Source of the DNA: Flavobacteriaceae bacterium | GTDB taxonomy: Bacteria > Bacteroidota > Bacteroidia > Flavobacteriales > Flavobacteriaceae | Direction of reading: 5' to 3' | DNA length: 64,000 bases | Assembly: GCA_002719315.1 (NCBI GenBank) | Contig: PBHD01000005.1 | Span: 155,133-219,132 of the forward strand | Shown here: piece after piece, positions 1-64,000 of the stretch | Position numbering within the stretch: the stretch's first letter is position 1 | How the letters are laid out: each line of letters begins with the position of its first letter | Made by a program: the position numbers and the translations under genes | The notes under the pieces: model-generated | Seen by the model: the letters and a program-made list of their open reading frames with translations, nothing else | What the model was told of the DNA's origin: nothing | The model's database searches: none

Positions 1-30
1 TGAGTAGAACTTTAGCTAAAAAAAATTATA

Positions 31-66
31 AAAAACCTTCAAACTAATGAAGGTTTTATTTTTTTA
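31..66. terminator. Rho-independent-type hairpin (A-run / 9-bp stem / T-run), presumably ending the gene lying upstream of the window
   Basis: AAAACCTTC (32-40) pairs perfectly with GAAGGTTTT (49-57). The loop is 8 nt and is followed by ATTTTTTT. Confidence 0.6.
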
Positions 67-203
67 AAATGGTTTATGGTTAGAAACCTTTTATTAATAA
101 GTAATTAATATACTAAATAAATAAAAATAGTTTTAAAATGCAACAAAAATATTTTTAAAAAAGATTTAAATAAAAAAAGTATATTTAAATAAATTAAATT
201 ATC

Positions 204-1565
204 ATGATACGTAAAATAACTTTAGAAGAAAATGAAATTCCAGATAAGTGGTATAATATTATTGCTGATATGCCAAATAAACCTCTTCCTCCATTAAATC
301 CTGGAACTCTTGAGCCAATTGGACCTGAAGCCCTAGCTCCTTTATTTCCAATGGAATTAATTAAACAAGAGGTGTCTCCTGAGAAATGGATTGATATTCC
401 AGATGAGGTTCGAAATATATATTCAATGTGGAGGCCAACTCCTTTATTTAGAGCATATAATTTTGAAAAGGCATTAGATACCCCAGCAAAAATTTATTAT
501 AAATATGAAGGTGTAAGTCCTACAGGATCACATAAACCAAATACTGCTGTTGCTCAAGCCTATTATAATAAGCAAGAAGGAGTAAAAAAAATAACAACTG
601 AAACAGGAGCCGGACAATGGGGAAGTGCTTTGAGTTTTGCTTGTCAACATTTTGGAATTGATTGTGAAGTTTTTATGGTTAAGTTATCATATGAGCATAA
701 ACCTTATAGAAAAGTCATGATGAATACATGGGGGGCTAAAGTTCACCCATCTCCTTCGAATGCAACAGAAGTAGGTAAAAAAATATTATCTCAGGATCCT
801 AATACTACTGGTTCACTCGGAATAGCTATATCTGAAGCTATTGAGGTAGCAGCTAGTGATGAACACACAAAGTATGCTTTAGGAAGTGTTTTAAATCATG
901 TAAAACTTCATCAAACTATTGTGGGTCAAGAGGCTTTAAAACAAATGGAAAAAGCTGGAGATCTTCCGGATATAGTAATTGCTCCATTTGGAGGGGGTTC
1001 CAATTTTTCTGGATTAGCATTTCCTTTTTTAAGACTTAATTTAGAGGAAGGAAAATCTATTAGATGTATTGCTAGTGAGCCTTCATCATGTCCAAAATTA
1101 ACAAGAGGAATTTTTCGTTATGATTTTGGAGATACAGTTGGAATGACACCATTACTTCCAATGTATACTTTAGGGCACGATTTTGTTCCAGCTCCAATTC
1201 ATGCTGGTGGACTTCGTTATCATGGAGCAGGTGTTATTGTAAGTCAATTATTAAAAGATAAAATAATAGAAGCTAAGTCTCATGATAATTTAGAGGTTTT
1301 TTCAGCAGGTGTAAAATTTGCTAAGGCTGAAGGAATTGTTCCTGCACCAGAAGCTACGCATGGAATTGCAACAGCAATTCATGAGGCTGAAATATGTAAA
1401 AAAGAAGGAAAAAGTAAAACAATATTGATCAATTTGTGTGGTCATGGTAATTATGACATGAAAGCTTATGAAGATTATTTTGAGGGAAAAATTGTAAAAC
1501 ATGAGTTATCAGATGAAGAAATTAAATCTTCATTAGATAAACTCCAAACACCTACTATTCCATAA
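204..1565 (+). CDS. TrpB-like (TrpB2-type) PLP-dependent enzyme, tryptophan synthase beta-chain family
   Basis: 453-aa ORF. It has the PLP-lysine segment GVSPTGSHKPNTA and the phosphate-binding loop GGGSNFSG. Length and N-terminal extension are typical of stand-alone TrpB2 proteins. Confidence 0.85.
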   Translation: MIRKITLEENEIPDKWYNIIADMPNKPLPPLNPGTLEPIGPEALAPLFPMELIKQEVSPEKWIDIPDEVRNIYSMWRPTPLFRAYNFEKALDTPAKIYYKYEGVSPTGSHKPNTAVAQAYYNKQEGVKKITTETGAGQWGSALSFACQHFGIDCEVFMVKLSYEHKPYRKVMMNTWGAKVHPSPSNATEVGKKILSQDPNTTGSLGIAISEAIEVAASDEHTKYALGSVLNHVKLHQTIVGQEALKQMEKAGDLPDIVIAPFGGGSNFSGLAFPFLRLNLEEGKSIRCIASEPSSCPKLTRGIFRYDFGDTVGMTPLLPMYTLGHDFVPAPIHAGGLRYHGAGVIVSQLLKDKIIEAKSHDNLEVFSAGVKFAKAEGIVPAPEATHGIATAIHEAEICKKEGKSKTILINLCGHGNYDMKAYEDYFEGKIVKHELSDEEIKSSLDKLQTPTIP

Positions 1566-1608
1566 ATTAAGAATTTATAAAATAAAAGAGGTTTTAAATT
1601 GTACTTTA

Positions 1609-2658
1609 ATGAAGATCGATTTCTTTAAAGTTATTCTTAATAAAAGATTTCCATTGGAAATTAGTAGAGGAGTTAGATCAAATTCTGAAAATCTTTTTGT
1701 AAGAATTGAGGAAAATGGAATGGTAGGCTGGGGAGAATCCGCTCCTGGCGAATCTGAAGGCGCTTCAAGTGTAGATGAAGTTAAAAGCCTTTTAGATAGT
1801 TTTGTAAAAACTGGAATTAAAGGAAATACAATTTCATCCTTATATGATAGATCGAGGGAGATGGGAATCGCACCCTGTGCCTATGTTGCAATAGATACTG
1901 CTCTTTGGGATTTGAAAGCTAAAAAAGTGGGCCTTCCTTTATACAACCTTTTAGGATTTCCTAAGCCTTTTGTCCCTACATCAGTTACTTTGGGAATTAA
2001 TTCACCAGAGGTTATTAAAGAAAGGATACCAATTATTATGGAAAGAAAATCTATTAAATCACTTAAAATAAAATTAGGTTCTCCTAAAGGAATAGAAGCT
2101 GATATGGAAATGTTTGAACAAGTTTTAGAGAGCACAAAAAATTTTAAAGTAAGTCTGAGAGTTGACGCTAATGGAGGATGGAATGTAACAGATGCTATTA
2201 AAATGATGAAATGGTTGTCTAAGAATGATGTAGATTATGTAGAACAACCCTTAGAAGAAGGAAAGGAAGCAGACTTAAAATATCTTTTTAAAAATAGAGC
2301 TTTACCAATTTATGTTGATGAGTCATGTAGATTTTCAGATGACATTTTTTCATATTATAATTATGTTGATGGTGTAAACATGAAATTAATGAAATGTGGT
2401 GGAATCACAGAGGCATTAAGAATTATTGATACTGCAAAGTCCTTGAAATTAAAAACTATGATTGGATGTATGAGTGAATCTTCAGTGGCAATTGCTGCAG
2501 CAGCATCTATTTCAGGAGTAATTAATCATATTGATTTAGATTCACATTACAATTTAAACCCAGACCCTTCTGAAGGAGTAGAAATGATTGATGGTATAAC
2601 AACTCCAAAATATATTCCGGGACATGGTGCTATATTAAAATCAGAATTTTATGCTTAA
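1609..2658 (+). CDS. Enolase-superfamily dipeptide epimerase / N-acyl-amino-acid racemase-like enzyme (L-Ala-D/L-Glu epimerase family)
   Basis: Metal-ligand and catalytic segments in MR/MLE order: RVDANGGW, YVEQPL, YVDES, KLMKCGG. It overlaps the next gene by 8 nt. Confidence 0.8.
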   Translation: MKIDFFKVILNKRFPLEISRGVRSNSENLFVRIEENGMVGWGESAPGESEGASSVDEVKSLLDSFVKTGIKGNTISSLYDRSREMGIAPCAYVAIDTALWDLKAKKVGLPLYNLLGFPKPFVPTSVTLGINSPEVIKERIPIIMERKSIKSLKIKLGSPKGIEADMEMFEQVLESTKNFKVSLRVDANGGWNVTDAIKMMKWLSKNDVDYVEQPLEEGKEADLKYLFKNRALPIYVDESCRFSDDIFSYYNYVDGVNMKLMKCGGITEALRIIDTAKSLKLKTMIGCMSESSVAIAAAASISGVINHIDLDSHYNLNPDPSEGVEMIDGITTPKYIPGHGAILKSEFYA

Positions 2659-3691
2659 TTCAAAAGATAGAGTTGCAATATACATGGAATCTAACTTAGA
2701 TAGTGATTATGGAAAAATGGGAATGGGTGTTATTAGATATCTTTCTAATCAAATAACGTGTATAATTGATTCTAACCATGTTGGAAAAAGTATTAAATCT
2801 TTTATTAATACTGATAGAAAAATTCCAATAGTTGAATCTCTTGAAATAGCCCTAGAAAAAAAATCAACAGTATTAGTTTTAGGAATTGCACCTTCAGGTG
2901 GAAAAATTCCAAAAGAATGGAACCGTATCATTGAAAAAGCATTAAAAAACGGTTTATCCTTAGTTAATGGTTTACATGAATTATTATTTCCTAGATGGAA
3001 GGATTTAATAAAAAAAAATAAAAATCAGTGGATTTGGGATGTTAGAATGCCAACATTTGTTCCCGATATCGCAACTGGAAAAGCAAGTAAATTGAAGAAT
3101 AAAAGAATTTTATTTATTGGAACTGATATGGCAGTAGGTAAAATGACAGCAGCTTTAGAAATATATAGTTTTCTTAAAAAGCAAAGTAAAAATGTTGGTT
3201 TTGTTGCAACTGGACAAATTGGAATCACATTAACAGGAAATGGAATACCTTTGGATGCATTTAAAGTTGATCATGCTTGTGGAGCTGTTGAGGCTGCTGT
3301 TCTAGAAAATTCCAAAAAGGAAATTGTTTTGATAGAAGGTCAAGGGTCATTATTACATCCTGGAAGTACTGCTACTCTTCCACTTATGAGAGGATCTTGT
3401 CCAACACATTTAATTCTTTGTCATAGAGCAAATAAAAAAACATTGAGAAGCCCAAAAAATATAAAAATTCCAGATCTTAAAGAGTTTATTTATTTAAATG
3501 AATTATTGTCAACTGTTAGCGGGACTTTTCCAAAAGCTAAAGTTATAGGAGTTGCTTTAAACACATCACATCTAGGTCATAATAAAGCGATTTTAAGTGT
3601 AAATCAGTTAGAAAAAAAACTAAATATAATTACAACTGATGTTGTAAGATTTGGTCCTGATAAAATAGCTAAAGCAATTTTAAAAAGTTAA
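2651..3691 (+). CDS. DUF1611-family protein (DgcN-like putative D-glutamate N-acetyltransferase)
   Basis: 346-aa ORF with the family-typical segments GTDMAVGKMT and IEGQGSLLHPG. The start overlaps the stop of the epimerase gene (2651 vs 2658), which is the usual partner of this family. Confidence 0.7.
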   Translation: MLNSKDRVAIYMESNLDSDYGKMGMGVIRYLSNQITCIIDSNHVGKSIKSFINTDRKIPIVESLEIALEKKSTVLVLGIAPSGGKIPKEWNRIIEKALKNGLSLVNGLHELLFPRWKDLIKKNKNQWIWDVRMPTFVPDIATGKASKLKNKRILFIGTDMAVGKMTAALEIYSFLKKQSKNVGFVATGQIGITLTGNGIPLDAFKVDHACGAVEAAVLENSKKEIVLIEGQGSLLHPGSTATLPLMRGSCPTHLILCHRANKKTLRSPKNIKIPDLKEFIYLNELLSTVSGTFPKAKVIGVALNTSHLGHNKAILSVNQLEKKLNIITTDVVRFGPDKIAKAILKS

Positions 3692-4608
3692 TACATTTTT
3701 TTTCTGTCTACAAGGTTTAGAAGAGTTTTGTTTTTATTTAATCTATCAAAATTTTCCATTACCTGTCTTACCCCTTCATCAGAATATGATAAACTTGCAA
3801 TATGCGGAGTTATTTTAATTTTTGGGTGAGACCAAATTGGACTATCTTTTGGAAGAGGTTCTTTTTCAAATACATCTAAAAAGGCTCCACTAAGCTTTCC
3901 ATTATTAATAGCTTCAATTATATCTTTTTCAACGTGAACTTCTCCTCTTGACACATTAATTAAATAAGTTTGATTATTAAGTTCTTTAAAGAAACTCTTA
4001 TTTAATAATCCTTTAGTTTGGGGAGTTAAAGGAACTGTGCAAATTAAAACGTTAATCTTTTTTAAAAACAAGGATAAAGAATCACCATAAAAAGATTTAA
4101 ACGGGGTAGATTTTTTGTTTTTACTATATCCAATAACATTAAAATCTAAAGAGTACAATTTTTTTGCTACATCCATTCCCAGATGACCAATACCAAGAAT
4201 TCCAATATTAACATTTCTTTCATCAATTTCAAATTGAGCCCAATGTTTCTTTTTTTGAGCATAATCATAGTCATACCAATTTCGATGATAATTTAAAACA
4301 GCCATTATTATATAATTACTCATTGAAAAAGCCATTTGTTTATCTACAATTCTACATATGGGTATTTTAGATGAAATAGTTTTGTCAGAGATTACATTAT
4401 CAACTCCTGCACCCATAGAAATAATTAACTTAAGATTCTTAAATTTTGAGAGAATACCATGTTTCTGTTTCCATACCATTGCTAGAGTTACCTCTTCAGG
4501 GGTTTTGGTTTTATCTCCAATTAAAATTGGAATTTGAGGATAAAGTTTTTTAAAACTATCAGTCCACTTTTTTGTTGGTATTTCAGGAGCTATAATTACA
4601 AATTTCAT
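3688..4608 (-). CDS. D-2-hydroxyacid dehydrogenase family (glyoxylate/hydroxypyruvate reductase A-like)
   Basis: NAD fold GILGIGHLGMDVAKKL. Catalytic Arg segment NVSRGEVH and His segment ITPHIAS are present. Confidence 0.8.
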   Translation of the reverse strand: MKFVIIAPEIPTKKWTDSFKKLYPQIPILIGDKTKTPEEVTLAMVWKQKHGILSKFKNLKLIISMGAGVDNVISDKTISSKIPICRIVDKQMAFSMSNYIIMAVLNYHRNWYDYDYAQKKKHWAQFEIDERNVNIGILGIGHLGMDVAKKLYSLDFNVIGYSKNKKSTPFKSFYGDSLSLFLKKINVLICTVPLTPQTKGLLNKSFFKELNNQTYLINVSRGEVHVEKDIIEAINNGKLSGAFLDVFEKEPLPKDSPIWSHPKIKITPHIASLSYSDEGVRQVMENFDRLNKNKTLLNLVDRKKMY

Positions 4609-4620
4609 GAATAATTAAAT

Positions 4621-5070
4621 TTATTTACAGTGATGATCAGCAGCTTTAGTTGCTATCTGTTTATTTGGTTTTATGTTTACTTTGTAACCAAGAGAATTTG
4701 CCCATCCTTTAGCGGCTGAAATTAATTTGTGGGACTTAAAGTTTTCATTTTCGTTATAATCCATATCAATTTCAACTTTAACACTAATTTGTTTTGTTAA
4801 CCATTCAGCAGCATCAATACTATCTTCAGCCTCTTTCCATAATCGTGTCCACATATCATTTATGATCGAGACTTTCTTTTTATTAAGAATATAGTGCACT
4901 CCTCTAGTTCCTAATTTATATGCTATTACTGTTGCATAAAAAGTTTTTTTTCCAACACTTTGAGAATCTGATCCAATATGAATTTCAGCATAGGGATATT
5001 TTTTTATTATTTCTATAGTGTGCTGAAGAGGATCAATAATTTTTCCTTTTATGTCTTTGAATAACATCAT
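4621..5070 (-). CDS. RNase H-like YkuK/DUF458 family protein
   Basis: 149 aa with the EIHIGSDSQ segment typical of DUF458. Confidence 0.6.
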   Translation of the reverse strand: MMLFKDIKGKIIDPLQHTIEIIKKYPYAEIHIGSDSQSVGKKTFYATVIAYKLGTRGVHYILNKKKVSIINDMWTRLWKEAEDSIDAAEWLTKQISVKVEIDMDYNENENFKSHKLISAAKGWANSLGYKVNIKPNKQIATKAADHHCK

Positions 5071-5133
5071 TGTCTAAAACTAAAATAAAAATATTATTTT
5101 GGCATATAGTTATAATAGTTTTTAAAATATATT

Positions 5134-5334
5134 TTGTCAAATTCATATTTTTATTTTGCTTTAGCAGTTGGTGTAGCTTTGGGTGCTTGGGGGTCATATA
5201 TGGCCGAAAGAAGAAATAGATCTAAAAATTTAGGGTTTTTATTAGGATTCTTATTTGGGGTAATTGGGTTAATTATTATAATGTTATTGGGGACTAAAAA
5301 AAATCAAGACTTTTCTGAGGGCCAGAAAAATTGA
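5134..5334 (+). CDS. Small two-helix membrane protein (TTG start)
   Basis: Two hydrophobic helices separated by the basic loop ERRNRSKN. The 3' end overlaps the convergent OsmC gene by 31 nt. Confidence 0.45.
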   Translation: MSNSYFYFALAVGVALGAWGSYMAERRNRSKNLGFLLGFLFGVIGLIIIMLLGTKKNQDFSEGQKN

Positions 5335-5717
5335 ATATCTTTTTTTAAACTAGAATTTAATGAATAATAAACCGGACAAGTTAAAGCAGCTTTTTCTAAA
5401 ACTCTACGAATTTTAATGTCAAAAGTCTTTTTAAAATGAATGTGAATAATAATTGAATCTATTCTTCGAGGATTTTCCCCCATTATTTTTTTTACTTCTG
5501 CAATTGTACCTCTAATATCAATTTTAAATTGTTTTGCTTTAATGCCCATAATGGTTAAAAGACATGACGCCAATGCAGTAGCTACAGTATCAGTTGGAGA
5601 AAAAGCTTCACCCTTTCCATGATTATCTATTGGAGCGTCAGTTATTATAGAGTTGTTGGATGCAACATGAGTAGATTGTGTTCTTAACTCACCCAAATAT
5701 TTAACCTTACTAGTCAA
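5304..5717 (-). CDS. OsmC/Ohr family peroxiredoxin-like protein
   Basis: 137 aa with the two family cysteines in ALASCLLT and LTCPVY. Confidence 0.8.
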   Translation of the reverse strand: MTSKVKYLGELRTQSTHVASNNSIITDAPIDNHGKGEAFSPTDTVATALASCLLTIMGIKAKQFKIDIRGTIAEVKKIMGENPRRIDSIIIHIHFKKTFDIKIRRVLEKAALTCPVYYSLNSSLKKDIQFFWPSEKS

Positions 5718-5802
5718 ATTAATAAATATTACAATTGATTAAAGTATAGCTAAAAATAAGTAACTTTAATATCAAACATGTGATTTTAATTAAAAAAATA
5801 CT

Positions 5803-5979
5803 ATGAAATTAAAATTAGTACTTAAAGTAATATTTTATATAATGTCAATTTTGTCATTTACGGTTGTAGGATTTATGTATACTAATCTAAGTTTTATTGA
5901 TTGGCCCTATTTATGGGCGGGCATATTTTTTTTTATTATTCCCTTGTTTTTAAATTTTAATAAATATTTAAAAAAATGA
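5803..5979 (+). CDS. Unlisted 58-codon membrane peptide, translationally coupled to the M20 gene
   Basis: My own translation: MKLKLVLKVIFYIMSILSFTVVGFMYTNLSFIDWPYLWAGIFFFIIPLFLNFNKYLKK. It has two hydrophobic helices. Its TGA (5977-5979) overlaps the ATG (5976-5978) of the next gene. It is below the size cut-off of the ORF track. Confidence 0.4.
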   Translation: MKLKLVLKVIFYIMSILSFTVVGFMYTNLSFIDWPYLWAGIFFFIIPLFLNFNKYLKK

Positions 5980-7403
5980 AAAAAATATACATACTAATAA
6001 TTCTAATCTCATTTACAAAAAATTATAGCCAAACTAAAGTTTCTTTAAAAAAGAATTTGATTTCAAATATTGAGGATCAAAAAAATGACTTAATTAAAAT
6101 TAGTGATAAGATTTGGGCTGCAGCTGAAATTGCCTTTCAGGAAAAAATTTCATCTAAAACATTAATTGATTATGCAAAGCGAAATGGATTTGATGTACAA
6201 GTTGGTGTTGCTCAAACTCCAACAGCATTTGTTGCTACTTATGGTTCTGGAAAACCTGTAATTGGAATATTAGGAGAATTTGATGCTCTACCAGGCATTT
6301 CTCAAAAAGCTATTCCAGAAAAGATCGCATTGGAAGATGGTGCGGCTGGTCATGGTTGTGGTCATAACCTTTTCGGAACAGCGAGCTTAGGCGCTGCTGT
6401 TGCGATAAAAAATCTAATTTCTACTGGAAAACTGAAAGGGACAGTTAAATTCTTTGGAACACCAGCTGAAGAAAAATATTTTGGAAAATTATGGATGGCA
6501 AGAGAGGGTCTTTTTGATGATCTTGATATATGTGTAGACTGGCATCCAGCTGATAATATTGAAGCAGATGTTCAGAGTTCTTTAGCATTAATTGATTTTA
6601 AAGTAGAGTTTTTTGGGCAAACAGCACATGCTTCTGCCGATCCATGGAATGGAAAAAGTGCTTCAGATGCCCTTGAGCTTTATACTCATGGTATTAACAT
6701 GTACAGAGAGCATGTTAAACCTACGGTCAGAATTCATTATCATATTCAAGATGGAGGACAAGTTGTTAATGTAGTTCCTGATTATTCTAGGATATGGGTT
6801 AGAGTTAGAGATATAAAAAGAGAGGGTATGAATGAAGTATATAAACATGTTAAAAAAATGGCTGAGGGGGCTGCAATTATGGCAAATGTTGATTATAAAA
6901 TTAATTTAATTTCAGGTATTCATGAAATTCTTCCCAATAGAGCTGGAGGTTTTGCTGTTCAAAAGAATTTAGAGTTTCTTGGAGATATTAAGTACTCTGA
7001 GGAGGAGAAAAAATTTGCATATAAAATTCAAGAAGCTACAGAAAAACCTATGGTAGGAATTGATGGTAAAATAAAACCAATGAGGCCTACAGAGGAGAAA
7101 CCAATGGGTGGTTCTACAGATGTTGGAGATGTTAGTTTTTTAGTTCCAGTTGTAAGGCTTGGAGTTACAACAGCACCAAAGGGAACACCCTGGCACTCAT
7201 GGGCTGTTGTTGCTTCTGGAGGGATGTCAATAGGTCATAAAGGTATGATATTTGCTTCTAAGGCATTAGGGATGACAATGATAGATTTATTTACAAACTC
7301 TAAATTAAGGGAAGAAATAAAAAAAGAATTTAAATTAAGAAAAGGTGATTATGTATATGAACCAATGCTTCCTCCAGGACCTCCTCCAATTGGTGAGGAA
7401 TAA
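5976..7403 (+). CDS. Secreted peptidase-M20 family amidohydrolase (AbgB / aminobenzoyl-glutamate hydrolase subunit B-like)
   Basis: Signal peptide MKKIYILIILISFTKNYSQ and metal-binding segment GHGCGHNLFG. Length and order are those of the M20D/AbgB type. Confidence 0.8.
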   Translation: MKKIYILIILISFTKNYSQTKVSLKKNLISNIEDQKNDLIKISDKIWAAAEIAFQEKISSKTLIDYAKRNGFDVQVGVAQTPTAFVATYGSGKPVIGILGEFDALPGISQKAIPEKIALEDGAAGHGCGHNLFGTASLGAAVAIKNLISTGKLKGTVKFFGTPAEEKYFGKLWMAREGLFDDLDICVDWHPADNIEADVQSSLALIDFKVEFFGQTAHASADPWNGKSASDALELYTHGINMYREHVKPTVRIHYHIQDGGQVVNVVPDYSRIWVRVRDIKREGMNEVYKHVKKMAEGAAIMANVDYKINLISGIHEILPNRAGGFAVQKNLEFLGDIKYSEEEKKFAYKIQEATEKPMVGIDGKIKPMRPTEEKPMGGSTDVGDVSFLVPVVRLGVTTAPKGTPWHSWAVVASGGMSIGHKGMIFASKALGMTMIDLFTNSKLREEIKKEFKLRKGDYVYEPMLPPGPPPIGEE

Positions 7404-7408
7404 ATATT

Positions 7409-8755
7409 TTAAATCCATGATCTTTTGATCATTTCTTTATTTACCCTTTTTGAAAGGTAAATTACGGCAACCATATTAGGAATTGTCATTAAAGCAAATG
7501 ATAAATCTATCAGACCAATTACTAACTCTACAGTAACAACTGAAGAGAGGATAATAGTAAAAATATATAGATAGTTGTAAAAATGCCCGTATTTTATACT
7601 AGTTAAAAATCCAAAACATTTTACTCCATAATATGAATAAGTTAATAAGGTAGAAATTCCAAAAACAAAAACCATTAACATTAATAATTCATCACCAAAA
7701 CCAAAGAAGAGTAACCTAAAAGCTTCTAATGTAAGAACAATTCCATTTAAACTTTCATCAAGATAAGCTCCACTTATAATAACTATTAAACCAGTAATTG
7801 TACAAACTAAAATTGTATCTAGAAGAGGGCCTAACATAGCTACAAGACCTTCATTAGTTCCAAGTTTTGACTGTGATTGACCATGGTACATTGGAGCATT
7901 ACCAACACCACTTTCATTTGAAAAAACAGCTCTGCGAACACCTAAAATGATAAGTCCCCAAAATCCACCAGTTACAACTGTGTTTATATTGAAAGCTTCT
8001 ATAAAAATTAATTTAAAAGTTGGAAAAACGAGATTATAGTTGTACAACAAAATAAATAAACCCATAAAAAAGTATAACCCTACCATCAATGGGACAAGAC
8101 TTGAGGTTACTTTAACAATTTTTTTTAAACCACCAAAAATGACGAAAGAACTTATTAGAGCCAATATAATTCCTGTGATTAATTTCCACTGAAAATCACC
8201 AAGTGAAATATAATCATTTGGGTTAATTACATTAATATATGTTTGGGTTAATTGATTTGCTGTAAATGCTGGAAGAACTCCAAAAAGTCCGGCAATTGAA
8301 AAAAATATAGCTAAAAATTTACCCCAATTTTTAATTCCTAATGACATATAATACATTGGTCCTCCTAGAATAGTTCCATCATCGTTTGATTTTCTTATTT
8401 GAACTGATAAAGAGCACGAGTAGAATTTAATAATCATTCCTATAATTGCGGTGACCCACATCCAAACTAAAACTCCAGGACCACCCATATGAATAGCTAT
8501 GGCTACCCCAGAAATATTTCCTAAGCCTACAGTAGCGGCTAATACTGCAGATAAAGCTTCAAATCTAGAAATACCTTTATTTTTATTTTTAGAAAGAAGC
8601 AAATTAAAAGCGAATTTGATTTTTGTTAATGGATAAAGCTTACTAGCAATACATAAATAAATTCCACCACCTAAAACGGCTATTAACATAAACCATTCTA
8701 ATGAACTAATTAACTGGTTTAAAATATTCTCAATTATTGTTATAAAATCATTCAC
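7409..8755 (-). CDS. Alanine/glycine:cation symporter (AGCS family)
   Basis: Polytopic protein with the signature GLGNISGVAIAIHMGGPGVLVWMW. Confidence 0.85.
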   Translation of the reverse strand: MNDFITIIENILNQLISSLEWFMLIAVLGGGIYLCIASKLYPLTKIKFAFNLLLSKNKNKGISRFEALSAVLAATVGLGNISGVAIAIHMGGPGVLVWMWVTAIIGMIIKFYSCSLSVQIRKSNDDGTILGGPMYYMSLGIKNWGKFLAIFFSIAGLFGVLPAFTANQLTQTYINVINPNDYISLGDFQWKLITGIILALISSFVIFGGLKKIVKVTSSLVPLMVGLYFFMGLFILLYNYNLVFPTFKLIFIEAFNINTVVTGGFWGLIILGVRRAVFSNESGVGNAPMYHGQSQSKLGTNEGLVAMLGPLLDTILVCTITGLIVIISGAYLDESLNGIVLTLEAFRLLFFGFGDELLMLMVFVFGISTLLTYSYYGVKCFGFLTSIKYGHFYNYLYIFTIILSSVVTVELVIGLIDLSFALMTIPNMVAVIYLSKRVNKEMIKRSWI

Positions 8756-8823
8756 ATTGAAAAGTAGTTATTAAATTTTGTTTTAAAAAAAAAAAATTGA
8801 AACTTTAATTAAAATTAATTTTT

Positions 8824-9933
8824 ATGCAAAATAGAAGAAATTGGATTAAATCATCATTAGCACTGGGGGGTGTTTTAGTTTCTCCATCAAATTTTTTGAC
8901 TTCTGAAGAAATTGAATTATTTAGGCCTAGAGACCTAGAAAAAGTAGTCAAGCTTAGTTCAAATGAAAACCCTTATGGTCCATCAAAAAAAGTGAGAGAT
9001 GTTATTAATAAATCATATAATTATGCCTGTAGATACCCATATTCTTATTCTGATGATTTAGAGGAAATACTAGCAAAAAAGCACGGTGTATCAAATGAAA
9101 GTGTTATTGTTACTGGGGGTTCAACTGAAGGGCTGAAGATTACGGGACTCACATTTACAAGTAATGGAGGAGAAATAATATCAGCTAAACCAACTTTTCT
9201 TGCTATGATGGATTTTGCTAAACAATGGGGGGCTTCCATAAACTGGGTTCCTGTAAAATCAGATAAAGGATACGATTTGTCTGAAATTGAAAATAGAATT
9301 TCCAAAAAAACAAAACTTATTTTTTTATGTAATCCAAATAATCCTACTGGAACTTTAATTCCATCAAAAAAATTATATGACTTTTGTGAAACAGCAGCTA
9401 ATAAGACAATTGTTTTTAGTGATGAAGCTTATTATGATTATATAGAAGATCCTAATTATCCATCAATGATTGATCTAATTAAAAAGAATAAAAACATAAT
9501 TGTTTCAAAAACATTTTCCAAAGTTTATGGAATGGCAGGACTGAGAGTTGGGTATTTAATTGCAAAACCTGAACTCGCAAAAAAAATTAGAGAAAATATT
9601 GTTGCAAGGAGTAATGTTCTTGGAATTGAAGCGGCTAAAGAAGCTCTTAATGATAAAGAATTTTATACTTTTTCTCTAAAGAAAAATAAAGAATCAAAAC
9701 AAAGGATATATTCTTTATTAGATGAAATAAATTTAAATTATGTTAAGTCTCATACTAATTTTATTTTCTTTCACTCAAAAAGAAATATAAAAGAATTGGG
9801 ACCACAAATGATTAAAAAAGGAGTTAGAATAGGTAGGCCTTTTCCTCCATTTTATGATTGGTGTAGGATTAGCACGGGTACATCAATTGAAGTTGAAAGA
9901 TTTATTAAAGGAATGAAAGAATTATATACTTGA
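8824..9933 (+). CDS. Class I/II PLP aminotransferase (HisC-like) with a twin-arginine-type signal peptide
   Basis: N-terminus MQNRRNWIKSSLALGGVLVS (RR-x-W-I-K plus a hydrophobic region). Also NPNNPTG and the PLP-lysine segment SKTFSKVYGMAGLRVGY. Confidence 0.8.
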   Translation: MQNRRNWIKSSLALGGVLVSPSNFLTSEEIELFRPRDLEKVVKLSSNENPYGPSKKVRDVINKSYNYACRYPYSYSDDLEEILAKKHGVSNESVIVTGGSTEGLKITGLTFTSNGGEIISAKPTFLAMMDFAKQWGASINWVPVKSDKGYDLSEIENRISKKTKLIFLCNPNNPTGTLIPSKKLYDFCETAANKTIVFSDEAYYDYIEDPNYPSMIDLIKKNKNIIVSKTFSKVYGMAGLRVGYLIAKPELAKKIRENIVARSNVLGIEAAKEALNDKEFYTFSLKKNKESKQRIYSLLDEINLNYVKSHTNFIFFHSKRNIKELGPQMIKKGVRIGRPFPPFYDWCRISTGTSIEVERFIKGMKELYT

Positions 9934-9935
9934 TG

Positions 9936-10568
9936 TTATTTTTCTTTAACTATTATATAGGTTGCTTTAACTCCTGTTGCTAAATTCCATCTGTTTGAAC
10001 CTATTAAATTTCCCTGATCATCAAAAACTCTTACCTCTGCTGTATTTGGACCTGATGTCCCTTGATTGAGTGCAACAAAATCTATCTTATTAAAACCAAC
10101 TATTAGATTTAAAGAGAGGGCAACAAATTGTTCTCTAAGTAAAATTCTTGAAATAACTTCTTTATCATTTAACATTATTTTAATTAAATCACCATCTGGG
10201 GATTCATGATCTCGTAAGGCAATTTGAACAAATTCACCGTTATTTTTAAAATCTCCTAAGTATTTATCAACTCTAAAATTATTTGGGTTTTGATTTTCTT
10301 CTTTTTTCTTGTTTAGTTTTTTTAAATATTTTTTACTAGGATCAATAAATTCCTCATTTGGGTTATTATTTGGGTTTTTTTTGAAAGGATCTTTTTTTAA
10401 AAATGGACTTTCTTCTTTTGGAGAAAATAGATTAGGAGAATTATTTTGATTTGGAATAAAAATTTTTTTAGTGACATTCTCAGAATTTATTTGAGCACTA
10501 ACTTGATGATTTAAAATTAGCATTAATAAGAATATATAAGAATATGATATATTTTTTTTTAAAATCAT
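9936..10568 (-). CDS. Secreted hypothetical protein (low-complexity N/P/K-rich linker plus a C-terminal beta-rich domain)
   Basis: Signal peptide ending VSAQ. I recognise no family. Confidence 0.55.
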   Translation of the reverse strand: MILKKNISYSYIFLLMLILNHQVSAQINSENVTKKIFIPNQNNSPNLFSPKEESPFLKKDPFKKNPNNNPNEEFIDPSKKYLKKLNKKKEENQNPNNFRVDKYLGDFKNNGEFVQIALRDHESPDGDLIKIMLNDKEVISRILLREQFVALSLNLIVGFNKIDFVALNQGTSGPNTAEVRVFDDQGNLIGSNRWNLATGVKATYIIVKEK

Positions 10569-10670
10569 TTTAGAATTTAAAACTAACTAGTAAACTTTTT
10601 AATTATTAATAATTTTAGGACCAATTTAAGTATAATAATTTTATATTTAACATCTTAAAATTATAAAGAA

Positions 10671-12461
10671 ATGCAGTTATCTACTCTTGATTGGTCAATA
10701 CTTATAGTCTTTTTTGTTATACTTTTATCTATCGGTTTTTTTGCTTCAAAAAAAGCAGGCAAGAGTGTAAATGAATTTTTTCTTTCAGGAAGAAATATGC
10801 CATGGTGGCTTTTAGGAATTTCAATGGTAGCTACTACTTTTTCAGCAGACACTCCCAATCTTGTAACAGATATAGTAAGAACAAATGGTGTTTCTGGTAA
10901 TTGGGTATGGTGGGCTTTTTTATTAACTGGAATGCTTACAGTTTTTGTATATGCTAAGCTTTGGAGAAGATCGGAGGTTTTAACTGATCTAGAGTTTTAT
11001 GAGTTAAGATATGGTGGAAAAGGAGCAGCTTTTTTGAGAGGGTTTAGAGCAGTCTATTTAGGGGTTTTTTTCAATATTATGATTATGGCATCAGTTTGTT
11101 TAGCTGGAATAAAAATAGGGAGTGTTATGCTTGGACTAACTCCAACACAAACACTTTTAATTGCATCTTCAGTAACGGTACTATATAGTTCTTTGGGAGG
11201 ATTAAAAGGTGTTATTTTAACAGATTTTTTTCAGTTTACTCTCGCTATGATCGCTACATTTTGGGCAGCAGCAGTAATTGTTAATTTACCTGAGGTTGGG
11301 GGATTGGAAGAACTTATTTCTCATCCTGAAATTCTTCCAAAATTAGATTTAATTCCTGATATTTCTGATAGGGAGTTATTTTTAGTAGTCTTTCTCTTAC
11401 CTATAGCTGTTCAGTGGTGGAGCGTTTGGTATCCTGGAGCAGAACCTGGCGGAGGAGGATATGTTGCTCAAAGGATGCTTTCAGCAAAGGATGAAAATCA
11501 TGCAGTTTGGGCTACCTTACTTTTTAATTTTATGCACTACGCTGTTAGACCATGGCCATGGATTTTAATTGCCTTGGCATCTTTAATTGTGTTTCCTAAT
11601 CTTGACGATTTACAGTTGGCTTTTCCAGAAATTAGTAAAAGTATAATTGGCCATGATCTTGCTTATCCAGCTATGATGACTCTTTTACCATCAGGTCTTT
11701 TAGGGCTTCTTTTAGCTTCTTTAGCTGCCGCTTTTATGTCAACAATTGCCTCACACTTAAACTGGGGTTCATCTTATGTTGTTAATGATTTCTATAAAAG
11801 ATTTTTTGAGCCCGAGGCGTCAGAGAAAAAACTAGTTTTATTGGGTCGAATTACTACTGTTTTGTTAATGCTTTTTTCTTGTTTAGTGGCTCTTTTATTA
11901 AGTAATGCCTTGCAAGCATTTGCTATTTTATTACAAATAGGCGCAGGTACGGGATTACTTTTCATTCTAAGGTGGTTTTGGTATCGAATTAATATCTATA
12001 GTGAAATATCTGCTATGATTATTTCTTTTCTAGTGGCTTTTTATCTTCAAATTATTCATCCAAGAATAGGTTTTGATCCAATATCTACTGAAGGCCAATT
12101 AATTTTAGGGGTCGCTATTACAACATTTTCATGGATATTAATAACTTACATGACTCCTGAGGAAGATAAAGAAGTATTAAGAGATTTTTATAAAAAAATC
12201 CAACCAGGGGGCAAAGGTTGGAAAAAAGTAGTAGACAAAGCCAAAGATGATGGCATAGATTTAATAGGGAAGAAAGAAGCTTGGGATGTTCCTACTGGAA
12301 TTTTATGTATGATACTAGGATGTTTTTTTATATATAGTATTCTTTTTTCAATAGGATATTTCCTTTATTCAGAATATACTTTTGCTATAATATTACTTAC
12401 AGTATCTATTGTTTCATTATTCTTTTTACAAAAGGCTTGGAAGAGATTAAAAATGCATTAA
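10671..12461 (+). CDS. Sodium:solute symporter (SSS family)
   Basis: 596-aa polytopic protein with the segment GGGYVAQRMLSAKDE typical of SSF transporters. Confidence 0.8.
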   Translation: MQLSTLDWSILIVFFVILLSIGFFASKKAGKSVNEFFLSGRNMPWWLLGISMVATTFSADTPNLVTDIVRTNGVSGNWVWWAFLLTGMLTVFVYAKLWRRSEVLTDLEFYELRYGGKGAAFLRGFRAVYLGVFFNIMIMASVCLAGIKIGSVMLGLTPTQTLLIASSVTVLYSSLGGLKGVILTDFFQFTLAMIATFWAAAVIVNLPEVGGLEELISHPEILPKLDLIPDISDRELFLVVFLLPIAVQWWSVWYPGAEPGGGGYVAQRMLSAKDENHAVWATLLFNFMHYAVRPWPWILIALASLIVFPNLDDLQLAFPEISKSIIGHDLAYPAMMTLLPSGLLGLLLASLAAAFMSTIASHLNWGSSYVVNDFYKRFFEPEASEKKLVLLGRITTVLLMLFSCLVALLLSNALQAFAILLQIGAGTGLLFILRWFWYRINIYSEISAMIISFLVAFYLQIIHPRIGFDPISTEGQLILGVAITTFSWILITYMTPEEDKEVLRDFYKKIQPGGKGWKKVVDKAKDDGIDLIGKKEAWDVPTGILCMILGCFFIYSILFSIGYFLYSEYTFAIILLTVSIVSLFFLQKAWKRLKMH

Positions 12462-13777
12462 CCAATTATTATTCCAGCAATTGATGCTGATATTAATGAA
12501 ACAATTGTTCCAGCAATCATTGCTTTTAAACCGAGTTCTGTAAGCATTTTTCTTCTTTTAGGAGCTATTATACCTATTCCACCTATTTGAATTCCTATCG
12601 AAGCAAAATTGGCAAAACCACAGAGCATGTAAGTTGCCATAATTACAGATTTTTGATAAGTAAAATGAATATTACTATTTATGTTTTTTAGATCAACAAG
12701 CTGAGTATATCCAACAAATTCACTTGCCACGAGTTTAATTCCTAATAATTGCCCCATTATTGTGATATCCTCTTTAGCAACTCCAATTAACCACATCAGA
12801 GGTGCAAATAAATATCCCAATAAAAATTCAATAGAAAAGGAATCGTAGATAGTATTATTTTCTATCCATGAGTTAATTCCAAAAAGATTTCCAAAACCAG
12901 ATAAACCACCATTAATCATAGCTATTAAAGCAAGGAAAACTAATAGCATTGCTCCAACATTTACGGCCATTTTAATTCCTTCGCTAGTTCCTGCTGAAAT
13001 TGAAGATAAAAAATTATCACCAATACTTACATTTGAAACATCAATTTCTGATACAATATTTTCAGTTTGAGGATAAATTATTTTAGAGATTACAATAGCA
13101 CCGGGAGCAGCCATAACTGAGGCAGCTAACAAACTTTTTGCAAATTCTAATTTTAGAATAGGGTCATCTCCTCCTAAAAATCCTATATAAGCTCCTAATA
13201 CACTTCCTGCTACTGTAGCCATTCCACCGACCATAACTAAAAATATTTCTGATCGATTCATTTTATTTAGATATCCTTTAATTAATAATGGAGCTTCAGT
13301 TTGACCTAAAAAAATATTACCAGCAACAGATAGACTTTCTGATCCTGAGATATTTAGAAGTTTTGTTAAAAACATGGCAAATAATTTTACTATTTTTTGA
13401 ATAATATTGAAGTAGTATAAAATTGATGTTAGGGCCGAAAAAAATATTATAATAGGTAATGCCTGAAAAACAAAAATAAAACCATATTTTGAAGTATCAG
13501 CTAGTTCTCCAAAAAGCATTTCAATTCCTGAACCAGTATATTCTAGGAGTTTTACAAAAAAAACTCCTATTGTTTCAAAGAGTGATTTTATTACAGAAAT
13601 TTTCAAAACACTAACAGCAATTAAAATTTGTAATGAAAGTCCTATAAAAACTGTTTTCCATTTAATTTTTCTTTTATTATTACTAAGTAAATAAGCGAAT
13701 AAAAGAAGTATAAAAATTCCAGAAATACCTCTAAAAAAAGATTCCAATGAGATACCGTTATTAGGAATTAGGTCCAT
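12458..13777 (-). CDS. nupC: NupC/NupG-type concentrative nucleoside transporter
   Basis: Segments GQTEAPLLIKGYL and GFANFASIGIQIGG. Confidence 0.8.
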   Translation of the reverse strand: MDLIPNNGISLESFFRGISGIFILLLFAYLLSNNKRKIKWKTVFIGLSLQILIAVSVLKISVIKSLFETIGVFFVKLLEYTGSGIEMLFGELADTSKYGFIFVFQALPIIIFFSALTSILYYFNIIQKIVKLFAMFLTKLLNISGSESLSVAGNIFLGQTEAPLLIKGYLNKMNRSEIFLVMVGGMATVAGSVLGAYIGFLGGDDPILKLEFAKSLLAASVMAAPGAIVISKIIYPQTENIVSEIDVSNVSIGDNFLSSISAGTSEGIKMAVNVGAMLLVFLALIAMINGGLSGFGNLFGINSWIENNTIYDSFSIEFLLGYLFAPLMWLIGVAKEDITIMGQLLGIKLVASEFVGYTQLVDLKNINSNIHFTYQKSVIMATYMLCGFANFASIGIQIGGIGIIAPKRRKMLTELGLKAMIAGTIVSLISASIAGIIIG

Positions 13778-13800
13778 TTAAATTAAATATTTAATAGTTT

Positions 13801-14046
13801 TTATTTTTTTTTTTGTTTCTCTAAAATTTTTTTTGCTTTAACAATCGATTTTATTAGTGTACTTTTTGTTTCAATATATTCAATTAAATTTTTAACCTTT
13901 TCCTCATTTTTATTTTTCTCATATAATTTTTGTTTTTCTTCAGCAATTGTTTCTTTAATATCTTTGTATGTTTTTACAATAAAAGCTATAATTATAAATA
14001 CAGCAGCAATTAAAACAACAGTTTCTTCTAAATCGTTTAAATACAT
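13801..14046 (-). CDS. Hypothetical small protein (N-terminal TM helix plus Lys/Glu coiled coil); coding status uncertain
   Basis: 81-aa ORF upstream of nupC. Its start codon overlaps the TonB-receptor start head-to-head, and a TAnnTTTG box for the receptor lies inside it. Confidence 0.3.
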   Translation of the reverse strand: MYLNDLEETVVLIAAVFIIIAFIVKTYKDIKETIAEEKQKLYEKNKNEEKVKNLIEYIETKSTLIKSIVKAKKILEKQKKK

Positions 14047-16102
14047 GATTTTATCTAGATATAGATTTAATTTTAATAAGTTAGGTTTTTTTGATCATAT
14101 TCTTTTAATATCAATTATATTTTGTTTTAACATATTTAATGGTCAACAAAAATCAATAACCTCCACTATTACTTTATCAGAAGTGGTAATTAATTCTTTA
14201 AATAATCCATCAAACTATAGTTTAACTCCATTTTCCGTTACAAAAATTGATTTTCAAAATCAACAATCAATTAAACAACAAAATTCTTTTAACGAGTATT
14301 TGACAAATATACCGGGTCTTTTTGCTTTAAATGCAAATAATTTTGCCCAAGATTTAAGAGTTTCTATAAGAGGTTTTGGTTCTAGGGCTGCATTTGGGAT
14401 AAGAGGGATAAAAATTATTGTAGACGGAATACCTGAGACAACTCCTGATGGACAAGGTCAAATTGATAATTTACCATTATCATTAATAGACAATATTGAA
14501 GTAATAAGAGGGCCCTCATCGAGTATTTATGGCAATGCTTCAGGAGGGGTAATTTTTATATCTACATTTGACAGTATAAAAGGAGGATTCCCCCAATTTA
14601 GATCGACCTTTGGGTCTTATGGTATGAAAAGGCTTTCTTTTGATGCCAGAATACATGGAAAAAAGACATTAGCAATTTTTCATCAAAATTTTATTAAACA
14701 AAATGGCTTTAGAGACCATAGTAAATACAGCCAAAGAATATTTAATTTGAAGGTTAAACACAAATTATCTCAGAACACAAAATTAGATTGGCAATTAAAT
14801 TATACTAATAGTCCATTGGCTCAGGATCCAGGAAGTTTAGATTTTGAATCTTTAAAAAATAATAGAAAATCTTATAGACAAAGAAATAAAGATTATGACG
14901 CTGGAGAAAAAATTAAACATTTTAAGACAGGATTAAATTTGAAAACTAGTTTAAGAAATAATTTATTACTTAATAATTATATTTTTTATTCTAAAAGAGA
15001 TTTTGATGGAAAATTGCCATTTAAAAATGGAGGGATTATAGATTTAGAAAGAAACTATTACGGCTTTGGAAGTAGCTTAGATTTTAGTAAAGAAAAAAAT
15101 CAATTTAAACATAAAACTAAATTTGGAATAGAATATTTATCGCAAGAGGATCAGCGAGATAGATATGAAAACAATTTTGGTGAAAAAGGTTTAATCACTT
15201 TTTCTCAATTAGAGTTTTTTAAAAATTTTGGCATATATCTTTTATCAAATTTAAATTTTAAAAAGTTATTTTTTCAGTTAGGATTGCGTTACGATAATCA
15301 AAATATTGGAACTAATGAAATTGGTAATGACATTTATTACAGTTCAATTAACCCTAGTATTGGAGTAAGTTATTTGGCAGGTCAAAAAAATAGAATTTTT
15401 GCAAATTTTTCGACAAGTTTTGAATCACCTTCATTAAGTGAACTTTCCTCAAACCCTTCTGGAGAAGAAGGTCTAAATAAAGAATTAAACCCTTCAAAAG
15501 CAAAAAATTATGAAATAGGGTGGAGATTTTTTGGAAAAAATATTATTGTTGAAACAACTCTATTTTATATTAATTCATCTAATGAATTATTGCCATATGA
15601 ATTAGAAGAATTTCCAGGCAGGTCTTTTTATAGAAATGCAGGTTCGACTAATCGAACTGGAGTAGAAGTGTCTTATAAAAGATCTTGGAAAAAATTTAAT
15701 ATGATTAGATCATTAAGTTATGCAAAATATATTTTTGATGATTATATAAAAAAAGGTGAAGATTTAAGTGGAAAAAATATTCCAGGGATTCCAAGTATGA
15801 CAAGAAATTTTGAATTGAATTATGAAAATAATGGATGGAAAGCCCAATTTAGTTACAATAATATTGGAAAATTTTATGCTGAAGATGAAAATCAAGTTAA
15901 GATTGATTCATACAGCATTTTTAACTTTCAATCAAGTAAAACTTTTTATAATAATTGGGGAGAAATATTGATATCTGGAGGAGTAAAAAATATTTTAAAC
16001 AAAGATTATTATGATAATATCCGAATTAATGCATTTGGCGGAAGGTATTATGAGGCTGCGCCAGGAAGGAATTTTTTTACTAGTTTAATGGTTAAATTAT
16101 AA
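14045..16102 (+). CDS. TonB-dependent receptor (small, about 685 aa class)
   Basis: Plug-domain segments RGFGSRAAFGIRGIKIIVDGIP and VIRGPSSSIYGNASGGVI, followed by a long beta-barrel region. Start moved to the ATG at 14045 (MILSRYRF..., signal-like LLISIIFCFNIF). A candidate -7 box TATCTTTG lies at 13959-13966. Confidence 0.8.
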   Translation: MILSRYRFNFNKLGFFDHILLISIIFCFNIFNGQQKSITSTITLSEVVINSLNNPSNYSLTPFSVTKIDFQNQQSIKQQNSFNEYLTNIPGLFALNANNFAQDLRVSIRGFGSRAAFGIRGIKIIVDGIPETTPDGQGQIDNLPLSLIDNIEVIRGPSSSIYGNASGGVIFISTFDSIKGGFPQFRSTFGSYGMKRLSFDARIHGKKTLAIFHQNFIKQNGFRDHSKYSQRIFNLKVKHKLSQNTKLDWQLNYTNSPLAQDPGSLDFESLKNNRKSYRQRNKDYDAGEKIKHFKTGLNLKTSLRNNLLLNNYIFYSKRDFDGKLPFKNGGIIDLERNYYGFGSSLDFSKEKNQFKHKTKFGIEYLSQEDQRDRYENNFGEKGLITFSQLEFFKNFGIYLLSNLNFKKLFFQLGLRYDNQNIGTNEIGNDIYYSSINPSIGVSYLAGQKNRIFANFSTSFESPSLSELSSNPSGEEGLNKELNPSKAKNYEIGWRFFGKNIIVETTLFYINSSNELLPYELEEFPGRSFYRNAGSTNRTGVEVSYKRSWKKFNMIRSLSYAKYIFDDYIKKGEDLSGKNIPGIPSMTRNFELNYENNGWKAQFSYNNIGKFYAEDENQVKIDSYSIFNFQSSKTFYNNWGEILISGGVKNILNKDYYDNIRINAFGGRYYEAAPGRNFFTSLMVKL

Positions 16103-16107
16103 AATAG

Positions 16108-17037
16108 GTGAGAAGGTATAAAGTATATTTTTTTTTAATTCCTTTATTTTATTTTCAAATAATTATAGGACAAAAAAGTTCTTTTAGTATTAATATTCTT
16201 GGCACAATTCAAGATGGAGGATCTCCTCATATTGGTTGTAATAAAAAATGTTGTAAACTATTATCTCAAGAAGAAAAAAATAAAAGATTAGTAAGCTCTT
16301 TGGGTTTAGTTGACCTAGAAAACAATAAGTTTTTTTTATTTGATGCAACTCCAGACATTGAAAAACAAATAAGGTTATTAAATAATAATTTTAAAAAACA
16401 ATTAAAACTTGAGGGAATTTTTTTAACCCATGCTCACATAGGTCATTATTCTGGTTTAATGTATTTGGGCAAGGAAGCATTGGGAGCCAATAGGGTAAAT
16501 GTTTTTGCTATGCAAAGAATGTCAAATTTTTTAAAAAATAATGGACCTTGGTCTCAGCTTGTGGATGACCAAAATATTTTGATAAAAAAAATGACAGAAA
16601 ATAAAAATGTAGTCTTAAATAAAAATATTTCGGTAATTCCAGTTAAGGTTCCTCACAGGGATGAATTTTCAGAAACAGTCGGGTTTTATATTAAAGGAAT
16701 AAACAAAACAGCTTTATTTTTGCCAGATATTGATAAGTGGAATAAATGGAATAAATCGCTTATTAAAGTTTTGAAAGACGTAGATTTTGCTTTTATTGAC
16801 GCAACTTTTTATGATAATAAAGAAATAAATAATAGGGATATTTCAGAAATACCTCATCCTTTTGTTATAGAGACAATGAATTTATTAAAGGATTTATCAA
16901 TTTCAGAAAAAAAAAAAATTTATTTAATACATTTAAATCATACTAATCCTCTTCTAGACGCTTCAAGTCAAGAATATAAAAAAGTCATAAATTTTGGATT
17001 TAATATTGCTCAGATTGGCATGAGTTTTTATTTGTAA
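16108..17037 (+). CDS. Secreted PqqB-like metallo-beta-lactamase-fold protein (GTG start)
   Basis: N-terminal signal peptide. ILGTIQDGGSPHIGCNKKCC resembles the PqqB N-terminal GSAAGGGFPQWNCNC motif. The MBL motif is THAHIGHYSG. Confidence 0.7.
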   Translation: MRRYKVYFFLIPLFYFQIIIGQKSSFSINILGTIQDGGSPHIGCNKKCCKLLSQEEKNKRLVSSLGLVDLENNKFFLFDATPDIEKQIRLLNNNFKKQLKLEGIFLTHAHIGHYSGLMYLGKEALGANRVNVFAMQRMSNFLKNNGPWSQLVDDQNILIKKMTENKNVVLNKNISVIPVKVPHRDEFSETVGFYIKGINKTALFLPDIDKWNKWNKSLIKVLKDVDFAFIDATFYDNKEINNRDISEIPHPFVIETMNLLKDLSISEKKKIYLIHLNHTNPLLDASSQEYKKVINFGFNIAQIGMSFYL

Positions 17038-17051
17038 TATAAAATGAAATC

Positions 17052-18353
17052 ATGAAAATTCACACTTTAATCATTTGTTGTTTTTTAAATATCTTTTTTT
17101 CTTTTTCTCAAAAATTCAATAAAAGAATTGAAAGAAAGATAAAAAAAATTGAATCTTTAGAAGGGGCTCATATTGCTATTAGTCTAATGGATTTAAATAG
17201 CGGGAAAAAATTAGCTGCAATTGATGAGAATAAATATATGAACCCGGCTTCAAATACTAAACTTTTAACTTTTTTAGCTTCTATTAATTCTTTTGACAGT
17301 ATTCCTTCCATTAAATATTATATTGAAAACGACACAATATTAAATTTTAAATCTACTGGTTTTCCATTATTACTTCATCCTATTTATCAAGATTTAAATC
17401 TTTTTAAATTTTTTCAAAATGATTATCGTTTGGTTTACCATAATTCAAAAGAAGAAATACCAAAATATGGCCCTGGTTGGTCTTGGGATGATTATAATCA
17501 TTACTTCTCTTCAGAGATTAGTAAGTTTCCAATTTACGGAAATGCTGTTTCTTTTTATAAGGATTCTTTAAGTTCAAATATTGAAACATTCCCTAAGTAT
17601 TTTAATAATAAATTAAAATTTGTTGATGCAGATGATGAGACTTTAATAGAAAGGAATAAGGACAAAAATTTTTACACAATTAATAGGAGAAATTGGAAAA
17701 TAAAAGATTCAATTAAAATGCCTTTTATAACTTCTGATTCATTATTTACAAATTTGTTATCTCTAGCTCTTAATAAGAGTGTAGATGTTATAGATGAAAA
17801 ATATAATTCAAAAATTAATTGGGAGACTTTATATACTAATTACGATAAAAACCTCTACAAAGCACTACTTCAGAACAGTGATAATTTAATAGCTGAATCA
17901 TTACTTCTAATTATTAGCAATGATAAGTTCCAATCTTTTGATCGCAATCTTGCAATTGAGTTTTTTAAAAATGAATGGTCTTCTTTTTTAAAGGATCCAC
18001 TTATTTGGGTTGATGGATCTGGAGTTTCAAGATATAATCTTATTACCTCAAGAAATCTTATTTCTGTTTTATTTGAAATACACAAAAAAATTGGATGGAA
18101 AGGAGTTAGTAATTTATTTCCAGTTGGAGGAATTTCAGGAACAATAAAAGATTATTATAAATTAAAAAACAAACCATTTGTTTTTGCAAAGACAGGAACA
18201 TTAAGAAACAATCATAATTTATCTGGATTTTTAATTGGAAAATCAAAAAAGAAACTTATTTTTTCAATTATGGTTAATCACCATAAAAGTTCTAGCACAG
18301 AGGTTAAAAAAGGAATAGCAGATTTACTTTTTTATCTTAGAAAAAGACTTTAA
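17052..18353 (+). CDS. dacB: D-alanyl-D-alanine carboxypeptidase/endopeptidase, PBP4 type (peptidase S13)
   Basis: SxxK (PASNTK), SxN (NSDNLIAE) and KTG (AKTGTL) motifs in the correct order, plus a signal peptide. Confidence 0.8.
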   Translation: MKIHTLIICCFLNIFFSFSQKFNKRIERKIKKIESLEGAHIAISLMDLNSGKKLAAIDENKYMNPASNTKLLTFLASINSFDSIPSIKYYIENDTILNFKSTGFPLLLHPIYQDLNLFKFFQNDYRLVYHNSKEEIPKYGPGWSWDDYNHYFSSEISKFPIYGNAVSFYKDSLSSNIETFPKYFNNKLKFVDADDETLIERNKDKNFYTINRRNWKIKDSIKMPFITSDSLFTNLLSLALNKSVDVIDEKYNSKINWETLYTNYDKNLYKALLQNSDNLIAESLLLIISNDKFQSFDRNLAIEFFKNEWSSFLKDPLIWVDGSGVSRYNLITSRNLISVLFEIHKKIGWKGVSNLFPVGGISGTIKDYYKLKNKPFVFAKTGTLRNNHNLSGFLIGKSKKKLIFSIMVNHHKSSSTEVKKGIADLLFYLRKRL

Positions 18354-26476: not shown

Positions 26477-28801
26477 ATGGCCAAAAATTATTCATCAAGA
26501 ATTCAAACTGAAAATTTTTTTCCAATACTTTTAATTCTTTCTTATTTGTGTATAGGCTTTGTTCCAAATTGGGAAGCAGTTGATAAAATAGCTCCTCAAT
26601 GGTTAGTAATGAGTGTTTTAAATTTTATTTCCTCTGTTTACGTTGGGTTTTATATAAAGTCCTTTGGATTATCATTAAATGTTAGTCTTAGAACGTGGAT
26701 TTCAATTGTTTATATTTTATTTATTTTATGGGCAGCAATATCATATTATTATGCAATTAATCCTACGGAAGTATTAGTTAATATTGCTAGACAAATCAAT
26801 GTTTTTTTGATGTTTCTTTTTATGAGTATTTTTTTTCATAAAGTAAAATCTAAGTCAACATTAGTCTCATATTTTATTATAATTATTCTTTCAATTGAAA
26901 TATATTCAGTATTGAATCAGGCCATGCAAATGATTGAATCTACTGGTTCTATTTCCTCAGGATCTTTAAAAGGAGTAACTGCTAACAGAAATATTACAGC
27001 TTTTTCAATTGCAATAAAGATTCCTTTTGCTTTGTATTTAATTTATCTTTCAAAAAATAATTTTTTTAAATTATTATTTTCTCTAATTATTTTTTCTTCT
27101 ATTTTATGTTTAACTATGATTGAAAGTCGTGCTGCATTTTTGGCACTTGGCTTAATTTTATTTTTATATGTTTTAATGAATATTATTTTATTCTTAAAAT
27201 CAAAAAAATCAATTAATAAATTATTAGTCAGTTTATATCTTATAATACCACTTTTTTTTGCAGTTTTAGTTAATCAAATTTATTATGCAGATAAAGGAGT
27301 AGATGCAGTATCCAGAGCAGCTACAATTTCTTTTGGAACAAATGATGGATCTGTAAATCAAAGACTGAGGTATTATGAAGATGTCTATAATCATGTTGTT
27401 TTAAATCCAATTTTTGGAGTTGGTTTAGGAAACTGGAAATTAAAATCTATTGAATATGATAATAGAGACATTACAGGTTATATTGTTCCTTATCATGCTC
27501 ACAGTGATTTCATTCAATTAGGAGCTGAATTAGGTATTATTGGTTTTTTTCTATATCTAGGCATCTTTTTATTTACAGTTCTTTTTGGTTTAAAAATTAT
27601 TTGGAAATCAAAAATTAGTGAAAAAGATAAAGTTTTTATTTTCATTTTAATTATTTCACTGGGAGTTTATTCTATTGATGCTAATCTTAATTTTCCTATT
27701 GCAAGACCTCAAGTACTTATAGTTTGGACTTTGCTACTAGCAATAATAAACAACTATGTTATAAATTATATTAGATTATCTGAAGGAGGAATAAAGTATA
27801 AGTTTATAAATCCAATTTTTATAATATCATCTATTTTAGCTTTAGTTTTTTGTTTAGTTACAACTAACACAACTTATAATTCTCTTAAAGGTCAAATGGT
27901 TTTATTAAGAGATTTCAACTCAAACTCTTTTACTGTTCCTATAAATAAGATTGATGATTTTGTTCCAGAAATGCCAAACATAACTGTTACTACAATTCCA
28001 ATGAAATCTGTAAAAGCAAGATATTATTTCAATGCAAAAAAATATGATAAAGCATTAGAGTTATTAAGTGAAGGCACCAATGCTAATCCATATCTTTATT
28101 ATAGTGAGTTATTAAAAAGTCAAATATTTTTGGCTAAAGGAAATATTGATAGTGCATATTATTATGGAAGAAAAGCTTTTTATAATCTTCCAAATAATTC
28201 CCTTCATTCAACTAATTATGTTAATATTTTGATTCAAAAAAGAGATTTATTAGAAATTAATAATGCATTTGAATTATTAACCTATAAAGACAATAAAATA
28301 AATTGGAAAAATTATTTGGTTGCTGCTTCGAACTTTACTCCACCTGGAAATAAAATTTTAACTGAAAGAGCAAAAATTGCAAAAGATAAATTTATAGATG
28401 ATTTAGAATTCGATAATTTATATAAGTCGATTGCAGTTGGAAATCAAAATTTTACTGAGGCATTAAATATTTCACAAAAAGCACTTGAATTTTATAATGA
28501 TAAGAATTATAAACTTGCTGCTGAATTTTATCAAAAATCTATTGATTTAAATCCTTTAGAGTTTTCCTATAGAGAAAATGCTGCAGCATCTTATTATTTA
28601 ATTGGGGATTTAATAAATGCAGAAAAACATATAGATGTTGTTCTTAATGAAATGAATCCTTTAACTGGCAAAGCTGAATATATTAAAGCAATAATATTTA
28701 TAGCTATGGGAGATAATTTAGGAGCTTGTCCATTTCTCCAGACTTCTTTAGATAGTGGTTATGAACAGGCAAGACAAGCTTTTGAACAGAATTGTAATTA
28801 A
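26477..28801 (+). CDS. O-antigen ligase-fold (Wzy_C) membrane protein with C-terminal TPR domain, paralogue B
   Basis: Collinear with paralogue A: ESRAAFLALGL, DGSVNQRLRYY, GVGLGNWKL and VPYHAHSDFIQLGAELGIIG. The TPR tail ends ...GACPFLQTSLDSGYEQARQAFEQNCN. Confidence 0.8.
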   Translation: MAKNYSSRIQTENFFPILLILSYLCIGFVPNWEAVDKIAPQWLVMSVLNFISSVYVGFYIKSFGLSLNVSLRTWISIVYILFILWAAISYYYAINPTEVLVNIARQINVFLMFLFMSIFFHKVKSKSTLVSYFIIIILSIEIYSVLNQAMQMIESTGSISSGSLKGVTANRNITAFSIAIKIPFALYLIYLSKNNFFKLLFSLIIFSSILCLTMIESRAAFLALGLILFLYVLMNIILFLKSKKSINKLLVSLYLIIPLFFAVLVNQIYYADKGVDAVSRAATISFGTNDGSVNQRLRYYEDVYNHVVLNPIFGVGLGNWKLKSIEYDNRDITGYIVPYHAHSDFIQLGAELGIIGFFLYLGIFLFTVLFGLKIIWKSKISEKDKVFIFILIISLGVYSIDANLNFPIARPQVLIVWTLLLAIINNYVINYIRLSEGGIKYKFINPIFIISSILALVFCLVTTNTTYNSLKGQMVLLRDFNSNSFTVPINKIDDFVPEMPNITVTTIPMKSVKARYYFNAKKYDKALELLSEGTNANPYLYYSELLKSQIFLAKGNIDSAYYYGRKAFYNLPNNSLHSTNYVNILIQKRDLLEINNAFELLTYKDNKINWKNYLVAASNFTPPGNKILTERAKIAKDKFIDDLEFDNLYKSIAVGNQNFTEALNISQKALEFYNDKNYKLAAEFYQKSIDLNPLEFSYRENAAASYYLIGDLINAEKHIDVVLNEMNPLTGKAEYIKAIIFIAMGDNLGACPFLQTSLDSGYEQARQAFEQNCN

Positions 28802-28804
28802 AGT

Positions 28805-28821
28805 AAGTACTTTTTTTACCT
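28805..28821 (+). promoter_or_regulatory. Degenerate fourth copy of the island motif
   Basis: AAGTACTTTTTTTACCT matches the core AAGTACTTTTGTTACTT at 15 of 17 positions. It lies 44 nt upstream of copy 1. Confidence 0.35.
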
Positions 28822-28846
28822 AAATATTTTGATACTTAATATTTTT

Positions 28847-28868
28847 TTAAGTACTTTTGGTACTTGAT
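28847..28868 (+). promoter_or_regulatory. Island motif copy 1 (contains a Bacteroidota-type -7 box)
   Basis: TTAAGTACTTTTGGTACTTGAT. TACTTTTG (28852-28859) fits TAnnTTTG. Direct repeat GTACTT-N3-GTACTT. It lies 25 nt upstream of the ATG at 28884. Confidence 0.6.
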
Positions 28869-28883
28869 ATAAGTTTAATTAAA

Positions 28884-29396
28884 ATGTTAGGTAAATTAAT
28901 TACTTCTAAAACCCGGTTGAGACTTTTATTAAAATTTTTTATTTCACAAGCCAACCGGGGTTATTTAAATGGTTTGGCAACTGAAATGGGAGAATCTTCT
29001 AATGCAATCAGAAAAGAACTTAATCACCTTTATGGAGCGGGGTATCTTCAAAAAATTAAATCAAATAATAAAGTTGAATATAAAGCTAATATAAAACATC
29101 CATTATTTGAAGTTCTTCAAAAAGTTGTATTTAAACATTTAGGTCTTGAAGATTTAGTTGAAACAGTATTAGATAGGATGGGTAATGTAAAACAAATTGT
29201 TTTAGTTGGAGATTATGCCAAAGGGAATGATTCAGGTAATATCGAAGTTTTTCTTATTGGAAAAAATTTGAATATGGAATATATAGCTCAATTGGAAGAA
29301 AAAATCGAAAAATTAATTAAAAGAAAAGTTAGCTTTTATTTGGCAACAAAAATTTTAAATGATCAACCTAATATTGTGCTTTATAATAATAATTAA
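28884..29396 (+). CDS. Winged-helix (ArsR-like) DNA-binding protein fused to a degenerate nucleotidyltransferase-like domain; first gene of the island
   Basis: N-terminal wHTH-like TRLRLLLKFF...GYLNGLATEMGESSNAIRKELNHLYGAGYL. C-terminal VLVGDYAKGNDSGNIEVFLIG resembles an MNT-type NTase core but lacks the DxD. Start moved from the TTG at 28857, which lies inside the motif, to the ATG at 28884. Confidence 0.65.
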   Translation: MLGKLITSKTRLRLLLKFFISQANRGYLNGLATEMGESSNAIRKELNHLYGAGYLQKIKSNNKVEYKANIKHPLFEVLQKVVFKHLGLEDLVETVLDRMGNVKQIVLVGDYAKGNDSGNIEVFLIGKNLNMEYIAQLEEKIEKLIKRKVSFYLATKILNDQPNIVLYNNN

Positions 29397-29398
29397 TA

Positions 29399-29749
29399 AT
29401 GATTTCAATTGAAAAAGAAGATCGTCCATGGGGAAGGTTTTTTGTTTTGCATGATGAACCTCAGTATAAAATAAAAAGAATTGAAGTAGAACCTGGGCAT
29501 AGGCTATCTTATCAATATCACAATTCTAGATCTGAAGTTTGGTCAATTGTTAGTGGCGAGGCAATAATAACAATTAATGGATTAGAAGGAGAGTATAATG
29601 TTGGAAAGGCAGTTATAATTCCTCAAGGAACAAAACATCGTATTCAAAATAATGGAAATGAAAAACTAATTTTTATTGAAGTTCAAACTGGAACTTATTT
29701 TGGTGAGGATGATATAGTAAGGATTGAAGATGATTATAATAGAACTTGA
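29399..29749 (+). CDS. Cupin-domain protein (mannose-6-phosphate isomerase type II C-terminal-domain-like)
   Basis: WGRFFVL...YKIKRIEVEPGHRLSYQYHNSRSEVWSIVSGEA is typical of the PMI/GMP cupin. Confidence 0.7.
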   Translation: MISIEKEDRPWGRFFVLHDEPQYKIKRIEVEPGHRLSYQYHNSRSEVWSIVSGEAIITINGLEGEYNVGKAVIIPQGTKHRIQNNGNEKLIFIEVQTGTYFGEDDIVRIEDDYNRT

Positions 29750-29750
29750 A

Positions 29751-30173
29751 ATGAAAAAAGTTATAATTGTATCAGGGTATTTTAATCCACTTCATAAAGG
29801 ACATATTGAATATTTTAAACTTTCTAAACAGAAAGGTGATTTACTTTTTGTTATTATTAATAATGATATTCAAAGGGAATTAAAAGGATCAAAAAAATTT
29901 ATGGACCAAGAAGAAAGATTATTAATTATTAGCGAATTGAAATTGGTTGATAAGGCATATTTATCTATTGATGAAGATAAATCTGTTTCAAAAACAATTG
30001 AAAAAATTTTTAAAGAATGTAATAAAAATCGAAAATTTTATTTTGCTAATGGTGGTGATCAGAGATTATTAAATATACCAGAAAGTGAAATTTGTCAAAA
30101 GTTGGGAATTGAATTAATTGATGGGTTAGGAGATAAAATCCAGTCTTCTTCTTGGATTTTGAAAAATTTGTAA
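29751..30173 (+). CDS. Small cytidylyl/adenylyltransferase (HxGH nucleotidyltransferase; TagD / RfaE-domain-II-like)
   Basis: The VSGYFNPLHKGHIEYF motif. Start moved to the ATG at 29751 (MKKVIIVSG). Confidence 0.7.
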   Translation: MKKVIIVSGYFNPLHKGHIEYFKLSKQKGDLLFVIINNDIQRELKGSKKFMDQEERLLIISELKLVDKAYLSIDEDKSVSKTIEKIFKECNKNRKFYFANGGDQRLLNIPESEICQKLGIELIDGLGDKIQSSSWILKNL

Positions 30174-30174
30174 A

Positions 30175-31593
30175 ATGGATATAAAAAGAATTTGTTGTAT
30201 TGGTGCTGGTTTTGTTGGTGGCCCAACAATGGCCGTAATTGCTCTTAATTGTCCTGAAATTGAAATTACAGTTGTAGACAATAATCCTGAAAGAATTTCA
30301 GCTTGGAATAATAAGAATTTGGATTTGTTGCCTGTTTATGAGCCAGGTCTAAAAGATATAATAAAAAAAGTTAGAGGTAAGAATTTATTTTTTTCTGACA
30401 AAATAGATGATGCAATCATTTCATCTCAAATGATTTTTATGGCAGTAAATACTCCAACAAAAATTAAGGGTAAAGGTAAAGGTATGGCTGCTGATTTGAC
30501 TTTTGTTGAAAAATGTGCATATCAAATTGGTAAAGTTTCTACAGATGATAAAATTATTGTTGAAAAATCAACTCTTCCAGTAAGAACAGCTGAAAGAATA
30601 AAAAAAATATTAGAATCATTTGATAAGCCTATTAATTTTGAAGTTATTTCAAATCCAGAATTTTTAGCTGAAGGAACCGCTATTAATGATTTATTTAAAT
30701 CTGATAGGGTTTTAATTGGAGGAGATTCAACAATTGAAGGGAAAAAAGCAGTCTCATCTCTAGTAAAAATTTATTCAAGATGGATTAAAAGAAATAGAAT
30801 TTTGTTAACCAATGTATGGTCATCTGAGTTAATTAAACTTGCATCAAATGCTATGTTAGCTCAAAGAATTTCATCAATAAATGCCCTCTCAGCTTTTTGT
30901 GAAAAAACTGGAGCTAATATAGAGGAAGTTTCAAAAGGTATTGGTCTAGATTCAAGAATAGGTCCAAAATTCTTAAAAGCTTCAGTTGGATTTGGAGGGA
31001 GTTGTTTTCAAAAGGATATTTTGAATTTAGTTTATTTATGTGAATATTATAATTTGAAAGAAGTTGCTGAATATTGGCATCAAGTTGTAAAAATAAATGA
31101 TTATCAAAAAAACAGATTTTCAAATAAAATAATAGAATCGTTTAATTATTCAATTAAAAACAAAATAATAACAATTTTGGGGTGGGCATTTAAAAAAGAC
31201 ACTAATGATTCTAGAGAATCTGCATCTATATATGTTACAGAAAAGTTATTAGGTGCAGGGGCTAAAATTAAAGTTTATGATCCAATGATTGATGAAAAAA
31301 GAGTTTATTCAGATTTGAGAATTTTTCTAGAATATAGAGGTTTGAGTTACAAAGAAATAGAATCAAAAATTTCAAGTGTAAGCGTTTATTCTGATTATAA
31401 GGCTGCTATTTCAAAAACTAATGCTATTGCTATACTTACTGAATGGGACGAGTTCAAATCATATAATTGGAAAAATTTGATAAAAAAAATGTCACTTCAA
31501 TATAAAATTTTTGATGGCCGGAATATAATTAATTCAGATGATGTAAACAGTAAAATTTATAAATTAGGAATTACTCAGTTTAAAAATATATGA
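30175..31593 (+). CDS. ugd: UDP-glucose 6-dehydrogenase, long animal-like type
   Basis: ICCIGAGFVGGP, NPEFLAEGTA and the catalytic Cys segment GFGGSCFQKDILNLVYLCE. It is collinear along its length with my recollection of animal UGDH. Confidence 0.85.
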   Translation: MDIKRICCIGAGFVGGPTMAVIALNCPEIEITVVDNNPERISAWNNKNLDLLPVYEPGLKDIIKKVRGKNLFFSDKIDDAIISSQMIFMAVNTPTKIKGKGKGMAADLTFVEKCAYQIGKVSTDDKIIVEKSTLPVRTAERIKKILESFDKPINFEVISNPEFLAEGTAINDLFKSDRVLIGGDSTIEGKKAVSSLVKIYSRWIKRNRILLTNVWSSELIKLASNAMLAQRISSINALSAFCEKTGANIEEVSKGIGLDSRIGPKFLKASVGFGGSCFQKDILNLVYLCEYYNLKEVAEYWHQVVKINDYQKNRFSNKIIESFNYSIKNKIITILGWAFKKDTNDSRESASIYVTEKLLGAGAKIKVYDPMIDEKRVYSDLRIFLEYRGLSYKEIESKISSVSVYSDYKAAISKTNAIAILTEWDEFKSYNWKNLIKKMSLQYKIFDGRNIINSDDVNSKIYKLGITQFKNI

Positions 31594-33335
31594 TTGTAAA
31601 TAAATTAAGACACATCGTTTCTAATAGGTATAATAATAAAATTTTTCTTTTAATTATTTTATTAATTATTGGAATGATTATAGAAGCTTTTGGACTAGGA
31701 ATAGTTATACCAGTACTTTCAACAATTCTTGAACCAAAAACCTTACTTGATTATGATTTTATATTTAATCTCTTTGAACTTATTAATATAAAGACAGATG
31801 TTGAAATAAGATTATTTATTTTGAGTTTCTTAATATCAATATATCTATTTAAAGCATTATTCTTAATATTCTTATCTTATTTTCAGTTCAAATTTTTAGG
31901 CAATTTATCTTATCATTTAACAAATAAGCTTTTTGGAATATATCTCCAACAACCATATAAATTTTATTTGAATAATAATTCGTCAGAATTAGTTAAAGAT
32001 ATTCAAGTTGAAATTACTTTGATGATTTCTTTTTTACAATCTGTAATTGCAATAGTAACTGAATCCTTTTTAGTATTATCCGTATTAATAACATTAATTT
32101 TTATTGAACCAACAGGGGCAATTTATATTATATTCTTTTTCTCATTCTTTTCAATAATTTATTTTCAATTAACAAGAAAAAAACTTTCAATTTGGGGAAA
32201 AGAAAGACAAGCTAAGGATAGTAAAATATATAGGACAGTTATGGAAAGTCTGTCAGGCATTAAATCTATTAAGGTTTTAGTAAAAGAGAATTTTTTTAAA
32301 AAAATTTTAATGAAATCTACTAGAGTAAAATACGATATATTTATTAAACAAAATACTGTCAATTTAATACCAAGACATTATTTAGAATTTTTAACAATTC
32401 TTGGATTATCATTATTAATATTAATTGTAATGAATAAGCATGAACAGCTTAATAATGTCATAATTTCAATAGGGGTGTGCTTAGCTGCGATTTTTAGAAT
32501 ACTACCGTCATTTAATAGAATAATTTCATCTATTCAAAATTTAAAGTTTCATGCCCCAAGTGTTGAGTCTGTTTACCAAGCATTTACTAAAAATGATTTA
32601 GTTAATAAAGATTATAATCTAAATGATAAAAAAATATTGGTTTTTAAAGAAAAAATATCACTAAAAAATATAAGTTTTTCATATGACAGATTTAATAATA
32701 TTTTAAATGATGCTAATTTTGAAATCAGAAAAGGAGAATCTATAGGAATTATCGGACAATCTGGTCAAGGTAAAAGTACTTTGGCGGATTTAATAACAGG
32801 TCTTTTAGAGCCAAATAAAGGGCAAATTAAAGTTGATGGAACTAATATGAAAAATTTAAACTTGATTTCATGGAAAAAAAACATTGGATATGTTCCACAA
32901 GAAATTTTTCTTATAGATGATAGTATAAAAAACAATATTGCTCTAGGGGTTTCTGATGATCAAATTTCTTTAAACAGGTTAAATAAAGCTATAAATAAAT
33001 CACAATTAATAAATTTTGTTAACTCTTTAAATAAAAAAATAGACACAAAAGTTGGAGAACGCGGTGTTCAATTATCTGGAGGGCAAAGACAAAGAATAGG
33101 AATAGCAAGGGCATTGTATAATGATCCGGAGATATTGATATTAGATGAAGCTACCAGTTCACTTGATGTTAAAACTGAAAAAGAGTTTATGAATGCAATA
33201 AACTTATTGAAAAGAGAAAAAACATTAATTATAATATCTCATAGATTTTCTACAATAAAAGATTGTGATAAAATTTATGAGATTAAAAATAAAACTTTAA
33301 AAAAAATAGATATAAATGAAAAACAATTGATTTAG
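31590..33335 (+). CDS. Fused TMD-NBD ABC exporter (MsbA/type I exporter-like)
   Basis: Six N-terminal TM helices. Walker A GQSGQGKST, signature LSGGQRQR, Walker B ILILDEATS. ATGA overlap with ugd. Confidence 0.85.
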   Translation: MIVNKLRHIVSNRYNNKIFLLIILLIIGMIIEAFGLGIVIPVLSTILEPKTLLDYDFIFNLFELINIKTDVEIRLFILSFLISIYLFKALFLIFLSYFQFKFLGNLSYHLTNKLFGIYLQQPYKFYLNNNSSELVKDIQVEITLMISFLQSVIAIVTESFLVLSVLITLIFIEPTGAIYIIFFFSFFSIIYFQLTRKKLSIWGKERQAKDSKIYRTVMESLSGIKSIKVLVKENFFKKILMKSTRVKYDIFIKQNTVNLIPRHYLEFLTILGLSLLILIVMNKHEQLNNVIISIGVCLAAIFRILPSFNRIISSIQNLKFHAPSVESVYQAFTKNDLVNKDYNLNDKKILVFKEKISLKNISFSYDRFNNILNDANFEIRKGESIGIIGQSGQGKSTLADLITGLLEPNKGQIKVDGTNMKNLNLISWKKNIGYVPQEIFLIDDSIKNNIALGVSDDQISLNRLNKAINKSQLINFVNSLNKKIDTKVGERGVQLSGGQRQRIGIARALYNDPEILILDEATSSLDVKTEKEFMNAINLLKREKTLIIISHRFSTIKDCDKIYEIKNKTLKKIDINEKQLI

Positions 33336-33336
33336 A

Positions 33337-33969
33337 ATGATTGTACAAATTTTAATTGATAACATAAATTCATGGATGATACCATATGCTAAAAGGTTTT
33401 TACCCGAAATAAATCATTTAGGCTATAAGACAAATTTAGTTTTCGACTCTAATCATGTTGTTAAAGGGAATGTTTTAATTCTATTATCCTGTGAAAAAAT
33501 TTTTAAGAAATTAAAATTAAATGATTTTAATATTGTTGTTCATGAGAGTAAACTTCCAAAAGGTAAAGGGTTTTCTCCTATGACATGGCAAGTTTTAGAA
33601 GGAAAAACAAGAATACCTATTTCTCTTTTTGAAGCAACAAAAAAAGTTGATTCTGGTAGAGTTTATTTTCAAGATTTTATAAAACTAGATGGTTTTGAAT
33701 TAATTGATGAAATAAGGGAAAAACAGGCTAATAAGACTAAAGAATTAATTTTAAATTTTTTAAAAAAAATTAATAATTTAAAAGTTATTCAAAAAAGAGG
33801 AGAAGAATCCTTTTACAGGAGAAGGACATCTAAAGACAGTATGTTAGATATAAATAAAACTATTAAAGAGCAATTTAATTTGCTAAGGGTTGTAGATAAT
33901 TTGAGATACCCAGCTTATTTTAAAATTGGAAAAAACAACTATAAAATTGAAATTACTAAAATGAATTAA
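33337..33969 (+). CDS. Formyltransferase-fold protein 1 (atypical active-site spacing)
   Basis: VVHESKLPKGKGFSPMTWQVLEG resembles the H-x-S-L-LP-x-x-RG formyltransferase segment. KKVDSGRVY supplies the downstream Asp. Confidence 0.6.
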   Translation: MIVQILIDNINSWMIPYAKRFLPEINHLGYKTNLVFDSNHVVKGNVLILLSCEKIFKKLKLNDFNIVVHESKLPKGKGFSPMTWQVLEGKTRIPISLFEATKKVDSGRVYFQDFIKLDGFELIDEIREKQANKTKELILNFLKKINNLKVIQKRGEESFYRRRTSKDSMLDINKTIKEQFNLLRVVDNLRYPAYFKIGKNNYKIEITKMN

Positions 33970-33988
33970 TTTTTATTATCTAAAAAAA

Positions 33989-35020
33989 ATGGAAAAGATT
34001 GAAACTAAATTTTCTTCAATATCTGATGAAAACCCTTGTTATATCATCGCCGAAATTGGAAGCAATCATAATGGAAATTTTGATTTAGCCTGTGAAATGA
34101 TTGAAAAAGCTTCAGAAGCAGGAGTTAATGCAGTAAAATTCCAGACATTTAAAGCTTCAAATCATTATTCAAAAAACACGAAAAAAATCAGTCTTTATGA
34201 AGAAGATATTTATTCTTTGATTGAAAAGTTAGAAATTAATAGATCTTGGCATAAAAAACTTTCAAAAGTTTGTTATCAAAAAAGGTTAGATTTTTTAGAT
34301 TCACCTTGCGATGACGAAGCAATAGATATAGCTATTAAAGTAGATATGCCTTTAATAAAAGTATCATCTTTTGATATGGTTGATGATAGATTAATTAGAA
34401 GAATTTCGAATACAGGAAGAGGTATTGTTTTTTCCTCAGGAATGGCTAATATGTCTGAAATTGAAAATGCAATAAATATTTCTAGATCTTGTAATAATCA
34501 TAAAATTGCAGTTTTACAGTGCACTTCTATTTATCCTGCTCCTTATTCAATAGTGAACTTAAATTCAATGGAAACAATTAAAAAAGCATTTAATGTAATA
34601 GTTGGGTATTCTGATCATACTCTTGGTGATCATATTTCTTGTGCAGCAGTTGCTATGGGAGCTAAAATAATTGAAAAACATTTTACATTAAACAGAGATT
34701 TTAAAGGGCCAGATCATAGTTTTGCTATTGAATATAATGAACTTAAAGATATGGTTAATAAAATAAGAGATATTGAAATAGGTATGGGAGATGGCATTAA
34801 AAATGGTCCAAGACATGAGGAAATGGAATTTTACAGAAATGCTAGAAGAAGTGTAATTGCGAAAAGAAATATAAAAAAAGGTCAAGTAATCAAAGACGAA
34901 GATTTAATTGTTAAAAGACCAAATTATGGTATACACCCAAAATTTTTATCAGTAATTATTGGAAGAAAAGCAAAGGTTGAAATAATTGAAGATGAACCTG
35001 TAACATGGGAAAAAATATAA
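33989..35020 (+). CDS. Nonulosonic acid synthase (NeuB/PseI/LegI family)
   Basis: The IIAEIGSNHNG motif, a TIM-barrel-length core and a C-terminal SAF-like segment RSVIAKRNIKKGQVIKDEDLIVKRP. Confidence 0.85.
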   Translation: MEKIETKFSSISDENPCYIIAEIGSNHNGNFDLACEMIEKASEAGVNAVKFQTFKASNHYSKNTKKISLYEEDIYSLIEKLEINRSWHKKLSKVCYQKRLDFLDSPCDDEAIDIAIKVDMPLIKVSSFDMVDDRLIRRISNTGRGIVFSSGMANMSEIENAINISRSCNNHKIAVLQCTSIYPAPYSIVNLNSMETIKKAFNVIVGYSDHTLGDHISCAAVAMGAKIIEKHFTLNRDFKGPDHSFAIEYNELKDMVNKIRDIEIGMGDGIKNGPRHEEMEFYRNARRSVIAKRNIKKGQVIKDEDLIVKRPNYGIHPKFLSVIIGRKAKVEIIEDEPVTWEKI

Positions 35021-35961
35021 AGAAGAAAATATTAATTTCAGGTTTAGGTGGTTCATTGTTTCCATTTTTACATAATATTTTAAAAATAAAATATGATTTA
35101 TTTTATGTTGACAACGATACTTTTTTAAAGGATTTATATAAAAATTTAAATCTTTATATATCTCCATTAGCTTCATCAAAAGATTACATTAAATTTATAA
35201 AGAAAATTATTTTAAAGCATAAAATAGATTTTTTTATTCCTTTAATTGATGAAGAAATTATTTCTGTAAAATCAGAGATAGAGGGATATAATGAATTGAA
35301 AATAATAAGTCCTGACTTAGACTTTTGTTTTTTAGCATTGAATAAGTATAGTTTGATGAAAACTCTAGAAAAAGAAAAAATTTCAATTATTAAATCATTT
35401 AAGGCAAATAATTTTAAATGGCAAATTACTCCTCCAATTTTTGTTAAACCTATAATTGGAAGAGGAAGTAGAGGGGTTAAAAAATTAAAAAATAATGAAT
35501 CTTTAAATGCTTATATAAATTTAAATTTTTTAGATCCTAAAGAGATACTTATTCAAGAATATTTATCTGGAATTGAATATACAATAGGAGTTACTGTAAA
35601 TAATTTAAATCATATTCTTTCTATTAGCATAAAAAGAATTATTCGAAAAAAAGGTATCACTATAATAGCTGTAACTGAAAAAAATCAGGAAATCTCAGAT
35701 TTAGTAAAAAAAGTAGTACAAAAATTAGCTCCAAAAGGCCCAATAAATATTCAGTTATTTAGGACAAAAAATAATGAATTTAAAATTTTTGAGATTAATC
35801 CAAGGTTTTCTACAACGACTATAATGAGTTATGCATGTGGTATAGATGAGATTAGTTTATATATAGATTTTTTTGACAAAAAATTTCAGGGAGAACCAAT
35901 ACAACCTAAAGAAGGAAAAATTCTTCATAGACGTTGGGAAAATATTTTTTATGAAAAATAA
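35005..35961 (+). CDS. ATP-grasp ligase
   Basis: Segments VKPIIGRGSRGV, LIQEYLSGIEYT and FEINPRFS. Confidence 0.75.
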   Translation: MGKNIKKKILISGLGGSLFPFLHNILKIKYDLFYVDNDTFLKDLYKNLNLYISPLASSKDYIKFIKKIILKHKIDFFIPLIDEEIISVKSEIEGYNELKIISPDLDFCFLALNKYSLMKTLEKEKISIIKSFKANNFKWQITPPIFVKPIIGRGSRGVKKLKNNESLNAYINLNFLDPKEILIQEYLSGIEYTIGVTVNNLNHILSISIKRIIRKKGITIIAVTEKNQEISDLVKKVVQKLAPKGPINIQLFRTKNNEFKIFEINPRFSTTTIMSYACGIDEISLYIDFFDKKFQGEPIQPKEGKILHRRWENIFYEK

Positions 35962-36847
35962 AATTTTATTAGTTGGAGGAACTGGATATATTGGTTCAGT
36001 ATTAAATAATTATTTGAAGGATAAATATCAAATTTATAGAACAAGTTTATCTAAATCAAATGAAAAAAAAGAATTTATAATTGATTTAAAAGTTTCAGAA
36101 TCATTTAATTCTCTAATCAATTATAAATTCGATATTGTTTTCTTTTTGGCTTCATCCATAAAAGGTATTGGAAAAAAAAACTTGAACAACATAGATTTAG
36201 AGATAAACACTATATGTTTAGCAAATTTTATTGATTTCTTAAAAAAGAATAAGTTGACAAAAAAAATAGTTTATATGTCATCAATGACTGTTTATGCACC
36301 TTCAAAAATTATTCCAGTTAATGAATTATTTGATTTATCTCCAACATCTATTTATGGTTTAAGTAAAAAAATAGCTGAAGAAATTATAAAATTTAATTCT
36401 TTAAATAGTAACATCAAATCCTTAGTTTTGAGAATTCCAGGTGTTTACGGAGGCAATAGAAAGAATGGACTTTTATACAAAGTAATAAAAAATGCTTTGC
36501 ATAATAATTCAATAAATATTAATACAGAAAATTTAGAATATTGGGAGTGTATAGAACTTAATGATTTATGTTTTTTATTAAAAAAATTATTAGGGGTGTA
36601 TAAATGGAATTCAAAATATGAAGAAATTAATATTGGCTATGGAGAAAAAATTGATTTGATAGATACTGTTCAGTTAATTCATAATAAAGTTAATAGTAAG
36701 GCTAAATTATATTTTAAAAATAAATCATATTCAGATTTTTATCTAGATGTTAAGAAGTTGAAAGATATTATAGATTATGATTTATCATTTAAAAATGGAT
36801 TATTTAGTTACATAAAACAAATTAAAAATGAGATTCGTGATAGGTGA
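35951..36847 (+). CDS. NAD-dependent sugar-nucleotide epimerase/dehydratase (extended SDR)
   Basis: LLVGGTGYIGS and the YxxxK segment YGLSKKIAE. Start moved to the ATG at 35951 (MKNKILLVGG). Confidence 0.75.
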   Translation: MKNKILLVGGTGYIGSVLNNYLKDKYQIYRTSLSKSNEKKEFIIDLKVSESFNSLINYKFDIVFFLASSIKGIGKKNLNNIDLEINTICLANFIDFLKKNKLTKKIVYMSSMTVYAPSKIIPVNELFDLSPTSIYGLSKKIAEEIIKFNSLNSNIKSLVLRIPGVYGGNRKNGLLYKVIKNALHNNSININTENLEYWECIELNDLCFLLKKLLGVYKWNSKYEEINIGYGEKIDLIDTVQLIHNKVNSKAKLYFKNKSYSDFYLDVKKLKDIIDYDLSFKNGLFSYIKQIKNEIRDR

Positions 36848-37556
36848 TATTCATGGAGAGTTTTCTAAACTAAAAAAATTAATCTCCTTAATAAATAAAA
36901 TTGATAAAAACCCAAAATTAATTTTTCTTGGAGATTATATCGATAAAGGTGAAAATAGTAAAATTACACTTGATTATTTAGTAGAATTAAAATTAAAATT
37001 TGAAACGATCTTTTTGATGGGTAATCATGAATATCAGTGGTTAAATTATAATTTTTATACAAATCAAATTTTAGAGTATGGGGGATTACGAACAATCAAT
37101 GATTTTAATTCCAGTGATATAGCTGATTGTCAAAATATATTAATTAATAAGTATAAGAAAATTTTTGATCGACTAAAAAGGTATGTTATTATAGAGAATT
37201 TTTTCATTTGTCATAGTGGAATTTTAAATGAAACAGAAAGTTTTAAATCTTTAAATGAAATAAAGATCGAATCGCTATTATTCAATAGATATGAATTTTT
37301 GAATCAAAAAAATCTTTTTAAAAGTAAATACAAAATTATATTTGGACATACTGCTTTTTATAATCCATACGTTGATGACTTTAAAATAGGAATTGATACG
37401 GGTGCATGTTATTTAGCGGATCAACCTTTGACATCCTTTTGTATTGATAATTATGATTTTATTAATTCTAATGGAGAAAGTTATAATATTGAACATATAA
37501 ATAAAGATTATTGCCCATTAATTATAAGAAATAAAAAATTAAATAAAAATGTTTAA
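36828..37556 (+). CDS. Calcineurin-like metallophosphoesterase
   Basis: GDIHG, GDYIDKG and GNHE motifs in order. Confidence 0.8.
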   Translation: MRFVIGDIHGEFSKLKKLISLINKIDKNPKLIFLGDYIDKGENSKITLDYLVELKLKFETIFLMGNHEYQWLNYNFYTNQILEYGGLRTINDFNSSDIADCQNILINKYKKIFDRLKRYVIIENFFICHSGILNETESFKSLNEIKIESLLFNRYEFLNQKNLFKSKYKIIFGHTAFYNPYVDDFKIGIDTGACYLADQPLTSFCIDNYDFINSNGESYNIEHINKDYCPLIIRNKKLNKNV

Positions 37557-38262
37557 GAACAAAAAAATAATGATAGTTGTTGCCCATCCAGATGACGAAA
37601 TTTTAGGTCTAGGAGCAACAATGCATAGACTAATTAATAGTTATAATGTTAATACTCACTTGTTGATTTTGGGAGAAGGAATTACATCCAGATCAGATAA
37701 TAGAGATTTAAAAAAGTGGAATTCAGAATTAAAAATTCACAAGCAAAATATTATGGAATCAAAAAAATTAATTGGATATCATTCAATTTCTGTAAATAAA
37801 CTTCCAGATAACAGATTTGATAGTTTAGCATTATTGGATTTGATTAAGTTAATTGAAAAAGAAAAGAAAAAATTTAAACCGGATATGGTTTTTACTCATC
37901 ATCATGGTGATTTAAATATTGATCACAGGATGACGTATGAAGCAGTTATAACATCATGTAGACCAATTGATAATGAAAAAGTTAAAACGATCATTACTTT
38001 TGAAACACCATCAAGTACAGATTGGAGGTCTTTTGATAAACAAGAAATATTTAAACCTAATTTCTTTTTTGAAGTAACAAAAGTAGATATAGATATTAAA
38101 GTAAAAGCTATGGAAAGTTATTTTTATGAAAGAAGGTCTTATCCCCATCCAAGATCACCAAAATCTTTAAAAGTTAGAGCTCAACATTTTGGTTCAATGA
38201 TTGGAGTAGAATATGCAGAACCTTTTTGTATAATAAGATCAATTGAAAATATAGTTCAATAA
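37549..38262 (+). CDS. PIG-L/LmbE-family N-acetyl-sugar deacetylase
   Basis: Segments VVAHPDDEILG and HHGDLNIDH. Confidence 0.8.
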   Translation: MFKNKKIMIVVAHPDDEILGLGATMHRLINSYNVNTHLLILGEGITSRSDNRDLKKWNSELKIHKQNIMESKKLIGYHSISVNKLPDNRFDSLALLDLIKLIEKEKKKFKPDMVFTHHHGDLNIDHRMTYEAVITSCRPIDNEKVKTIITFETPSSTDWRSFDKQEIFKPNFFFEVTKVDIDIKVKAMESYFYERRSYPHPRSPKSLKVRAQHFGSMIGVEYAEPFCIIRSIENIVQ

Positions 38263-38264
38263 TT

Positions 38265-39251
38265 GTGAAAAAAATTATAAAAGTATTATTAATTGGTTTA
38301 GGAAATATTTCATTTAAATATGATTTAAAATTGTCAAAAAATTTTATTTTAACACATAATAGAGCTTTTAGTCTTCATCCTAATTTTAAAATTGTTGGGG
38401 CAGTAGATAATAATAAAAAAATAATTTTTGGTTTTTCAAAAAAATATAAAATCCCAACATTTGATAATGTAAAAGATGCCCTTAATAAATTAAATCCTGA
38501 ATTGATTGTAGTTTCTACACCAACTAAAACACATCTTAAGTTAATTAAAGAGATTTTTCTTTTTCATAAGCCCAAATATATAGTTTGCGAAAAACCATTA
38601 GGAAATAATCTTTTAGAATCATTTGAAATTAGAGAATTATGTGAAAAGAACAATTCATTATTGGTTGTTAATTATCAAAGAAATTCTTCAATTATTTCTG
38701 AAAAAATTATAAAGTTCATTGATAAAAATAAATTTAAACCTCCATTTAAAATTACTACATGGTATTCAAAGGGTTTAAATAATAGTGCTTCTCATTTTAT
38801 AACTCTTTTTAATTTTTTATTTGGAGAAATTACGAATTGTAATTTAATTAAATCAAGTCATAATAGATTAATTAAGGATGATTTCGAATTATTATTCAAA
38901 TTAGATTACGAAAATTGTGAGGTAATCTTTATCCCTGTAGATTATAAAAATTTTTTTTATAATTCATTTGAAATGATTTGTAAAAACGGAAAATTAATAT
39001 ACGAAAATGGTGGAGAAAATGTAAAGTGGTATCCAATAGACAAGAAAAAAGTAACTTATTCTAATTATAAAAGTTTATCAAAAAAATTTCAGATTCTTGA
39101 ATCAGATTATTACCAAAGTCAATTTTCTTTTGTAAATAATTTATGGAGGTTTATTCATGGTAAAAAATCAATGATAAGTTTGGGAAGTGATGCAATTTTA
39201 ACTGCAAAAATAATTGAAGATTTAAAAAAACAAAATAATGAAAAAAGATAA
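38265..39251 (+). CDS. Gfo/Idh/MocA-family oxidoreductase (GTG start)
   Basis: N-terminal Rossmann segment VLLIGLGNISFKY and the EKP motif in IVCEKPLG. Confidence 0.7.
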   Translation: MKKIIKVLLIGLGNISFKYDLKLSKNFILTHNRAFSLHPNFKIVGAVDNNKKIIFGFSKKYKIPTFDNVKDALNKLNPELIVVSTPTKTHLKLIKEIFLFHKPKYIVCEKPLGNNLLESFEIRELCEKNNSLLVVNYQRNSSIISEKIIKFIDKNKFKPPFKITTWYSKGLNNSASHFITLFNFLFGEITNCNLIKSSHNRLIKDDFELLFKLDYENCEVIFIPVDYKNFFYNSFEMICKNGKLIYENGGENVKWYPIDKKKVTYSNYKSLSKKFQILESDYYQSQFSFVNNLWRFIHGKKSMISLGSDAILTAKIIEDLKKQNNEKR

Positions 39252-40521
39252 ATTAGCTTTATTTGGAGGAAATAAAATAATAAAAAAGCCATTTAAAAAA
39301 TATAATACGATTGGAGAGGAAGAATTAAATGCAGTAACAAAAGTTATTAAAAAAGGTATTTTATCAAAATATTTAGCAAGATGGGGTGATGATTTTGAAG
39401 GTGGCCCAAAAGTAAAAACATTTGAAAAAGAATGGGCAAATTATTTTAAAGTAAAACATGCTATTAGTGTAAACTCATGGACATCTGGATTAGTTTGTGC
39501 TGTTGGTGCAATTGGAATAGAACCAGGGGATGAAATAATTTTACCTCCATGGACAATGAGCGCAAGTGCAATGGCAATCCTTCATTGGAATGCAATTCCT
39601 GTATTTGCAGATATAGAAAAAGAGACTTATTGTATAGACCCAGTTTCGATAGAAAAAAATATTAGTGAATATACTAAAGCAATTATGGTGGTTGATATTG
39701 GAGGGCAATCAGCTGACATGAATAAGATTAATAAAATTGCTAAGAAATATAATTTAAAAGTAATATGTGATACAGCTCAGGCACCTGGTTCATTATATTT
39801 TAAAAAATTTACAGGAACATTAGCTGATGTAGGCGGATATAGTTTAAATTATCATAAACATATTCATACTGGAGAGGGAGGGATGTTAGTAACTAATGAT
39901 GATAACATTGCTAAAAAGTTAAAGTTAATAAGAAATCATGCTGAAGCTGTTGTAGGAGATATGGGTTTTAATGATTTAAGTAATATGATTGGGCATAATT
40001 TTAGATTAGGTGAAATAGAGAGTTCAATTGGTATAGAACAGTTGAAAAAGTTAGACTACTTAATTAAAGAAAGACAAAGAATTGCAAAAAGATTAATAGA
40101 TGGTTTAAAGGATTTAGATGGATTAAATTTACCAAAAATTCGTAAAAATTGCACTCATGTTTATTATATGTTTTTTATGACTTTAGACCTGGAAAAAATC
40201 AAAGGTGCTAAAAGAGATAAAATTTTTCATGCTCTTGTAGCAGAGGGTTTAAATGGATTATCTCTTAAATTTGCAAATGTCCATTTGTTGCCAATTTTTC
40301 AGAAAAAGCAGGCTTATGGAAGCAAAGGTTTTCCTTGGAATTCTGAAATTAATAAAAGAGAGATTAACTATAATAAAGGTATTTGCCCAGTAGCAGAATC
40401 ACTTCATGATAAAAACTATATTGGTTTTCAAATGTGTATGCATCAAATGTCTAATCATGAAATAGATCTTATGATATCGGCCTTCAAAAAAGTATGGAGA
40501 AATTTGGAATTTTTAAAATAA
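39238..40521 (+). CDS. DegT/DnrJ/EryC1/StrS-family sugar aminotransferase
   Basis: Fold-type I sugar aminotransferase layout with the Lys segment SLNYHKHIHTGEGG. Confidence 0.8.
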   Translation: MKKDKLALFGGNKIIKKPFKKYNTIGEEELNAVTKVIKKGILSKYLARWGDDFEGGPKVKTFEKEWANYFKVKHAISVNSWTSGLVCAVGAIGIEPGDEIILPPWTMSASAMAILHWNAIPVFADIEKETYCIDPVSIEKNISEYTKAIMVVDIGGQSADMNKINKIAKKYNLKVICDTAQAPGSLYFKKFTGTLADVGGYSLNYHKHIHTGEGGMLVTNDDNIAKKLKLIRNHAEAVVGDMGFNDLSNMIGHNFRLGEIESSIGIEQLKKLDYLIKERQRIAKRLIDGLKDLDGLNLPKIRKNCTHVYYMFFMTLDLEKIKGAKRDKIFHALVAEGLNGLSLKFANVHLLPIFQKKQAYGSKGFPWNSEINKREINYNKGICPVAESLHDKNYIGFQMCMHQMSNHEIDLMISAFKKVWRNLEFLK

Positions 40522-40534
40522 TTAAAGTAGAAAT

Positions 40535-41665
40535 ATGAAATATTGTAAAAAATGTTTGCAACCTGATACAAGACCAGGAAGTTTTTTTAATAAAGAGGGA
40601 ATTTGTCCAGCATGTGACTATTATTTTAATTCAAATTTAAAAGCAGATTGGGATGAAAGATTTGAGCTGTTAAAAATTGAAATAAAAAAGTATAAAAATA
40701 AAAATTCTCATTTTGATTGTATAATAGGAATAAGTGGAGGAAAAGATAGTACAAGACAAGCTTTGTGGGCTAGAGATAAATTAGGATTAAATCCTTTATT
40801 AGTTTGTCTTGCATATCCTCCTGAACAGGTTACTTTAAGGGGAACAAATAATCTTTCTAATTTAATTAATTTAGGTTTTGATGTTTTGATATGGACACTA
40901 CAACCAATAACGTGGAAAAAAGCTTTGAAAAGTGGCTTTTTAAATGATCTAAACTGGGCTAGAGCTAGTGAACAAGCTATTATAAGTTCAGTTCCTCAAA
41001 TTGCAATGAAATATAATATAAAATTAATTTTTTGGGGGGAAAATCCTGGGTTACAATTAGGAGATATGAATACTGCTGGTAAAGTAGGATTTGATGGAAA
41101 TAATTTAAGAAATATGAATACAGTCAAGGGAGGAAAACTTGATTGGATGATTAAAGAAGGATTTAAAAGAAATGATTTAATAGCTTATAGATATCCAACA
41201 ATAAGAGAGTTTGATAAAGCTAATCTTCAAATTATTTATATGGGATGGTTTTGGAAAGATTGGTCAATAATTAATAATGGAATGTTTTCTTCAACTCATG
41301 GTCTTGAATTAAGAGAGGATAGTTTTGAAAATACAGGGGATCTGTGGGGTTGTTTTTCTTTGGATGAAGATTGGGTTACTTTAAATCAAATGATAAAATA
41401 TTATAAATATGGTTTTGGAAGAGTTAATGATTATTGCAATGAGGGAATTAGGCATGGTACAATGTCAAGAGATGAGGGTATATATTTAGTTGAAAATTAT
41501 GAAGGTACAATTTCTGAAAAATACATTCAACAATTTTGTGAATATATTGAAATTCCAGTATCACTTTTTTGGAAAAAGGTTAAAAGTATAGTTAATAAAG
41601 ATCTTTTTTATATTGACAAGAAAGGTAAAATAAAAAAGAAATTTAAGGTAGGAATTGGATTATGA
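40535..41665 (+). CDS. N-acetyl-sugar amidotransferase (WbuX/WbpG/PseA family), copy 1
   Basis: N-terminal Cys cluster CKKCLQPDTRPG...ICPACDYY and an intact PP-loop SGGKDS (40733-40750). Confidence 0.8.
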   Translation: MKYCKKCLQPDTRPGSFFNKEGICPACDYYFNSNLKADWDERFELLKIEIKKYKNKNSHFDCIIGISGGKDSTRQALWARDKLGLNPLLVCLAYPPEQVTLRGTNNLSNLINLGFDVLIWTLQPITWKKALKSGFLNDLNWARASEQAIISSVPQIAMKYNIKLIFWGENPGLQLGDMNTAGKVGFDGNNLRNMNTVKGGKLDWMIKEGFKRNDLIAYRYPTIREFDKANLQIIYMGWFWKDWSIINNGMFSSTHGLELREDSFENTGDLWGCFSLDEDWVTLNQMIKYYKYGFGRVNDYCNEGIRHGTMSRDEGIYLVENYEGTISEKYIQQFCEYIEIPVSLFWKKVKSIVNKDLFYIDKKGKIKKKFKVGIGL

Positions 41666-42276
41666 TAAATATTAAGGTAGGAATTATTGACTATGACCTA
41701 GGGAATCAAGATTCTTTGTTTTATGTACTAAAATCTTTAGGTTTTAGGGTTTTATTAAGCAATAAACCGAAAACACTTTTAAAAATGGATTTAATAATAT
41801 TACCTGGTGTAGGAGCTTTTCCTAAGGCAATGAAATCTCTGAAAAAAAATGGTTTAGATAATTTTTTGATAAAGTGGTCGAAAAAAGATAAACCAATAAT
41901 TGGAATTTGTTTGGGGATGCAATTACTATGTTCAAAATCTTACGAATTTAAAGAGACAAAAGGATTGAATTTAATAAAGGGTGAAATAATTAATTTGAAA
42001 AACAGAAATTGGCATATTGGATGGAATGATAATACTCCATTAGTACATGAAAAGTTTTTTATTGGCTTGAAAAGACAACAGTTTTATTATAATCATTCTT
42101 ATAGATTTTTTGGAAACGCCAAGTTTGTAATTAGTAAATGTAGTTTCCAAAATGAATTGATTCCATCTATTATTAAATCAAAAAAAATTATTGGAATTCA
42201 ATTTCATCCAGAAAAAAGCCAAAGTTCTGGAAAAAAATTATTAGTGAATATTATAAAAAAACTTGTGAATGGTTAA
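41662..42276 (+). CDS. HisH-like glutamine amidotransferase subunit (WbuY-type paralogue)
   Basis: Cys nucleophile segment GICLGMQLL and the His/Glu segment IQFHPEKS. ATGA overlap with the preceding gene. Confidence 0.8.
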   Translation: MINIKVGIIDYDLGNQDSLFYVLKSLGFRVLLSNKPKTLLKMDLIILPGVGAFPKAMKSLKKNGLDNFLIKWSKKDKPIIGICLGMQLLCSKSYEFKETKGLNLIKGEIINLKNRNWHIGWNDNTPLVHEKFFIGLKRQQFYYNHSYRFFGNAKFVISKCSFQNELIPSIIKSKKIIGIQFHPEKSQSSGKKLLVNIIKKLVNG

Positions 42277-43039
42277 AAAAAGATTAATTGGTTTAATAAC
42301 AGTTAAAGATGGACTTGCAGTTCAATCTTTTTCTTATAATAATTATTTACCTATAGGTAGGCCTGAGTGTCTAGTTGAAAATCTTGATAGATGGGGAGCT
42401 GATGAAATTTTAATTCAAGTAATTGATAGAACAGAAAAAAAATTGGGTCCAGACTTTGAATTACTAAAAAAAATTGGAAAATTAAGGATTTCAACTCCAA
42501 TAATTTATTGTGGAGGAATAAGAAATTATATAGATGCTATTGAGGTAATAAAGCAAGGTTCAGACAGAATAATTGTTGATTATTTGATTCGTAATAATCA
42601 AAAAGAAGTTTCTAAAATTGCAAAATATATTGGTTCACAAGCAATAATTGGAGCCCTTCCAGTTTTTATAAAGAAAAAAAATTTATTTTTATTTAATTAT
42701 GACTCTGGATTAAATCAAAAAATTGATAAAGACTATGTAAAATCAATTTCTGATCAAAATCTGGTATCTGAAATATTATTAATAAATAAAGAAAAGGAGG
42801 GATTTAAAAAATCTTTTAACTTAGATTTAATTAATTTTTTTCCAAAAATGGATTCTTCAATTATAGCGTTTGGAGGAATCAGTGAAATTAGTCAAATAAA
42901 AAGTATTTTGAATATAAATAGGGTTTCTGCAGTTGCAGTTGGAAACTTTTTAAATTACAAAGAGCACTCGATTCAAGTTATTAAAGAATTTTTGGATATA
43001 AAAAATATTAGAAAACCAAAATATTCTTCAAAAAGTTAA
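42269..43039 (+). CDS. HisF-like cyclase subunit (WbuZ-type paralogue)
   Basis: (beta/alpha)8 HisF-like pattern: IGLITVKDG, WGADEILIQ, YCGGIR, AFGGIS. It overlaps hisH-like by 8 nt. Confidence 0.75.
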   Translation: MVKKRLIGLITVKDGLAVQSFSYNNYLPIGRPECLVENLDRWGADEILIQVIDRTEKKLGPDFELLKKIGKLRISTPIIYCGGIRNYIDAIEVIKQGSDRIIVDYLIRNNQKEVSKIAKYIGSQAIIGALPVFIKKKNLFLFNYDSGLNQKIDKDYVKSISDQNLVSEILLINKEKEGFKKSFNLDLINFFPKMDSSIIAFGGISEISQIKSILNINRVSAVAVGNFLNYKEHSIQVIKEFLDIKNIRKPKYSSKS

Positions 43040-43042
43040 ATT

Positions 43043-44284
43043 ATGGAAATTAAATTTTGCAAAAGATGTCTTTATTCATCTGATCATCCTCTAGGTGTAA
43101 TAATTAATGATGAAGGAATTTGTTCTGGATGTAAAATCCATGAAGAAAAAGATTTTTTGGATTGGAATAAAAGATTCGAAAAGTTAGAGAAGATAGTAAA
43201 ACCCTACAGGAGTAAAAAAGGGGAAAATTATGATTGTATTGTTCCAGTAACTGGTGCTAACGATTCATATTTTATAGTTCATATAGTAAAAAATAAACTG
43301 GGTTTAAATCCACTATTGGTTAGTTATAATAAATATTTCAATACACCTCTTGGAATTAAAAATTTGGCAAATCTAAGAATTCAATTTAATTGCGATATTT
43401 TGTATCAAAATGTAAATCCAATTTCTGTAAAAAGAATTACAAGAAAGACTTTAAGAAAGTATGGTAATATATATTGGCCTATTTTGGCTGGTCATACAGT
43501 TTTTCCTGTACAAACTGCAGTAAAATTTAAAATTCCTTTAATTATTTGGGGTGCTCATCAAGGTCTAGAACAAGTAGGAATGTTTTCTCATACTCATGAG
43601 GTTGAAATGACCAGGAGGTATAGAAAAGATCATGATCTGTTTAATAAGGAAGCTAATGAAATAATTTCTGTTGAGGATGATTTAAAAGAAAAAGATATAT
43701 GGCAATATTATTATCCCAACGATAAAGATTTAAGATTAAATAATGTTAGAGGTATATATCTTGGAAATTATATTAGGTGGGACCCTAAAGCTCAGCATGA
43801 GGAAATGATAGAGAAATTTGGTTATTTAACATCATCATTTACAAGAACTTTTGATTGCTATGATTATGTTGATTGCTATAATTATATGAATTTGCATGAT
43901 ATTTTAAAATTATATAAACATGGATATTCAAAGGTTACTGATCATGCTTCAAGGGAAATTAGGTTTGGAAGAATTACTAGAGAAGAAGGGTTAAATTTAG
44001 TTAGGAAATTTGAAAAAGCAGAACCACAGTATTTAAATTTTTTTCAAGAATGGCTTGGTATCGAGAGTAAAGCCCTAATTTTCTTGATGGATCAATTTAG
44101 AAATTTAAAATATTGGAAAAAAATTGAACCTAGAAAGTGGATTTTTAATGGATGGTCAAAATTAAATTCAGAAAAAAACTCATACAATGAAAAATCTAAT
44201 TCCTTTTCTTTTATAAATAACAACAATTTTAAATATAAAGAAAAAAAAGATGGATATATTACTATCGGAAAAGGATGGCCGTAA
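43043..44284 (+). CDS. N-acetyl-sugar amidotransferase family, copy 2 (degenerate PP-loop)
   Basis: Same N-terminal Cys cluster (CKRCLYSSDHPLG...ICSGCKIHE). The PP-loop position reads TGANDS (43250-43267) instead of SGGxDS. Confidence 0.7.
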   Translation: MEIKFCKRCLYSSDHPLGVIINDEGICSGCKIHEEKDFLDWNKRFEKLEKIVKPYRSKKGENYDCIVPVTGANDSYFIVHIVKNKLGLNPLLVSYNKYFNTPLGIKNLANLRIQFNCDILYQNVNPISVKRITRKTLRKYGNIYWPILAGHTVFPVQTAVKFKIPLIIWGAHQGLEQVGMFSHTHEVEMTRRYRKDHDLFNKEANEIISVEDDLKEKDIWQYYYPNDKDLRLNNVRGIYLGNYIRWDPKAQHEEMIEKFGYLTSSFTRTFDCYDYVDCYNYMNLHDILKLYKHGYSKVTDHASREIRFGRITREEGLNLVRKFEKAEPQYLNFFQEWLGIESKALIFLMDQFRNLKYWKKIEPRKWIFNGWSKLNSEKNSYNEKSNSFSFINNNNFKYKEKKDGYITIGKGWP

Positions 44285-44340
44285 ATTCTATTTTATATAT
44301 TAAATATAAGACCTAATATAGTTTAAAATTAATTTTAAAA

Positions 44341-45015
44341 ATGAAGATTTCACTAATAATGAACGAAAATTCATATGCTGGAAGAGAGTATTTGTATAAT
44401 TTAAAAAGAGAAAAATTTAAAATAGATGTTTTATCAATCGGAACATTTCCAGAAGATAACGTTATTGAAGATACTAGGTGTGGAAATTTATGGAAACCAG
44501 AAAAGCAAAATAAATTAGCTAAGTTTCACAAATTTTACAAATTTAAATCTTTAAAATCTAAAAAATTATTAAATTTTTTAATTGACAAAAAGTATGATAT
44601 TGGAATACAAGGTGGAACTGGAATTATTAATAAAAAAATTATAGATAGATACAGACTAGGTATATTGAATTTTCATCCTGGCTTGTTACCAAATTATAGA
44701 GGTTGTAGTGCTCCAGAGTGGCAAATAGTTGAGGGTAACAAGGTTTATTCTACATGTCATTTAATTGATGAAGGTATTGACACAGGAGATATAGTTGCTA
44801 TAAAAGAATTGAAAACAAATAATTTAAGTTATTTTACATTTAGAGCTTCAATTTATATTGAAACTTCAAAATTTTTAATTAAAACAATAAATGAAATTAA
44901 ATCATTAAATGGTTTTAAAAATAAACCATATTCTCAGGATAAAAATAAAGCTAGATATATGAATTATATTGGAGATGAAAAAATAAAAATAATTATTGAC
45001 AGCTTTAAATATTAA
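44341..45015 (+). CDS. Formyltransferase-fold protein 2 (canonical N-x-H ... D)
   Basis: Segments LNFHPGLLPNYRGCSAPEWQIVEG and IDEGIDTGDIV. Confidence 0.7.
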   Translation: MKISLIMNENSYAGREYLYNLKREKFKIDVLSIGTFPEDNVIEDTRCGNLWKPEKQNKLAKFHKFYKFKSLKSKKLLNFLIDKKYDIGIQGGTGIINKKIIDRYRLGILNFHPGLLPNYRGCSAPEWQIVEGNKVYSTCHLIDEGIDTGDIVAIKELKTNNLSYFTFRASIYIETSKFLIKTINEIKSLNGFKNKPYSQDKNKARYMNYIGDEKIKIIIDSFKY

Positions 45016-45053
45016 AAGACAAATTTTATAATTTATTATAAAAAATTAAGGTT

Positions 45054-46220
45054 ATGAAGAAAAAAGATTTGATAGAGGTAAATTACTGTAGAGTTTGTAA
45101 TAGTAATAATATTAAAAAAGATGTTTTTAAAAAAAATTTTTATTTATCGAATTTTAATTTGAGACTCGAAATAGATTATGCTATTTGTATTGAATGTCAG
45201 TATATTTTTCAATACCATTATGTAGGGGATGATTTTTTAAATAATTATTATAAAAATAGTCCAATGTATAGAAATCCTGAAGCTACAATTTATGATCATG
45301 AAAGTATAAAGAGACAATTAGAGTTTATAGATAGAAACATTGATTTAAAAAAAATTTCTAGCTGTTTAGAAATAGGAGCTCATACAGGACATTTTTTAAA
45401 TGATTTAAAAAAACATAGTAATTGTAAAATTTATTATGATGAGTTAAGCGCAGAAGCATTAAATATTTTAAAATCCTTTCAAGATTTTCATGATTTTAGA
45501 GTAAATAATGTAAAAGTAGATTTGGTTGTTTTAAGACACGTATTAGAACATATTCACGATTTAAATTCATTTTTAGAATATGTTAATAATTCTTTAAATG
45601 AAAAAGGAATAATTTTTATTGAAGTTCCTGATTGGAGTATTTTGGATAATTCTACTGATAGTTTTTTGTTTGAACATCTTTCTCAATTTAATGATAAATG
45701 TTTAATTGATTTATTCAGAAGAAAAAATTTTAGATGTCTAGCTATAGAAAGATCTATTAATAAGGATGACCCATCAACTCCTAACAGAGTTATGCGTTTA
45801 ATTTTTAAAAGAATTCATGCTCCTGAGTATGGTAATAAAGATTTTGTAAATTACTTTAATTCATATCGAACTAATAAACATGAATTTGGAAATATAAGTA
45901 TTAATAATATATATTCTAAAATTGAAAAGAATAAAACTGTTGCATTTTTTCCTGCAAGTAACCTTTCTTTTTCAGCTGTTTTGGAAACTGAAATTGAAAA
46001 GATTAATTTGATAGGATATTTTGATTCTGATAAAAAAAAGCAAGGAAAGACTTTTTTAGGGTATAAAGTATTTTCGACCTCAGAATTAAAAAAAATTAAT
46101 CCAGAAGTTGTATTTATTTTTACAGAAGCATTTGAACCTGAGATTAGAGATTTGTTTAAAAAACTTGAGTTTTTTCCAAAAATTTATAGTTATTCTAAAA
46201 TTTTAAATAAAACTAAATGA
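45054..46220 (+). CDS. Class I SAM-dependent methyltransferase with an N-terminal Zn-ribbon-like Cys pairs and a C-terminal Rossmann-like extension
   Basis: CRVCNS...CIECQ, then motif I LEIGAHTGHF and LRHVLEHI. Confidence 0.65.
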   Translation: MKKKDLIEVNYCRVCNSNNIKKDVFKKNFYLSNFNLRLEIDYAICIECQYIFQYHYVGDDFLNNYYKNSPMYRNPEATIYDHESIKRQLEFIDRNIDLKKISSCLEIGAHTGHFLNDLKKHSNCKIYYDELSAEALNILKSFQDFHDFRVNNVKVDLVVLRHVLEHIHDLNSFLEYVNNSLNEKGIIFIEVPDWSILDNSTDSFLFEHLSQFNDKCLIDLFRRKNFRCLAIERSINKDDPSTPNRVMRLIFKRIHAPEYGNKDFVNYFNSYRTNKHEFGNISINNIYSKIEKNKTVAFFPASNLSFSAVLETEIEKINLIGYFDSDKKKQGKTFLGYKVFSTSELKKINPEVVFIFTEAFEPEIRDLFKKLEFFPKIYSYSKILNKTK

Positions 46221-46930
46221 AAGAAAAAAGAATTAAATCAATTGCCATTATTATTGCAAGGGGAGGCAGTAAAAGAATTTTTAGAAAAAACATAAAATTA
46301 TTTTTAGGAAAACCAATAATCTCTTATTCAATATCTGCTGCTTTGAATTCTAAAATTTTTGACGAAATTATGGTGTCTACTGACGATAACGAAATTGCGC
46401 AAATATCAAAAGAAAATGGCGCAAAAATTCCATTCATGCGTTCTTCAAAAAATTCAACTGATCTATCTACAACTGCAGATGTTATTACAGAGGTTTTAGA
46501 CTCATATAAAAAAATAGGGATTACACCCATTTATGCTTGTTGTATTTATCCTACAGCTCCATTTTTAGATCAATCAATTTTAATAAAAGCATATAAGCTT
46601 ATTGTAAAAAATAAATCTAAATCAGTGATTCCAGTTGTAAAATATAGTTACCCAATTTTAAGGTCATTAATTATTAAAAAGAACAAATTAGAAATGAAAT
46701 GGCCAAAAAATATGGATGTGCGAAGTCAAGATTTTCCAGAATTTTACCATGACGCAGGCCAATTCTACTTTTTGAACGTAAAAAACTTTTTAAAGGACCC
46801 TGTTCTTTTTTCAAATTTTACAATTCCAATAAAGATTCCCTCAATTTTAGTCCAAGATATAGATAACATAGAGGATTGGGATATAGCGGAGTTTAAATAT
46901 AAATTTTTAAAGGAAAAAAATATTATCTAA
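46217..46930 (+). CDS. pseF: Nonulosonic acid cytidylyltransferase (PseF/NeuA family)
   Basis: IIIARGGSKRIFRKNIKLFLGKPIISYSI, VSTDD, IYPTAPF and RSQDFPEFYHDAGQFYF. The 237-aa length fits PseF-type enzymes. Confidence 0.7.
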   Translation: MKEKRIKSIAIIIARGGSKRIFRKNIKLFLGKPIISYSISAALNSKIFDEIMVSTDDNEIAQISKENGAKIPFMRSSKNSTDLSTTADVITEVLDSYKKIGITPIYACCIYPTAPFLDQSILIKAYKLIVKNKSKSVIPVVKYSYPILRSLIIKKNKLEMKWPKNMDVRSQDFPEFYHDAGQFYFLNVKNFLKDPVLFSNFTIPIKIPSILVQDIDNIEDWDIAEFKYKFLKEKNII

Positions 46931-46965
46931 ATTTTTTTTAAGTTTTTTTTAATTTTTATTATAAT

Positions 46966-46987
46966 TTAAGTACTTTTGTTACTTGAT
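46966..46987 (+). promoter_or_regulatory. Island motif copy 2 (contains a -7 box)
   Basis: TTAAGTACTTTTGTTACTTGAT, with TACTTTTG at 46971-46978. It lies in the 78-nt gap after the cytidylyltransferase gene. Confidence 0.6.
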
Positions 46988-47008
46988 TTTATATATCAAA
47001 TAAAACTT

Positions 47009-47890
47009 TTGAAAAAATTAATCATTATTGGAGCTTCAGGACTTTTAGGTTCAAATTGGGCAAAGTATGCACTTGGTAAGTATAATGTTTATTTGGGTTT
47101 AAATAAACGTAAAATTTCAATTGATGGAACTAAATCAATTTTTTTGAATATTTTTAATGAAGATGAACTAAAAAAAAAATTAGAGAAAATTAATCCAAGT
47201 ATAGTTATAAATTGTTCAGGATTAACGAACGTTGAATTATGTGAAAAAAACGAGAAAGAAGCTTATAAATTAAATTCATTAATCCCTGGTGTTTTATCAA
47301 AAATATGTAATGATTTGAACTATAAATTCATACAAATATCTACTGATCATATTTTTTGTGGAACAAAAAAATATAGAAAAGAAACGGAATTCCCTGAACC
47401 AAAAAATATTTATGCAAAGTCTAAGTTATTAGGAGAACAAAAAGCCCTTGAAAACAACAAAAACAGTTTAGTTATTAGAACAAATTTTTATGGAAAAGGA
47501 CCTGCCTATAGACCATCATTTTCTGATTTTATTGTAAATAATTTAATTAACGGTCATCAAATTAATCTGTTTAACGATATGTTTTATACACCAATTCACA
47601 TAAATGAACTTTTAAATAATGTCCATAGTTTATTAAATATTAATTCATCTGGAATTTTTAATGTTGTTTCAGATCATAGAATATCTAAATATGATTTTGG
47701 TATATTAATAGCCAAAAAACTTAATCTTGATGTTGATCTTATAAAAATGGCAAAACTCAGCGAAAGAAAAGATCTAACCGTTCGACCTTTTGATTTAAGT
47801 TTATCAAATGAAAAACTAAAGAAACATTTAAATTTAAGTCTTATTTCATTGCACAATGATATAGAGTTATTAAATAAATTGAAAATATGA
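47009..47890 (+). CDS. RmlD-type sugar-nucleotide 4-reductase (dTDP-4-dehydrorhamnose reductase family)
   Basis: Segments IIIGASGLLGS, STDHIFCG, YAKSKLLGE and IRTNFYG. Start moved from the TTG at 46976, which lies inside the motif, to the in-frame TTG at 47009 (no ATG is available). Confidence 0.7.
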   Translation: MKKLIIIGASGLLGSNWAKYALGKYNVYLGLNKRKISIDGTKSIFLNIFNEDELKKKLEKINPSIVINCSGLTNVELCEKNEKEAYKLNSLIPGVLSKICNDLNYKFIQISTDHIFCGTKKYRKETEFPEPKNIYAKSKLLGEQKALENNKNSLVIRTNFYGKGPAYRPSFSDFIVNNLINGHQINLFNDMFYTPIHINELLNNVHSLLNINSSGIFNVVSDHRISKYDFGILIAKKLNLDVDLIKMAKLSERKDLTVRPFDLSLSNEKLKKHLNLSLISLHNDIELLNKLKI

Positions 47891-49056
47891 TACCTTACGG
47901 TAAACAAAATATTAATCAAAAAGATATTGACTCTGTCATAGAAGTTATGAGTTCAGATTTTCTTACGCAAGGGCCAATAACACCTTTGTTTGAGGAAAAG
48001 TTACAAAAATACTGTGAAGTAAAGTATGCTGTTGCTACTATTAATGCTACTAGTGCTCTTCACCTTTCTTGTTTAGCAATAGGAATTAAAAAGGGAGATT
48101 TTGTTTGGACTTCGCCTATTACTTTTGTTGCATCTGCGAATTGCATCAAATATTGCGGTGGAAATTTAGATTTAGTAGATATTGATCCTTTAACATATAA
48201 TATTTCTATTGAATCCTTGAAATCAAAATTAGTTGAGGCAAAAACAAAGAATAGATTACCTAAAGCAATTATTACTGTTCATTTATCAGGACAATCTTGT
48301 GATATGGAAAAAATTAAAAATTTATCAAAAGAATATGGTTTTAAAATAATTGAAGATGCATCGCATGCTTTAGGAGCAAAATATAAAGACAAACCTGTAG
48401 GTTCCTGTTTCTATAGTGATATCGTTGTTTTTAGTTTTCATCCTGTAAAAATGATAACTACATGTGAAGGTGGAGCTTGTCTTACTAATGACAAAAATTT
48501 ATATGAAAGAATTTATAATTTAAGAAGCCATGGAATAGTTAGAAATAAAAAAGATATGGTAAATAAAAATTCTGGATCATGGTATTATGAACAAAAATTT
48601 TTAGGGTTTAATTATAGATTAAATGATCTTCAATCAGCATTGGGAATAAATCAAATTAAGAGATTAGATTTGTTTATAAAAAAAAGATATGAAATTGTTA
48701 ATTATTATAATCAATTATTTGAAAATAATTCTAATATTATAAGACCTTTTCAATTAGAGGATAGTTTTTCTTCATTTCATTTATACATAATTAAGGTATC
48801 AAATAAAGAAGATTTTAACAGAGACAAAATTTTTGAAAGCTTAAGAAATAATGGATATTATGTTAATGTTCACTATATTCCAATTTATAGACATCCATTT
48901 TATTCCAATAATTTTAATTTAAAAGATTATCCCAATAGTGAAGAATACTATAGTAAAGCCATTAGCTTGCCTATATACCCATATTTAAATAAAAAACATA
49001 TTAGAAACGTTGTTGATATAATTAATAATAAAGTTAATTATCAAAATCTTTTTTAA
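47887..49056 (+). CDS. pseC: UDP-4-amino-4,6-dideoxy-N-acetyl-beta-L-altrosamine transaminase-like (PseC family)
   Basis: N-terminus IPYGKQNINQKDIDSVIEVMSSDFLTQGP, then DASHALGA and the Lys segment FSFHPVKMITTCEGG. ATGA overlap with the reductase gene. Confidence 0.75.
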   Translation: MIPYGKQNINQKDIDSVIEVMSSDFLTQGPITPLFEEKLQKYCEVKYAVATINATSALHLSCLAIGIKKGDFVWTSPITFVASANCIKYCGGNLDLVDIDPLTYNISIESLKSKLVEAKTKNRLPKAIITVHLSGQSCDMEKIKNLSKEYGFKIIEDASHALGAKYKDKPVGSCFYSDIVVFSFHPVKMITTCEGGACLTNDKNLYERIYNLRSHGIVRNKKDMVNKNSGSWYYEQKFLGFNYRLNDLQSALGINQIKRLDLFIKKRYEIVNYYNQLFENNSNIIRPFQLEDSFSSFHLYIIKVSNKEDFNRDKIFESLRNNGYYVNVHYIPIYRHPFYSNNFNLKDYPNSEEYYSKAISLPIYPYLNKKHIRNVVDIINNKVNYQNLF

Positions 49057-49086
49057 TTTTTAAAATTAATTAATAAATAAATTTTT

Positions 49087-49278
49087 ATGAATGATTTCGA
49101 AATAATTGATGAATTAGAAAAAGCAAGAGCAAAAAACAATATAAATTGGATGAATATTTTGCGCTTAGCTTTTAAAAACTCCCCTGAAGAAGCCAGAGAA
49201 ATAATCTTTAGGATAAACAAAAAAGATATTAAGATATCTAAAATATTAGAAAAATTATCGAAAAATAAAGGCGGGTAA
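49087..49278 (+). CDS. Small helical hypothetical protein (63 aa)
   Basis: Same strand as the operon and tightly spaced (stop 49278, next start 49283). I recognise no family. Confidence 0.4.
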   Translation: MNDFEIIDELEKARAKNNINWMNILRLAFKNSPEEAREIIFRINKKDIKISKILEKLSKNKGG

Positions 49279-49282
49279 TAAA

Positions 49283-50866
49283 ATGAAAACATATCAGAAA
49301 CATTTATCTAGTGTTGGGGAGATAAAGGAGATAAAAGATTTAAACAGAAAACAGGTTAATAGAACTTCATCTATATTCCCAGTTTTTCACTCTAAAAAAA
49401 TTAGTTCTAGAGTTCTTTTTATGAATTACTGGCTAATAAAAAGAGGAATTAAAGAAATGGGTTTAACAATTACTTTGAGATATTTTGATGGAAAAATATT
49501 GATTAGGCAAAATAAAATTTTAACATCTGCAAAAGCTTTTGAAATTAAGTTAATTGATTTATTAAAAAAAGTTGAAATCGAAAATAATGATTTTGTTGGA
49601 TCTTTAGAAACTGAGTTTTTTTCAACAGTAGATTTGGTTTTTCCTTATCCAGCTGTAGTTATTAATTATTATAATGATTATGGATCAACTTTTGTTCATA
49701 CAGCTGGAAGAATTTATAATAATTTTGAAGATTTAATTGAAAATGATTCAATTTTAGTTAAAGAAAGTGGATTTGATATTTATTCTGAAGATCGATTTAA
49801 TCCATTTTTTTCTTTTACCAATGGATATAGTAATGAAAAATCAAATATTATTGAGGTTGAGCTTCTAAATGAGAATGGTTTAATTATTAAAGAGAAAATA
49901 GAATTAGGTAGTTTAAAACCATATGAAACTGTAGTTTTTTATTTTAAAGATTATTTTCCTTTAAAAAGACTTTTGAAAAATTCTATTGGGACCGTTAAAG
50001 TCAAGCATAATTTAAAAGGGTTTTTTCCCAGATTTATTTGCGGAAATATTTGTAAAGTAACGGGTCTTGTGTCTGTAACTCATAGCTATTATGATAACTC
50101 TAATCAATTAGGTTTAAATTCTTATATGAAAAATCATAATCCAAAAAAATTAATGGATTATTCAGTTTTTATTCCATTATTTGTTGAGAATAACTTTTAT
50201 ACAGAAATGAAAATTTATCCTATTAATTCTCCTTCAAATTATTCTCTAAATTTAACTTTTTACTCTATGAAGGGTAAATCTTTAGGGAAAAAAGAAAAAA
50301 TTATTTCTATTGATGAAAATCATAACACATACAATGAATTAAAATTTTTAGATATAGTTAATAAATTAGGAATAGATGCAAAAGATGTTAAAGGTGTTTT
50401 AATTGAACAAAATTTTAAAAATAAAAACAAGATACCTTCTAGGCTAAAATATGGTTTAAATATTGGTGAAAAAAAATCAAAATATGATTTGCCAACTAAT
50501 ATATGTTTTAACTCAGAACCTGTAAATCAATATGAAATAAATAAGAAAGGAACATTTAAATGGTTTCCATTAATTAATTCTTCAAAAAGCATAGCCGTTA
50601 TACATAATAGTTGTTTTATTAAAGATTATAGTAAAAGTGCTAATATTGAAATAAGTATTTATAAAGTTGATTCGGAAGATGTAATTATAAAAAACATTAA
50701 ACTTGAAGCATTTCAACAATATAGATTAATTATAGATTTTGAGATATCAACTTTTCTAAATAACAAATCAGGGTGGGTTATTCTAAAATCTGAAAATCCA
50801 TTTATTAGAGCATGGTATTTTGATTTTAATGAAAGTGGAATTATTGGTGGGGATCATTCCTTTTGA
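49283..50866 (+). CDS. Hypothetical protein, 527 aa, no recognisable family or TM segments
   Basis: Long uninterrupted ORF in operon context. No motif known to me. Confidence 0.6.
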   Translation: MKTYQKHLSSVGEIKEIKDLNRKQVNRTSSIFPVFHSKKISSRVLFMNYWLIKRGIKEMGLTITLRYFDGKILIRQNKILTSAKAFEIKLIDLLKKVEIENNDFVGSLETEFFSTVDLVFPYPAVVINYYNDYGSTFVHTAGRIYNNFEDLIENDSILVKESGFDIYSEDRFNPFFSFTNGYSNEKSNIIEVELLNENGLIIKEKIELGSLKPYETVVFYFKDYFPLKRLLKNSIGTVKVKHNLKGFFPRFICGNICKVTGLVSVTHSYYDNSNQLGLNSYMKNHNPKKLMDYSVFIPLFVENNFYTEMKIYPINSPSNYSLNLTFYSMKGKSLGKKEKIISIDENHNTYNELKFLDIVNKLGIDAKDVKGVLIEQNFKNKNKIPSRLKYGLNIGEKKSKYDLPTNICFNSEPVNQYEINKKGTFKWFPLINSSKSIAVIHNSCFIKDYSKSANIEISIYKVDSEDVIIKNIKLEAFQQYRLIIDFEISTFLNNKSGWVILKSENPFIRAWYFDFNESGIIGGDHSF

Positions 50867-50902
50867 AAAAAAATTATTTGACTATTTATTAGTTTTAGTA
50901 AT

Positions 50903-51865
50903 ATGATAAATATTGTGAAAGGTAAAGGCTTATTTATATTTAGTGATCCAGGAGGAGCAAAACCAGTTTTATCATTTATTTACAATAAAAAAATTAAAAA
51001 TTATAAAATTATTTCTGATAGAAAATATAATTTTTTTAATGATTTTAATTTAAAAGTTGAAAATTATAATATTAAATCAAATAACGAGCTTTTTAAAGCT
51101 TATAAACCTGATTATGTTTTTACTGGGACATCCTATACATCTAAGATTGAGTTAAAATTTATTTCAAAAGCAAAGGATTTAAACATCAAGACATATACTT
51201 TTATTGATCATTATTCGAGATATAAAGATAGATTTAAGTTTAATGGTGTGTATATATTTCCAGATGTTATTTTTTTAACTGATAATAAGGCAAAAAAAAT
51301 TGCTTACAAAGCAGGATTAAATCTATATTCCAAAATATTCATTTCAGGTAATTTTTTTCATGAATATTTAAATAAATGGAAACCAAAAATTTCAAAAAAA
51401 ATTTTTTTTTCTAGTTTTAAAATAAATAATAATCAAAAAATAATTTTATTTGCACCTGATCCTTTATCAAATATAGATGGAAAGAAAGTTTTATTATTTG
51501 ATGAGACAGATGTTTGGATTGATTTATCTAAAGCAATTAATAAGATTTCTTTGACATCTAATCCACTATTAATCATAAAGTTTCATCCTAATCAAAACAT
51601 TAATTATTTAAAAAGAATAGTTAAAGAGTTTCCAGTAAAAAAATATTTATTTGTTAATTCTACAAATACCAATGAATTAATTTACTATTCAAATATTGTA
51701 GTTGGAATTTATTCTAGCTTACTTATAGAAGCTGAAAAACTAAAAAAAAATATTTTAAGACATATACCAAATCCAAAAATTGACGATTATTTAGATCATT
51801 TAAAAAAAGGAAAAATCAGTAATACTGTCAATGAGCTAGCTAATAATTTAAAATTATTTATATGA
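50903..51865 (+). CDS. Hypothetical protein, possible GT-B-like transferase carrying an HP motif
   Basis: The order IILFAPDP ... IIKFHPNQ ... IVVGIYSSLLIEA resembles the C-terminal half of TagF/KpsS/sialyltransferase-type enzymes. The assignment is weak. Confidence 0.55.
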   Translation: MINIVKGKGLFIFSDPGGAKPVLSFIYNKKIKNYKIISDRKYNFFNDFNLKVENYNIKSNNELFKAYKPDYVFTGTSYTSKIELKFISKAKDLNIKTYTFIDHYSRYKDRFKFNGVYIFPDVIFLTDNKAKKIAYKAGLNLYSKIFISGNFFHEYLNKWKPKISKKIFFSSFKINNNQKIILFAPDPLSNIDGKKVLLFDETDVWIDLSKAINKISLTSNPLLIIKFHPNQNINYLKRIVKEFPVKKYLFVNSTNTNELIYYSNIVVGIYSSLLIEAEKLKKNILRHIPNPKIDDYLDHLKKGKISNTVNELANNLKLFI

Positions 51866-51895
51866 TTAATTTTTTGAACTATAAAACTTAACAAA

Positions 51896-53557
51896 ATGAT
51901 TAAACTATACATTAAGCTTTATTCTATTTGTTATGATTCATTAATTAGTTACAAAAAGGATATTAATAATCCTAAAAATTGGAATGAAAAAAGAAAAATT
52001 TACAACAAAAAAATTAATGAAAAAGTTTTTAAGTTCATAAAAGATAAAAAATTAAAACAAGAAAAGATATCTGATCAATTTATATTGGACATGATAAATT
52101 ACTATTTGTATCTGAACTTTAAAATTAGAAAAAGTTATTTGTTCAATAATAAATTTTTAATTTTTCCAAAATATACATTTATTATCATTTGTTTAATTAA
52201 TAATTTTTACATAGGTTTTAAAATTGTTTTAAGAAGGTTTCTAAATGTAGTTTTCACTAAAATTAATTTTAAGGAAATAGTAATAAATAAAAAAGCTGTT
52301 TTAGTAATAGGGTTTCCAAAAGATTCGTTTTCTAATAGTCTTCTAAAAACAAATTATAATTCATCTTTAATTGAATATTTGTTAAATAATAATATAATTG
52401 ATTTTAAAACAGATATTTTAAGTTATGACGAGTATACATTAAAGAAAATGGATTATGATAAGTTTTCAAAGAAAAAATTATACGGTAAACCTAAATATGA
52501 AAATATATTTAAAGCAAAAACTTATCAAAGACATATCTTAAAAAGAAAAAAAAGTATAAATTTTTCAAAAGGATTAATTAAGAAGTTTTATTTAAATTTT
52601 ATAAAACTTATAAAGCATTTTGGGTTTAAAGCAATTTCATTTTATTTATTTTATGTAAGTCAAAAATTAAGAGCTTATGAACTAAAGGAACTTTTTAATT
52701 TGATTAAAAGAAGATATGATTCTTTTAAGATTATTTTTATAAGTTCTTATGATTTAGGCTATTTAAAATATTCTAATAATAATTATTTAATTCATCATTA
52801 CAACTATAGCAGAAATAATATTTATCCATTTTCAAAAAAAACATTATTCAATGAGTTAAAAAAAACTCAAGATCTATCATTAAATAATGTTCTTGAGGAG
52901 GTTGAGTTAGACAACTTTACTTTATCATATCCAAACTCATTGGGGTTTTCTTACCATGCTTATTTTTATTCATTTTTAAGAAATATTATTAATAAAAATT
53001 TTGATATAAGTCTTCATAATAAAGTAAAAATTCCTCCAAAAAAGCAATTAAATTCTAATTTAAGTTATGCTTTTATTCAAAAAATTAAACTAGAGACTAA
53101 AACAAAAAATGCAATTGTTTTTGATGTTTTATCTGAAACAAGACTTGAAAATATATCAAGGAGAGGAATATATGGTATGTATTCTCAATTAAATGATTTT
53201 GCAGAGAATTACTTAAGTGAACTTCTTTCAATTTTAAATAGTAATGAAATAAATATTTTTTATAAAGGAAAATATCAATATAACGACGAAAGAAAAACAA
53301 TTATTGATAATGTGGCTTCAAGATTAAATATAAAATTTTATAAAATAAATGAATATTCTAAAATTAATTTATCTAATGGGGTGAAGTTTAATTACGCTAT
53401 AAGTCAGCCATTTACTTCCACTTTTTTTAACTTAGCTCCAATTACAAAACAGTCAATTTACTATGTGCCAAATGATTTTATAAAACTTTTTCCAAATGGA
53501 ATAAATGGAGTATGTTATGGTAGTAGAGAATTGTTAGAAAAAATTAAAATTTTATAA
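51896..53557 (+). CDS. Polysaccharide-locus protein carrying the PFTS motif, function unknown
   Basis: The C-terminal segment AISQPFTSTFFNL contains PFTS. I recall a family of unknown function from nonulosonic-acid loci that is named after this motif. Confidence 0.6.
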   Translation: MIKLYIKLYSICYDSLISYKKDINNPKNWNEKRKIYNKKINEKVFKFIKDKKLKQEKISDQFILDMINYYLYLNFKIRKSYLFNNKFLIFPKYTFIIICLINNFYIGFKIVLRRFLNVVFTKINFKEIVINKKAVLVIGFPKDSFSNSLLKTNYNSSLIEYLLNNNIIDFKTDILSYDEYTLKKMDYDKFSKKKLYGKPKYENIFKAKTYQRHILKRKKSINFSKGLIKKFYLNFIKLIKHFGFKAISFYLFYVSQKLRAYELKELFNLIKRRYDSFKIIFISSYDLGYLKYSNNNYLIHHYNYSRNNIYPFSKKTLFNELKKTQDLSLNNVLEEVELDNFTLSYPNSLGFSYHAYFYSFLRNIINKNFDISLHNKVKIPPKKQLNSNLSYAFIQKIKLETKTKNAIVFDVLSETRLENISRRGIYGMYSQLNDFAENYLSELLSILNSNEINIFYKGKYQYNDERKTIIDNVASRLNIKFYKINEYSKINLSNGVKFNYAISQPFTSTFFNLAPITKQSIYYVPNDFIKLFPNGINGVCYGSRELLEKIKIL

Positions 53558-53652
53558 TATAAACTGATAATTATTTAAAATGAAAAATTTATTTCGAATT
53601 AGTTGCTATAATTTTTTTAGGTATTTTATATTCAATAACAGAAATTAACAAT

Positions 53653-54705
53653 ATGAACATAAATGATTTAAAAAAAACTTTTTCTAATAATTCAAGGTTG
53701 AACAAAAAATTTGAATTTAAGGATATAGATAGTAAACATAAGAATATTATTAAAAATTCAAAAACTAATTTAGAAAATTTGAATTCTTCAAATTTTAGAA
53801 ATTGGGGCAGTCAAAATGATATGGGGTTAAAATATTCTATGACGTTTTTATCAAAAAATTTTTTAGAATTAAATAAAATCAGGCTTTTAAACAATTTTTT
53901 TAATTTTTTTAAAAAAAGACTGAATCATATTTTTGAGTATTCTTCAATGTTAGATGATATAGAAATATTAAAATTATTAGATGGTGAAAGTTTAATTAAA
54001 GAGAATCCTCAAAACAAAACTCCTGGATCAATTAATTATCCGCTTGTAAATGGTTACTCAGTTTCAATTAGATGGCTAAGGTATTTATATATACTAAATC
54101 AAATTATTAGATTTAATTTGATAAATAAAAATGATATTTGGCTAGATATAGGATCTTATTATGGCGGATTGCAAGGTTTAGTAAAAAAATATTTTCCTAA
54201 AACTAAAATAATTATGTTGGATTTTAGCCATCAATTACTTAGGAGTTTTATTTATTTAAAAAAATTATATCCAAATGCTAATCATATTTTTCCCAATCAA
54301 TCACAAAAAATCAAGGATATAAAAAATATTCCTGACGGATCATTTGTTTATGTTGAGGTAGAGGATACAAATACTTTAAATAATTTTGATATTAAAATAG
54401 TTACAAACTTCTTTAGTTTGGGAGAAATGAAAAAAAAATCATTTGATAATTATTTAAATTCTGAATTTATGAAAAATGCTAAAACTATATATTTTGCCAA
54501 TAGATTTAATAGTAGTCCATTTTTTGAAAAAACATATGATGACTCAATAAATATATTTGATTATAAGCTCAATAAAGAAATTTTTTATTTTGATATTTTT
54601 CCAATGGGTCATTACCAAATAACAAATAGAAAAATTTTAAACAGGACTTTTTTTAGAAACATTTCTAGTCAGTATTTTGAAATAATTTGGAAAGAAAAAA
54701 TTTAG
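53653..54705 (+). CDS. Putative sugar O-methyltransferase (class I SAM fold)
   Basis: Motif I-like WLDIGSYYGGLQGLV, then IIMLDFS. Confidence 0.55.
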   Translation: MNINDLKKTFSNNSRLNKKFEFKDIDSKHKNIIKNSKTNLENLNSSNFRNWGSQNDMGLKYSMTFLSKNFLELNKIRLLNNFFNFFKKRLNHIFEYSSMLDDIEILKLLDGESLIKENPQNKTPGSINYPLVNGYSVSIRWLRYLYILNQIIRFNLINKNDIWLDIGSYYGGLQGLVKKYFPKTKIIMLDFSHQLLRSFIYLKKLYPNANHIFPNQSQKIKDIKNIPDGSFVYVEVEDTNTLNNFDIKIVTNFFSLGEMKKKSFDNYLNSEFMKNAKTIYFANRFNSSPFFEKTYDDSINIFDYKLNKEIFYFDIFPMGHYQITNRKILNRTFFRNISSQYFEIIWKEKI

Positions 54706-54927
54706 TTTTAAAAGAAAATAAAAAAATGAATTCTATTAACTGAAATATTAATTAATTGTTTAAAGATTATATAAATAAATATATGAGTTGTTTTTTGGAA
54801 ATTAAAATTATTGTTAATTAAGAATTCCTTCATTAAATAAATGAAAGATCAATATAATCTTAATAGAATTTAATAAATTGAAAATATATATTTTAGAAAA
54901 AAGTTTTAACAATTTAATCATTAGTTT

Positions 54928-55794
54928 ATGAAAATAGAAATAGGTTATGGTAAAATAGAAAAAGTAAAAATCGGAGATGATTTACCATTAGCTTTTGTTG
55001 GTGGACCATGTGCTATTGAAAGTAGAGACCATGCTTTTTTTATGGCAGACAAGATTAATAAAATATGTAATAAACTAAAAATGCCATGGATTTATAAGTC
55101 ATGCTATGATAAAGATTGCCGTTCATCACCAAAAAGTTTTCATGGAGTAGGAATTGATGAAGGTTTGAAGATATTGTCCGAGATAAGAGATTCATTTGGA
55201 ATACCTGTCGTTTCAGATTTTTCAGATTCATCATGGGCCCAATCTACAGGAGAAGTATGTGATATGGTTCAAGTTCCAGCTTATTTGTGTAGGCAAACCT
55301 CAATTTTAAGAGCTGCAGCTGAAACAAGTCGTCCAATATTATTAAAAAAAGGACAGTTTATGAGTCCATGGAATATGAAAAATTCATGTAGAAAGATTGA
55401 ATCTTTTGGAAATAATAAAATTATTTTAGCAGAAAGAGGAACCTTTTTTGGGTATAATATGCTTGTAAATGACATGAAATCCTTTCCAATAATGGCTGAA
55501 ACTGGATATCCAGTTTGTTATGATGCATCTCATTCTATTCAATTGCCAACATCTATGGGTAATATTTCAGGCGGACAAAGAGAATATATTCCATATTTAG
55601 TTAGGGCTGCAGTTGCTAACGGAATAAATTTATTATTTATTGAGACTCATGACAACCCTAATGAAGCATTATCTGACTCTAATACAGTCTTGGATATAAA
55701 ATATCTTAAAAATGTATTATATCAATCTAAAGTAATTCATGAAACTAGATTAAGATTATTAAATGAATTAGGGTCTGATAATATTATTCATTGA
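54928..55794 (+). CDS. kdsA: KDO8P-synthase family enzyme (metal-dependent class) with a divergent substrate-selectivity motif
   Basis: Collinear with KdsA: GGPCAIES (Cys as in the metal-dependent class), QVPAYLCRQT, DASHSIQ, LFIETHDNP. The canonical KANRS motif reads KDCRS (55111-55125). Confidence 0.8.
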   Translation: MKIEIGYGKIEKVKIGDDLPLAFVGGPCAIESRDHAFFMADKINKICNKLKMPWIYKSCYDKDCRSSPKSFHGVGIDEGLKILSEIRDSFGIPVVSDFSDSSWAQSTGEVCDMVQVPAYLCRQTSILRAAAETSRPILLKKGQFMSPWNMKNSCRKIESFGNNKIILAERGTFFGYNMLVNDMKSFPIMAETGYPVCYDASHSIQLPTSMGNISGGQREYIPYLVRAAVANGINLLFIETHDNPNEALSDSNTVLDIKYLKNVLYQSKVIHETRLRLLNELGSDNIIH

Positions 55795-55808
55795 TAAAAA
55801 ATTAAAAT

Positions 55809-56198
55809 ATGAAAGTAAAAGATGTAATGCTTAAAAAAGGAAAATTTCCAATATTAACACCTAAAACTTTATTAAAAGAAGCTTTAGTTGAAATGGTTAA
55901 GACAAAGCTTGGTTTAGTTTGTATAACCGATTTAAATAACAAGTTAATAGGCATATTTACTGATGGGGATATTAGAAGAATGTTATTAAAAAATCAAAAG
56001 CCATTTTCAGCTTTTTTTGTAGATGATATAATTGATCATGCAAATTTAGATCCTACAACTTGTAAAGATTCTGATTCTTTGAAAGAATCATTAAAATTGA
56101 TGGAAGAAAAGGGAATTTGGGATTTGCCAGTATTGGATGAGGAAAATAATTTAATAGGACTTTTTCATTTGCATCAAGCAATATCAAAGTTGATATAG
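55809..56198 (+). CDS. Stand-alone CBS-pair protein (resembles the C-terminal half of KpsF/KdsD)
   Basis: 129 aa with two CBS repeats (LVCITDLNNKLIGIFTDGDIRR and WDLPVLDEENNLIGLFHLHQ). No SIS domain is present in this ORF or next to it. Confidence 0.75.
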   Translation: MKVKDVMLKKGKFPILTPKTLLKEALVEMVKTKLGLVCITDLNNKLIGIFTDGDIRRMLLKNQKPFSAFFVDDIIDHANLDPTTCKDSDSLKESLKLMEEKGIWDLPVLDEENNLIGLFHLHQAISKLI

Positions 56199-56215
56199 TT
56201 ATTAGATTAATTTAA

Positions 56216-57049
56216 ATGAAAAAACTTAATAAAAATTATTTAGGGTGGAATTCAAAAGATCATTTAATTTCCTTCAATTTTTGGAATGATTTATCTAATT
56301 ATGAGTTTAATTTTAGGTGGGGAAGTTTTAGGGAAAATCAAATTATTTCGGAAGTTTTAAAAAAAGGAGATTCATTGTTTGAAGTTGGATGTGCAACTGG
56401 AACTACAGTTAGGTGGCTAAAAAATACTGGAATTTTAAGTAAAATTAAATATTTAGGAGTTGACATTAGTGATACAGCAATTAGTAAAGCAAATTTCTTA
56501 CACCCTAAAGTTAATTTTAAAAAGATTGGTTTAGGACCTTTAAAAGAGTATTATAATAAATTTGATTATGTTTTCAGTAGAGATACAATTATGCATCAAG
56601 AAAAACCTTTTGAATTTTTATGGGAACTTATTAAATGTGCTAATAAAGGACTAATAATAAGATTAAGAACTAGAGATTCAGGAATCACAAATTATAATTT
56701 AGAAAGTAATTGTCAACTCCATTATGATAATTATTGGATGCCATATATAGTGATTAATATAAGTGAAATAATAGATTTTTTAAAAAGTTTAAAAATTATT
56801 TATAGTATAGAGATTAATCGTTCCTATGAAGTTTTAGGAGGAAGTACAAATAGATATTTACCGAAAGATTTATATTTTAAATCAGCAGGAGGGGCTGAAA
56901 CTTCAATTTTTTTAAAAATTGATAAAACAAAAACCTCGAATGATATTGAAATTATTAAAACAGATCTTGTTGAAGGAAGAAAACTTATAAGATTTTCTAT
57001 TTTTAAAAGATTTATTATAGCTGTTCTAAAAAAATTAAAACTATTATAA
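56216..57049 (+). CDS. Class I SAM-dependent methyltransferase
   Basis: Motif I LFEVGCATGTT. Confidence 0.65.
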   Translation: MKKLNKNYLGWNSKDHLISFNFWNDLSNYEFNFRWGSFRENQIISEVLKKGDSLFEVGCATGTTVRWLKNTGILSKIKYLGVDISDTAISKANFLHPKVNFKKIGLGPLKEYYNKFDYVFSRDTIMHQEKPFEFLWELIKCANKGLIIRLRTRDSGITNYNLESNCQLHYDNYWMPYIVINISEIIDFLKSLKIIYSIEINRSYEVLGGSTNRYLPKDLYFKSAGGAETSIFLKIDKTKTSNDIEIIKTDLVEGRKLIRFSIFKRFIIAVLKKLKLL

Positions 57050-57823
57050 ATGAAAAGAAAAGATTTAAAAAAAGCATTAAGGTTAAGAAAAAAAATTTTT
57101 GGAGCATGGGTTTCTTATTCAGAACCTTCAATTGCTGAAACTTTTGCTAAAGCTAATTTTGATTTTTTAGTAATAGATATGGAACATTCTACAATAACAT
57201 TACCTCAGTCAAAAAATATTATATCCGTTTGCCAATCTATGGGAGTCTCATGTTTGCCAAGGCCTGTTTCTCATTCTAATGATTATTTTAAACCATTATT
57301 AGAATTTGGACCTGACGGTCTTTTTGTTCAAATGGTTAATAATCCTTCTGAGTTGAATAAAATTATTAATTATGTAAAATATCCTCCAATTGGTTGCAGG
57401 AGTTATGGAATTAATAGAGCTCAAGAATATGGTTTTAAAATTGAAGAATATTTTTCTTTATGGAATGATGAATCTTCTTTAATAATTCAAATTGAATCAA
57501 TTGAAGGGGTTAAGAATATTGAATCTCTACTAGATAATGATCAAGTAGATGCCGTTATGATAGGGCCTTATGACATTTCTGGTTCACTTGGTGTCCCGGG
57601 AGAAATTAATCATCCAAAAGTAATTGAAGCTTCAAAAAAAGTAATTTCCGCTTGTGAAAAGTATGGAAAGAGTTGTGGAACTCAAATTTCTGATCCCAAT
57701 CAAGAAAATATTAAATCTTTATTTGATATGGGTTACACCTACTTGATTCTTGGATCTGATTTATTTGTTTTGTGGAGATGGGCTGAAAAGATGAGTAAAC
57801 TTATTAATAGAATCAAAGATTAA
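57050..57823 (+). CDS. HpcH/HpaI-family class II (pyruvate-dependent) aldolase
   Basis: Segments FDFLVIDMEHS, IQIESIEGVKNIESL and IGPYDISGSLG. Confidence 0.8.
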   Translation: MKRKDLKKALRLRKKIFGAWVSYSEPSIAETFAKANFDFLVIDMEHSTITLPQSKNIISVCQSMGVSCLPRPVSHSNDYFKPLLEFGPDGLFVQMVNNPSELNKIINYVKYPPIGCRSYGINRAQEYGFKIEEYFSLWNDESSLIIQIESIEGVKNIESLLDNDQVDAVMIGPYDISGSLGVPGEINHPKVIEASKKVISACEKYGKSCGTQISDPNQENIKSLFDMGYTYLILGSDLFVLWRWAEKMSKLINRIKD

Positions 57824-57827
57824 AAAA

Positions 57828-58604
57828 ATGTATTTAAATAAATTATTTAATTTAAAAGGAAAAGTTGCTGCTGTTATAGGAGGGGGAGGATATTTATGTA
57901 GTAAAATGTCAATGGGCCTGGCTAAATCAGGATGTAAATTGGCGATTTTAGATCTAAGATTAAAAAAAGCAAAAAAAGTTTGTAATGAAATTATATTTGA
58001 GGGATATAATGAGACAATTGCATTATCAATAGATGTATCAAATAAAGAAAGTCATGAAAGTGCTTTAAATTATATCGTTAAAAAATTTGGGAGAGTTGAT
58101 ATATTAATAAATGGTGCAGGAATTAATAGCTCATCTCCATTTTTGGAAATTGATAGTAATGAATGGTATTCTATAATCGATTCTCAGTTAACAGGAACTT
58201 TTTATGGATGTCAAGTATTTGGAAAGCATATGTTGAAAAATAATTCTGGGTCGATAATTAATGTTTCTTCAGCATCTGCTGGACCACCTCTTTCAAAAGC
58301 ATTTACATATTCAGTTTCAAAGGCAGGTATAAAAAACTTAACCCAAAATTTGGGTAGAGAATGGGGAGAAAAAGGTGTTAGGGTTAATGCTATTAGACCT
58401 GGATTTTTCCCAACTGAATGGAATAAAAAAAACTTTATTACAAAGGATAGAGAAAAAAAAATATTAGGACATACTCCAATGAATAGATATGGTAAACCTG
58501 ATGAATTAATAGGTGCAATTTTATGGTTATCTTCTGAAGCTTCCAGTTTTGTTACAGGTGCTGAAATTACTGTGGATGGGGGTTATTCTTGCATGACAAT
58601 TTAA
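57828..58604 (+). CDS. Classical SDR oxidoreductase
   Basis: Segments AVIGGGGYLCS, NGAG and YSVSKAGIKNL. Confidence 0.8.
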   Translation: MYLNKLFNLKGKVAAVIGGGGYLCSKMSMGLAKSGCKLAILDLRLKKAKKVCNEIIFEGYNETIALSIDVSNKESHESALNYIVKKFGRVDILINGAGINSSSPFLEIDSNEWYSIIDSQLTGTFYGCQVFGKHMLKNNSGSIINVSSASAGPPLSKAFTYSVSKAGIKNLTQNLGREWGEKGVRVNAIRPGFFPTEWNKKNFITKDREKKILGHTPMNRYGKPDELIGAILWLSSEASSFVTGAEITVDGGYSCMTI

Positions 58605-58610
58605 ATAAAA

Positions 58611-59372
58611 ATGAAAAATAAAAAGACAGTTATAATTACTGGTGGAAATAGAGGAATAGGTTTGGGAATAACAAAAGTTTTCCTTAGAAATAATTATAAT
58701 GTATTTGTTGGTTCTAGAACAGGATTTTCAAAAGAAAGTCATAACTTAAACATAAAATCTGTAAATCATTTCAAAATAGATGTTAGGAATTTTAATGATC
58801 ACGTCAAACTTGCAAAAAAAGCAATTGAATTAACAGGTAGACTAGACTCTTATATTAATAATGCAGGATATTCAAAATGGGTTTCTATAAATAATATTGA
58901 AGAAAAATTTTTAAATAATATTTTGGAAACTAATTTAAAAGGTGTTTTTTGGGGTTGTAAAGCTGCAGCAAAATTTTTAAATTCTGAAAATCCCTCAATT
59001 ATAAATGTCTCAAGTTTAGCAGGTAAAAGAGGGAGTTTAAATAATTCTGCTTATGTAGCTTCAAAATTTGGTGTTAATGGACTTACTCAGTCTTTAGCTA
59101 AAGAATTAGGTGAAAAAAATATAAGAGTAAATGCAGTTTGCCCAGTACTCATTGCAACTAAAGGATTAATTAAAGCTTTAGAGGAAGAAGAAGCTCCAGG
59201 AAAAAAAGGAGCAATTAAGTTTATTGAAGAGTTTTCAAGAATTAATTCTCCATTAAATAGAATGCCAACATCTGAAGAAGTTGGAGAAATGTGTTTATAT
59301 CTTGCTAGTGATAAGGCTAAAGCAATAACCGGTCAATGTATTAATGTAGATTGTGGAGTTTTACCTCAATAA
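58611..59372 (+). CDS. Classical SDR oxidoreductase (FabG-like)
   Basis: Segments ITGGNRGIGLG, NNAG and YVASKFGVNGL. Confidence 0.8.
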   Translation: MKNKKTVIITGGNRGIGLGITKVFLRNNYNVFVGSRTGFSKESHNLNIKSVNHFKIDVRNFNDHVKLAKKAIELTGRLDSYINNAGYSKWVSINNIEEKFLNNILETNLKGVFWGCKAAAKFLNSENPSIINVSSLAGKRGSLNNSAYVASKFGVNGLTQSLAKELGEKNIRVNAVCPVLIATKGLIKALEEEEAPGKKGAIKFIEEFSRINSPLNRMPTSEEVGEMCLYLASDKAKAITGQCINVDCGVLPQ

Positions 59373-59373
59373 A

Positions 59374-60141
59374 ATGAATTTAAAAGTAATAATTCCTGCT
59401 CACTTAGCCTCTTTGAGATTAAAAGAAAAAATTTTAATTGACATTCACGGTTTACCCATGATTGAACATGTAAGAAGAAGAGTTTTATTATCAAAAGAAG
59501 TTAGTGAAGTAATTGTTGCAACTTGCGATTTTGAAATAAAAAAAACTGTTGAGGGTTTTGGAGGAAAAGTAGTAATGACTTCCAATGATCATCAGAATGG
59601 TACTAGTAGAGTTGCTGAGGCAGTAAGTAAAATAAAATGTTCACATGTATTAATAGTTCAAGGAGATGAACCTTTGATTCATCCAGAACATATTAATCTA
59701 ATGGTTAAATCAATGCTAAATAATAATAAAATAAAAATTTGGAACGGAATAACTTCAATTAATTCTATTGATGATTTAAATAATCGTGACCTAGTAAAAT
59801 GTTTTGTCAATAGTAAAAATCAAATTGGAATGTGTTTCAGAAATAACCCAGGTTTTTCTGGCTTAAAAAAATTGAATAAGTCAATATTTAAAATACAGGG
59901 TTTAATAGCATTTAAAAAAAATTTTCTAATGAATTTAGTAAATAAACCCCCATCACCATATGAATTAGCTGAGTCAATTGAACAAATGAGATCTATTGAA
60001 AATGGAAATCAAATTCAAGCAGTTATGTTAAATAAGTCTTTTTCTTCTATAAATAATTTAGAAGAATTAAAAGAAGTTCGCAATATTTTAAAAAAAAGTA
60101 AATTAGAAATAGAAATTTTAAATACTATTAAGCATAATTAA
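59374..60141 (+). CDS. kdsB: CMP-Kdo synthetase family cytidylyltransferase (KdsB-like, divergent N-terminal loop)
   Basis: Segments VIIPAHLASLRLKEKILIDIHGLPMIEHV, GTSRVAEA, VQGDEPL and ESIEQMR. Start moved to the ATG at 59374. Confidence 0.75.
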   Translation: MNLKVIIPAHLASLRLKEKILIDIHGLPMIEHVRRRVLLSKEVSEVIVATCDFEIKKTVEGFGGKVVMTSNDHQNGTSRVAEAVSKIKCSHVLIVQGDEPLIHPEHINLMVKSMLNNNKIKIWNGITSINSIDDLNNRDLVKCFVNSKNQIGMCFRNNPGFSGLKKLNKSIFKIQGLIAFKKNFLMNLVNKPPSPYELAESIEQMRSIENGNQIQAVMLNKSFSSINNLEELKEVRNILKKSKLEIEILNTIKHN

Positions 60142-60142
60142 T

Positions 60143-61105
60143 TTATTTAAAAAAATTTCTTATTCTTCGGTAGTTTAATTTTGCCAATAAAATTCTTTCA
60201 GAATTAAAAGATTCATCAATAGGAAACCTATGAAAGATTAATGATTTATTTTCAAAATTTAAAGGGTTAGCAGTGAAAATCGCTTTAGCTCCATTTTTGA
60301 TTAAGATTTTATTTGTTTTACTATTGTAGCAAGTATTTTTTTGGCCATATGGATAACTAAAATAATCTATAAAATTTTTTAAGAAAGTCATCCTGTTTTT
60401 ATTGTAGTTTTTTATTAAATCAATTTCATTTAACAAACTAGCATTAAAATGATTATATAAATGATTTCCTATGCAAAATAATTTATTTTTTGAAATTTTT
60501 TCAAGATCATTTAATGTTCCAAATTCTCCATAATATTTTTTAGCTGCATTAATTATTTTTATTTTATTATGTGTTCTAAAAAATTTTTCAACGTGCATAG
60601 GAAGGGCATATAAAAATTCTTTATTTTTTATATGTAAATGGTCTTCAGGGTTGACTATTTTTTTAAAATAACTATAATTTTTACACAAAAAATTTACTAA
60701 TCCTGACCAAAAAATTTCTTTTTTAAAAGGAGCATAATTTAAAAAAAATATTGATGGACACTTTTTCTCCTCTAAAATTCTGGTGGCATTTTTAAATATT
60801 CCTATTGAACCATCATCAAAAGTAATTAGAGCAGTTGGGATTTTTAATTTAGTAATATTTAATTCTTTTGGATGGATTACTTTAAAATTATTCATTATAA
60901 TTTCTATTTGTTTCTTAAATAAATTAGGTTTAATATTTAAATTATTTTCAGAGTAAAATTTAGAAGGATTATAAGAAATTTCATGAAACAAAAAAACTAC
61001 TAATTTTTTATTGAAAAGGATCTTAAATAATTTTTGAGAACCAAAAATACTTAACATAAATTTAGAAAGAAAAAATGATTTTAAGATTTTTTTAAGTTTT
61101 TCCAT
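60143..61105 (-). CDS. Polysaccharide deacetylase (NodB/CE4-like)
   Basis: The ALITFDDGSIGIF motif and the downstream IGNHLYNH. Confidence 0.65.
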   Translation of the reverse strand: MEKLKKILKSFFLSKFMLSIFGSQKLFKILFNKKLVVFLFHEISYNPSKFYSENNLNIKPNLFKKQIEIIMNNFKVIHPKELNITKLKIPTALITFDDGSIGIFKNATRILEEKKCPSIFFLNYAPFKKEIFWSGLVNFLCKNYSYFKKIVNPEDHLHIKNKEFLYALPMHVEKFFRTHNKIKIINAAKKYYGEFGTLNDLEKISKNKLFCIGNHLYNHFNASLLNEIDLIKNYNKNRMTFLKNFIDYFSYPYGQKNTCYNSKTNKILIKNGAKAIFTANPLNFENKSLIFHRFPIDESFNSERILLAKLNYRRIRNFFK

Positions 61106-61875
61106 GCTTTAAATATAAGTTTAGGATTTTCTTTCATATATCTTGATGTATATACTTTTCCTTGCTTTAAATTTTGTTTTTCCAATTTGAGTATTTTATT
61201 TCTAGTTATTGTCCTATGAGTTTTAATAAATCCATTTAAACCAAGTAAAGTTAATTTTAAACCTATAGAATAGAAATTATCTTTAAAGTCAATTTCAGGT
61301 TTAAATCGATAAATTAAATCTCCAGAATCAATCTTATCGTCTATTAAATGAACTGTTACACCTAATCCTTTTTTTCCTTTTGTAGCAAGAGCAGATATTA
61401 TTCCTTCTCCTCTAAATTCTGGAGACCAACCCCAATGCATATTTATGAAAAAAGCATTTTTTAAAGACAAAATATTTGTTTTTATAATACTAGTTCCAAA
61501 AACATAAATTAATTTGTAGTTATTTTTTTTTAGTATTTCAAATGTTTTTTGATCATTTATATTTTCTATTTCATATAATATTATTTCTTTTTGAAGTTCA
61601 TTGTAATTCTTAATTAATATCCTGTTGTTGTGATATTGTTGTTTACCAAAATATTTGTCAAAAAAAATTTTATTTAAAACTTTAATTAAAAAATTTTTTG
61701 TCAAACTAAACTCTTTATTTAAAGTTTTTATTAATTCAAAAATATTTTTTTTTCTCGGGAAGGAAGATTTACCTCCTTCAAATACTACGGCATCAATTAT
61801 TCCTTTTTTATACAAATAATTTGCTGCATATACTTGAAAAGATGATCTTTTAGTTAGTAATATTCCTTTACTCAT
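61081..61875 (-). CDS. Formyltransferase-fold protein 3
   Basis: Segments INMHWGWSPEFRGEG and VHLIDDKIDSGDLI. Confidence 0.6.
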   Translation of the reverse strand: MSKGILLTKRSSFQVYAANYLYKKGIIDAVVFEGGKSSFPRKKNIFELIKTLNKEFSLTKNFLIKVLNKIFFDKYFGKQQYHNNRILIKNYNELQKEIILYEIENINDQKTFEILKKNNYKLIYVFGTSIIKTNILSLKNAFFINMHWGWSPEFRGEGIISALATKGKKGLGVTVHLIDDKIDSGDLIYRFKPEIDFKDNFYSIGLKLTLLGLNGFIKTHRTITRNKILKLEKQNLKQGKVYTSRYMKENPKLIFKAWKNLKKS

Positions 61876-62028
61876 TAAATTAGAATGATTTAAAAATATT
61901 TTGAAACAAATCTAAGGATTCTATTAGGTTTACTCATAATTATTTATCTATTATATTTATCTAGATTAAATACATTTGTATTCTATTTAAACTTTATCAA
62001 TTTATATATAATTGTTTTTTAACACATT

Positions 62029-62050
62029 TTAAGTACTTTTGTTACTTATT
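62029..62050 (+). promoter_or_regulatory. Island motif copy 3 (contains a -7 box)
   Basis: TTAAGTACTTTTGTTACTTATT, with TACTTTTG at 62034-62041. It lies in the 240-nt divergent gap, 75 nt upstream of the ATG at 62116. Confidence 0.55.
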
Positions 62051-62115
62051 AATAGAGACTTTTAATTATTATTAAAAAAATAAAAACATTTAAGTAAAAT
62101 AAATTATTAATAATT

Positions 62116-63111
62116 ATGAGAAGAATTGTTTTCACTTTAAAGAATTTTATTAAGGATTTAAATCAAGATTTTTTAAGATATTTTACTGGGAAATTAAAAA
62201 AAAATGAAAAACAAAATTTATCTGAAACTCAAATTTACCCTAAAGGTAAAAATATAATTAAGGTTTTGAACATTGAAGCTAAGCAAAGATTAGACAAAAT
62301 AGATTTGTCAGAAAACTCAAATATAGCCTCAATTGGAACTTGTTTTGCTGAGGAGCTTTCAATTCATTTAAAAAACACATCTAGTTATTTAAATTACATT
62401 AATTATGAAAAAAATGTTTTTAATTTTTCTGCAAATTGGGGTCGTGTTTACACAGTTAAAAATTTGAAGCAGATTATCGATTATTCACTTACTGAAAATT
62501 ACCCCTTATTAGTAGAGCAATACAAAAAAAAATTTTTTGATCCATTAAGAGAGTACAGTGTTGGTTATTTTAATTCTAAAGATGAAGCAATAAATAGTAT
62601 TAAAAGACATAGAATAAATAGTAGAGAGGTATTTAATAAAACTAATTTAATTGTTATTACTTTAGGTCAGAATGAGTATTGGTATGATCTCAAGAATAAT
62701 GTCACATGGGGTACAACACCGGCAATAATTTTTAGAAAAGAAAAGAATAGATTTGAGGCAAGAGAGTATTCATTTAAGGAAAATGTTGAAGATTTAAAAT
62801 ATATAGTCTTAAAACTAAGAAAGTTTAATCCCAAAATAAATATTATTTTCACAGTAAGCCCTGTGGCTTCATATGCAACTTTTATAAGTCAAAATATAGT
62901 TTCACAATCATTTGCCGGGAAATGTACTCTTCGTGCCGCTATTCATGAAATCTTACCATTAGATGACAAAATTTTTTATTACCCTTCTTTTGAATTTGTA
63001 TTATCAGATAATCCAAGTTCATTTATTTATGATAATAGGCATGTAAAAAGATTTAAGGTTTCTCAAATTTTGTCTTCTTTGAATAAGTCTTTACTAAAAA
63101 ATAAATTTTAA
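62116..63111 (+). CDS. GSCFA-family protein (function unknown)
   Basis: IASIGTCFAEE matches the G-S/T-C-F-A motif that names the family. Confidence 0.6.
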   Translation: MRRIVFTLKNFIKDLNQDFLRYFTGKLKKNEKQNLSETQIYPKGKNIIKVLNIEAKQRLDKIDLSENSNIASIGTCFAEELSIHLKNTSSYLNYINYEKNVFNFSANWGRVYTVKNLKQIIDYSLTENYPLLVEQYKKKFFDPLREYSVGYFNSKDEAINSIKRHRINSREVFNKTNLIVITLGQNEYWYDLKNNVTWGTTPAIIFRKEKNRFEAREYSFKENVEDLKYIVLKLRKFNPKINIIFTVSPVASYATFISQNIVSQSFAGKCTLRAAIHEILPLDDKIFYYPSFEFVLSDNPSSFIYDNRHVKRFKVSQILSSLNKSLLKNKF

Positions 63112-63122
63112 TTTATATCTAG

Positions 63123-64000
63123 GTGATAATTAAGAAGGAAAATTTAAAAATAAGTGAAAGTGAAATTTTTTTGCAAATTGGCAAAAAAAGAAAATTTTAT
63201 GAAAGTAAGGTAAACAACTTTCTAATTAATTTAAATATTTCTAATTCTAGTAAAGTATGGTGGGCCTTTAATTTTACTGCAAGGAACCCAGTAACTTCAA
63301 AACTTTTCGAAAAATTAATTGTTGTATTAGCCATAATTGATATAATTGAGAGTGATCAATCAAAACAAATAGATTTTTATAAAATTTCAGTTGGTCAAAG
63401 ATCAATTATTAATCAATATTTTGATTATAAACCAAAATATTATATAAATTCATTTTATGATTTTTTTTTAAAAAATATATTTTTTGAATATATAAAGATA
63501 ATTTATTTACTAATAGAAATATTTTTAAGATTTTTTAAATTAAAAAATAAAACAATAACAACTAATATATTGTTATTCAGCTACATAGATAATATTAAAA
63601 GAAATGACAGAGATTCTTATTTTGGAAATTTATTAAATAAAATAACTGAAGATTATCCTGAAAAAAAAGTTTCATATTTATTTTATTTATATAGGCCATT
63701 TATTAAAATGAAAAAGTGTTTAAAGAATGAAAAATCAAATTATAGTTTTATTTTTAATCACTTACATTTAATTGACTATTTATGGGCTTTTATTCAAGTT
63801 ATAAATGGTTATTTTTTTTCAATTAAAAATTCAAATATTAGTTTAAATAATAAGAATATATTTTTCAAAGAGATTATAAGAGAAACCATGAAAAAAGAAT
63901 TATCCAGAGGTTATATAAATAATTTACTTGTTTACAGAGCTTCAAAAAGGATAAGAAATATTCCTAAATTAGAAACTTTAATTTACCCTTTTGAAAATAA
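63123..64000 (+). CDS. Hypothetical surface-carbohydrate-locus protein, N-terminal part (open to the window end; GTG start)
   Basis: My own translation stays open from the GTG at 63123 to 64000 (VIIKKENLKISESEIFLQIGKKRKFYESK...WWAFNFTARNP...LIYPFEN). It is missing from the ORF track because no stop is reached. Confidence 0.5.
   Translation, partial: MIIKKENLKISESEIFLQIGKKRKFYESKVNNFLINLNISNSSKVWWAFNFTARNPVTSKLFEKLIVVLAIIDIIESDQSKQIDFYKISVGQRSIINQYFDYKPKYYINSFYDFFLKNIFFEYIKIIYLLIEIFLRFFKLKNKTITTNILLFSYIDNIKRNDRDSYFGNLLNKITEDYPEKKVSYLFYLYRPFIKMKKCLKNEKSNYSFIFNHLHLIDYLWAFIQVINGYFFSIKNSNISLNNKNIFFKEIIRETMKKELSRGYINNLLVYRASKRIRNIPKLETLIYPFEN

Follow-up and report, generated by a model that had tools for sequence, protein, structure and literature searches.

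The window analysed here is a 64,000-nt stretch of DNA from an uncultured marine Flavobacteriaceae bacterium, and from position 28857 onwards it carries a compact block of nucleotide-sugar genes. Between 28857 and 60141 we counted 33 open reading frames of at least 80 amino acids, all on the + strand, with gaps of -89 to +226 nt; the tight run reported in the initial annotation is borne out, with a count of 33 rather than 34. Direct inspection of the sequence revealed all four ATGA overlaps reported there, at 31590, 41662, 46217 and 47887. As described previously, a divergent pair follows, encoding a polysaccharide deacetylase-like protein (60143-61105, -) and a formyltransferase (61081-61875, -), and + strand genes then run to the window end, namely a GSCFA-family gene (62116-63111) and an ORF starting at 63123 (these three families by Pfam). 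The lower GC content suggested for the block was also found (0.244, versus 0.292 in 1-19.5 kb), with a value of 0.212 in 49.3-54.7 kb.

Every enzyme class in the earlier inventory was recovered by Pfam and NCBIfam searches. The first four genes (28857..31593, +) encode a small protein, a ManC-C-terminal cupin, a small nucleotidyltransferase and a nucleotide-sugar 6-dehydrogenase. A small ORF is indeed present where a wHTH gene had been placed (28884), but its identity as a wHTH gene is unsupported (best family E 0.016-0.046, not significant). The nucleotide-sugar tailoring block (33337..49056, +) extends from a formyltransferase-like gene (33337) to a PseC equivalog (47887; 522 bits, cutoff 423). 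It includes a NeuB family synthase (33989), an ATP-grasp protein (35005), SDRs at 35873 and 46976 (the latter RmlD-like), a PIG-L/LmbE deacetylase (37549), a Gfo/Idh/MocA protein (38265), a second DegT aminotransferase (39238), two WbuX amidotransferases (40535 and 43043) with HisH (41662) and WbuZ/HisF (42269), a second formyltransferase fold (44341; the third is the - strand gene at 61081), a methyltransferase (45054), PseF (46217; 285 bits, cutoff 206) and a Metallophos protein. A NanM-type putative sugar O-methyltransferase (53653..54705, +; NCBIfam TIGR04371 4.6e-35, above cutoff) precedes a Kdo-type block (54928..60141, +), which is also kept in locus L136. The latter block comprises KdsA (54928; 333 bits, cutoff 242), a CBS pair that corresponds to the C-terminal part of KpsF/GutQ only, the third methyltransferase (56216), an HpcH/HpaI aldolase, two SDRs (57828 and 58611) and KdsB (59353; 201 bits, cutoff 193). 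KdsA, the CBS pair, the aldolase, the Metallophos protein, the nucleotide-sugar dehydrogenase, the cupin, the small nucleotidyltransferase, the polysaccharide deacetylase and the GSCFA protein were all absent from the earlier list. The Pse-type pathway is incomplete as annotated, with neither a PseG nor a PseH homologue found in the locus.

In agreement with the initial annotation, Pfam searches of 28857-64000 gave no GT2, GT4, Wzx, Wzc or Wza match at E<=0.01, and four ORFs in this interval belong to no Pfam family. Transfer had been ascribed to the unassigned ORFs, to upstream Wzy_C-TPR proteins or to genes beyond the window, and candidates were found in all three places.

Upstream of the block are two Wzy_C-TPR membrane proteins that are 34% identical. 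One (22752..25064, +; Pfam Wzy_C 5.4e-23 plus TPR) spans the membrane about 12 times and ends in a TPR domain, and the other (26477..28801, +; Wzy_C 1.8e-20), of the ligase or oligosaccharyltransferase type, also matches an NCBIfam putative O-glycosylation ligase family (3.1e-21, under cutoff). The Wzy_C domain (WaaL/PglL/Wzy superfamily) does not distinguish between ligases, O-oligosaccharyltransferases and Wzy polymerases. Their proposed role in transfer gains support, and a gene for a WecA/MraY-family polyprenyl-phosphate HexNAc-1-phosphate transferase (25472..26410, -; Pfam Glycos_transf_4, PF00953, 2.6e-27) adjoins them, 2.4 kb upstream of the block. With about 10 TM segments and an NCBIfam WecA match of 2.4e-35 that is under the equivalog cutoff, the encoded protein is, judging from its relatives, the putative initiating enzyme. 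It is co-transcribed with a MORN-repeat gene (25065..25475, -; Pfam MORN_2 1.1e-18), and the two are also neighbours in locus L009. The left edge of this conserved end module is a gene for a 977-aa Ala/Thr/Ser/Gly-rich lipoprotein (19708..22641, +; lipobox LIVSC), with a GC content of 0.374 amid a neighbourhood of about 0.24. No Pfam or NCBIfam family was found for this protein, a 32% identical homologue of which adjoins the Wzy_C-TPR/MORN/WecA genes of L009; it is possibly a surface or glycoprotein partner.

Two extension contigs (L001 and L141), which match the window at 100% identity where they overlap it, show the + strand run continuing past base 64000 with overlapping or near-abutting junctions. 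In window-equivalent coordinates, and all on the + strand, they carry the remainder of a 550-aa ORF (63123..64000 in the window, its first 292 codons) and genes for a 2OG oxygenase (64777-65592), a GT2 with a DDD motif (65589-66413, starting 1,589 nt beyond base 64000), a GT4 (66406-67425), an FnlA/PseB-like dehydratase (67418-68407), a WecB-like protein (68417-69538), an RmlD-like protein (69526-70398), a second, WcaI-family GT4 (70422-71627) and a dehydratase (71624-72655), after which come rplU, rpmA and AdoHcyase. The apparent lack of glycosyltransferases is mostly a window-edge effect: the block looks GT-less because the 64-kb window stops inside the locus, whose assembly genes lie at both ends and partly belong to non-classical families. 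The idea of a glycan island devoid of ordinary glycosyltransferases is thus not upheld, while that of transfer genes outside the window is. The initial annotation had itself named in advance GT2/GT4 genes directly downstream as the finding that would count against it, and these are the genes found there.

Among the unassigned ORFs, one transferase candidate is a 320-aa protein (50903..51865, +). Its only family match is NCBIfam NF046086 (E 1.1e-11, model positions 2-317 of 365), the BFO_1060 glycosyltransferases; the score is 44.5 bits where the family cutoff is 200, which makes it a distant relative only. Its own family has 1,509 representatives, and the protein has an invariant His-Pro motif (H228-P229). 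A profile of this family matched TarL (8.9e-6) and Cps3D (4.3e-5) in the PDB, and KpsC weakly. The AF2 model (pLDDT 95.2) matched GT-B folds in Foldseek searches, and we confidently predict a GT-B fold. By sequence the protein is akin to TagF-like enzymes as well as the pseudaminic/legionaminic acid (Pse/Leg) transferases BFO_1060/Tanf_01245, and these relatives make it a candidate CMP-nonulosonate transferase. The Tannerella relatives are genetically proven to be necessary for Pse/Leg transfer (PMC5420450). The 550-aa ORF can be added to the candidates, since its C-terminal half, encoded beyond base 64000, is a homologue of the 320-aa GT-B/His-Pro proteins (hhalign probability 95.8%, E 7.5e-9); two relatives (P0224 and P0234) carry fused GT2 domains.

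For the 553-aa protein (51896..53557, +), which has an N-terminal helical region containing one TM-like segment and then alternating alpha/beta domains, the GT-B signal is suggestive only. Nearly all of its best Foldseek matches are GT-B proteins (E 1.7e-3 to 0.1, TM about 0.3), found with a low-confidence AF2 model (pLDDT 64.7). The family is rare, with only 7 clusters, one having a weak match to PF27878 (PFTS_polysacc). In every case the gene accompanies the 320-aa GT-B gene, a pairing kept in L136-138, and it possibly encodes a second GT-B transferase. The 527-aa soluble protein (49283..50866, +) is probably an enzyme of the pathway or of tailoring rather than a transferase. It belongs to a widespread, length-conserved, uncharacterised Bacteroidota family (378 homologues, mean column identity 55%) with a precomputed Pfam domain on none of the 120 listed; no PDB sequence match and no TM segment were detected, and the gene lies directly 3' of PseC-type aminotransferase genes in nonulosonic-acid operons, as in Spirosoma (L142) and in L143.

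The exporter at 31590..33335 (+), previously described as MsbA-type, is a fused TMD-NBD ABC half-transporter (Pfam ABC_membrane plus ABC_tran), but its best NCBIfam match is PglK (1e-107, full length), followed by HepA (9e-86) and MsbA (1e-80), all with scores under the equivalog cutoffs (for PglK, 361 bits against 1000). Judging from these relatives, it may stand in for Wzx. The reported lack of export machinery extends beyond the window, with no Wzx, Wzc or Wza found in the whole locus up to rplU/rpmA. We attribute this absence to the presence of the PglK-like flippase and not to missing data; none of the three would be needed, because no long polymer would be exported. The absence is in keeping with an oligosaccharide that is flipped and then transferred en bloc.

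Taken together, the block probably represents the nucleotide-sugar cargo part of a single locus for a cell-surface glycan, roughly 50 kb in size (about 19.7 kb to 72.7 kb in window-equivalent coordinates) that operates by a flipped-oligosaccharide mechanism. The steps proposed here are deduced from homology, the matches to PglK, WecA and BFO_1060 being under the curated equivalog or family cutoffs. The cytoplasm would produce a CMP-pseudaminic-acid-type sugar modified by acetamidino, formyl or methyl groups, together with a sugar of the CMP-Kdo type, an L-6-deoxy-HexNAc and a diamino-uronic acid. Undecaprenyl phosphate would be primed by the WecA-like enzyme, and the chain lengthened by the GT4 and GT2 enzymes. 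The CMP-activated ulosonic acids would be added by the His-Pro GT-B proteins (50903, the 550-aa ORF and perhaps 51896). The finished oligosaccharide would then be flipped by the PglK-like protein and moved en bloc by a Wzy_C-TPR protein to lipid A-core and/or surface proteins.

A truly unconventional island, in which ordinary GT families are uninvolved and ORFs without a family carry out all transfer and polymerisation, would agree with the Pfam results for 28857-64000 (no GT family at E<=0.01, four ORFs without a family). We consider it very improbable, given that the GT2 and both GT4 genes continue the same packed + run on identical contigs, that the PF00953 initiating transferase is so close upstream and that the end modules are kept in related genomes. 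It is also rather unlikely that the 50903 protein is the missing GT-B-fold nucleotide-sugar hydrolase/epimerase (a PseG, NeuC or LegG analogue), with ulosonic acid transfer left to the 550-aa and/or 553-aa proteins. In favour of this reading, the locus lacks PseG and PseH homologues, the best Foldseek matches are UDP-GlcNAc 2-epimerases, including NeuC, the gene is near PseC here as it is in L136, and the 50903 family is missing from Spirosoma L142, which has a true PseG. However, the sole family HMM match is to glycosyltransferases, the profile matches TagF-like transferases at the catalytic His-Pro region and not PseG/MurG, and hhalign against the Spirosoma PseG gave a probability of 5.8%. 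Moreover, the completed CMP-sugar still builds up in Tannerella when the related gene is mutated (PMC5420450).

The PDB matches of the same protein, with TarL and Cps3D polymerases as its closest solved relatives and a weak KpsC match, would also suit a capsule-like or teichoic-acid-like polymer, rich in ulosonic acid or glycerol phosphate, made by TagF-like cytoplasmic synthesis and exported by a HepA-/Kps-type ABC system. HepA is the second-best match of the ABC protein, and the small nucleotidyltransferase of the locus is TagD/RfaE-like. This seems improbable, as searches between window base 1 and rplU found none of Wza/OPX, Wzc/PCP, KpsE/D and ABC-2 type Wzm/Wzt, the exporter is a half-transporter of the fused PglK/MsbA type, and a WecA-type initiator adjoins, as do ligase-type Wzy_C proteins.

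Three known systems come closest to this locus. The general protein O-glycosylation locus of Tannerella forsythia, also a member of the Bacteroidota, combines Pse5Am7Gra/Leg biosynthesis with nonulosonic acid transferases of the BFO_1060 family (Tanf_01245/TFUB4_00887) (PMC5420450). A Pse-type pathway (PseC, PseF and NeuB-like) is common to both loci, as are tailoring enzymes (acetamidino-forming ones among them), methyltransferases and uronic-acid genes. Each also encodes a soluble transferase (a candidate one in the window), some 320-365 aa long, that combines a TagB/TagF-like GT-B fold and a His-Pro motif. In the window, however, this protein is only distantly related to its Tannerella counterpart, PseG and PseH were not found, a PglK-like ABC protein replaces the Wzx flippase, a Kdo-type block is added, and Wzy_C-TPR and WecA genes adjoin. 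In the pgl-type pathway of Campylobacter jejuni, the ABC flippase PglK translocates an undecaprenyl-PP-linked oligosaccharide, which is then transferred en bloc. The fused half-transporter, the polyprenyl-carrier oligosaccharide with a dedicated initiating transferase and GT4-type enzymes, and the lack of Wzx, Wzy, Wzc and Wza are similar, but the PglK score is far under the equivalog cutoff, and the locus has neither a PglB/STT3 oligosaccharyltransferase nor a PglC-type initiator, the candidates being the Wzy_C (WaaL/PglL-type) TPR proteins and the WecA-type enzyme. The WbuX amidotransferases with their HisH and WbuZ paralogues, and the distal FnlA-like dehydratase, 2-epimerase, reductase and WcaI-family GT4, resemble WbuX-WbuY-WbuZ and FnlA-type O-antigen/LOS loci such as the E. 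coli O145 and P. aeruginosa O-antigen clusters. In those loci wzx and wzy are usually part of the cluster, whereas this locus has neither, and its Wzy_C-domain proteins are outside the tailoring block.

The block had also been regarded as a hypervariable island. This finds no support among contigs with identical flank proteins, which all have the same island, but it does between lineages, since related marine Bacteroidota keep both end modules around middles that are different or much shorter. For example, L009 holds GT4-FnlA-...-GT4-...-WecA-MORN-Wzy_C-TPR-977-like inside 21 kb. A PglK-like gene lies upstream of the GT4-FnlA block in L007 (3.8 kb) and L008 (1.1 kb), and in the latter the block continues to rplU.

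The sequence was extended past base 64000 with contigs found by identity look-ups, which overlap the window at 99.9-100% identity (L001, L003 and L141). One of these, L141, is 100% identical to window positions 63039-64000 and to L001. In window-equivalent coordinates, the same plus-strand run goes on, with genes that overlap or nearly abut. The 550-aa ORF that starts at 63123 continues to 64775 and is followed, all on the plus strand, by genes for a 2OG-Fe(II) oxygenase (64777-65592), a 274-aa Glycos_transf_2 protein with a DDD motif (65589-66413; precomputed Pfam PF00535), a 339-aa Glycos_transf_1 (GT4) protein (66406-67425; precomputed Pfam PF00534/PF13692), an FnlA/PseB-like dehydratase (67418-68407), a WecB-type 2-epimerase scoring above its cutoff (68417-69538), an RmlD-like reductase (69526-70398), a 401-aa WcaI-family GT4 (70422-71627; PF00534/PF13692; WcaI-family E 1.2e-35) and a 4,6-dehydratase-like SDR (71624-72655). 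The genes rplU and rpmA, and next AdoHcyase on the opposite strand, follow from 72713, which puts the end of the locus about 8.7 kb beyond the window. The initial annotation had presented 28805-64000 as an island lacking recognisable GT2/GT4, Wzx, Wzy, Wzc and Wza. Pfam indeed gave no GT2, GT4, Wzx, Wzc or Wza match in 28857-64000, but the reading as a locus without glycosyltransferases has to be dropped, as ordinary GT2 and GT4 genes lie directly downstream in the same operon, and the GT2 and both GT4 genes of the run all fall outside 28805-64000. The anomaly is mainly an effect of the window edge on an otherwise recognisable surface-glycan locus and, as posed, the finding is an ordinary one: a large surface-glycan locus with its transferases beyond the window.

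No Wzx of the Polysacc_synt/MOP family was detected among the ORFs of window 1-64000 (Pfam) or in the 8.7-kb extension to rplU (precomputed Pfam). Similarly, neither Wzc (PCP) nor Wza (OPX) was matched by Pfam across the window or the extension, and no Wzy was seen past base 64000. PDB sequence searches with the downstream GT2 and GT4 returned nothing informative, and a metagenome scan with the downstream dehydratase recovered relatives only, none covering the whole locus. The close relatives of a downstream gene all come from marine Bacteroidota.

The uninterrupted plus-strand run was confirmed by the ORF map, with 33 genes of at least 80 aa (28857-60141) rather than the 34 counted earlier, and with intergenic gaps of -89 to +226 nt. 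The ATGA overlaps at 31590, 41662, 46217 and 47887 can all be read directly in the sequence, and the divergent pair (60143-61875) is followed, as described, by plus-strand genes up to the window end. The lower GC of the block was also verified (0.244 in 28805-64000 vs 0.292 in 1-19.5 kb, the latter region holding transport and housekeeping genes, a TonB-dependent receptor among them), the value falling to 0.212 in 49.3-54.7 kb. The sole two long gaps in the run (49056-49283, 226 nt, and 54705-54928, 222 nt) flank this lowest-GC segment, which carries the genes for the 527-aa, 320-aa and 553-aa proteins and an O-methyltransferase and may be a cassette that was acquired or is transcribed separately. 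An island between rRNA genes, as in SAR11 HVR2, was considered and discarded: the window contains neither rRNA nor tRNA, and the homologues are from Flavobacteriaceae/Bacteroidota.

Pfam and NCBIfam recovered every class of sugar-tailoring enzyme named in the initial annotation, from the synthase, aminotransferases and cytidylyltransferases to the formyltransferases, methyltransferases and SDRs; the wHTH call for the first gene of the run was not upheld, no significant match to any Pfam or NCBIfam family being found. Two WbuX amidotransferases (40535 and 43043) score above the curated NCBIfam cutoffs, as does the HisH beside them; the WbuZ-like HisF paralogue (110.5 bits) is under its cutoff of 299.7. 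For the Pse-type pathway, PseC (47887; 521.9 bits, cutoff 423.5) and PseF (46217; 285.1 bits, cutoff 205.7) are assigned by NCBIfam. The NeuB-family synthase matches NeuB (353 bits) and PseI (287 bits), both under cutoff, and the FnlA/PseB-like dehydratase of the extension scores 497 and 324 bits, again both under cutoff. The RmlD-like SDR and PseC pair of the window occurs as one fused 711-aa protein in another assembly (L143). A Spirosoma PseG query, itself matching PDB 3HBM at 2.5e-12, had no BLASTP match among the window or extension ORFs, and no GNAT match that could represent the PseH acetyltransferase was found in the Pfam searches. These two steps may be supplied by the formyltransferases, the ATP-grasp ligase, the Metallophos protein, the 527-aa protein or the 320-aa ORF 50903.

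For the Kdo-type pathway, KdsA (54928; 333 bits, cutoff 242) and KdsB (59353; 201 bits, cutoff 193) both pass their NCBIfam cutoffs. The KpsF/GutQ match is to the C-terminal CBS part alone, without the SIS domain, and neither a KdsC-type phosphatase nor a SIS isomerase was seen in this block. The block is conserved between the window (54928-60141) and L136, a locus from another assembly (13404-19547), with KdsA, the CBS pair, a methyltransferase, an HpcH/HpaI aldolase, two SDRs and KdsB. This composition suggests that a modified Kdo-type sugar is made rather than plain Kdo.

The ORFs left unassigned had been proposed to hide the missing transferases, and this is best supported for ORF 50903 (50903-51865, 320 aa). 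It matches NF046086, the "BFO_1060 family glycosyltransferase", at 44.5 bits (E 1.1e-11, model positions 2-317 of 365; cutoff 200 bits), and so is homologous to the BFO_1060 proteins without falling within the curated family. In strain 92A2, BFO_1060 is the orthologue of Tanf_01245/TFUB4_00887. According to knockouts, complementation and mass spectrometry of the glycan, Tannerella needs these proteins to attach the Pse or Leg derivative to its O-glycan; they have an HP motif and a domain resembling TagB (PMC5420450). The family of ORF 50903 has 1,509 representatives at E<=1e-3. Among 70 sequences, H228 never varies and P229 is kept in 90% or more, and a profile of these 70 matches, in PDB, the C-terminal domains of TagF-like TarL and Cps3D across the His-Pro region. 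The AF2 model (pLDDT 95.2) has two Rossmann-like domains, and Foldseek places it among GT-B folds (UDP-GlcNAc 2-epimerases, MGD1, LpxB and BshA). The protein thus shows a TagB/TagF-like GT-B fold with a conserved His-Pro motif in the C-terminal domain, and is a candidate CMP-Pse/Leg-type transferase, the BFO_1060 assignment being under the curated cutoff. Because homologues of PseG and PseH were not found, another role for ORF 50903 would be that of a hydrolase analogous to PseG. We regard this as unlikely; in the Tannerella knockouts of the related genes, the finished CMP-sugar still builds up (PMC5420450). A transferase remains the favoured reading of ORF 50903. Its domain also appears in the 550-aa ORF at 63123, the C-terminal half of which aligns to the 320-aa family (hhalign probability 95.8%, E 7.5e-9). 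Two relatives of the 550-aa protein, P0224 (909 aa) and P0234 (758 aa), carry fused Glycos_transf_2 domains, a Rosetta-stone hint that suggests a role in glycan assembly.

For the 553-aa ORF (51896-53557) the case for a GT-B transferase is suggestive only: the predicted model is weak (pLDDT 64.7), and the Foldseek matches, nearly all GT-B and including a polysialyltransferase and TarL, are at E 1.7e-3 or worse with TM about 0.3. Its family comprises 7 clusters only, one with a weak match to PF27878 "PFTS_polysacc", and its gene is invariably paired with the 320-aa gene. BLASTP showed no relation to the ORF at 63123, and hhalign of the 553-aa profile against the 320-aa and 550-aa profiles likewise gave no relation. 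The soluble 527-aa protein (49283-50866) has no match among solved structures. Its family is widespread in Bacteroidota and conserved in length, with a mean column identity of about 55%, and a precomputed Pfam domain is present on 0 of the 120 homologues listed. Its gene lies directly after a PseC-type aminotransferase in nonulosonic acid operons of the window, Spirosoma (L142, 2838-4430) and L143 (10001-11581), and we take the protein to act in the pathway or in tailoring, not in transfer. Pfam at E<=10 gave only noise for the unassigned ORFs, PDB profile searches with the 553-, 550- and 527-aa families gave nothing usable, and an HMM search of all fetched loci with the four family profiles found no further informative members besides a distant 550-aa relative in the compact locus L009. 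Four poorly characterised or uncharacterised families with a link to ulosonic-acid glycans emerge here: the GT-B/His-Pro family of 320 aa (about 1,500 representatives), the related 550-aa family, the rare 553-aa family and the widespread PseC-adjacent 527-aa family.

Assembly genes lie upstream of the block. A WecA/MraY-family initiating transferase (25472-26410, minus strand; PF00953, its WecA match under the curated cutoff) and a MORN protein (25065-25475, minus strand) form a divergently transcribed pair, with a Wzy_C-TPR membrane protein on either side (22752-25064 and 26477-28801). Both have a Wzy_C domain, a C-terminal TPR and 12-13 TM, and they are 34% identical; in L156, a metagenome contig, the first copy is split into ORFs of 319 and 409 aa. 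Since the Wzy_C domain is common to WaaL ligases, PglL O-oligosaccharyltransferases and some Wzy polymerases (PMC3643930), it cannot tell the three apart. Inside the block, the ABC protein (31590-33335) is a TMD + NBD half-transporter whose best NCBIfam match is PglK, at 360.9 bits over model positions 2-557 of 558 (equivalog cutoff 1000); HepA and MsbA rank after it, and all three are under their equivalog cutoffs. PglK is the Campylobacter flippase for lipid-linked oligosaccharides, and the architecture of the ABC protein is compatible with this type.

Next to these genes lies a 977-aa lipoprotein (19708-22641) with lipobox LIVSC and a high content of Ala, Thr, Ser and Gly, which matches no known family. 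Its gene has a GC of 0.374 in a 0.24 neighbourhood. When the unassigned ORFs were searched by tblastn against 135 fetched loci, a relative was found for this protein only, and a homologue (32% identical) adjoins the Wzy_C-TPR/MORN/WecA genes in SAG AG-447-E18 (L009). The lipoprotein might partner the locus as a surface-layer protein or glycoprotein. It has 4 sites of the Bacteroidota O-glycosylation motif D(S/T)(A/I/L/V/M/T), or 4.1 per 1000 aa vs 1.6 in the island proteins, which is too few to build an argument on. A 2025 review (PMC12871550) names the O-oligosaccharyltransferase, the outer-glycan ligase and the core-glycan flippase as components of Bacteroidota O-glycosylation that have yet to be discovered. 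Candidates for such roles are the PglK-like transporter and the two Wzy_C-TPR proteins, which lie beside a surface lipoprotein; the Wzy_C-TPR pair, next to the initiating transferase, offers testable candidates for the missing transfer steps. The fuller proposal, that the lipoprotein, both Wzy_C-TPR proteins, the MORN and WecA-like proteins and the ABC protein could together supply these steps while the 527-, 553- and 550-aa families are new enzymes of ulosonic-acid tailoring and transfer, is a long shot.

With the genes in place as described, the locus would work as follows. A modified CMP-Pse-type sugar, a CMP-Kdo-type sugar, a diamino-uronic acid and an L-6-deoxy-HexNAc would be made in the cytoplasm. 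Undecaprenyl phosphate would be primed by the WecA-like enzyme, the chain extended by the GT4 and GT2 enzymes, and the CMP-activated ulosonic acids added by the His-Pro GT-B proteins. The product would then be flipped by the PglK-like ABC protein and transferred en bloc to lipid A-core and/or proteins by a Wzy_C-TPR protein. Wzx, Wzc and Wza would be absent because no long polymer is exported. The closest systems are the Tannerella O-glycan cluster and the PglK-type en bloc pathways. An abundant, uncultured population of marine Flavobacteriaceae, seen in dozens of metagenome assemblies, would thus have a glycan locus that lacks Wzx and whose product is capped by sugars of the Pse and Kdo types.

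Comparison with relatives bears on the suggestion that the block is a hypervariable island. The locus in L009 is compact, at 21 kb, and its two end modules follow each other directly, in the order GT4, FnlA-like, reductase, epimerase, GT4, several more genes, WecA-like, MORN, Wzy_C-TPR and 977-like. A PglK-like gene is found 3.8 kb upstream of the GT4-FnlA block in L007 and 1.1 kb upstream of it in L008, where the block then continues to rplU. Finally, the tailoring block has a syntenic counterpart in L136, in which both the pair (318 aa and 541 aa) and the KdsA-to-KdsB block recur. From these four loci, conservation applies to the ends, with their assembly genes, and variation between lineages to the middle. 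The suggestion is thus supported between lineages only: look-ups with the flank proteins found no alternative island at this site, and every contig sharing identical flank proteins carries the same island. Many independent assemblies break in or at the edges of the locus (contig ends of L001, L002, L004, L153 and L158). Examples are breaks close to 64.5, 66.8 and 67.6 kb in window-equivalent coordinates, and others within the genes for the 977-aa and Wzy_C proteins. These breaks could reflect micro-diversity or low-complexity AT-rich sequence.

Follow-up and report, generated by a model that had tools for sequence, protein, structure and literature searches.

We found three near-identical copies of a 19-nt motif, TTAAGTACTTTTG(G/T)TACTT, at the heads of three transcription units of a glycan island within a 64,000-nt stretch of a Flavobacteriaceae genome (the window). 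Judging from sequence comparison, we give a probability of roughly 55% to the reading that this motif is a promoter dedicated to glycan loci, with its palindrome acting as the operator for the wHTH protein encoded directly after copy 1. No part of marine flavobacterial genomes varies more than the surface-glycan islands, which shape phage susceptibility, grazing and particle attachment; to our knowledge, nothing is known of their control in uncultured marine Flavobacteriales lineages. A short, invariant promoter-operator that is easy to search would mark island heads in fragmentary metagenomic data and define a testable regulon. The motif also points to an unstudied regulator family (∼400 clusters at 50% identity) and to the interplay of this regulator with NusG-paralogue antitermination outside Bacteroides, and it would give a compact native promoter for Flavobacteriia genetic tools. 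No published description of the motif was found in the literature.

The 19-nt core is exact at 28847, 46966 and 62029, all on the + strand, as the original prediction held (Table 1). The 22-nt spans first assigned to the copies contain this core, but three bases in each span are not conserved; one extra T 5' of the core is common to the three copies, yielding 20 nt conserved in total. When the copies are aligned over ±60 nt, similarity is confined to these 20 nt and ends at the motif edges, so the copies are discrete elements and not remnants of a duplicated segment. The window holds 7 matches at up to 3 mismatches, whereas dinucleotide shuffles average 0.29 and never exceed 2, and none of the 7 falls in 1-28.8 kb, where the motif had been reported absent. 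Also in agreement with the first reading of the sequence, the copies occupy intergenic gaps ahead of + strand genes (28802-28883, 46931-47008 and 61876-62115), and a degenerate copy with 15/17 identity lies at 28805-28821. The direct repeat GTACTT-N3-KTACTT described there is real. The same bases also form an inverted repeat that had been missed, AAGTAC-N5-GTACTT, a 6-5-6 palindrome present because AAGTACTT is self-complementary; copy 1 carries it in perfect form and copies 2 and 3 at 5/6.

Table 1. Motif copies, promoter elements and genes of the island (window coordinates; start sites are estimates).
Feature	Coordinates	Strand	Description
Auxiliary degenerate copy, AAGTACTTTTTTTACCT	28805..28821	+	44 bp upstream of copy 1; both half-sites kept, G of the −7 box missing
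−33 element TTTG of promoter 1	28828..28831	+	20 nt upstream of the −7 box
Copy 1, TTAAGTACTTTTGGTACTT (K=G)	28847..28865	+	−7 box TACTTTTG at 28852-28859; inferred TSS ∼28864
170-aa protein gene	28884..29396	+	Candidate motif-binding regulator; ArsR-like winged helix and MNT-like nucleotidyltransferase fold
Unit 1	29399..46930	+	By Pfam: cupin, cytidylyltransferase, UDP-Glc dehydrogenase, ABC exporter, NeuB, ATP-grasp, DegT; HisH/HisF-like, formyltransferases, methyltransferase, CMP-sugar synthetase
Copy 2, TTAAGTACTTTTGTTACTT (K=T)	46966..46984	+	−7 box at 46971-46978; inferred TSS ∼46983
Unit 2	47009..60141	+	RmlD-like, then PseC/DegT aminotransferase, four family-less proteins, KDO8P-synthase-like, CBS; methyltransferase, aldolase, two SDRs, CMP-KDO-synthetase-like
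Two antisense genes	60143..61875	−	Polysaccharide deacetylase-like and formyltransferase; part unit 2 from unit 3
−33 TTG of promoter 3	62012..62014	+	19 nt upstream of the −7 box
Copy 3, TTAAGTACTTTTGTTACTT (K=T)	62029..62047	+	−7 box at 62034-62041; inferred TSS ∼62046
Unit 3 (start)	62116..64000	+	GSCFA protein, then a 550-aa protein

Two open reading frame starts that fall inside the motif had been suspected to be artefactual, and the genes indeed begin further downstream. Homologues of the 170-aa protein begin MLGxLITSKTR at an ATG equivalent to 28884 rather than at 28857, and the Rossmann motif MKKLIIIGASG of the RmlD-like gene begins at the TTG at 47009 rather than at 46976. A 223-nt gap inside unit 2 (54706-54927) has no motif. 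The two antisense genes are absent from four related islands, in which the GSCFA gene abuts co-directional genes with no motif within ±10 kb, and copy 3 is thus placed where a promoter is needed.

An alternative is that the motif is a recombination or switch site: the repeat of an invertible promoter, like those of Bacteroides capsule loci, or a junction at which glycan gene cassettes are exchanged. The island is variable and the copies do mark boundaries between its modules, copy 3 goes with an apparent two-gene insertion, and an imperfect inverted repeat (28805-28823 / 28887-28905) surrounds copy 1. Inversion of that repeat, however, would destroy the wHTH gene because the repeat encloses its start codon; no flanking inverted repeat common to the three copies was found, none of the island genes was identified as a recombinase, and more than 100 independent metagenomic and genomic instances share one orientation relative to the downstream genes. 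We consider a role in recombination highly improbable.

The motif is very probably the core of a Bacteroidota sigma-A-type promoter, as its sequence and spacing suggest. The claimed −7 consensus, TAnnTTTG, occurs exactly as TACTTTTG in all three copies. A −33 element accompanies copies 1 and 3 at the consensus distance, while copy 2 has TTTA where the TTG is expected. Among 51 unique related sites, 42 have a −33 TTG at 19-20 nt from the −7 box, and control spacings gave at most 2. The −7 box of mapped Flavobacterium promoters spans −12 to −5 (PMC9723704), and by this rule the start falls at about motif position 18, some 5 nt past the box (estimates of 28864, 46983 and 62046). Placed by this consensus, the 19-mer would span about −17 to +2 and the inverted repeat about −15 to +2, so that both −7 box and start would be covered.

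The conserved bases outside the −7 box could also be contacts of RNA polymerase and sigma-A, with AAG forming an extended −7 element and the GTACT between box and start a discriminator, such that they set strength or growth-rate response with no dedicated DNA-binding protein. The near-perfect −33/−7 consensus and spacing fit this explanation, as does a strict screen of the window (−33 TTG, TAnnTTTG and a downstream gene starting with ATG) that only copies 1 and 3 passed; copy 2 was barred from it by the missing −33 TTG and by the TTG start of its gene. Sub-classes of the sigma-A motif with subtle differences have also been reported in F. psychrophilum (PMC9723704). As compared to the Bacteroidota sigma-A consensus (TTG-19 nt-TAnnTTTG), which the motif matches at −7 in all copies and at −33 in copies 1 and 3 and most relatives, 11 more positions are fixed, including both 'nn', 3 bases upstream and 5 downstream, and ordinary promoters in the same genomes do not have these in common with the motif. 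At 113 other non-coding TAnnTTTG boxes in the related loci, AAG is found upstream in 9 and G/TTAC downstream in 5, so the motif is not just the generic promoter consensus, the alternative that the original prediction had raised against itself. Polymerase contacts also leave unexplained that the flanks together with half of the box make up the 6-5-6 palindrome, and that the second copy at a fixed 44-bp offset keeps both half-sites though the essential G of the box is missing. A promoter without a dedicated protein is accordingly an unlikely account, though the strongest of the alternatives.

We searched for the exact 19-mer in 185,579 species genomes and found 89 matches, the intergenic ones essentially confined to marine Flavobacteriales. 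The motif is restricted to glycan loci in this search, which had been proposed with the original prediction, and also within 600 kb of related loci; variant motifs outside glycan loci may exist, since the genome-wide scan took exact copies only. All 30 assessable head sites in the motif-anchored scan have a homologue of the wHTH gene within 1 kb downstream, bearing out the earlier link between motif and gene, and at 12 of the 30 a NusG paralogue is present as well. Most secondary sites stand before other glycan genes (a NeuB operon, an ABC exporter, a capsule-type gene). The 600,392 nt of loci fetched via the wHTH protein, and thus unbiased for the motif, contain 60 matches with no more than 2 mismatches; every one is non-coding and on the + strand in gene orientation, as compared to 0 in the reversed sequence and 0-1 in Markov controls. 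Related sequences share kinship and are not independent, so these counts overstate the number of evolutionary events. The motif is still exact where the wHTH protein has diverged to 53-60% identity, and the helix-turn-helix residues E37, S38, N40, R43, E45, L46 and N47 of the protein are invariant. The degenerate upstream copy, earlier described as a tandem copy, recurs at precisely this 44-bp upstream offset in 8 further loci (9 with the window), and in these 8 the intervening sequence has diverged. Together, the −33 spacing, the restriction to glycan loci and the rarity of the flanks support the idea of a dedicated promoter for the island.

The 170-aa protein encoded after copy 1 belongs to no Pfam or NCBIfam family, and at E up to 1 Pfam gave only weak HTH matches and no UpxZ. 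It had been assigned as a wHTH protein, and its AF2 model (pLDDT 89) is consistent with this: Foldseek matched the N-terminal half to ArsR/SmtB repressors (AntR 6uvu, E = 1.8e-4; HlyU, SqrR, NolR and BigR) and the C-terminal half to an MNT antitoxin. A weak profile match to 2oqg is likewise consistent with an ArsR-type winged helix. The protein has >5,000 homologues, which form 402 clusters at 50% identity. As with ArsR/SmtB repressors, an operator-like inverted repeat covers the −7 box and start, and the gene directly follows the putative operator in an autoregulatory layout. Unlike them, the protein fits no family model, has an MNT-like C-terminal domain and no identified metal- or sulfide-sensing sites, and would regulate glycan biosynthesis instead of a response to metal or sulfide stress.

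The 28884-29396 protein is predicted to be the binder of the palindrome, a prediction for which we see the chances as evenly balanced. A NusG paralogue directly follows the motif in most relatives, where the wHTH gene has its own, different upstream element, so the motif may be tied to the whole locus head and not to the wHTH protein. If the prediction holds, the protein, probably as a dimer, would read the AAGTAC-N5-GTACTT palindrome and control its own operon and two further units via one type of operator. Repression by promoter occlusion is favoured by the position of the putative operator over −7 box and start. A ligand on the MNT-like domain could relieve this repression, and binding could be cooperative through the second conserved site at −51.

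In most relatives, as the original prediction missed, the motif heads a pair of NusG paralogue and wHTH gene behind a leader terminator; the window has neither a NusG paralogue nor a leader with a terminator. The motif could also be where a specialised NusG paralogue loads, much as RfaH does at ops/JUMPstart or UpxY at opsX; the palindrome would then form a hairpin, either in the non-template strand or in RNA within a paused complex. Most related loci have the paralogue (Pfam NusG, E = 2.4e-13) 85-150 nt downstream of the motif and a terminator-like hairpin in their leader; the G variant folds as a 6-bp hairpin of −3.6 kcal/mol, and UpxY recognises non-template leader hairpins (PMC11685472). 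However, the motif holds a −7 box with a properly spaced −33, so that nearly all of it would be upstream of the start and untranscribed. There is hardly any folding of the T variant found in copies 2 and 3 (−0.9 kcal/mol) or of the degenerate copy (0 kcal/mol), and the stem positions are invariant with 0 compensatory changes. A tblastn search with a related paralogue returned nothing significant in the 64-kb window, and about 19 motif-anchored heads (30 assessable, 12 with the paralogue) combine motif and wHTH gene in an 8-kb locus where no NusG paralogue was detected. These observations make a NusG loading site improbable, and a promoter-embedded operator remains our preferred reading.

JUMPstart/ops-RfaH of Enterobacteria is nonetheless alike in layout, with a short conserved sequence before many polysaccharide clusters, a dedicated regulator and a position at the start of long glycan operons. 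The sequences are unrelated: ops (GGCGGTAGnnTG), which a NusG paralogue reads as non-template DNA, is located within the transcribed leader, whereas the motif carries a promoter −7 box and, as placed by consensus, is largely upstream of the start. Apart from one chance match with 1 mismatch at 16054, no site like GGCGGAGCC occurs in the window.

Capsule loci of Bacteroides, a member of the same phylum, are likewise headed by small regulatory genes (invertible promoter, UpxY, UpxZ and opsX; PMC11685472), and the order in most relatives of promoter, leader hairpin, NusG paralogue, ∼170-aa protein and glycan genes mirrors upxY-upxZ. In contrast to the Bacteroides loci, there is no inversion, and the first gene in the window encodes the wHTH protein and not a NusG paralogue of the UpxY type, which most relatives have. 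The 170-aa protein is not UpxZ by sequence, and its fold is an ArsR-like winged helix plus MNT. The conserved element is the promoter itself, common to loci and species, while in Bacteroides it is a locus-specific leader pause site. The window version has lost, or never had, the NusG paralogue. We tentatively suggest that marine Flavobacteriales may share one conserved module for their hypervariable glycan islands, consisting of a promoter-embedded palindromic operator and an uncharacterised two-domain regulator that would bind DNA through its ArsR-like winged helix and might use its MNT-like fold as a sensor for a nucleotide or nucleotide-sugar. Most lineages would add NusG-paralogue antitermination with a leader terminator and the ops-like GGCGGAGCC, and the window would be the minimal form, with the operator alone coordinating three operons.

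Near-identical contigs extend the view of the third unit. One of these, L170, is 100% identical to window positions 52116-64000 over the overlap, and another, L172, is 99.98% identical to 58875-64000 and runs 10 kb beyond. Past the window, unit 3 goes on with a 2OG-Fe oxygenase, glycosyltransferases and UDP-sugar epimerases/dehydratases. Copy 3 is unchanged in all four such contigs (L170-L173).

There are three exact copies of the 19-nt motif TTAAGTACTTTTGKTACTT in the window, differing at a single G/T position (K), and a degenerate copy, AAGTACTTTTTTTACCT, lies upstream of the first, all at the sites of the original prediction. The three exact copies also have in common an extra T 5' of the 19-mer. 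The window contains 7 matches when up to 3 mismatches are allowed, as compared to a mean of 0.29 after dinucleotide shuffling, and none of them is in 1-28.8 kb, the region from which the motif had been reported absent. When ±60 nt around the three copies were aligned, identity stopped at the motif borders, indicating that the copies are discrete elements and not the leftovers of a duplication. Three more 3-mismatch matches fall within coding sequence. Their number is above the chance level of 0.29. Internal or antisense promoters would be conceivable, as would an effect of composition; the matches are probably due to chance or unexplained. Codons 2-8 of the gene for the winged helix-turn-helix (wHTH) protein (TTAGGTAAATTAATTACTT) show 84% complementarity to the segment spanning the degenerate copy (28805-28823), giving an imperfect inverted repeat that encloses copy 1 and the wHTH start codon. 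Possibly the downstream arm serves as a weak third site; the match may also be coincidental, arising from the conserved wHTH N-terminus.

Motif copies and neighboring features of the window
Feature	Position	Strand	Remark
Wzy_C (O-antigen ligase-like) + TPR protein, ~770 aa	22752-25064	+	first of two paralogues
WecA-like transferase	25472-26410	-	between the paralogues, just upstream of the island
Wzy_C (O-antigen ligase-like) + TPR protein, ~770 aa	26477-28801	+	second of two paralogues
Gap holding copy 1	28802-28883		
Degenerate copy	28805-28821		15/17 match
Copy 1 (K=G)	28847-28865	+	exact match
wHTH gene	28884-29396	+	170 aa
Repeat arm, wHTH codons 2-8	28887-28905		
Coding-sequence match	38072-38090	-	3 mismatches, intact TAnnTTTG box
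Coding-sequence match	39332-39350	-	3 mismatches
Gap holding copy 2	46931-47008		
Copy 2 (K=T)	46966-46984	+	exact match
Small unlisted ORF	49088-49279	+	~63 codons
Four consecutive proteins	49283-54705		527, 320, 553, 350 aa
AT-rich gap, 223 nt	54706-54927		
Deacetylase-like and formyltransferase genes	60143-61875	-	antisense to island, precede third gap
Coding-sequence match	61036-61054	-	3 mismatches, intact TAnnTTTG box
Gap holding copy 3	61876-62115		
Copy 3 (K=T)	62029-62047	+	exact match

Motif positions 6-13 read TACTTTTG, the Bacteroidota -7 box, as had been proposed. Upstream of this box copy 1 has TTTG at 20 nt and copy 3 has TTG at 19 nt; copy 2 has no TTG at the -33 position. In 42 of 51 unique related sites a TTG lies 19-20 nt from the box; control spacings give at most 2 each. 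Mapped promoters of Flavobacterium psychrophilum have the box at -12 to -5 (PMC9723704), from which a start near position 18 of the motif is expected. By this analogy transcription would begin at ~28864, 46983 and 62046, with predicted 5' leaders of ~20, 26 and 70 nt for copies 1, 2 and 3. The two ORF starts suspected from the outset of being artefactual, 28857 and 46976, then lie ahead of the predicted transcript starts. All homologues of the wHTH gene start with MLGxLITSKTR at an ATG equivalent to 28884, and in the RmlD-like gene the Rossmann motif starts at TTG 47009. A sigma-70 promoter and terminator scan is uninformative for Bacteroidota.

We scanned one genome per species (185,579 species) for the exact 19-mer and found 89 matches in three classes. 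About 37 of the 89 are intergenic and come from AT-rich DNA of uncultured marine Flavobacteriales. The matches in Firmicutes (Bacilli, Staphylococcus, Enterococcus, Clostridium) and those in Winogradskyella/Lacinutrix are unrelated, each belonging to a different conserved stretch with coding-like variation (substitutions mostly at every third base; a check for stop-free frames left most of them unflagged). In the Flavobacteriales class a wHTH homologue was found within 1 kb downstream at all 30 assessable locus-head sites, 12 of which also have a NusG paralogue. The other sites of this class lie ahead of a NeuB operon, an ABC exporter, a capsule-type gene and, once, a GAPDH-like gene. At a motif-headed NeuB operon in L039 the divergent neighbor is a WecA-like gene. 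For a sample unbiased with respect to the motif, 80 metagenomic loci (600,392 nt) were fetched through the wHTH protein; at up to 2 mismatches they contain 60 matches, all on the gene strand and all non-coding, as compared to 0 in reversed sequence and 0-1 in Markov controls. The exact scan and the protein-fetched loci agree on the restriction to glycan loci, for which a genome-wide search had been proposed, and both this restriction and the reading of the motif as a promoter are well supported by sequence comparison. An inversion or recombination site forming an invertible promoter is not supported: the orientation is the same in all instances, and there are no flanking repeats in common. Rfam gave no matches at gathering thresholds in the window and three related loci.

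In the window (G+C ~26%), a co-directional island for glycan biosynthesis starts at 28.9 kb and takes up the rest of the sequence. It encodes NeuB, two DegT/PseC aminotransferases, two CMP-sugar synthetase-like proteins, formyltransferases, an ATP-grasp protein, a HisH/HisF-like pair, an ABC exporter, a KDO8P-synthase-like protein, SDRs and GSCFA. The third motif-headed unit could be followed on two contigs, one 100% identical to 52116-64000 across the overlap (L170) and one 99.98% identical that reaches 10 kb past the window end (L172); it continues with genes for a 2OG-Fe oxygenase, for glycosyltransferases and for UDP-sugar epimerases, and the motif does not recur there. In four related islands (L174-L177; GSCFA 56-60% identical) GSCFA directly adjoins co-directional genes, and a search of ±10 kb around it with up to 3 mismatches finds no motif. 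The antisense deacetylase-like and formyltransferase genes are absent from the equivalent position in all four, so that in the window they look like an insertion splitting an operon. Judged by this gene order, copy 3, just after the interrupting genes, sits where a promoter would be needed. In the second unit, what looks like a 227-nt gap downstream of the PseC-like gene is filled by the small ORF (MNDFEIIDELEKARAKNNINWMNILR...). The four proteins that follow matched no Pfam family at E up to 0.1, and at least the first three have counterparts of the same size and order in L177. The AT-rich gap before the KDO8P-synthase-like gene contains neither the motif nor a clear TAnnTTTG box.

Both "nn" positions of the box are fixed in the motif, as are AAG upstream and GTACT downstream of it. 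We compared 113 further TAnnTTTG boxes that lie in non-coding DNA ahead of genes and come from the same set of loci: at the corresponding places AAG occurs in only 9 and G/TTAC in 5, which bears out the view that the motif is more than the generic local promoter consensus. The fixed bases form an inverted repeat, AAGTAC-N5-GTACTT, that is perfect at K=G and 5/6 at K=T; the direct repeat first described is an equally valid reading of the same bases, since AAGTACTT is self-complementary. A second, degenerate site lies upstream at exactly 44 bp in 9 loci of layout A, the window among them, in which 5-30 nt separate the motif from the wHTH start codon; 2 loci have it at 23 bp. Both half-sites are preserved in it, with T in place of the G required by the -7 box, and the DNA between it and the main motif has diverged among loci. 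Position K is G in 59 and T in 23 of the copies at locus starts, and G in 1 and T in 6 of the secondary copies (Fisher p = 0.004, with sites related to each other), a bias that would fit a hierarchy of affinities. A promoter and nothing more is a possible explanation, but it leaves the palindrome and the box-less second site unexplained. The conserved second site, the K bias and the placement of copy 3 are sequence arguments that something may bind the palindrome.

The best current hypothesis is that the palindrome is bound by the wHTH protein, which matches no Pfam or NCBIfam model. In an AlphaFold2 model (30 sequences; pLDDT 89) Foldseek relates the N-terminal half to the ArsR/SmtB repressors AntR, HlyU, SqrR, NolR and BigR and the C-terminal half to MNT nucleotidyltransferase antitoxins; sequence-profile matches in the PDB are weak and consistent with these folds. 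The family comprises 402 clusters at 50% identity (E up to 1e-10), and a representative search also gives distant homologues at 35-45% identity. Helix-turn-helix residues are invariant among members down to 50% identity, and the exact 19-mer is still present upstream of members at 53-60% identity. Mechanistically, the nearest parallel would be a repressor of the ArsR type whose own promoter is overlaid by an inverted-repeat operator; the putative regulator differs in its added MNT-like domain and in that it would control glycan genes.

Most loci have another arrangement (layout B): after the motif come an 85-150-nt leader containing a hairpin and T-run, then a NusG paralogue (153-157 aa; Pfam NusG, E = 2.4e-13) and then the wHTH gene. 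An ops-like loading site for this paralogue, with the motif forming a hairpin, is unlikely, because by the promoter anatomy the motif is essentially untranscribed. Moreover, the NusG paralogue was not found in the window, an appreciable hairpin forms only with the G variant (-3.6 vs -0.9 and 0 kcal/mol), and the motif exhibits no compensatory changes. The motif is functionally similar to JUMPstart/ops, and the motif-headed loci resemble the starts of capsule loci in Bacteroides, where UpxY, UpxZ and opsX are found (PMC11685472), but they differ from both systems in the defining features (sequence, position, inversion, UpxZ membership). In the searchable literature we found no description of the motif, the wHTH family, or a flavobacterial UpxY system or NusG-paralogue circuit, and a full-text search for AGTACTTTTG returned unrelated primer sequences only.

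The layout-B leaders, among them L108 9322-9431 and ~50 equivalents outside the window, have a conserved CATTTGATAAAA before the hairpin and T-run; the hairpin is present in every one, its stem sequence varying by locus, and by its form it looks like a terminator that the NusG paralogue could read through. The spacer between NusG paralogue and wHTH gene (L108 ~9905-10000 and most layout-B loci) contains TAccTTTG followed by CCCAATTGGGACAGAtgcGGCGGAGCCgtc; it has no Rfam match, and there is no such site in the window. Enterobacterial ops is GGCGGTAG, and the core GGCGGAGCC of the spacer element resembles it. The motif adjoins the wHTH gene in rearranged loci as well: L053 (3123-4128) and L071 (2646-3655) have two tandem motifs 23 bp apart, then the wHTH gene and the NusG paralogue, and L050 (3031-4085) has the order NusG paralogue, motif, wHTH gene. 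In L073 and L077 the leader after the motif opens with ATGTTAGGTAATTTAATAATCC, which looks like a truncated remnant of a wHTH start codon region fused upstream of a NusG paralogue.

Follow-up and report, generated by a model that had tools for sequence, protein, structure and literature searches.

Seven co-directional genes at 54928-60141 of the window, by which we mean the whole 64-kb stretch of DNA that was analysed, are best read as a horizontally mobile cassette which would make a CMP-activated, tailored Kdo-family 3-deoxy-2-ulosonic acid for a strain-variable surface glycan, a reading that we hold with slightly more belief than doubt. The product is most likely a remodelled, O-methylated and CMP-activated Kdo-family acid, whose 'non-Kdo' nature is putative and drawn from sequence and context, and its destination would be an O-chain, a capsule or a protein O-glycan. 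No description of the cassette was found in the open-access literature searched, which agrees with the initial annotation, where no described pathway with this gene set was known.

Gene layout and the Kdo-pathway paralogues

The seven genes come from a marine Flavobacteriaceae MAG and lie inside a surface-glycan island. An ORF check placed all of them on the + strand exactly where they had been annotated, with intergenic distances of 14, 17, 0, 4, 6 and 1 nt, and Pfam and NCBIfam searches confirmed the families assigned to them, namely KdsA, a CBS-only protein, a methyltransferase, an HpcH aldolase, two SDRs and KdsB. They follow an AT-rich spacer of 222 nt (54706..54927, belonging to neither strand; 12.6% GC against 26.4% across the 64-kb window), which is likely the promoter region of the operon. 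A sigma-70 consensus scan of this spacer gave no more sites than shuffled sequence, the consensus being one that excludes Bacteroidota promoters, and an Rfam search of it matched no family. As annotated earlier, SIS and HAD domains were absent from the larger window ORFs scanned; four shorter ORFs, of 137-210 aa, were unscanned or matchless. Nor was any KpsC/KpsS-type (Capsule_synth) protein found among the scanned window proteins.

The first gene, which we call KdsA* (54928..55794, + strand, 288 aa; Pfam DAHP_synth_1, E 2.7e-68), encodes a metal-dependent-type KDO8P-synthase paralogue. It had been described as divergent, and this stands insofar as it belongs to a clade of its own, in which the acceptor motif is replaced, and shows 42-49% identity to canonical KDO8P synthases (<=49% to every one outside the clade), but it still passes both NCBIfam KDO8P synthase equivalog cut-offs (333 bits against 242, and 319 against 314). 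The clade is discrete, as one representative matched at 73% identity and 492 bits and the next match fell to 49% and 280 bits. The acceptor motif KANR[ST] of the canonical enzymes is replaced by KDCRS, five further clade-specific substitutions accompany it, and the positions changed in the clade correspond to S57, A61, N62, R70, H97 and D123 of the E. coli enzyme. No variation is seen in the metal ligands C28, H202, E239 and D250 or in the phosphate site R65/S66/R122, and the PEP site is likewise kept; judged by sequence, the divergence is concentrated at the acceptor site. Since the KANRS site has been rebuilt, the acceptor is probably not bound in the way that arabinose-5-P is in canonical enzymes, and it may not be arabinose-5-P at all. 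As the equivalog cut-offs are cleared, on the other hand, KdsA* may simply make ordinary Kdo8P.

The second gene encodes a stand-alone CBS-pair protein (55809..56198, + strand, 129 aa; Pfam CBS x2), which NCBIfam matches best to KpsF/KdsD, over the CBS region at the C-terminal end of that profile (positions 155-268). Such a protein accompanied KdsA* in 130 of 135 loci, next to it in 124 of these, and never carried an SIS domain across these loci; it is an obligate partner of KdsA* and presumably a regulatory subunit. The last gene, KdsB* (59374..60141, + strand, 255 aa from its ATG, with an alternative GTG start at 59353; Pfam CTP_transf_3, E 8.2e-40), encodes a CMP-Kdo-synthetase paralogue which passes the KdsB subfamily model NF003952 (201 bits, cut-off 193) but falls below the TIGR00466 equivalog (134 bits, cut-off 155). 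Its best PDB matches were Coxiella KdsB (3tqd, 119 bits) and KpsU (1gq9, 117 bits), and it conserves PAHLAS where canonical enzymes carry PAR(F/Y)xS.

The cassette thus shares the synthase and cytidylyltransferase folds of the canonical KdsD-KdsA-KdsC-KdsB pathway, which supplies CMP-Kdo for LPS, along with the metal, PEP and phosphate-binding residues and the cut-offs noted above. It differs in lacking an SIS isomerase and a HAD phosphatase, in having a stand-alone CBS partner, in the KDCRS motif and the other clade-specific changes of its synthase, in the aldolase, two SDRs and methyltransferases placed between synthesis and activation, and in its distribution, which is that of an accessory, horizontally spread unit and not of a universal pathway. 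KpsF and KpsU, encoded in the group 2 capsule loci of E. coli, serve as second, dedicated versions of Kdo-pathway enzymes; KpsF retains its SIS isomerase domain, and the kps loci yield plain CMP-Kdo and are not known to hold a KdsA paralogue, an aldolase or SDRs. The window resembles these loci in placing Kdo-pathway paralogues inside a surface-polysaccharide locus, and its CBS protein comes closest to the CBS domains of KpsF, whereas the SIS half of KpsF is gone and a KdsA paralogue, an aldolase and SDRs are added. One could therefore propose that the cassette is an extra supply of ordinary Kdo for a capsule or O-chain, as with kpsF/kpsU, and that its aldolase, SDRs and methyltransferase belong to the synthesis of a second sugar in that glycan. 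The NCBIfam KDO8P-synthase and KdsB model scores reached by KdsA* and KdsB* fit such a proposal, as does the frequency of accessory Kdo gene copies on plasmids and in capsule loci. We consider it quite unlikely, however, given the replaced acceptor motif in a sharply separated clade, the loss of the isomerase half of KpsF with its CBS half retained, and the invariable position of HpcH-SDR1-SDR2 between CBS and KdsB* across phyla.

Distribution and modularity of the cassette

The initial annotation had suggested looking for conservation of this neighbourhood, and the order KdsA-CBS-[tailoring slot]-HpcH-SDR1-SDR2-KdsB indeed recurs in upwards of 70 independent loci spread over many phyla, at protein identities of 45-90%. 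It was found in Bacteroidota, several proteobacterial classes and Nitrospirota, and also in Leptospira noguchii, Legionella, Prochlorococcus and Pelagibacteraceae; 46 of the 55 HpcH-seeded genome loci carried it, as did 20 of the 32 KdsA*-seeded metagenome loci with enough flank. The cassette is thus common to many unrelated bacteria, abundant ocean species included, and its distribution within lineages is patchy (among the 80 loci listed, Prochlorococcus SAGs account for only three). Its neighbours are always glycan genes, such as GT2/GT4, Wzx-like, NeuB and dTDP-sugar genes. Conservation as a unit across phyla, within strain-variable glycan islands, bears out the earlier view that this is not housekeeping Kdo supply. 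Since ordinary kdsA and kdsB occur in all Leptospira species (PMC4758666), L. noguchii serovar Panama must carry its cassette (L043) in addition to them.

The recurrence of the order across phyla points to a horizontally spread cassette and not to a sugar-acid degradation insert of aldolase and SDR genes that came to lie between kdsA and kdsB fortuitously. HpcH aldolases and SDRs are also employed in non-phosphorylative deoxy-sugar and uronate catabolism, and the NCBI protein names, 4-hydroxy-2-oxovalerate aldolase and gluconate 5-dehydrogenase, have a catabolic ring. But no dehydratase, lactonase, transporter or regulator accompanies the genes, their spacing is 0-6 nt and their location is always a glycan island, so that a chance insert, which synteny contradicts, is extremely improbable. 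The initial annotation had named an unrelated catabolic insert as an outcome that would count against it.

The seven genes are nevertheless not a fixed set. Their order recurs, but the methyltransferase slot is variable, HpcH-SDR1-SDR2 is optional and the system extends past 54928-60141, so that the cassette is a modular unit. Minimal KdsA*-CBS-KdsB* cassettes exist without the aldolase and SDRs, and their KdsB* proteins are nested among those of full cassettes (the window copy and that of L138 are sisters, 69% identical), which shows that HpcH-SDR1-SDR2 is inserted optionally, between the synthesis and activation genes. Conversely, a sister clade (L053, L057, L060, L062) has HpcH-(HAD)-SDR1-SDR2-KdsB* without KdsA*, and an FSA-type aldolase in two of its loci. 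This suggests that HpcH can itself form the ulosonate, and hence an apparent redundancy with KdsA* in the full cassette.

Such redundancy could mean that HpcH is the real ulosonate synthase, joining pyruvate to an aldose, phosphorylated or free, as it would in the sister cassettes that lack KdsA, that KdsA* and CBS provide a second, PEP-driven entry to the same pool or the source of a different acid, and that SDR1 and SDR2 tailor the product which KdsB* activates. The catalytic residues of the aldolase are invariant; HpcH and KdsB* are the sole pair common to all HpcH-containing variants, with little else present in L060 and L065; and HpcH stands with the FSA-type aldolase in L057 and L062 and with a HAD phosphatase in L053 and L062, which jointly would complete a KdsA-free route. 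We regard this as unlikely, since even streamlined SAR11 and Prochlorococcus genomes would be retaining two redundant C-C bond-forming enzymes, minimal cassettes do without HpcH, and the equilibrium of aldolases is unfavourable to synthesis when substrates are scarce.

The aldolase, the two SDRs and a possible remodelling step

The aldolase (57050..57823, + strand, 257 aa) is a class II pyruvate aldolase of the HpcH/HpaI family (Pfam HpcH_HpaI, E 9.9e-29, 100.6 bits), a family that makes or breaks 4-hydroxy-2-keto acids, including 2-keto-3-deoxy sugar acids. Catalytic H45, R70, E149 and D175 of HpaI align with its invariant H46, R71, E149 and D175, and the predicted catalytic residue set is intact. 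It shares this His/Arg/Glu/Asp set with HpaI, GarL and RhmA/YfaU, but is ~30% identical to the characterised members, falls short of the HpaI, GarL and RhmA equivalog cut-offs, and lies in a biosynthetic glycan operon and not in a catabolic one. SDR1 (57828..58604, + strand, 258 aa) is a classical, sugar-acid dehydrogenase-like SDR nearest to D-mannonate oxidoreductase, gluconate 5-dehydrogenase and KduD; the Asp ending beta2 (VAILDLR) is kept across 51 homologues and predicts a preference for NAD. SDR2 (58611..59372, + strand, 253 aa), a classical aldose-dehydrogenase/FabG-like SDR nearest to glucose 1-dehydrogenase and FabG, keeps TGGNRGIG and VG(A/S)R across 47 homologues and is predicted to prefer NADP. 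The NAD-type and NADP-type motifs together suggest an oxidise/reduce pair.

In the tailored-acid pathway that we favour, KdsA*, with or regulated by its CBS partner, would condense PEP with a phosphorylated aldose to an octulosonate-phosphate-like acid, a chemistry suggested by family membership and the conserved metal, PEP and phosphate residues. The phosphate would then be removed by an enzyme encoded elsewhere, possibly housekeeping KdsC, the cassette having no phosphatase gene. Where present, HpcH, SDR1 and SDR2 might remodel the free acid before activation, which is the weakest step of the scheme; their likeliest action would be a redox-neutral inversion of a secondary alcohol by oxidation and reduction, together with a re-setting of C4 by the aldolase through retro-aldol/aldol chemistry, giving a non-manno stereoisomer. 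IdnD and IdnO interconvert L-idonate, 5-ketogluconate and D-gluconate, which amounts to net sugar-acid epimerisation by an oxidise/reduce pair, and SDR1 resembles gluconate 5-dehydrogenase; an AraD-type aldolase-fold epimerase works through retro-aldol/aldol chemistry. Both are precedents by analogy for the putative role of the aldolase and SDRs, not orthologues. Shewanella makes Kdo8N by the Fe-alcohol dehydrogenase KdnB and the aminotransferase KdnA, acting on free Kdo before CMP activation. There too a Kdo-type acid is tailored between synthase and cytidylyltransferase, oxidation first, although the enzyme families differ and the cassette has an aldolase and a reductase in place of an aminotransferase.

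The same trio could instead extend the chain: SDR1 would oxidise an alcohol of the KdsA* product, terminal or exocyclic, to a carbonyl, HpcH would add pyruvate there and SDR2 would reduce the new 2-keto group, giving an 11-carbon diacid of the 3,9-dideoxy-ulosaric type, CMP-activated at its Kdo-like end. This gives the trio a coherent redox-neutral order (NAD-type oxidant, C-C bond, NADP-type reductant), the interleaving of KdsB* from full and minimal cassettes is as expected if the exocyclic tail alone changes, aldehydes with a distal carboxylate are the usual substrates of HpcH-family enzymes, and KdnB is a precedent for C8 oxidation of free Kdo. It is very unlikely all the same, because the closest relatives of SDR1 act on secondary and not primary alcohols, no such 11-carbon sugar is reported, and HpcH is needed as primary synthase in the KdsA-less sister clade. 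A Kdo aldolase activity (EC 4.1.2.23) has long been known and appears in a 2007 survey of orphan enzyme activities.

Tailoring, activation and flanking partners

The slot between CBS and HpcH is filled in the window by a class I SAM methyltransferase (56216..57049, + strand, 277 aa; Pfam Methyltransf_31/12/11, with a weak match to a pseudaminic-acid-associated methylase) and elsewhere by other methyltransferases or an MBOAT O-acetylation pair, or is empty. Beyond the seven genes, a NanM-like putative sugar O-methyltransferase (53653..54705, + strand, 350 aa; TIGR04371, 121.5 bits, cut-off 44) lies 5' of the cassette. Its homologues stand immediately 5' of KdsA* in L005, L025, L093, L095, L128, L137, L140, L145 and L153, and in a further ~19 loci a 315-aa member of the family occupies the slot between CBS and HpcH (22 ORFs in all, frameshifts having broken some of them). 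The NanM-like and class I enzymes would O-methylate the sugar, and KdsB*, by its family, would then convert it to a CMP-sugar.

On the 3' side lie a GSCFA-domain protein (62116..63111, + strand; Pfam GSCFA) and the N-terminal part of a ~550-aa partner (63123..64000, + strand), cut by the window end. Complete copies of the partner measure 550 aa in L002/L003, and those that follow KdsB* in most cassettes 480-505 aa; the protein weakly matches TIGR04326, 'surface carbohydrate biosynthesis protein' (E 2e-7), and is a candidate CMP-sugar transferase which might, speculatively, carry out the final transfer. GSCFA is a frequent companion, directly 3' of KdsB* in L005-L007, L012, L019, L020, L093, L102, L106 and L112, and past one or a few genes in L032, L036, L131 and L138.

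Nonulosonic-acid pathways (NeuB/PseI/LegI with NeuA/PseF) likewise proceed by PEP-dependent condensation and CMP activation, and have NanM-like O-methyltransferases and strain-variable glycan islands in common with the cassette, whereas the cassette synthase is of the DAHP_synth_1/KdsA family and not NeuB, and its cytidylyltransferase is KdsB-like and not PseF/NeuA-like. A separate nonulosonic-acid-type pathway is encoded in the same window, at 33989-46930.

Gene content of the cassette and its place in a surface-glycan island

The initial annotation had placed seven genes at 54928-60141, and the ORF listing gave identical coordinates, all on the plus strand, with gaps of 14, 17, 0, 4, 6 and 1 nt between successive genes. 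The AT-rich 222-nt gap reported upstream was likewise borne out, the spacer having a GC content of 12.6% as against 26.4% for the window. Pfam and NCBIfam matched the family calls of all seven genes, namely a KDO8P-synthase paralogue (the cassette KdsA, 54928-55794), a CBS protein, a class I SAM methyltransferase (56216-57049), an HpcH aldolase, two classical SDRs (SDR1 and SDR2) and a CMP-Kdo-synthetase paralogue (the cassette KdsB, 59374-60141), whose preferred start, the ATG at 59374, agrees with public gene calls. Neither an SIS nor a HAD domain was found in the module or in the larger window ORFs scanned, as had been claimed. The encoded proteins are MBK78276-MBK78282 of a marine Flavobacteriaceae MAG, and exact-sequence matching located the same proteins in Tara Oceans and JGI metagenomes.

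The upstream part of the window is of housekeeping character (a TonB-dependent receptor, Na+/solute symporters, NupC and a TrpB-like enzyme), in keeping with that host, and a surface-glycan island begins at about 26.5 kb and runs on to the end of the window, with genes for a Wzy_C-type ligase-like protein, a UDP-sugar dehydrogenase and an ABC exporter as well as RmlD-like and DegT genes. The cassette is the next operon of this island, past a nonulosonic-acid block and the RmlD-like/DegT genes. That block is complete-looking and comprises a NeuB-family synthase (33989-35020), an ATP-grasp protein (35005-35961), a PIG-L deacetylase (37549-38262), DegT aminotransferases (39238-40521 and 47887-49056), a WbuY/WbuZ-like GATase and HisF pair (41662-43039), a WbuX amidotransferase (43043-44284, 322 bits), a formyltransferase (44341-45015), a methyltransferase (45054-46220) and a PseF-like CMP synthetase (46217-46930, 285 bits). 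The stretch 33989-49056 is a separate nonulosonic-acid block of the pseudaminic/legionaminic type, and its presence implies that two acidic sugars, each activated with CMP and different from the other, are encoded by the island.

Between the nonulosonic-acid block and the cassette lie two ORFs without any Pfam or NCBIfam match, 49283-50866 (527 aa) and 51896-53557 (553 aa), which may be unrecognised glycosyltransferases or polymerases. The intervening 50903-51865 (320 aa) gave a weak match (E 1e-11, far under the cut-off) to the BFO_1060 family glycosyltransferase, a family that belongs to Tannerella-type O-glycosylation loci. Farther upstream, 19708-22641 (977 aa) and 22752-25064 (770 aa) had no match in NCBIfam, and a gene of the enolase superfamily (MR_MLE) at 1609-3691 shows translational coupling to one for a DUF1611 P-loop protein, a pairing typical of peptide/D-amino-acid epimerase systems and of no relation to the cassette. 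A scan with the sigma-70 consensus, which does not cover Bacteroidota promoters, gave promoter and terminator sites no more numerous than in shuffled sequence, and tRNA and Rfam searches of the window returned no matches.

The synthase paralogue, its CBS partner and the CMP-synthetase paralogue

The cassette KdsA has the fold of KDO8P synthase (EC 2.5.1.55; DAHP_synth_1, Pfam 230 bits) and scores over the equivalog cut-offs of NF003543 (333 bits, cut-off 242) and TIGR01362 (319 bits, cut-off 314). It had been called divergent, a term that calls for qualification: it is 42-49% identical to canonical enzymes and passes the NCBI cut-offs, and its divergence lies in the acceptor site. When 1.84 billion representatives clustered at 50% identity were searched, its clade was found to consist of one full-length representative (73% identity, 492 bits) and a few short fragments, and the next full-length protein outside the clade followed at 49% identity and 280 bits. 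In public data, clustering at 90% identity leaves the clade with no fewer than 2,069 clusters. The clusters of the nearest canonical representatives carried Nitrospira names only.

The window protein and every cassette homologue read KDCRS where canonical enzymes read KANR[ST], a motif that Allison et al. (2011) reportedly describe as 'absolutely conserved'; no KANRS-type motif is present in them. Of the best 150 representatives, 105 had a readable motif, which was KANR[ST] in 99, and KDCRS was restricted to the cassette representative and its fragments; all PDB enzymes among the matches listed also carry KANR[ST]. Comparison of 47 cassette with 95 canonical KdsAs, using E. coli numbering from our own motif alignment, revealed clade-specific substitutions that are near-invariant within the clade: C59 (S57 in E. 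coli), D63 (A61), C64 (N62), H72 (R70), S99 (H97), Y119 (F117) and S125 (D123). In KDO8P-synthase structures, Asn62 and its neighbours line the site that binds the arabinose-5-P hydroxyls. Another set of residues was invariant in 13 cassette KdsAs from at least 10 lineages. These are C28, H202, E239 and D250, which we take from the A. aeolicus and E. coli structures to be the metal ligands of the metal-dependent class; K57, K62, K140/141 and R170, which by the same structures bind PEP/phosphate; and R65/S66 together with R122 from the adjacent subunit, which we take to form the acceptor-phosphate site. Judged by these sequence features, the cassette KdsA is a paralogue distinct from canonical KdsA, with its acceptor site rebuilt. 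We infer that it would still condense PEP with a phosphorylated aldehyde whose sugar part is bound differently, and this different binding may mean that another aldose phosphate serves as acceptor.

A CBS-pair protein of 125-136 aa follows the cassette KdsA in 130 of 135 loci, within 150 nt in 124 of those, and the five loci that lack it are contig ends. None of the 130 partners carries an SIS domain. The window copy (129 aa) has the CBS pair only, and in NCBIfam it matches best to KpsF/KdsD, over the C-terminal CBS half. It looks as if the regulatory half of KpsF/KdsD has been kept and the isomerase half lost, and, speculatively, the CBS protein is probably a discrete regulatory subunit of the synthase.

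At the other end of the cassette, KdsB matches CTP_transf_3 (Pfam 137 bits) and exceeds the cut-off of the subfamily NF003952 (201 bits, cut-off 193), and it falls below those of the equivalogs TIGR00466 (134 bits, cut-off 155) and NF009905 (214 bits, cut-off 255). It retains QGDEP and ESxEQxR. The N-terminal nucleotide-binding motif of canonical CMP-Kdo synthetases is PAR(F/Y)xSxR(L/F)PGK; the cassette family conserves PAHLAS where canonical KdsB/KpsU has PAR(F/Y)xS, the first Arg being replaced by His, and has Ile/Leu at the His of canonical KHVGIYAYR, the two sites both falling within the region that binds nucleotide and sugar.

Distribution and modularity of the cassette

The aldolase has many homologues with 64-93% identity, and the contigs of three of them displayed the cassette order with or without the methyltransferase. 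A genome scan with an aldolase profile, using one genome per GTDB species, returned 80 loci, which were annotated by BLAST against the window proteins; the order KdsA-CBS-...-HpcH-SDR1-SDR2-KdsB was present in 46 of the 55 loci whose aldolase was at least 38% identical. The neighbourhood conservation that the initial annotation had proposed to look for is present across phyla. Hosts include Flavobacteriaceae, Cryomorphaceae, Cytophagaceae and Balneolaceae, and also Methylobacter, Thioglobus, Legionella, Enterobacterales, Polaromonas, Hyphomicrobiales, Syntrophales, Nitrospirota, Pelagibacteraceae, Prochlorococcus SAGs and the cultured strain Leptospira noguchii serovar Panama CZ214, whose cassette presumably lies in the serovar-determining rfb region. 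In every case the cassette is surrounded by glycan genes (GT2, GT4, flippase-like, dTDP-sugar, NeuB). The cassette is a widespread, mobile unit that has spread horizontally, and its patchy presence within lineages, together with 65-83% KdsA identity between phyla, argues against a housekeeping role. Ordinary lipid A/Kdo genes are reported in all Leptospira species (PMC4758666), so the L. noguchii cassette is an extra copy.

Among 72,556 plasmids there was no cassette-type KdsA or HpcH (best identity 48% and 35%, respectively), and 5,426 E. coli genomes gave no DNA match to an Enterobacterales copy. IMG/VR viral contigs scanned for cassette-type KdsA motifs contained none, and hence the kdsA/kdsB genes of phage S-SCSM2R, which a 2025 paper (PMC12801897) reports as the first from any cyanophage, are probably of the ordinary type.

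The possibility that the aldolase and SDR genes are an unrelated catabolic insert is contradicted by their retention in the same order across phyla, always among glycan genes. They are bracketed by KdsA-CBS and KdsB in more than 70 loci, and no dehydratase, lactonase, transporter or regulator of a sugar-acid catabolic operon adjoins them.

A KdsA-seeded scan of metagenome contigs yielded 80 loci, of which the 32 with at least 6 kb downstream of KdsA were used for architecture. The full set was present in 20 of them; about nine were KdsA-CBS-KdsB without the aldolase and SDRs, some with a more divergent KdsB (31-44% identity); one was KdsA-CBS-SDR2-KdsB, and in two KdsA-CBS was followed directly by a protein of about 500 aa discussed below. 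In the KdsB tree several minimal cassettes (loci L138, L133, L172 and L105) are nested among full ones, L138 being sister to the window copy at 69% identity, which indicates that HpcH-SDR1-SDR2 is an optional block between synthesis and activation. Conversely, the aldolase tree contains a sister clade (L053, L057, L060 and L062) with the order HpcH-(HAD)-SDR1-SDR2-KdsB and no KdsA-CBS, the HAD phosphatase being found in L053 and L062.

The tailoring slot between CBS and HpcH is equally variable. It is occupied by a 277-aa class I methyltransferase in the window and its close relatives, by a 315-aa TIGR04371 'NanM-like putative sugar O-methyltransferase' in about 19 loci (22 ORFs, some split), by an MBOAT and AlgX-like O-acetylation pair in L014 and L016, and by FkbM methyltransferases in L021 and L025, the last being found beside HpcH also in the KdsA-less L057 and L060; in several loci the slot is empty. 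A NanM-like methyltransferase (53653-54705, 121 bits) stands directly upstream of the window cassette, a placement shared by nine or more further loci. On the downstream side, genes for a GSCFA protein and for a protein of 480-550 aa are recurrent (62116-63111 and from 63123 in the window, where two minus-strand genes, deacetylase-like and formyltransferase-like, are interposed). The latter protein has only a weak match to TIGR04326 'surface carbohydrate biosynthesis', and its predicted structure, from an alignment of three sequences, had a mean pLDDT of 36.

Proposed chemistry, relation to known pathways and outlying variants

The aldolase belongs to the HpcH_HpaI family (Pfam 100.6 bits, cut-off 25), and the specific equivalogs HpaI (142 bits, cut-off 369), GarL (131, cut-off 407) and RhmA (113, cut-off 441) were all missed. 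Its H46, R71, E149 and D175 align with H45, R70, E149 and D175 of HpaI (4b5s, 2v5j), in which His45 and Arg70 are catalytic and Glu149 and Asp175 are metal ligands, and they are invariant in 11 homologues; with the HpaI catalytic set intact, the protein should be a working pyruvate aldolase. The nearest relatives of SDR1 are enzymes with keto/hydroxy sugar acids as substrates, namely D-mannonate oxidoreductase, gluconate 5-dehydrogenase and KduD, and those of SDR2 are aldose 1-dehydrogenases and FabG. By the rules of the standard SDR classification, SDR1 is of NAD type (conserved Asp at the end of beta2) and SDR2 of NADP type (TGGNRGIG and a conserved Arg after beta2). This predicted cofactor pattern would suit an oxidise-then-reduce pair, as in the interconversion of L-idonate and D-gluconate.

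In the model that we prefer, which is not proven, SDR1 and SDR2 would invert the free ulosonic acid at one secondary alcohol and the aldolase would re-set C4 through retro-aldol/aldol chemistry, so that a non-manno isomer would result, to be O-methylated and then CMP-activated. AraD is a precedent for epimerisation by retro-aldol/aldol chemistry, and HpaI has poor C4 stereocontrol. The inversion model would also reconcile the KdsA-less sister clade, in which the aldolase would build the intermediate directly, with the full cassette, in which PEP-driven KdsA would supply the flux. Two other schemes fit parts of the data. The aldolase could be the true synthase with KdsA as a parallel entry, for which, as for the inversion model, a CMP-sugar of about 543 Da, with 14 Da more per methyl, is predicted, or there could be a redox-neutral chain extension in which C8 is oxidised, pyruvate added and the new keto group reduced, giving an 11-carbon diacid and a CMP-sugar of about 631 Da. 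A supply of the aldose phosphate for KdsA by HpcH and the SDRs was rejected as the main model, as no chemically plausible path to it from central metabolites was found that avoids a carboxylate-activating step, and cassettes lacking these three genes still keep KdsA-CBS-KdsB.

The overall logic of the cassette is that of the Kdo and nonulosonic-acid pathways, i.e., condensation with PEP, modification of the free acid, activation with CMP and then transfer. Unlike the canonical Kdo pathway (KdsD, KdsA, KdsC, KdsB), it shows neither SIS isomerase nor HAD phosphatase among the window proteins scanned and its acceptor motif departs from the canonical one, and it is therefore not a member of that pathway. 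Nor is it a group 2 capsule module (KpsF, KpsU, KpsC/KpsS), since the SIS domain is missing, its 129-aa CBS protein matching the CBS half only, and no Capsule_synth Kdo transferase was matched among the window proteins scanned. It is not of the NeuB type either. Kdo8N biosynthesis of Shewanella shares the tailoring of free Kdo before activation, but with different enzymes. In the open-access literature, to which our coverage was limited, no described pathway with this gene set was found, in keeping with the initial annotation. We class the cassette as a variant within CMP-ulosonic-acid biosynthesis, with a re-tooled KdsA and its CBS protein, an optional HpcH-SDR1-SDR2 block, a KdsB paralogue of its own and O-methyl/O-acetyl tailoring that differs between loci; what sets it apart is the rewritten acceptor motif, the dedicated CBS partner and the optional aldolase and two-SDR unit.

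That its sugar has never been described chemically is a possibility to which we give a substantial, somewhat less than even chance. Such a sugar could be 3-deoxy-octulosonic acid in a non-manno configuration, made by the re-tooled KdsA from an acceptor other than arabinose-5-P and then inverted by the aldolase and the NAD/NADP SDR pair, or it could be an 11-carbon diacid from pyruvate and oxidised Kdo; in both cases O-methylation and CMP activation would precede its display at the cell surface. The stand-alone CBS protein would then regulate, as a subunit of a new kind, an enzyme of the DAHP/KDO8P-synthase family. If so, globally abundant marine SAR11, Prochlorococcus and Flavobacteriaceae, and likewise Leptospira and Legionella, would bear an undescribed sugar. 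To our knowledge, good understanding of CMP-activated acidic sugars in bacteria is confined to Kdo and the nonulosonic acids, whose pathways are drug and vaccine targets; the cassette would be a third such route, and one of wide distribution. The cassette is more general than is visible from this window, which holds one instance of a widespread family. In Pelagibacter, Prochlorococcus and marine Flavobacteria it sits in hypervariable surface-glycan islands, which are thought to govern phage/grazer recognition, and a 'KdsA/KdsB' label assigned automatically within such an island probably does not stand for Kdo.

Some outlying loci deserve mention. L092 (11300-17260, on a 2.18-Mb contig) carries a cassette-type KdsA-CBS followed by about 4.6 kb of short broken ORFs, either a decayed cassette or long-read assembly errors, and was for these broken ORFs discounted as a KdsA-CBS-only architecture. 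Among the KdsA-less loci, L057 and L062, from an Omnitrophota MAG and a Coriobacteriaceae MAG, encode FSA/transaldolase-family proteins upstream of HpcH (6272-6997 and 2781-3467; TIGR00875 145-152 bits, below cut-off), adjoining it in L062 and separated by the FkbM methyltransferase in L057, which are possibly a KdsD-independent source of aldose phosphate. L053 (3249-11626, Deltaproteobacteria MAG) has the order sugar-1-P nucleotidyltransferase-like, radical SAM, PsrA-like Fe-alcohol dehydrogenase (325 bits, below cut-off; a phosphonate-pathway family), HpcH, HAD, SDR1, SDR2 and KdsB, which hints that an aldehyde carrying a phosphonate or phosphate may be the substrate of the aldolase in these relatives. 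Finally, the metagenome loci L162 and L172 combine a minimal KdsA-CBS-KdsB with ATP-grasp and PIG-L deacetylase genes resembling the NeuB-adjacent ones of the window, one being a deep KdsB branch and the other nested among full cassettes, and these variants might make an N-acylated sugar.
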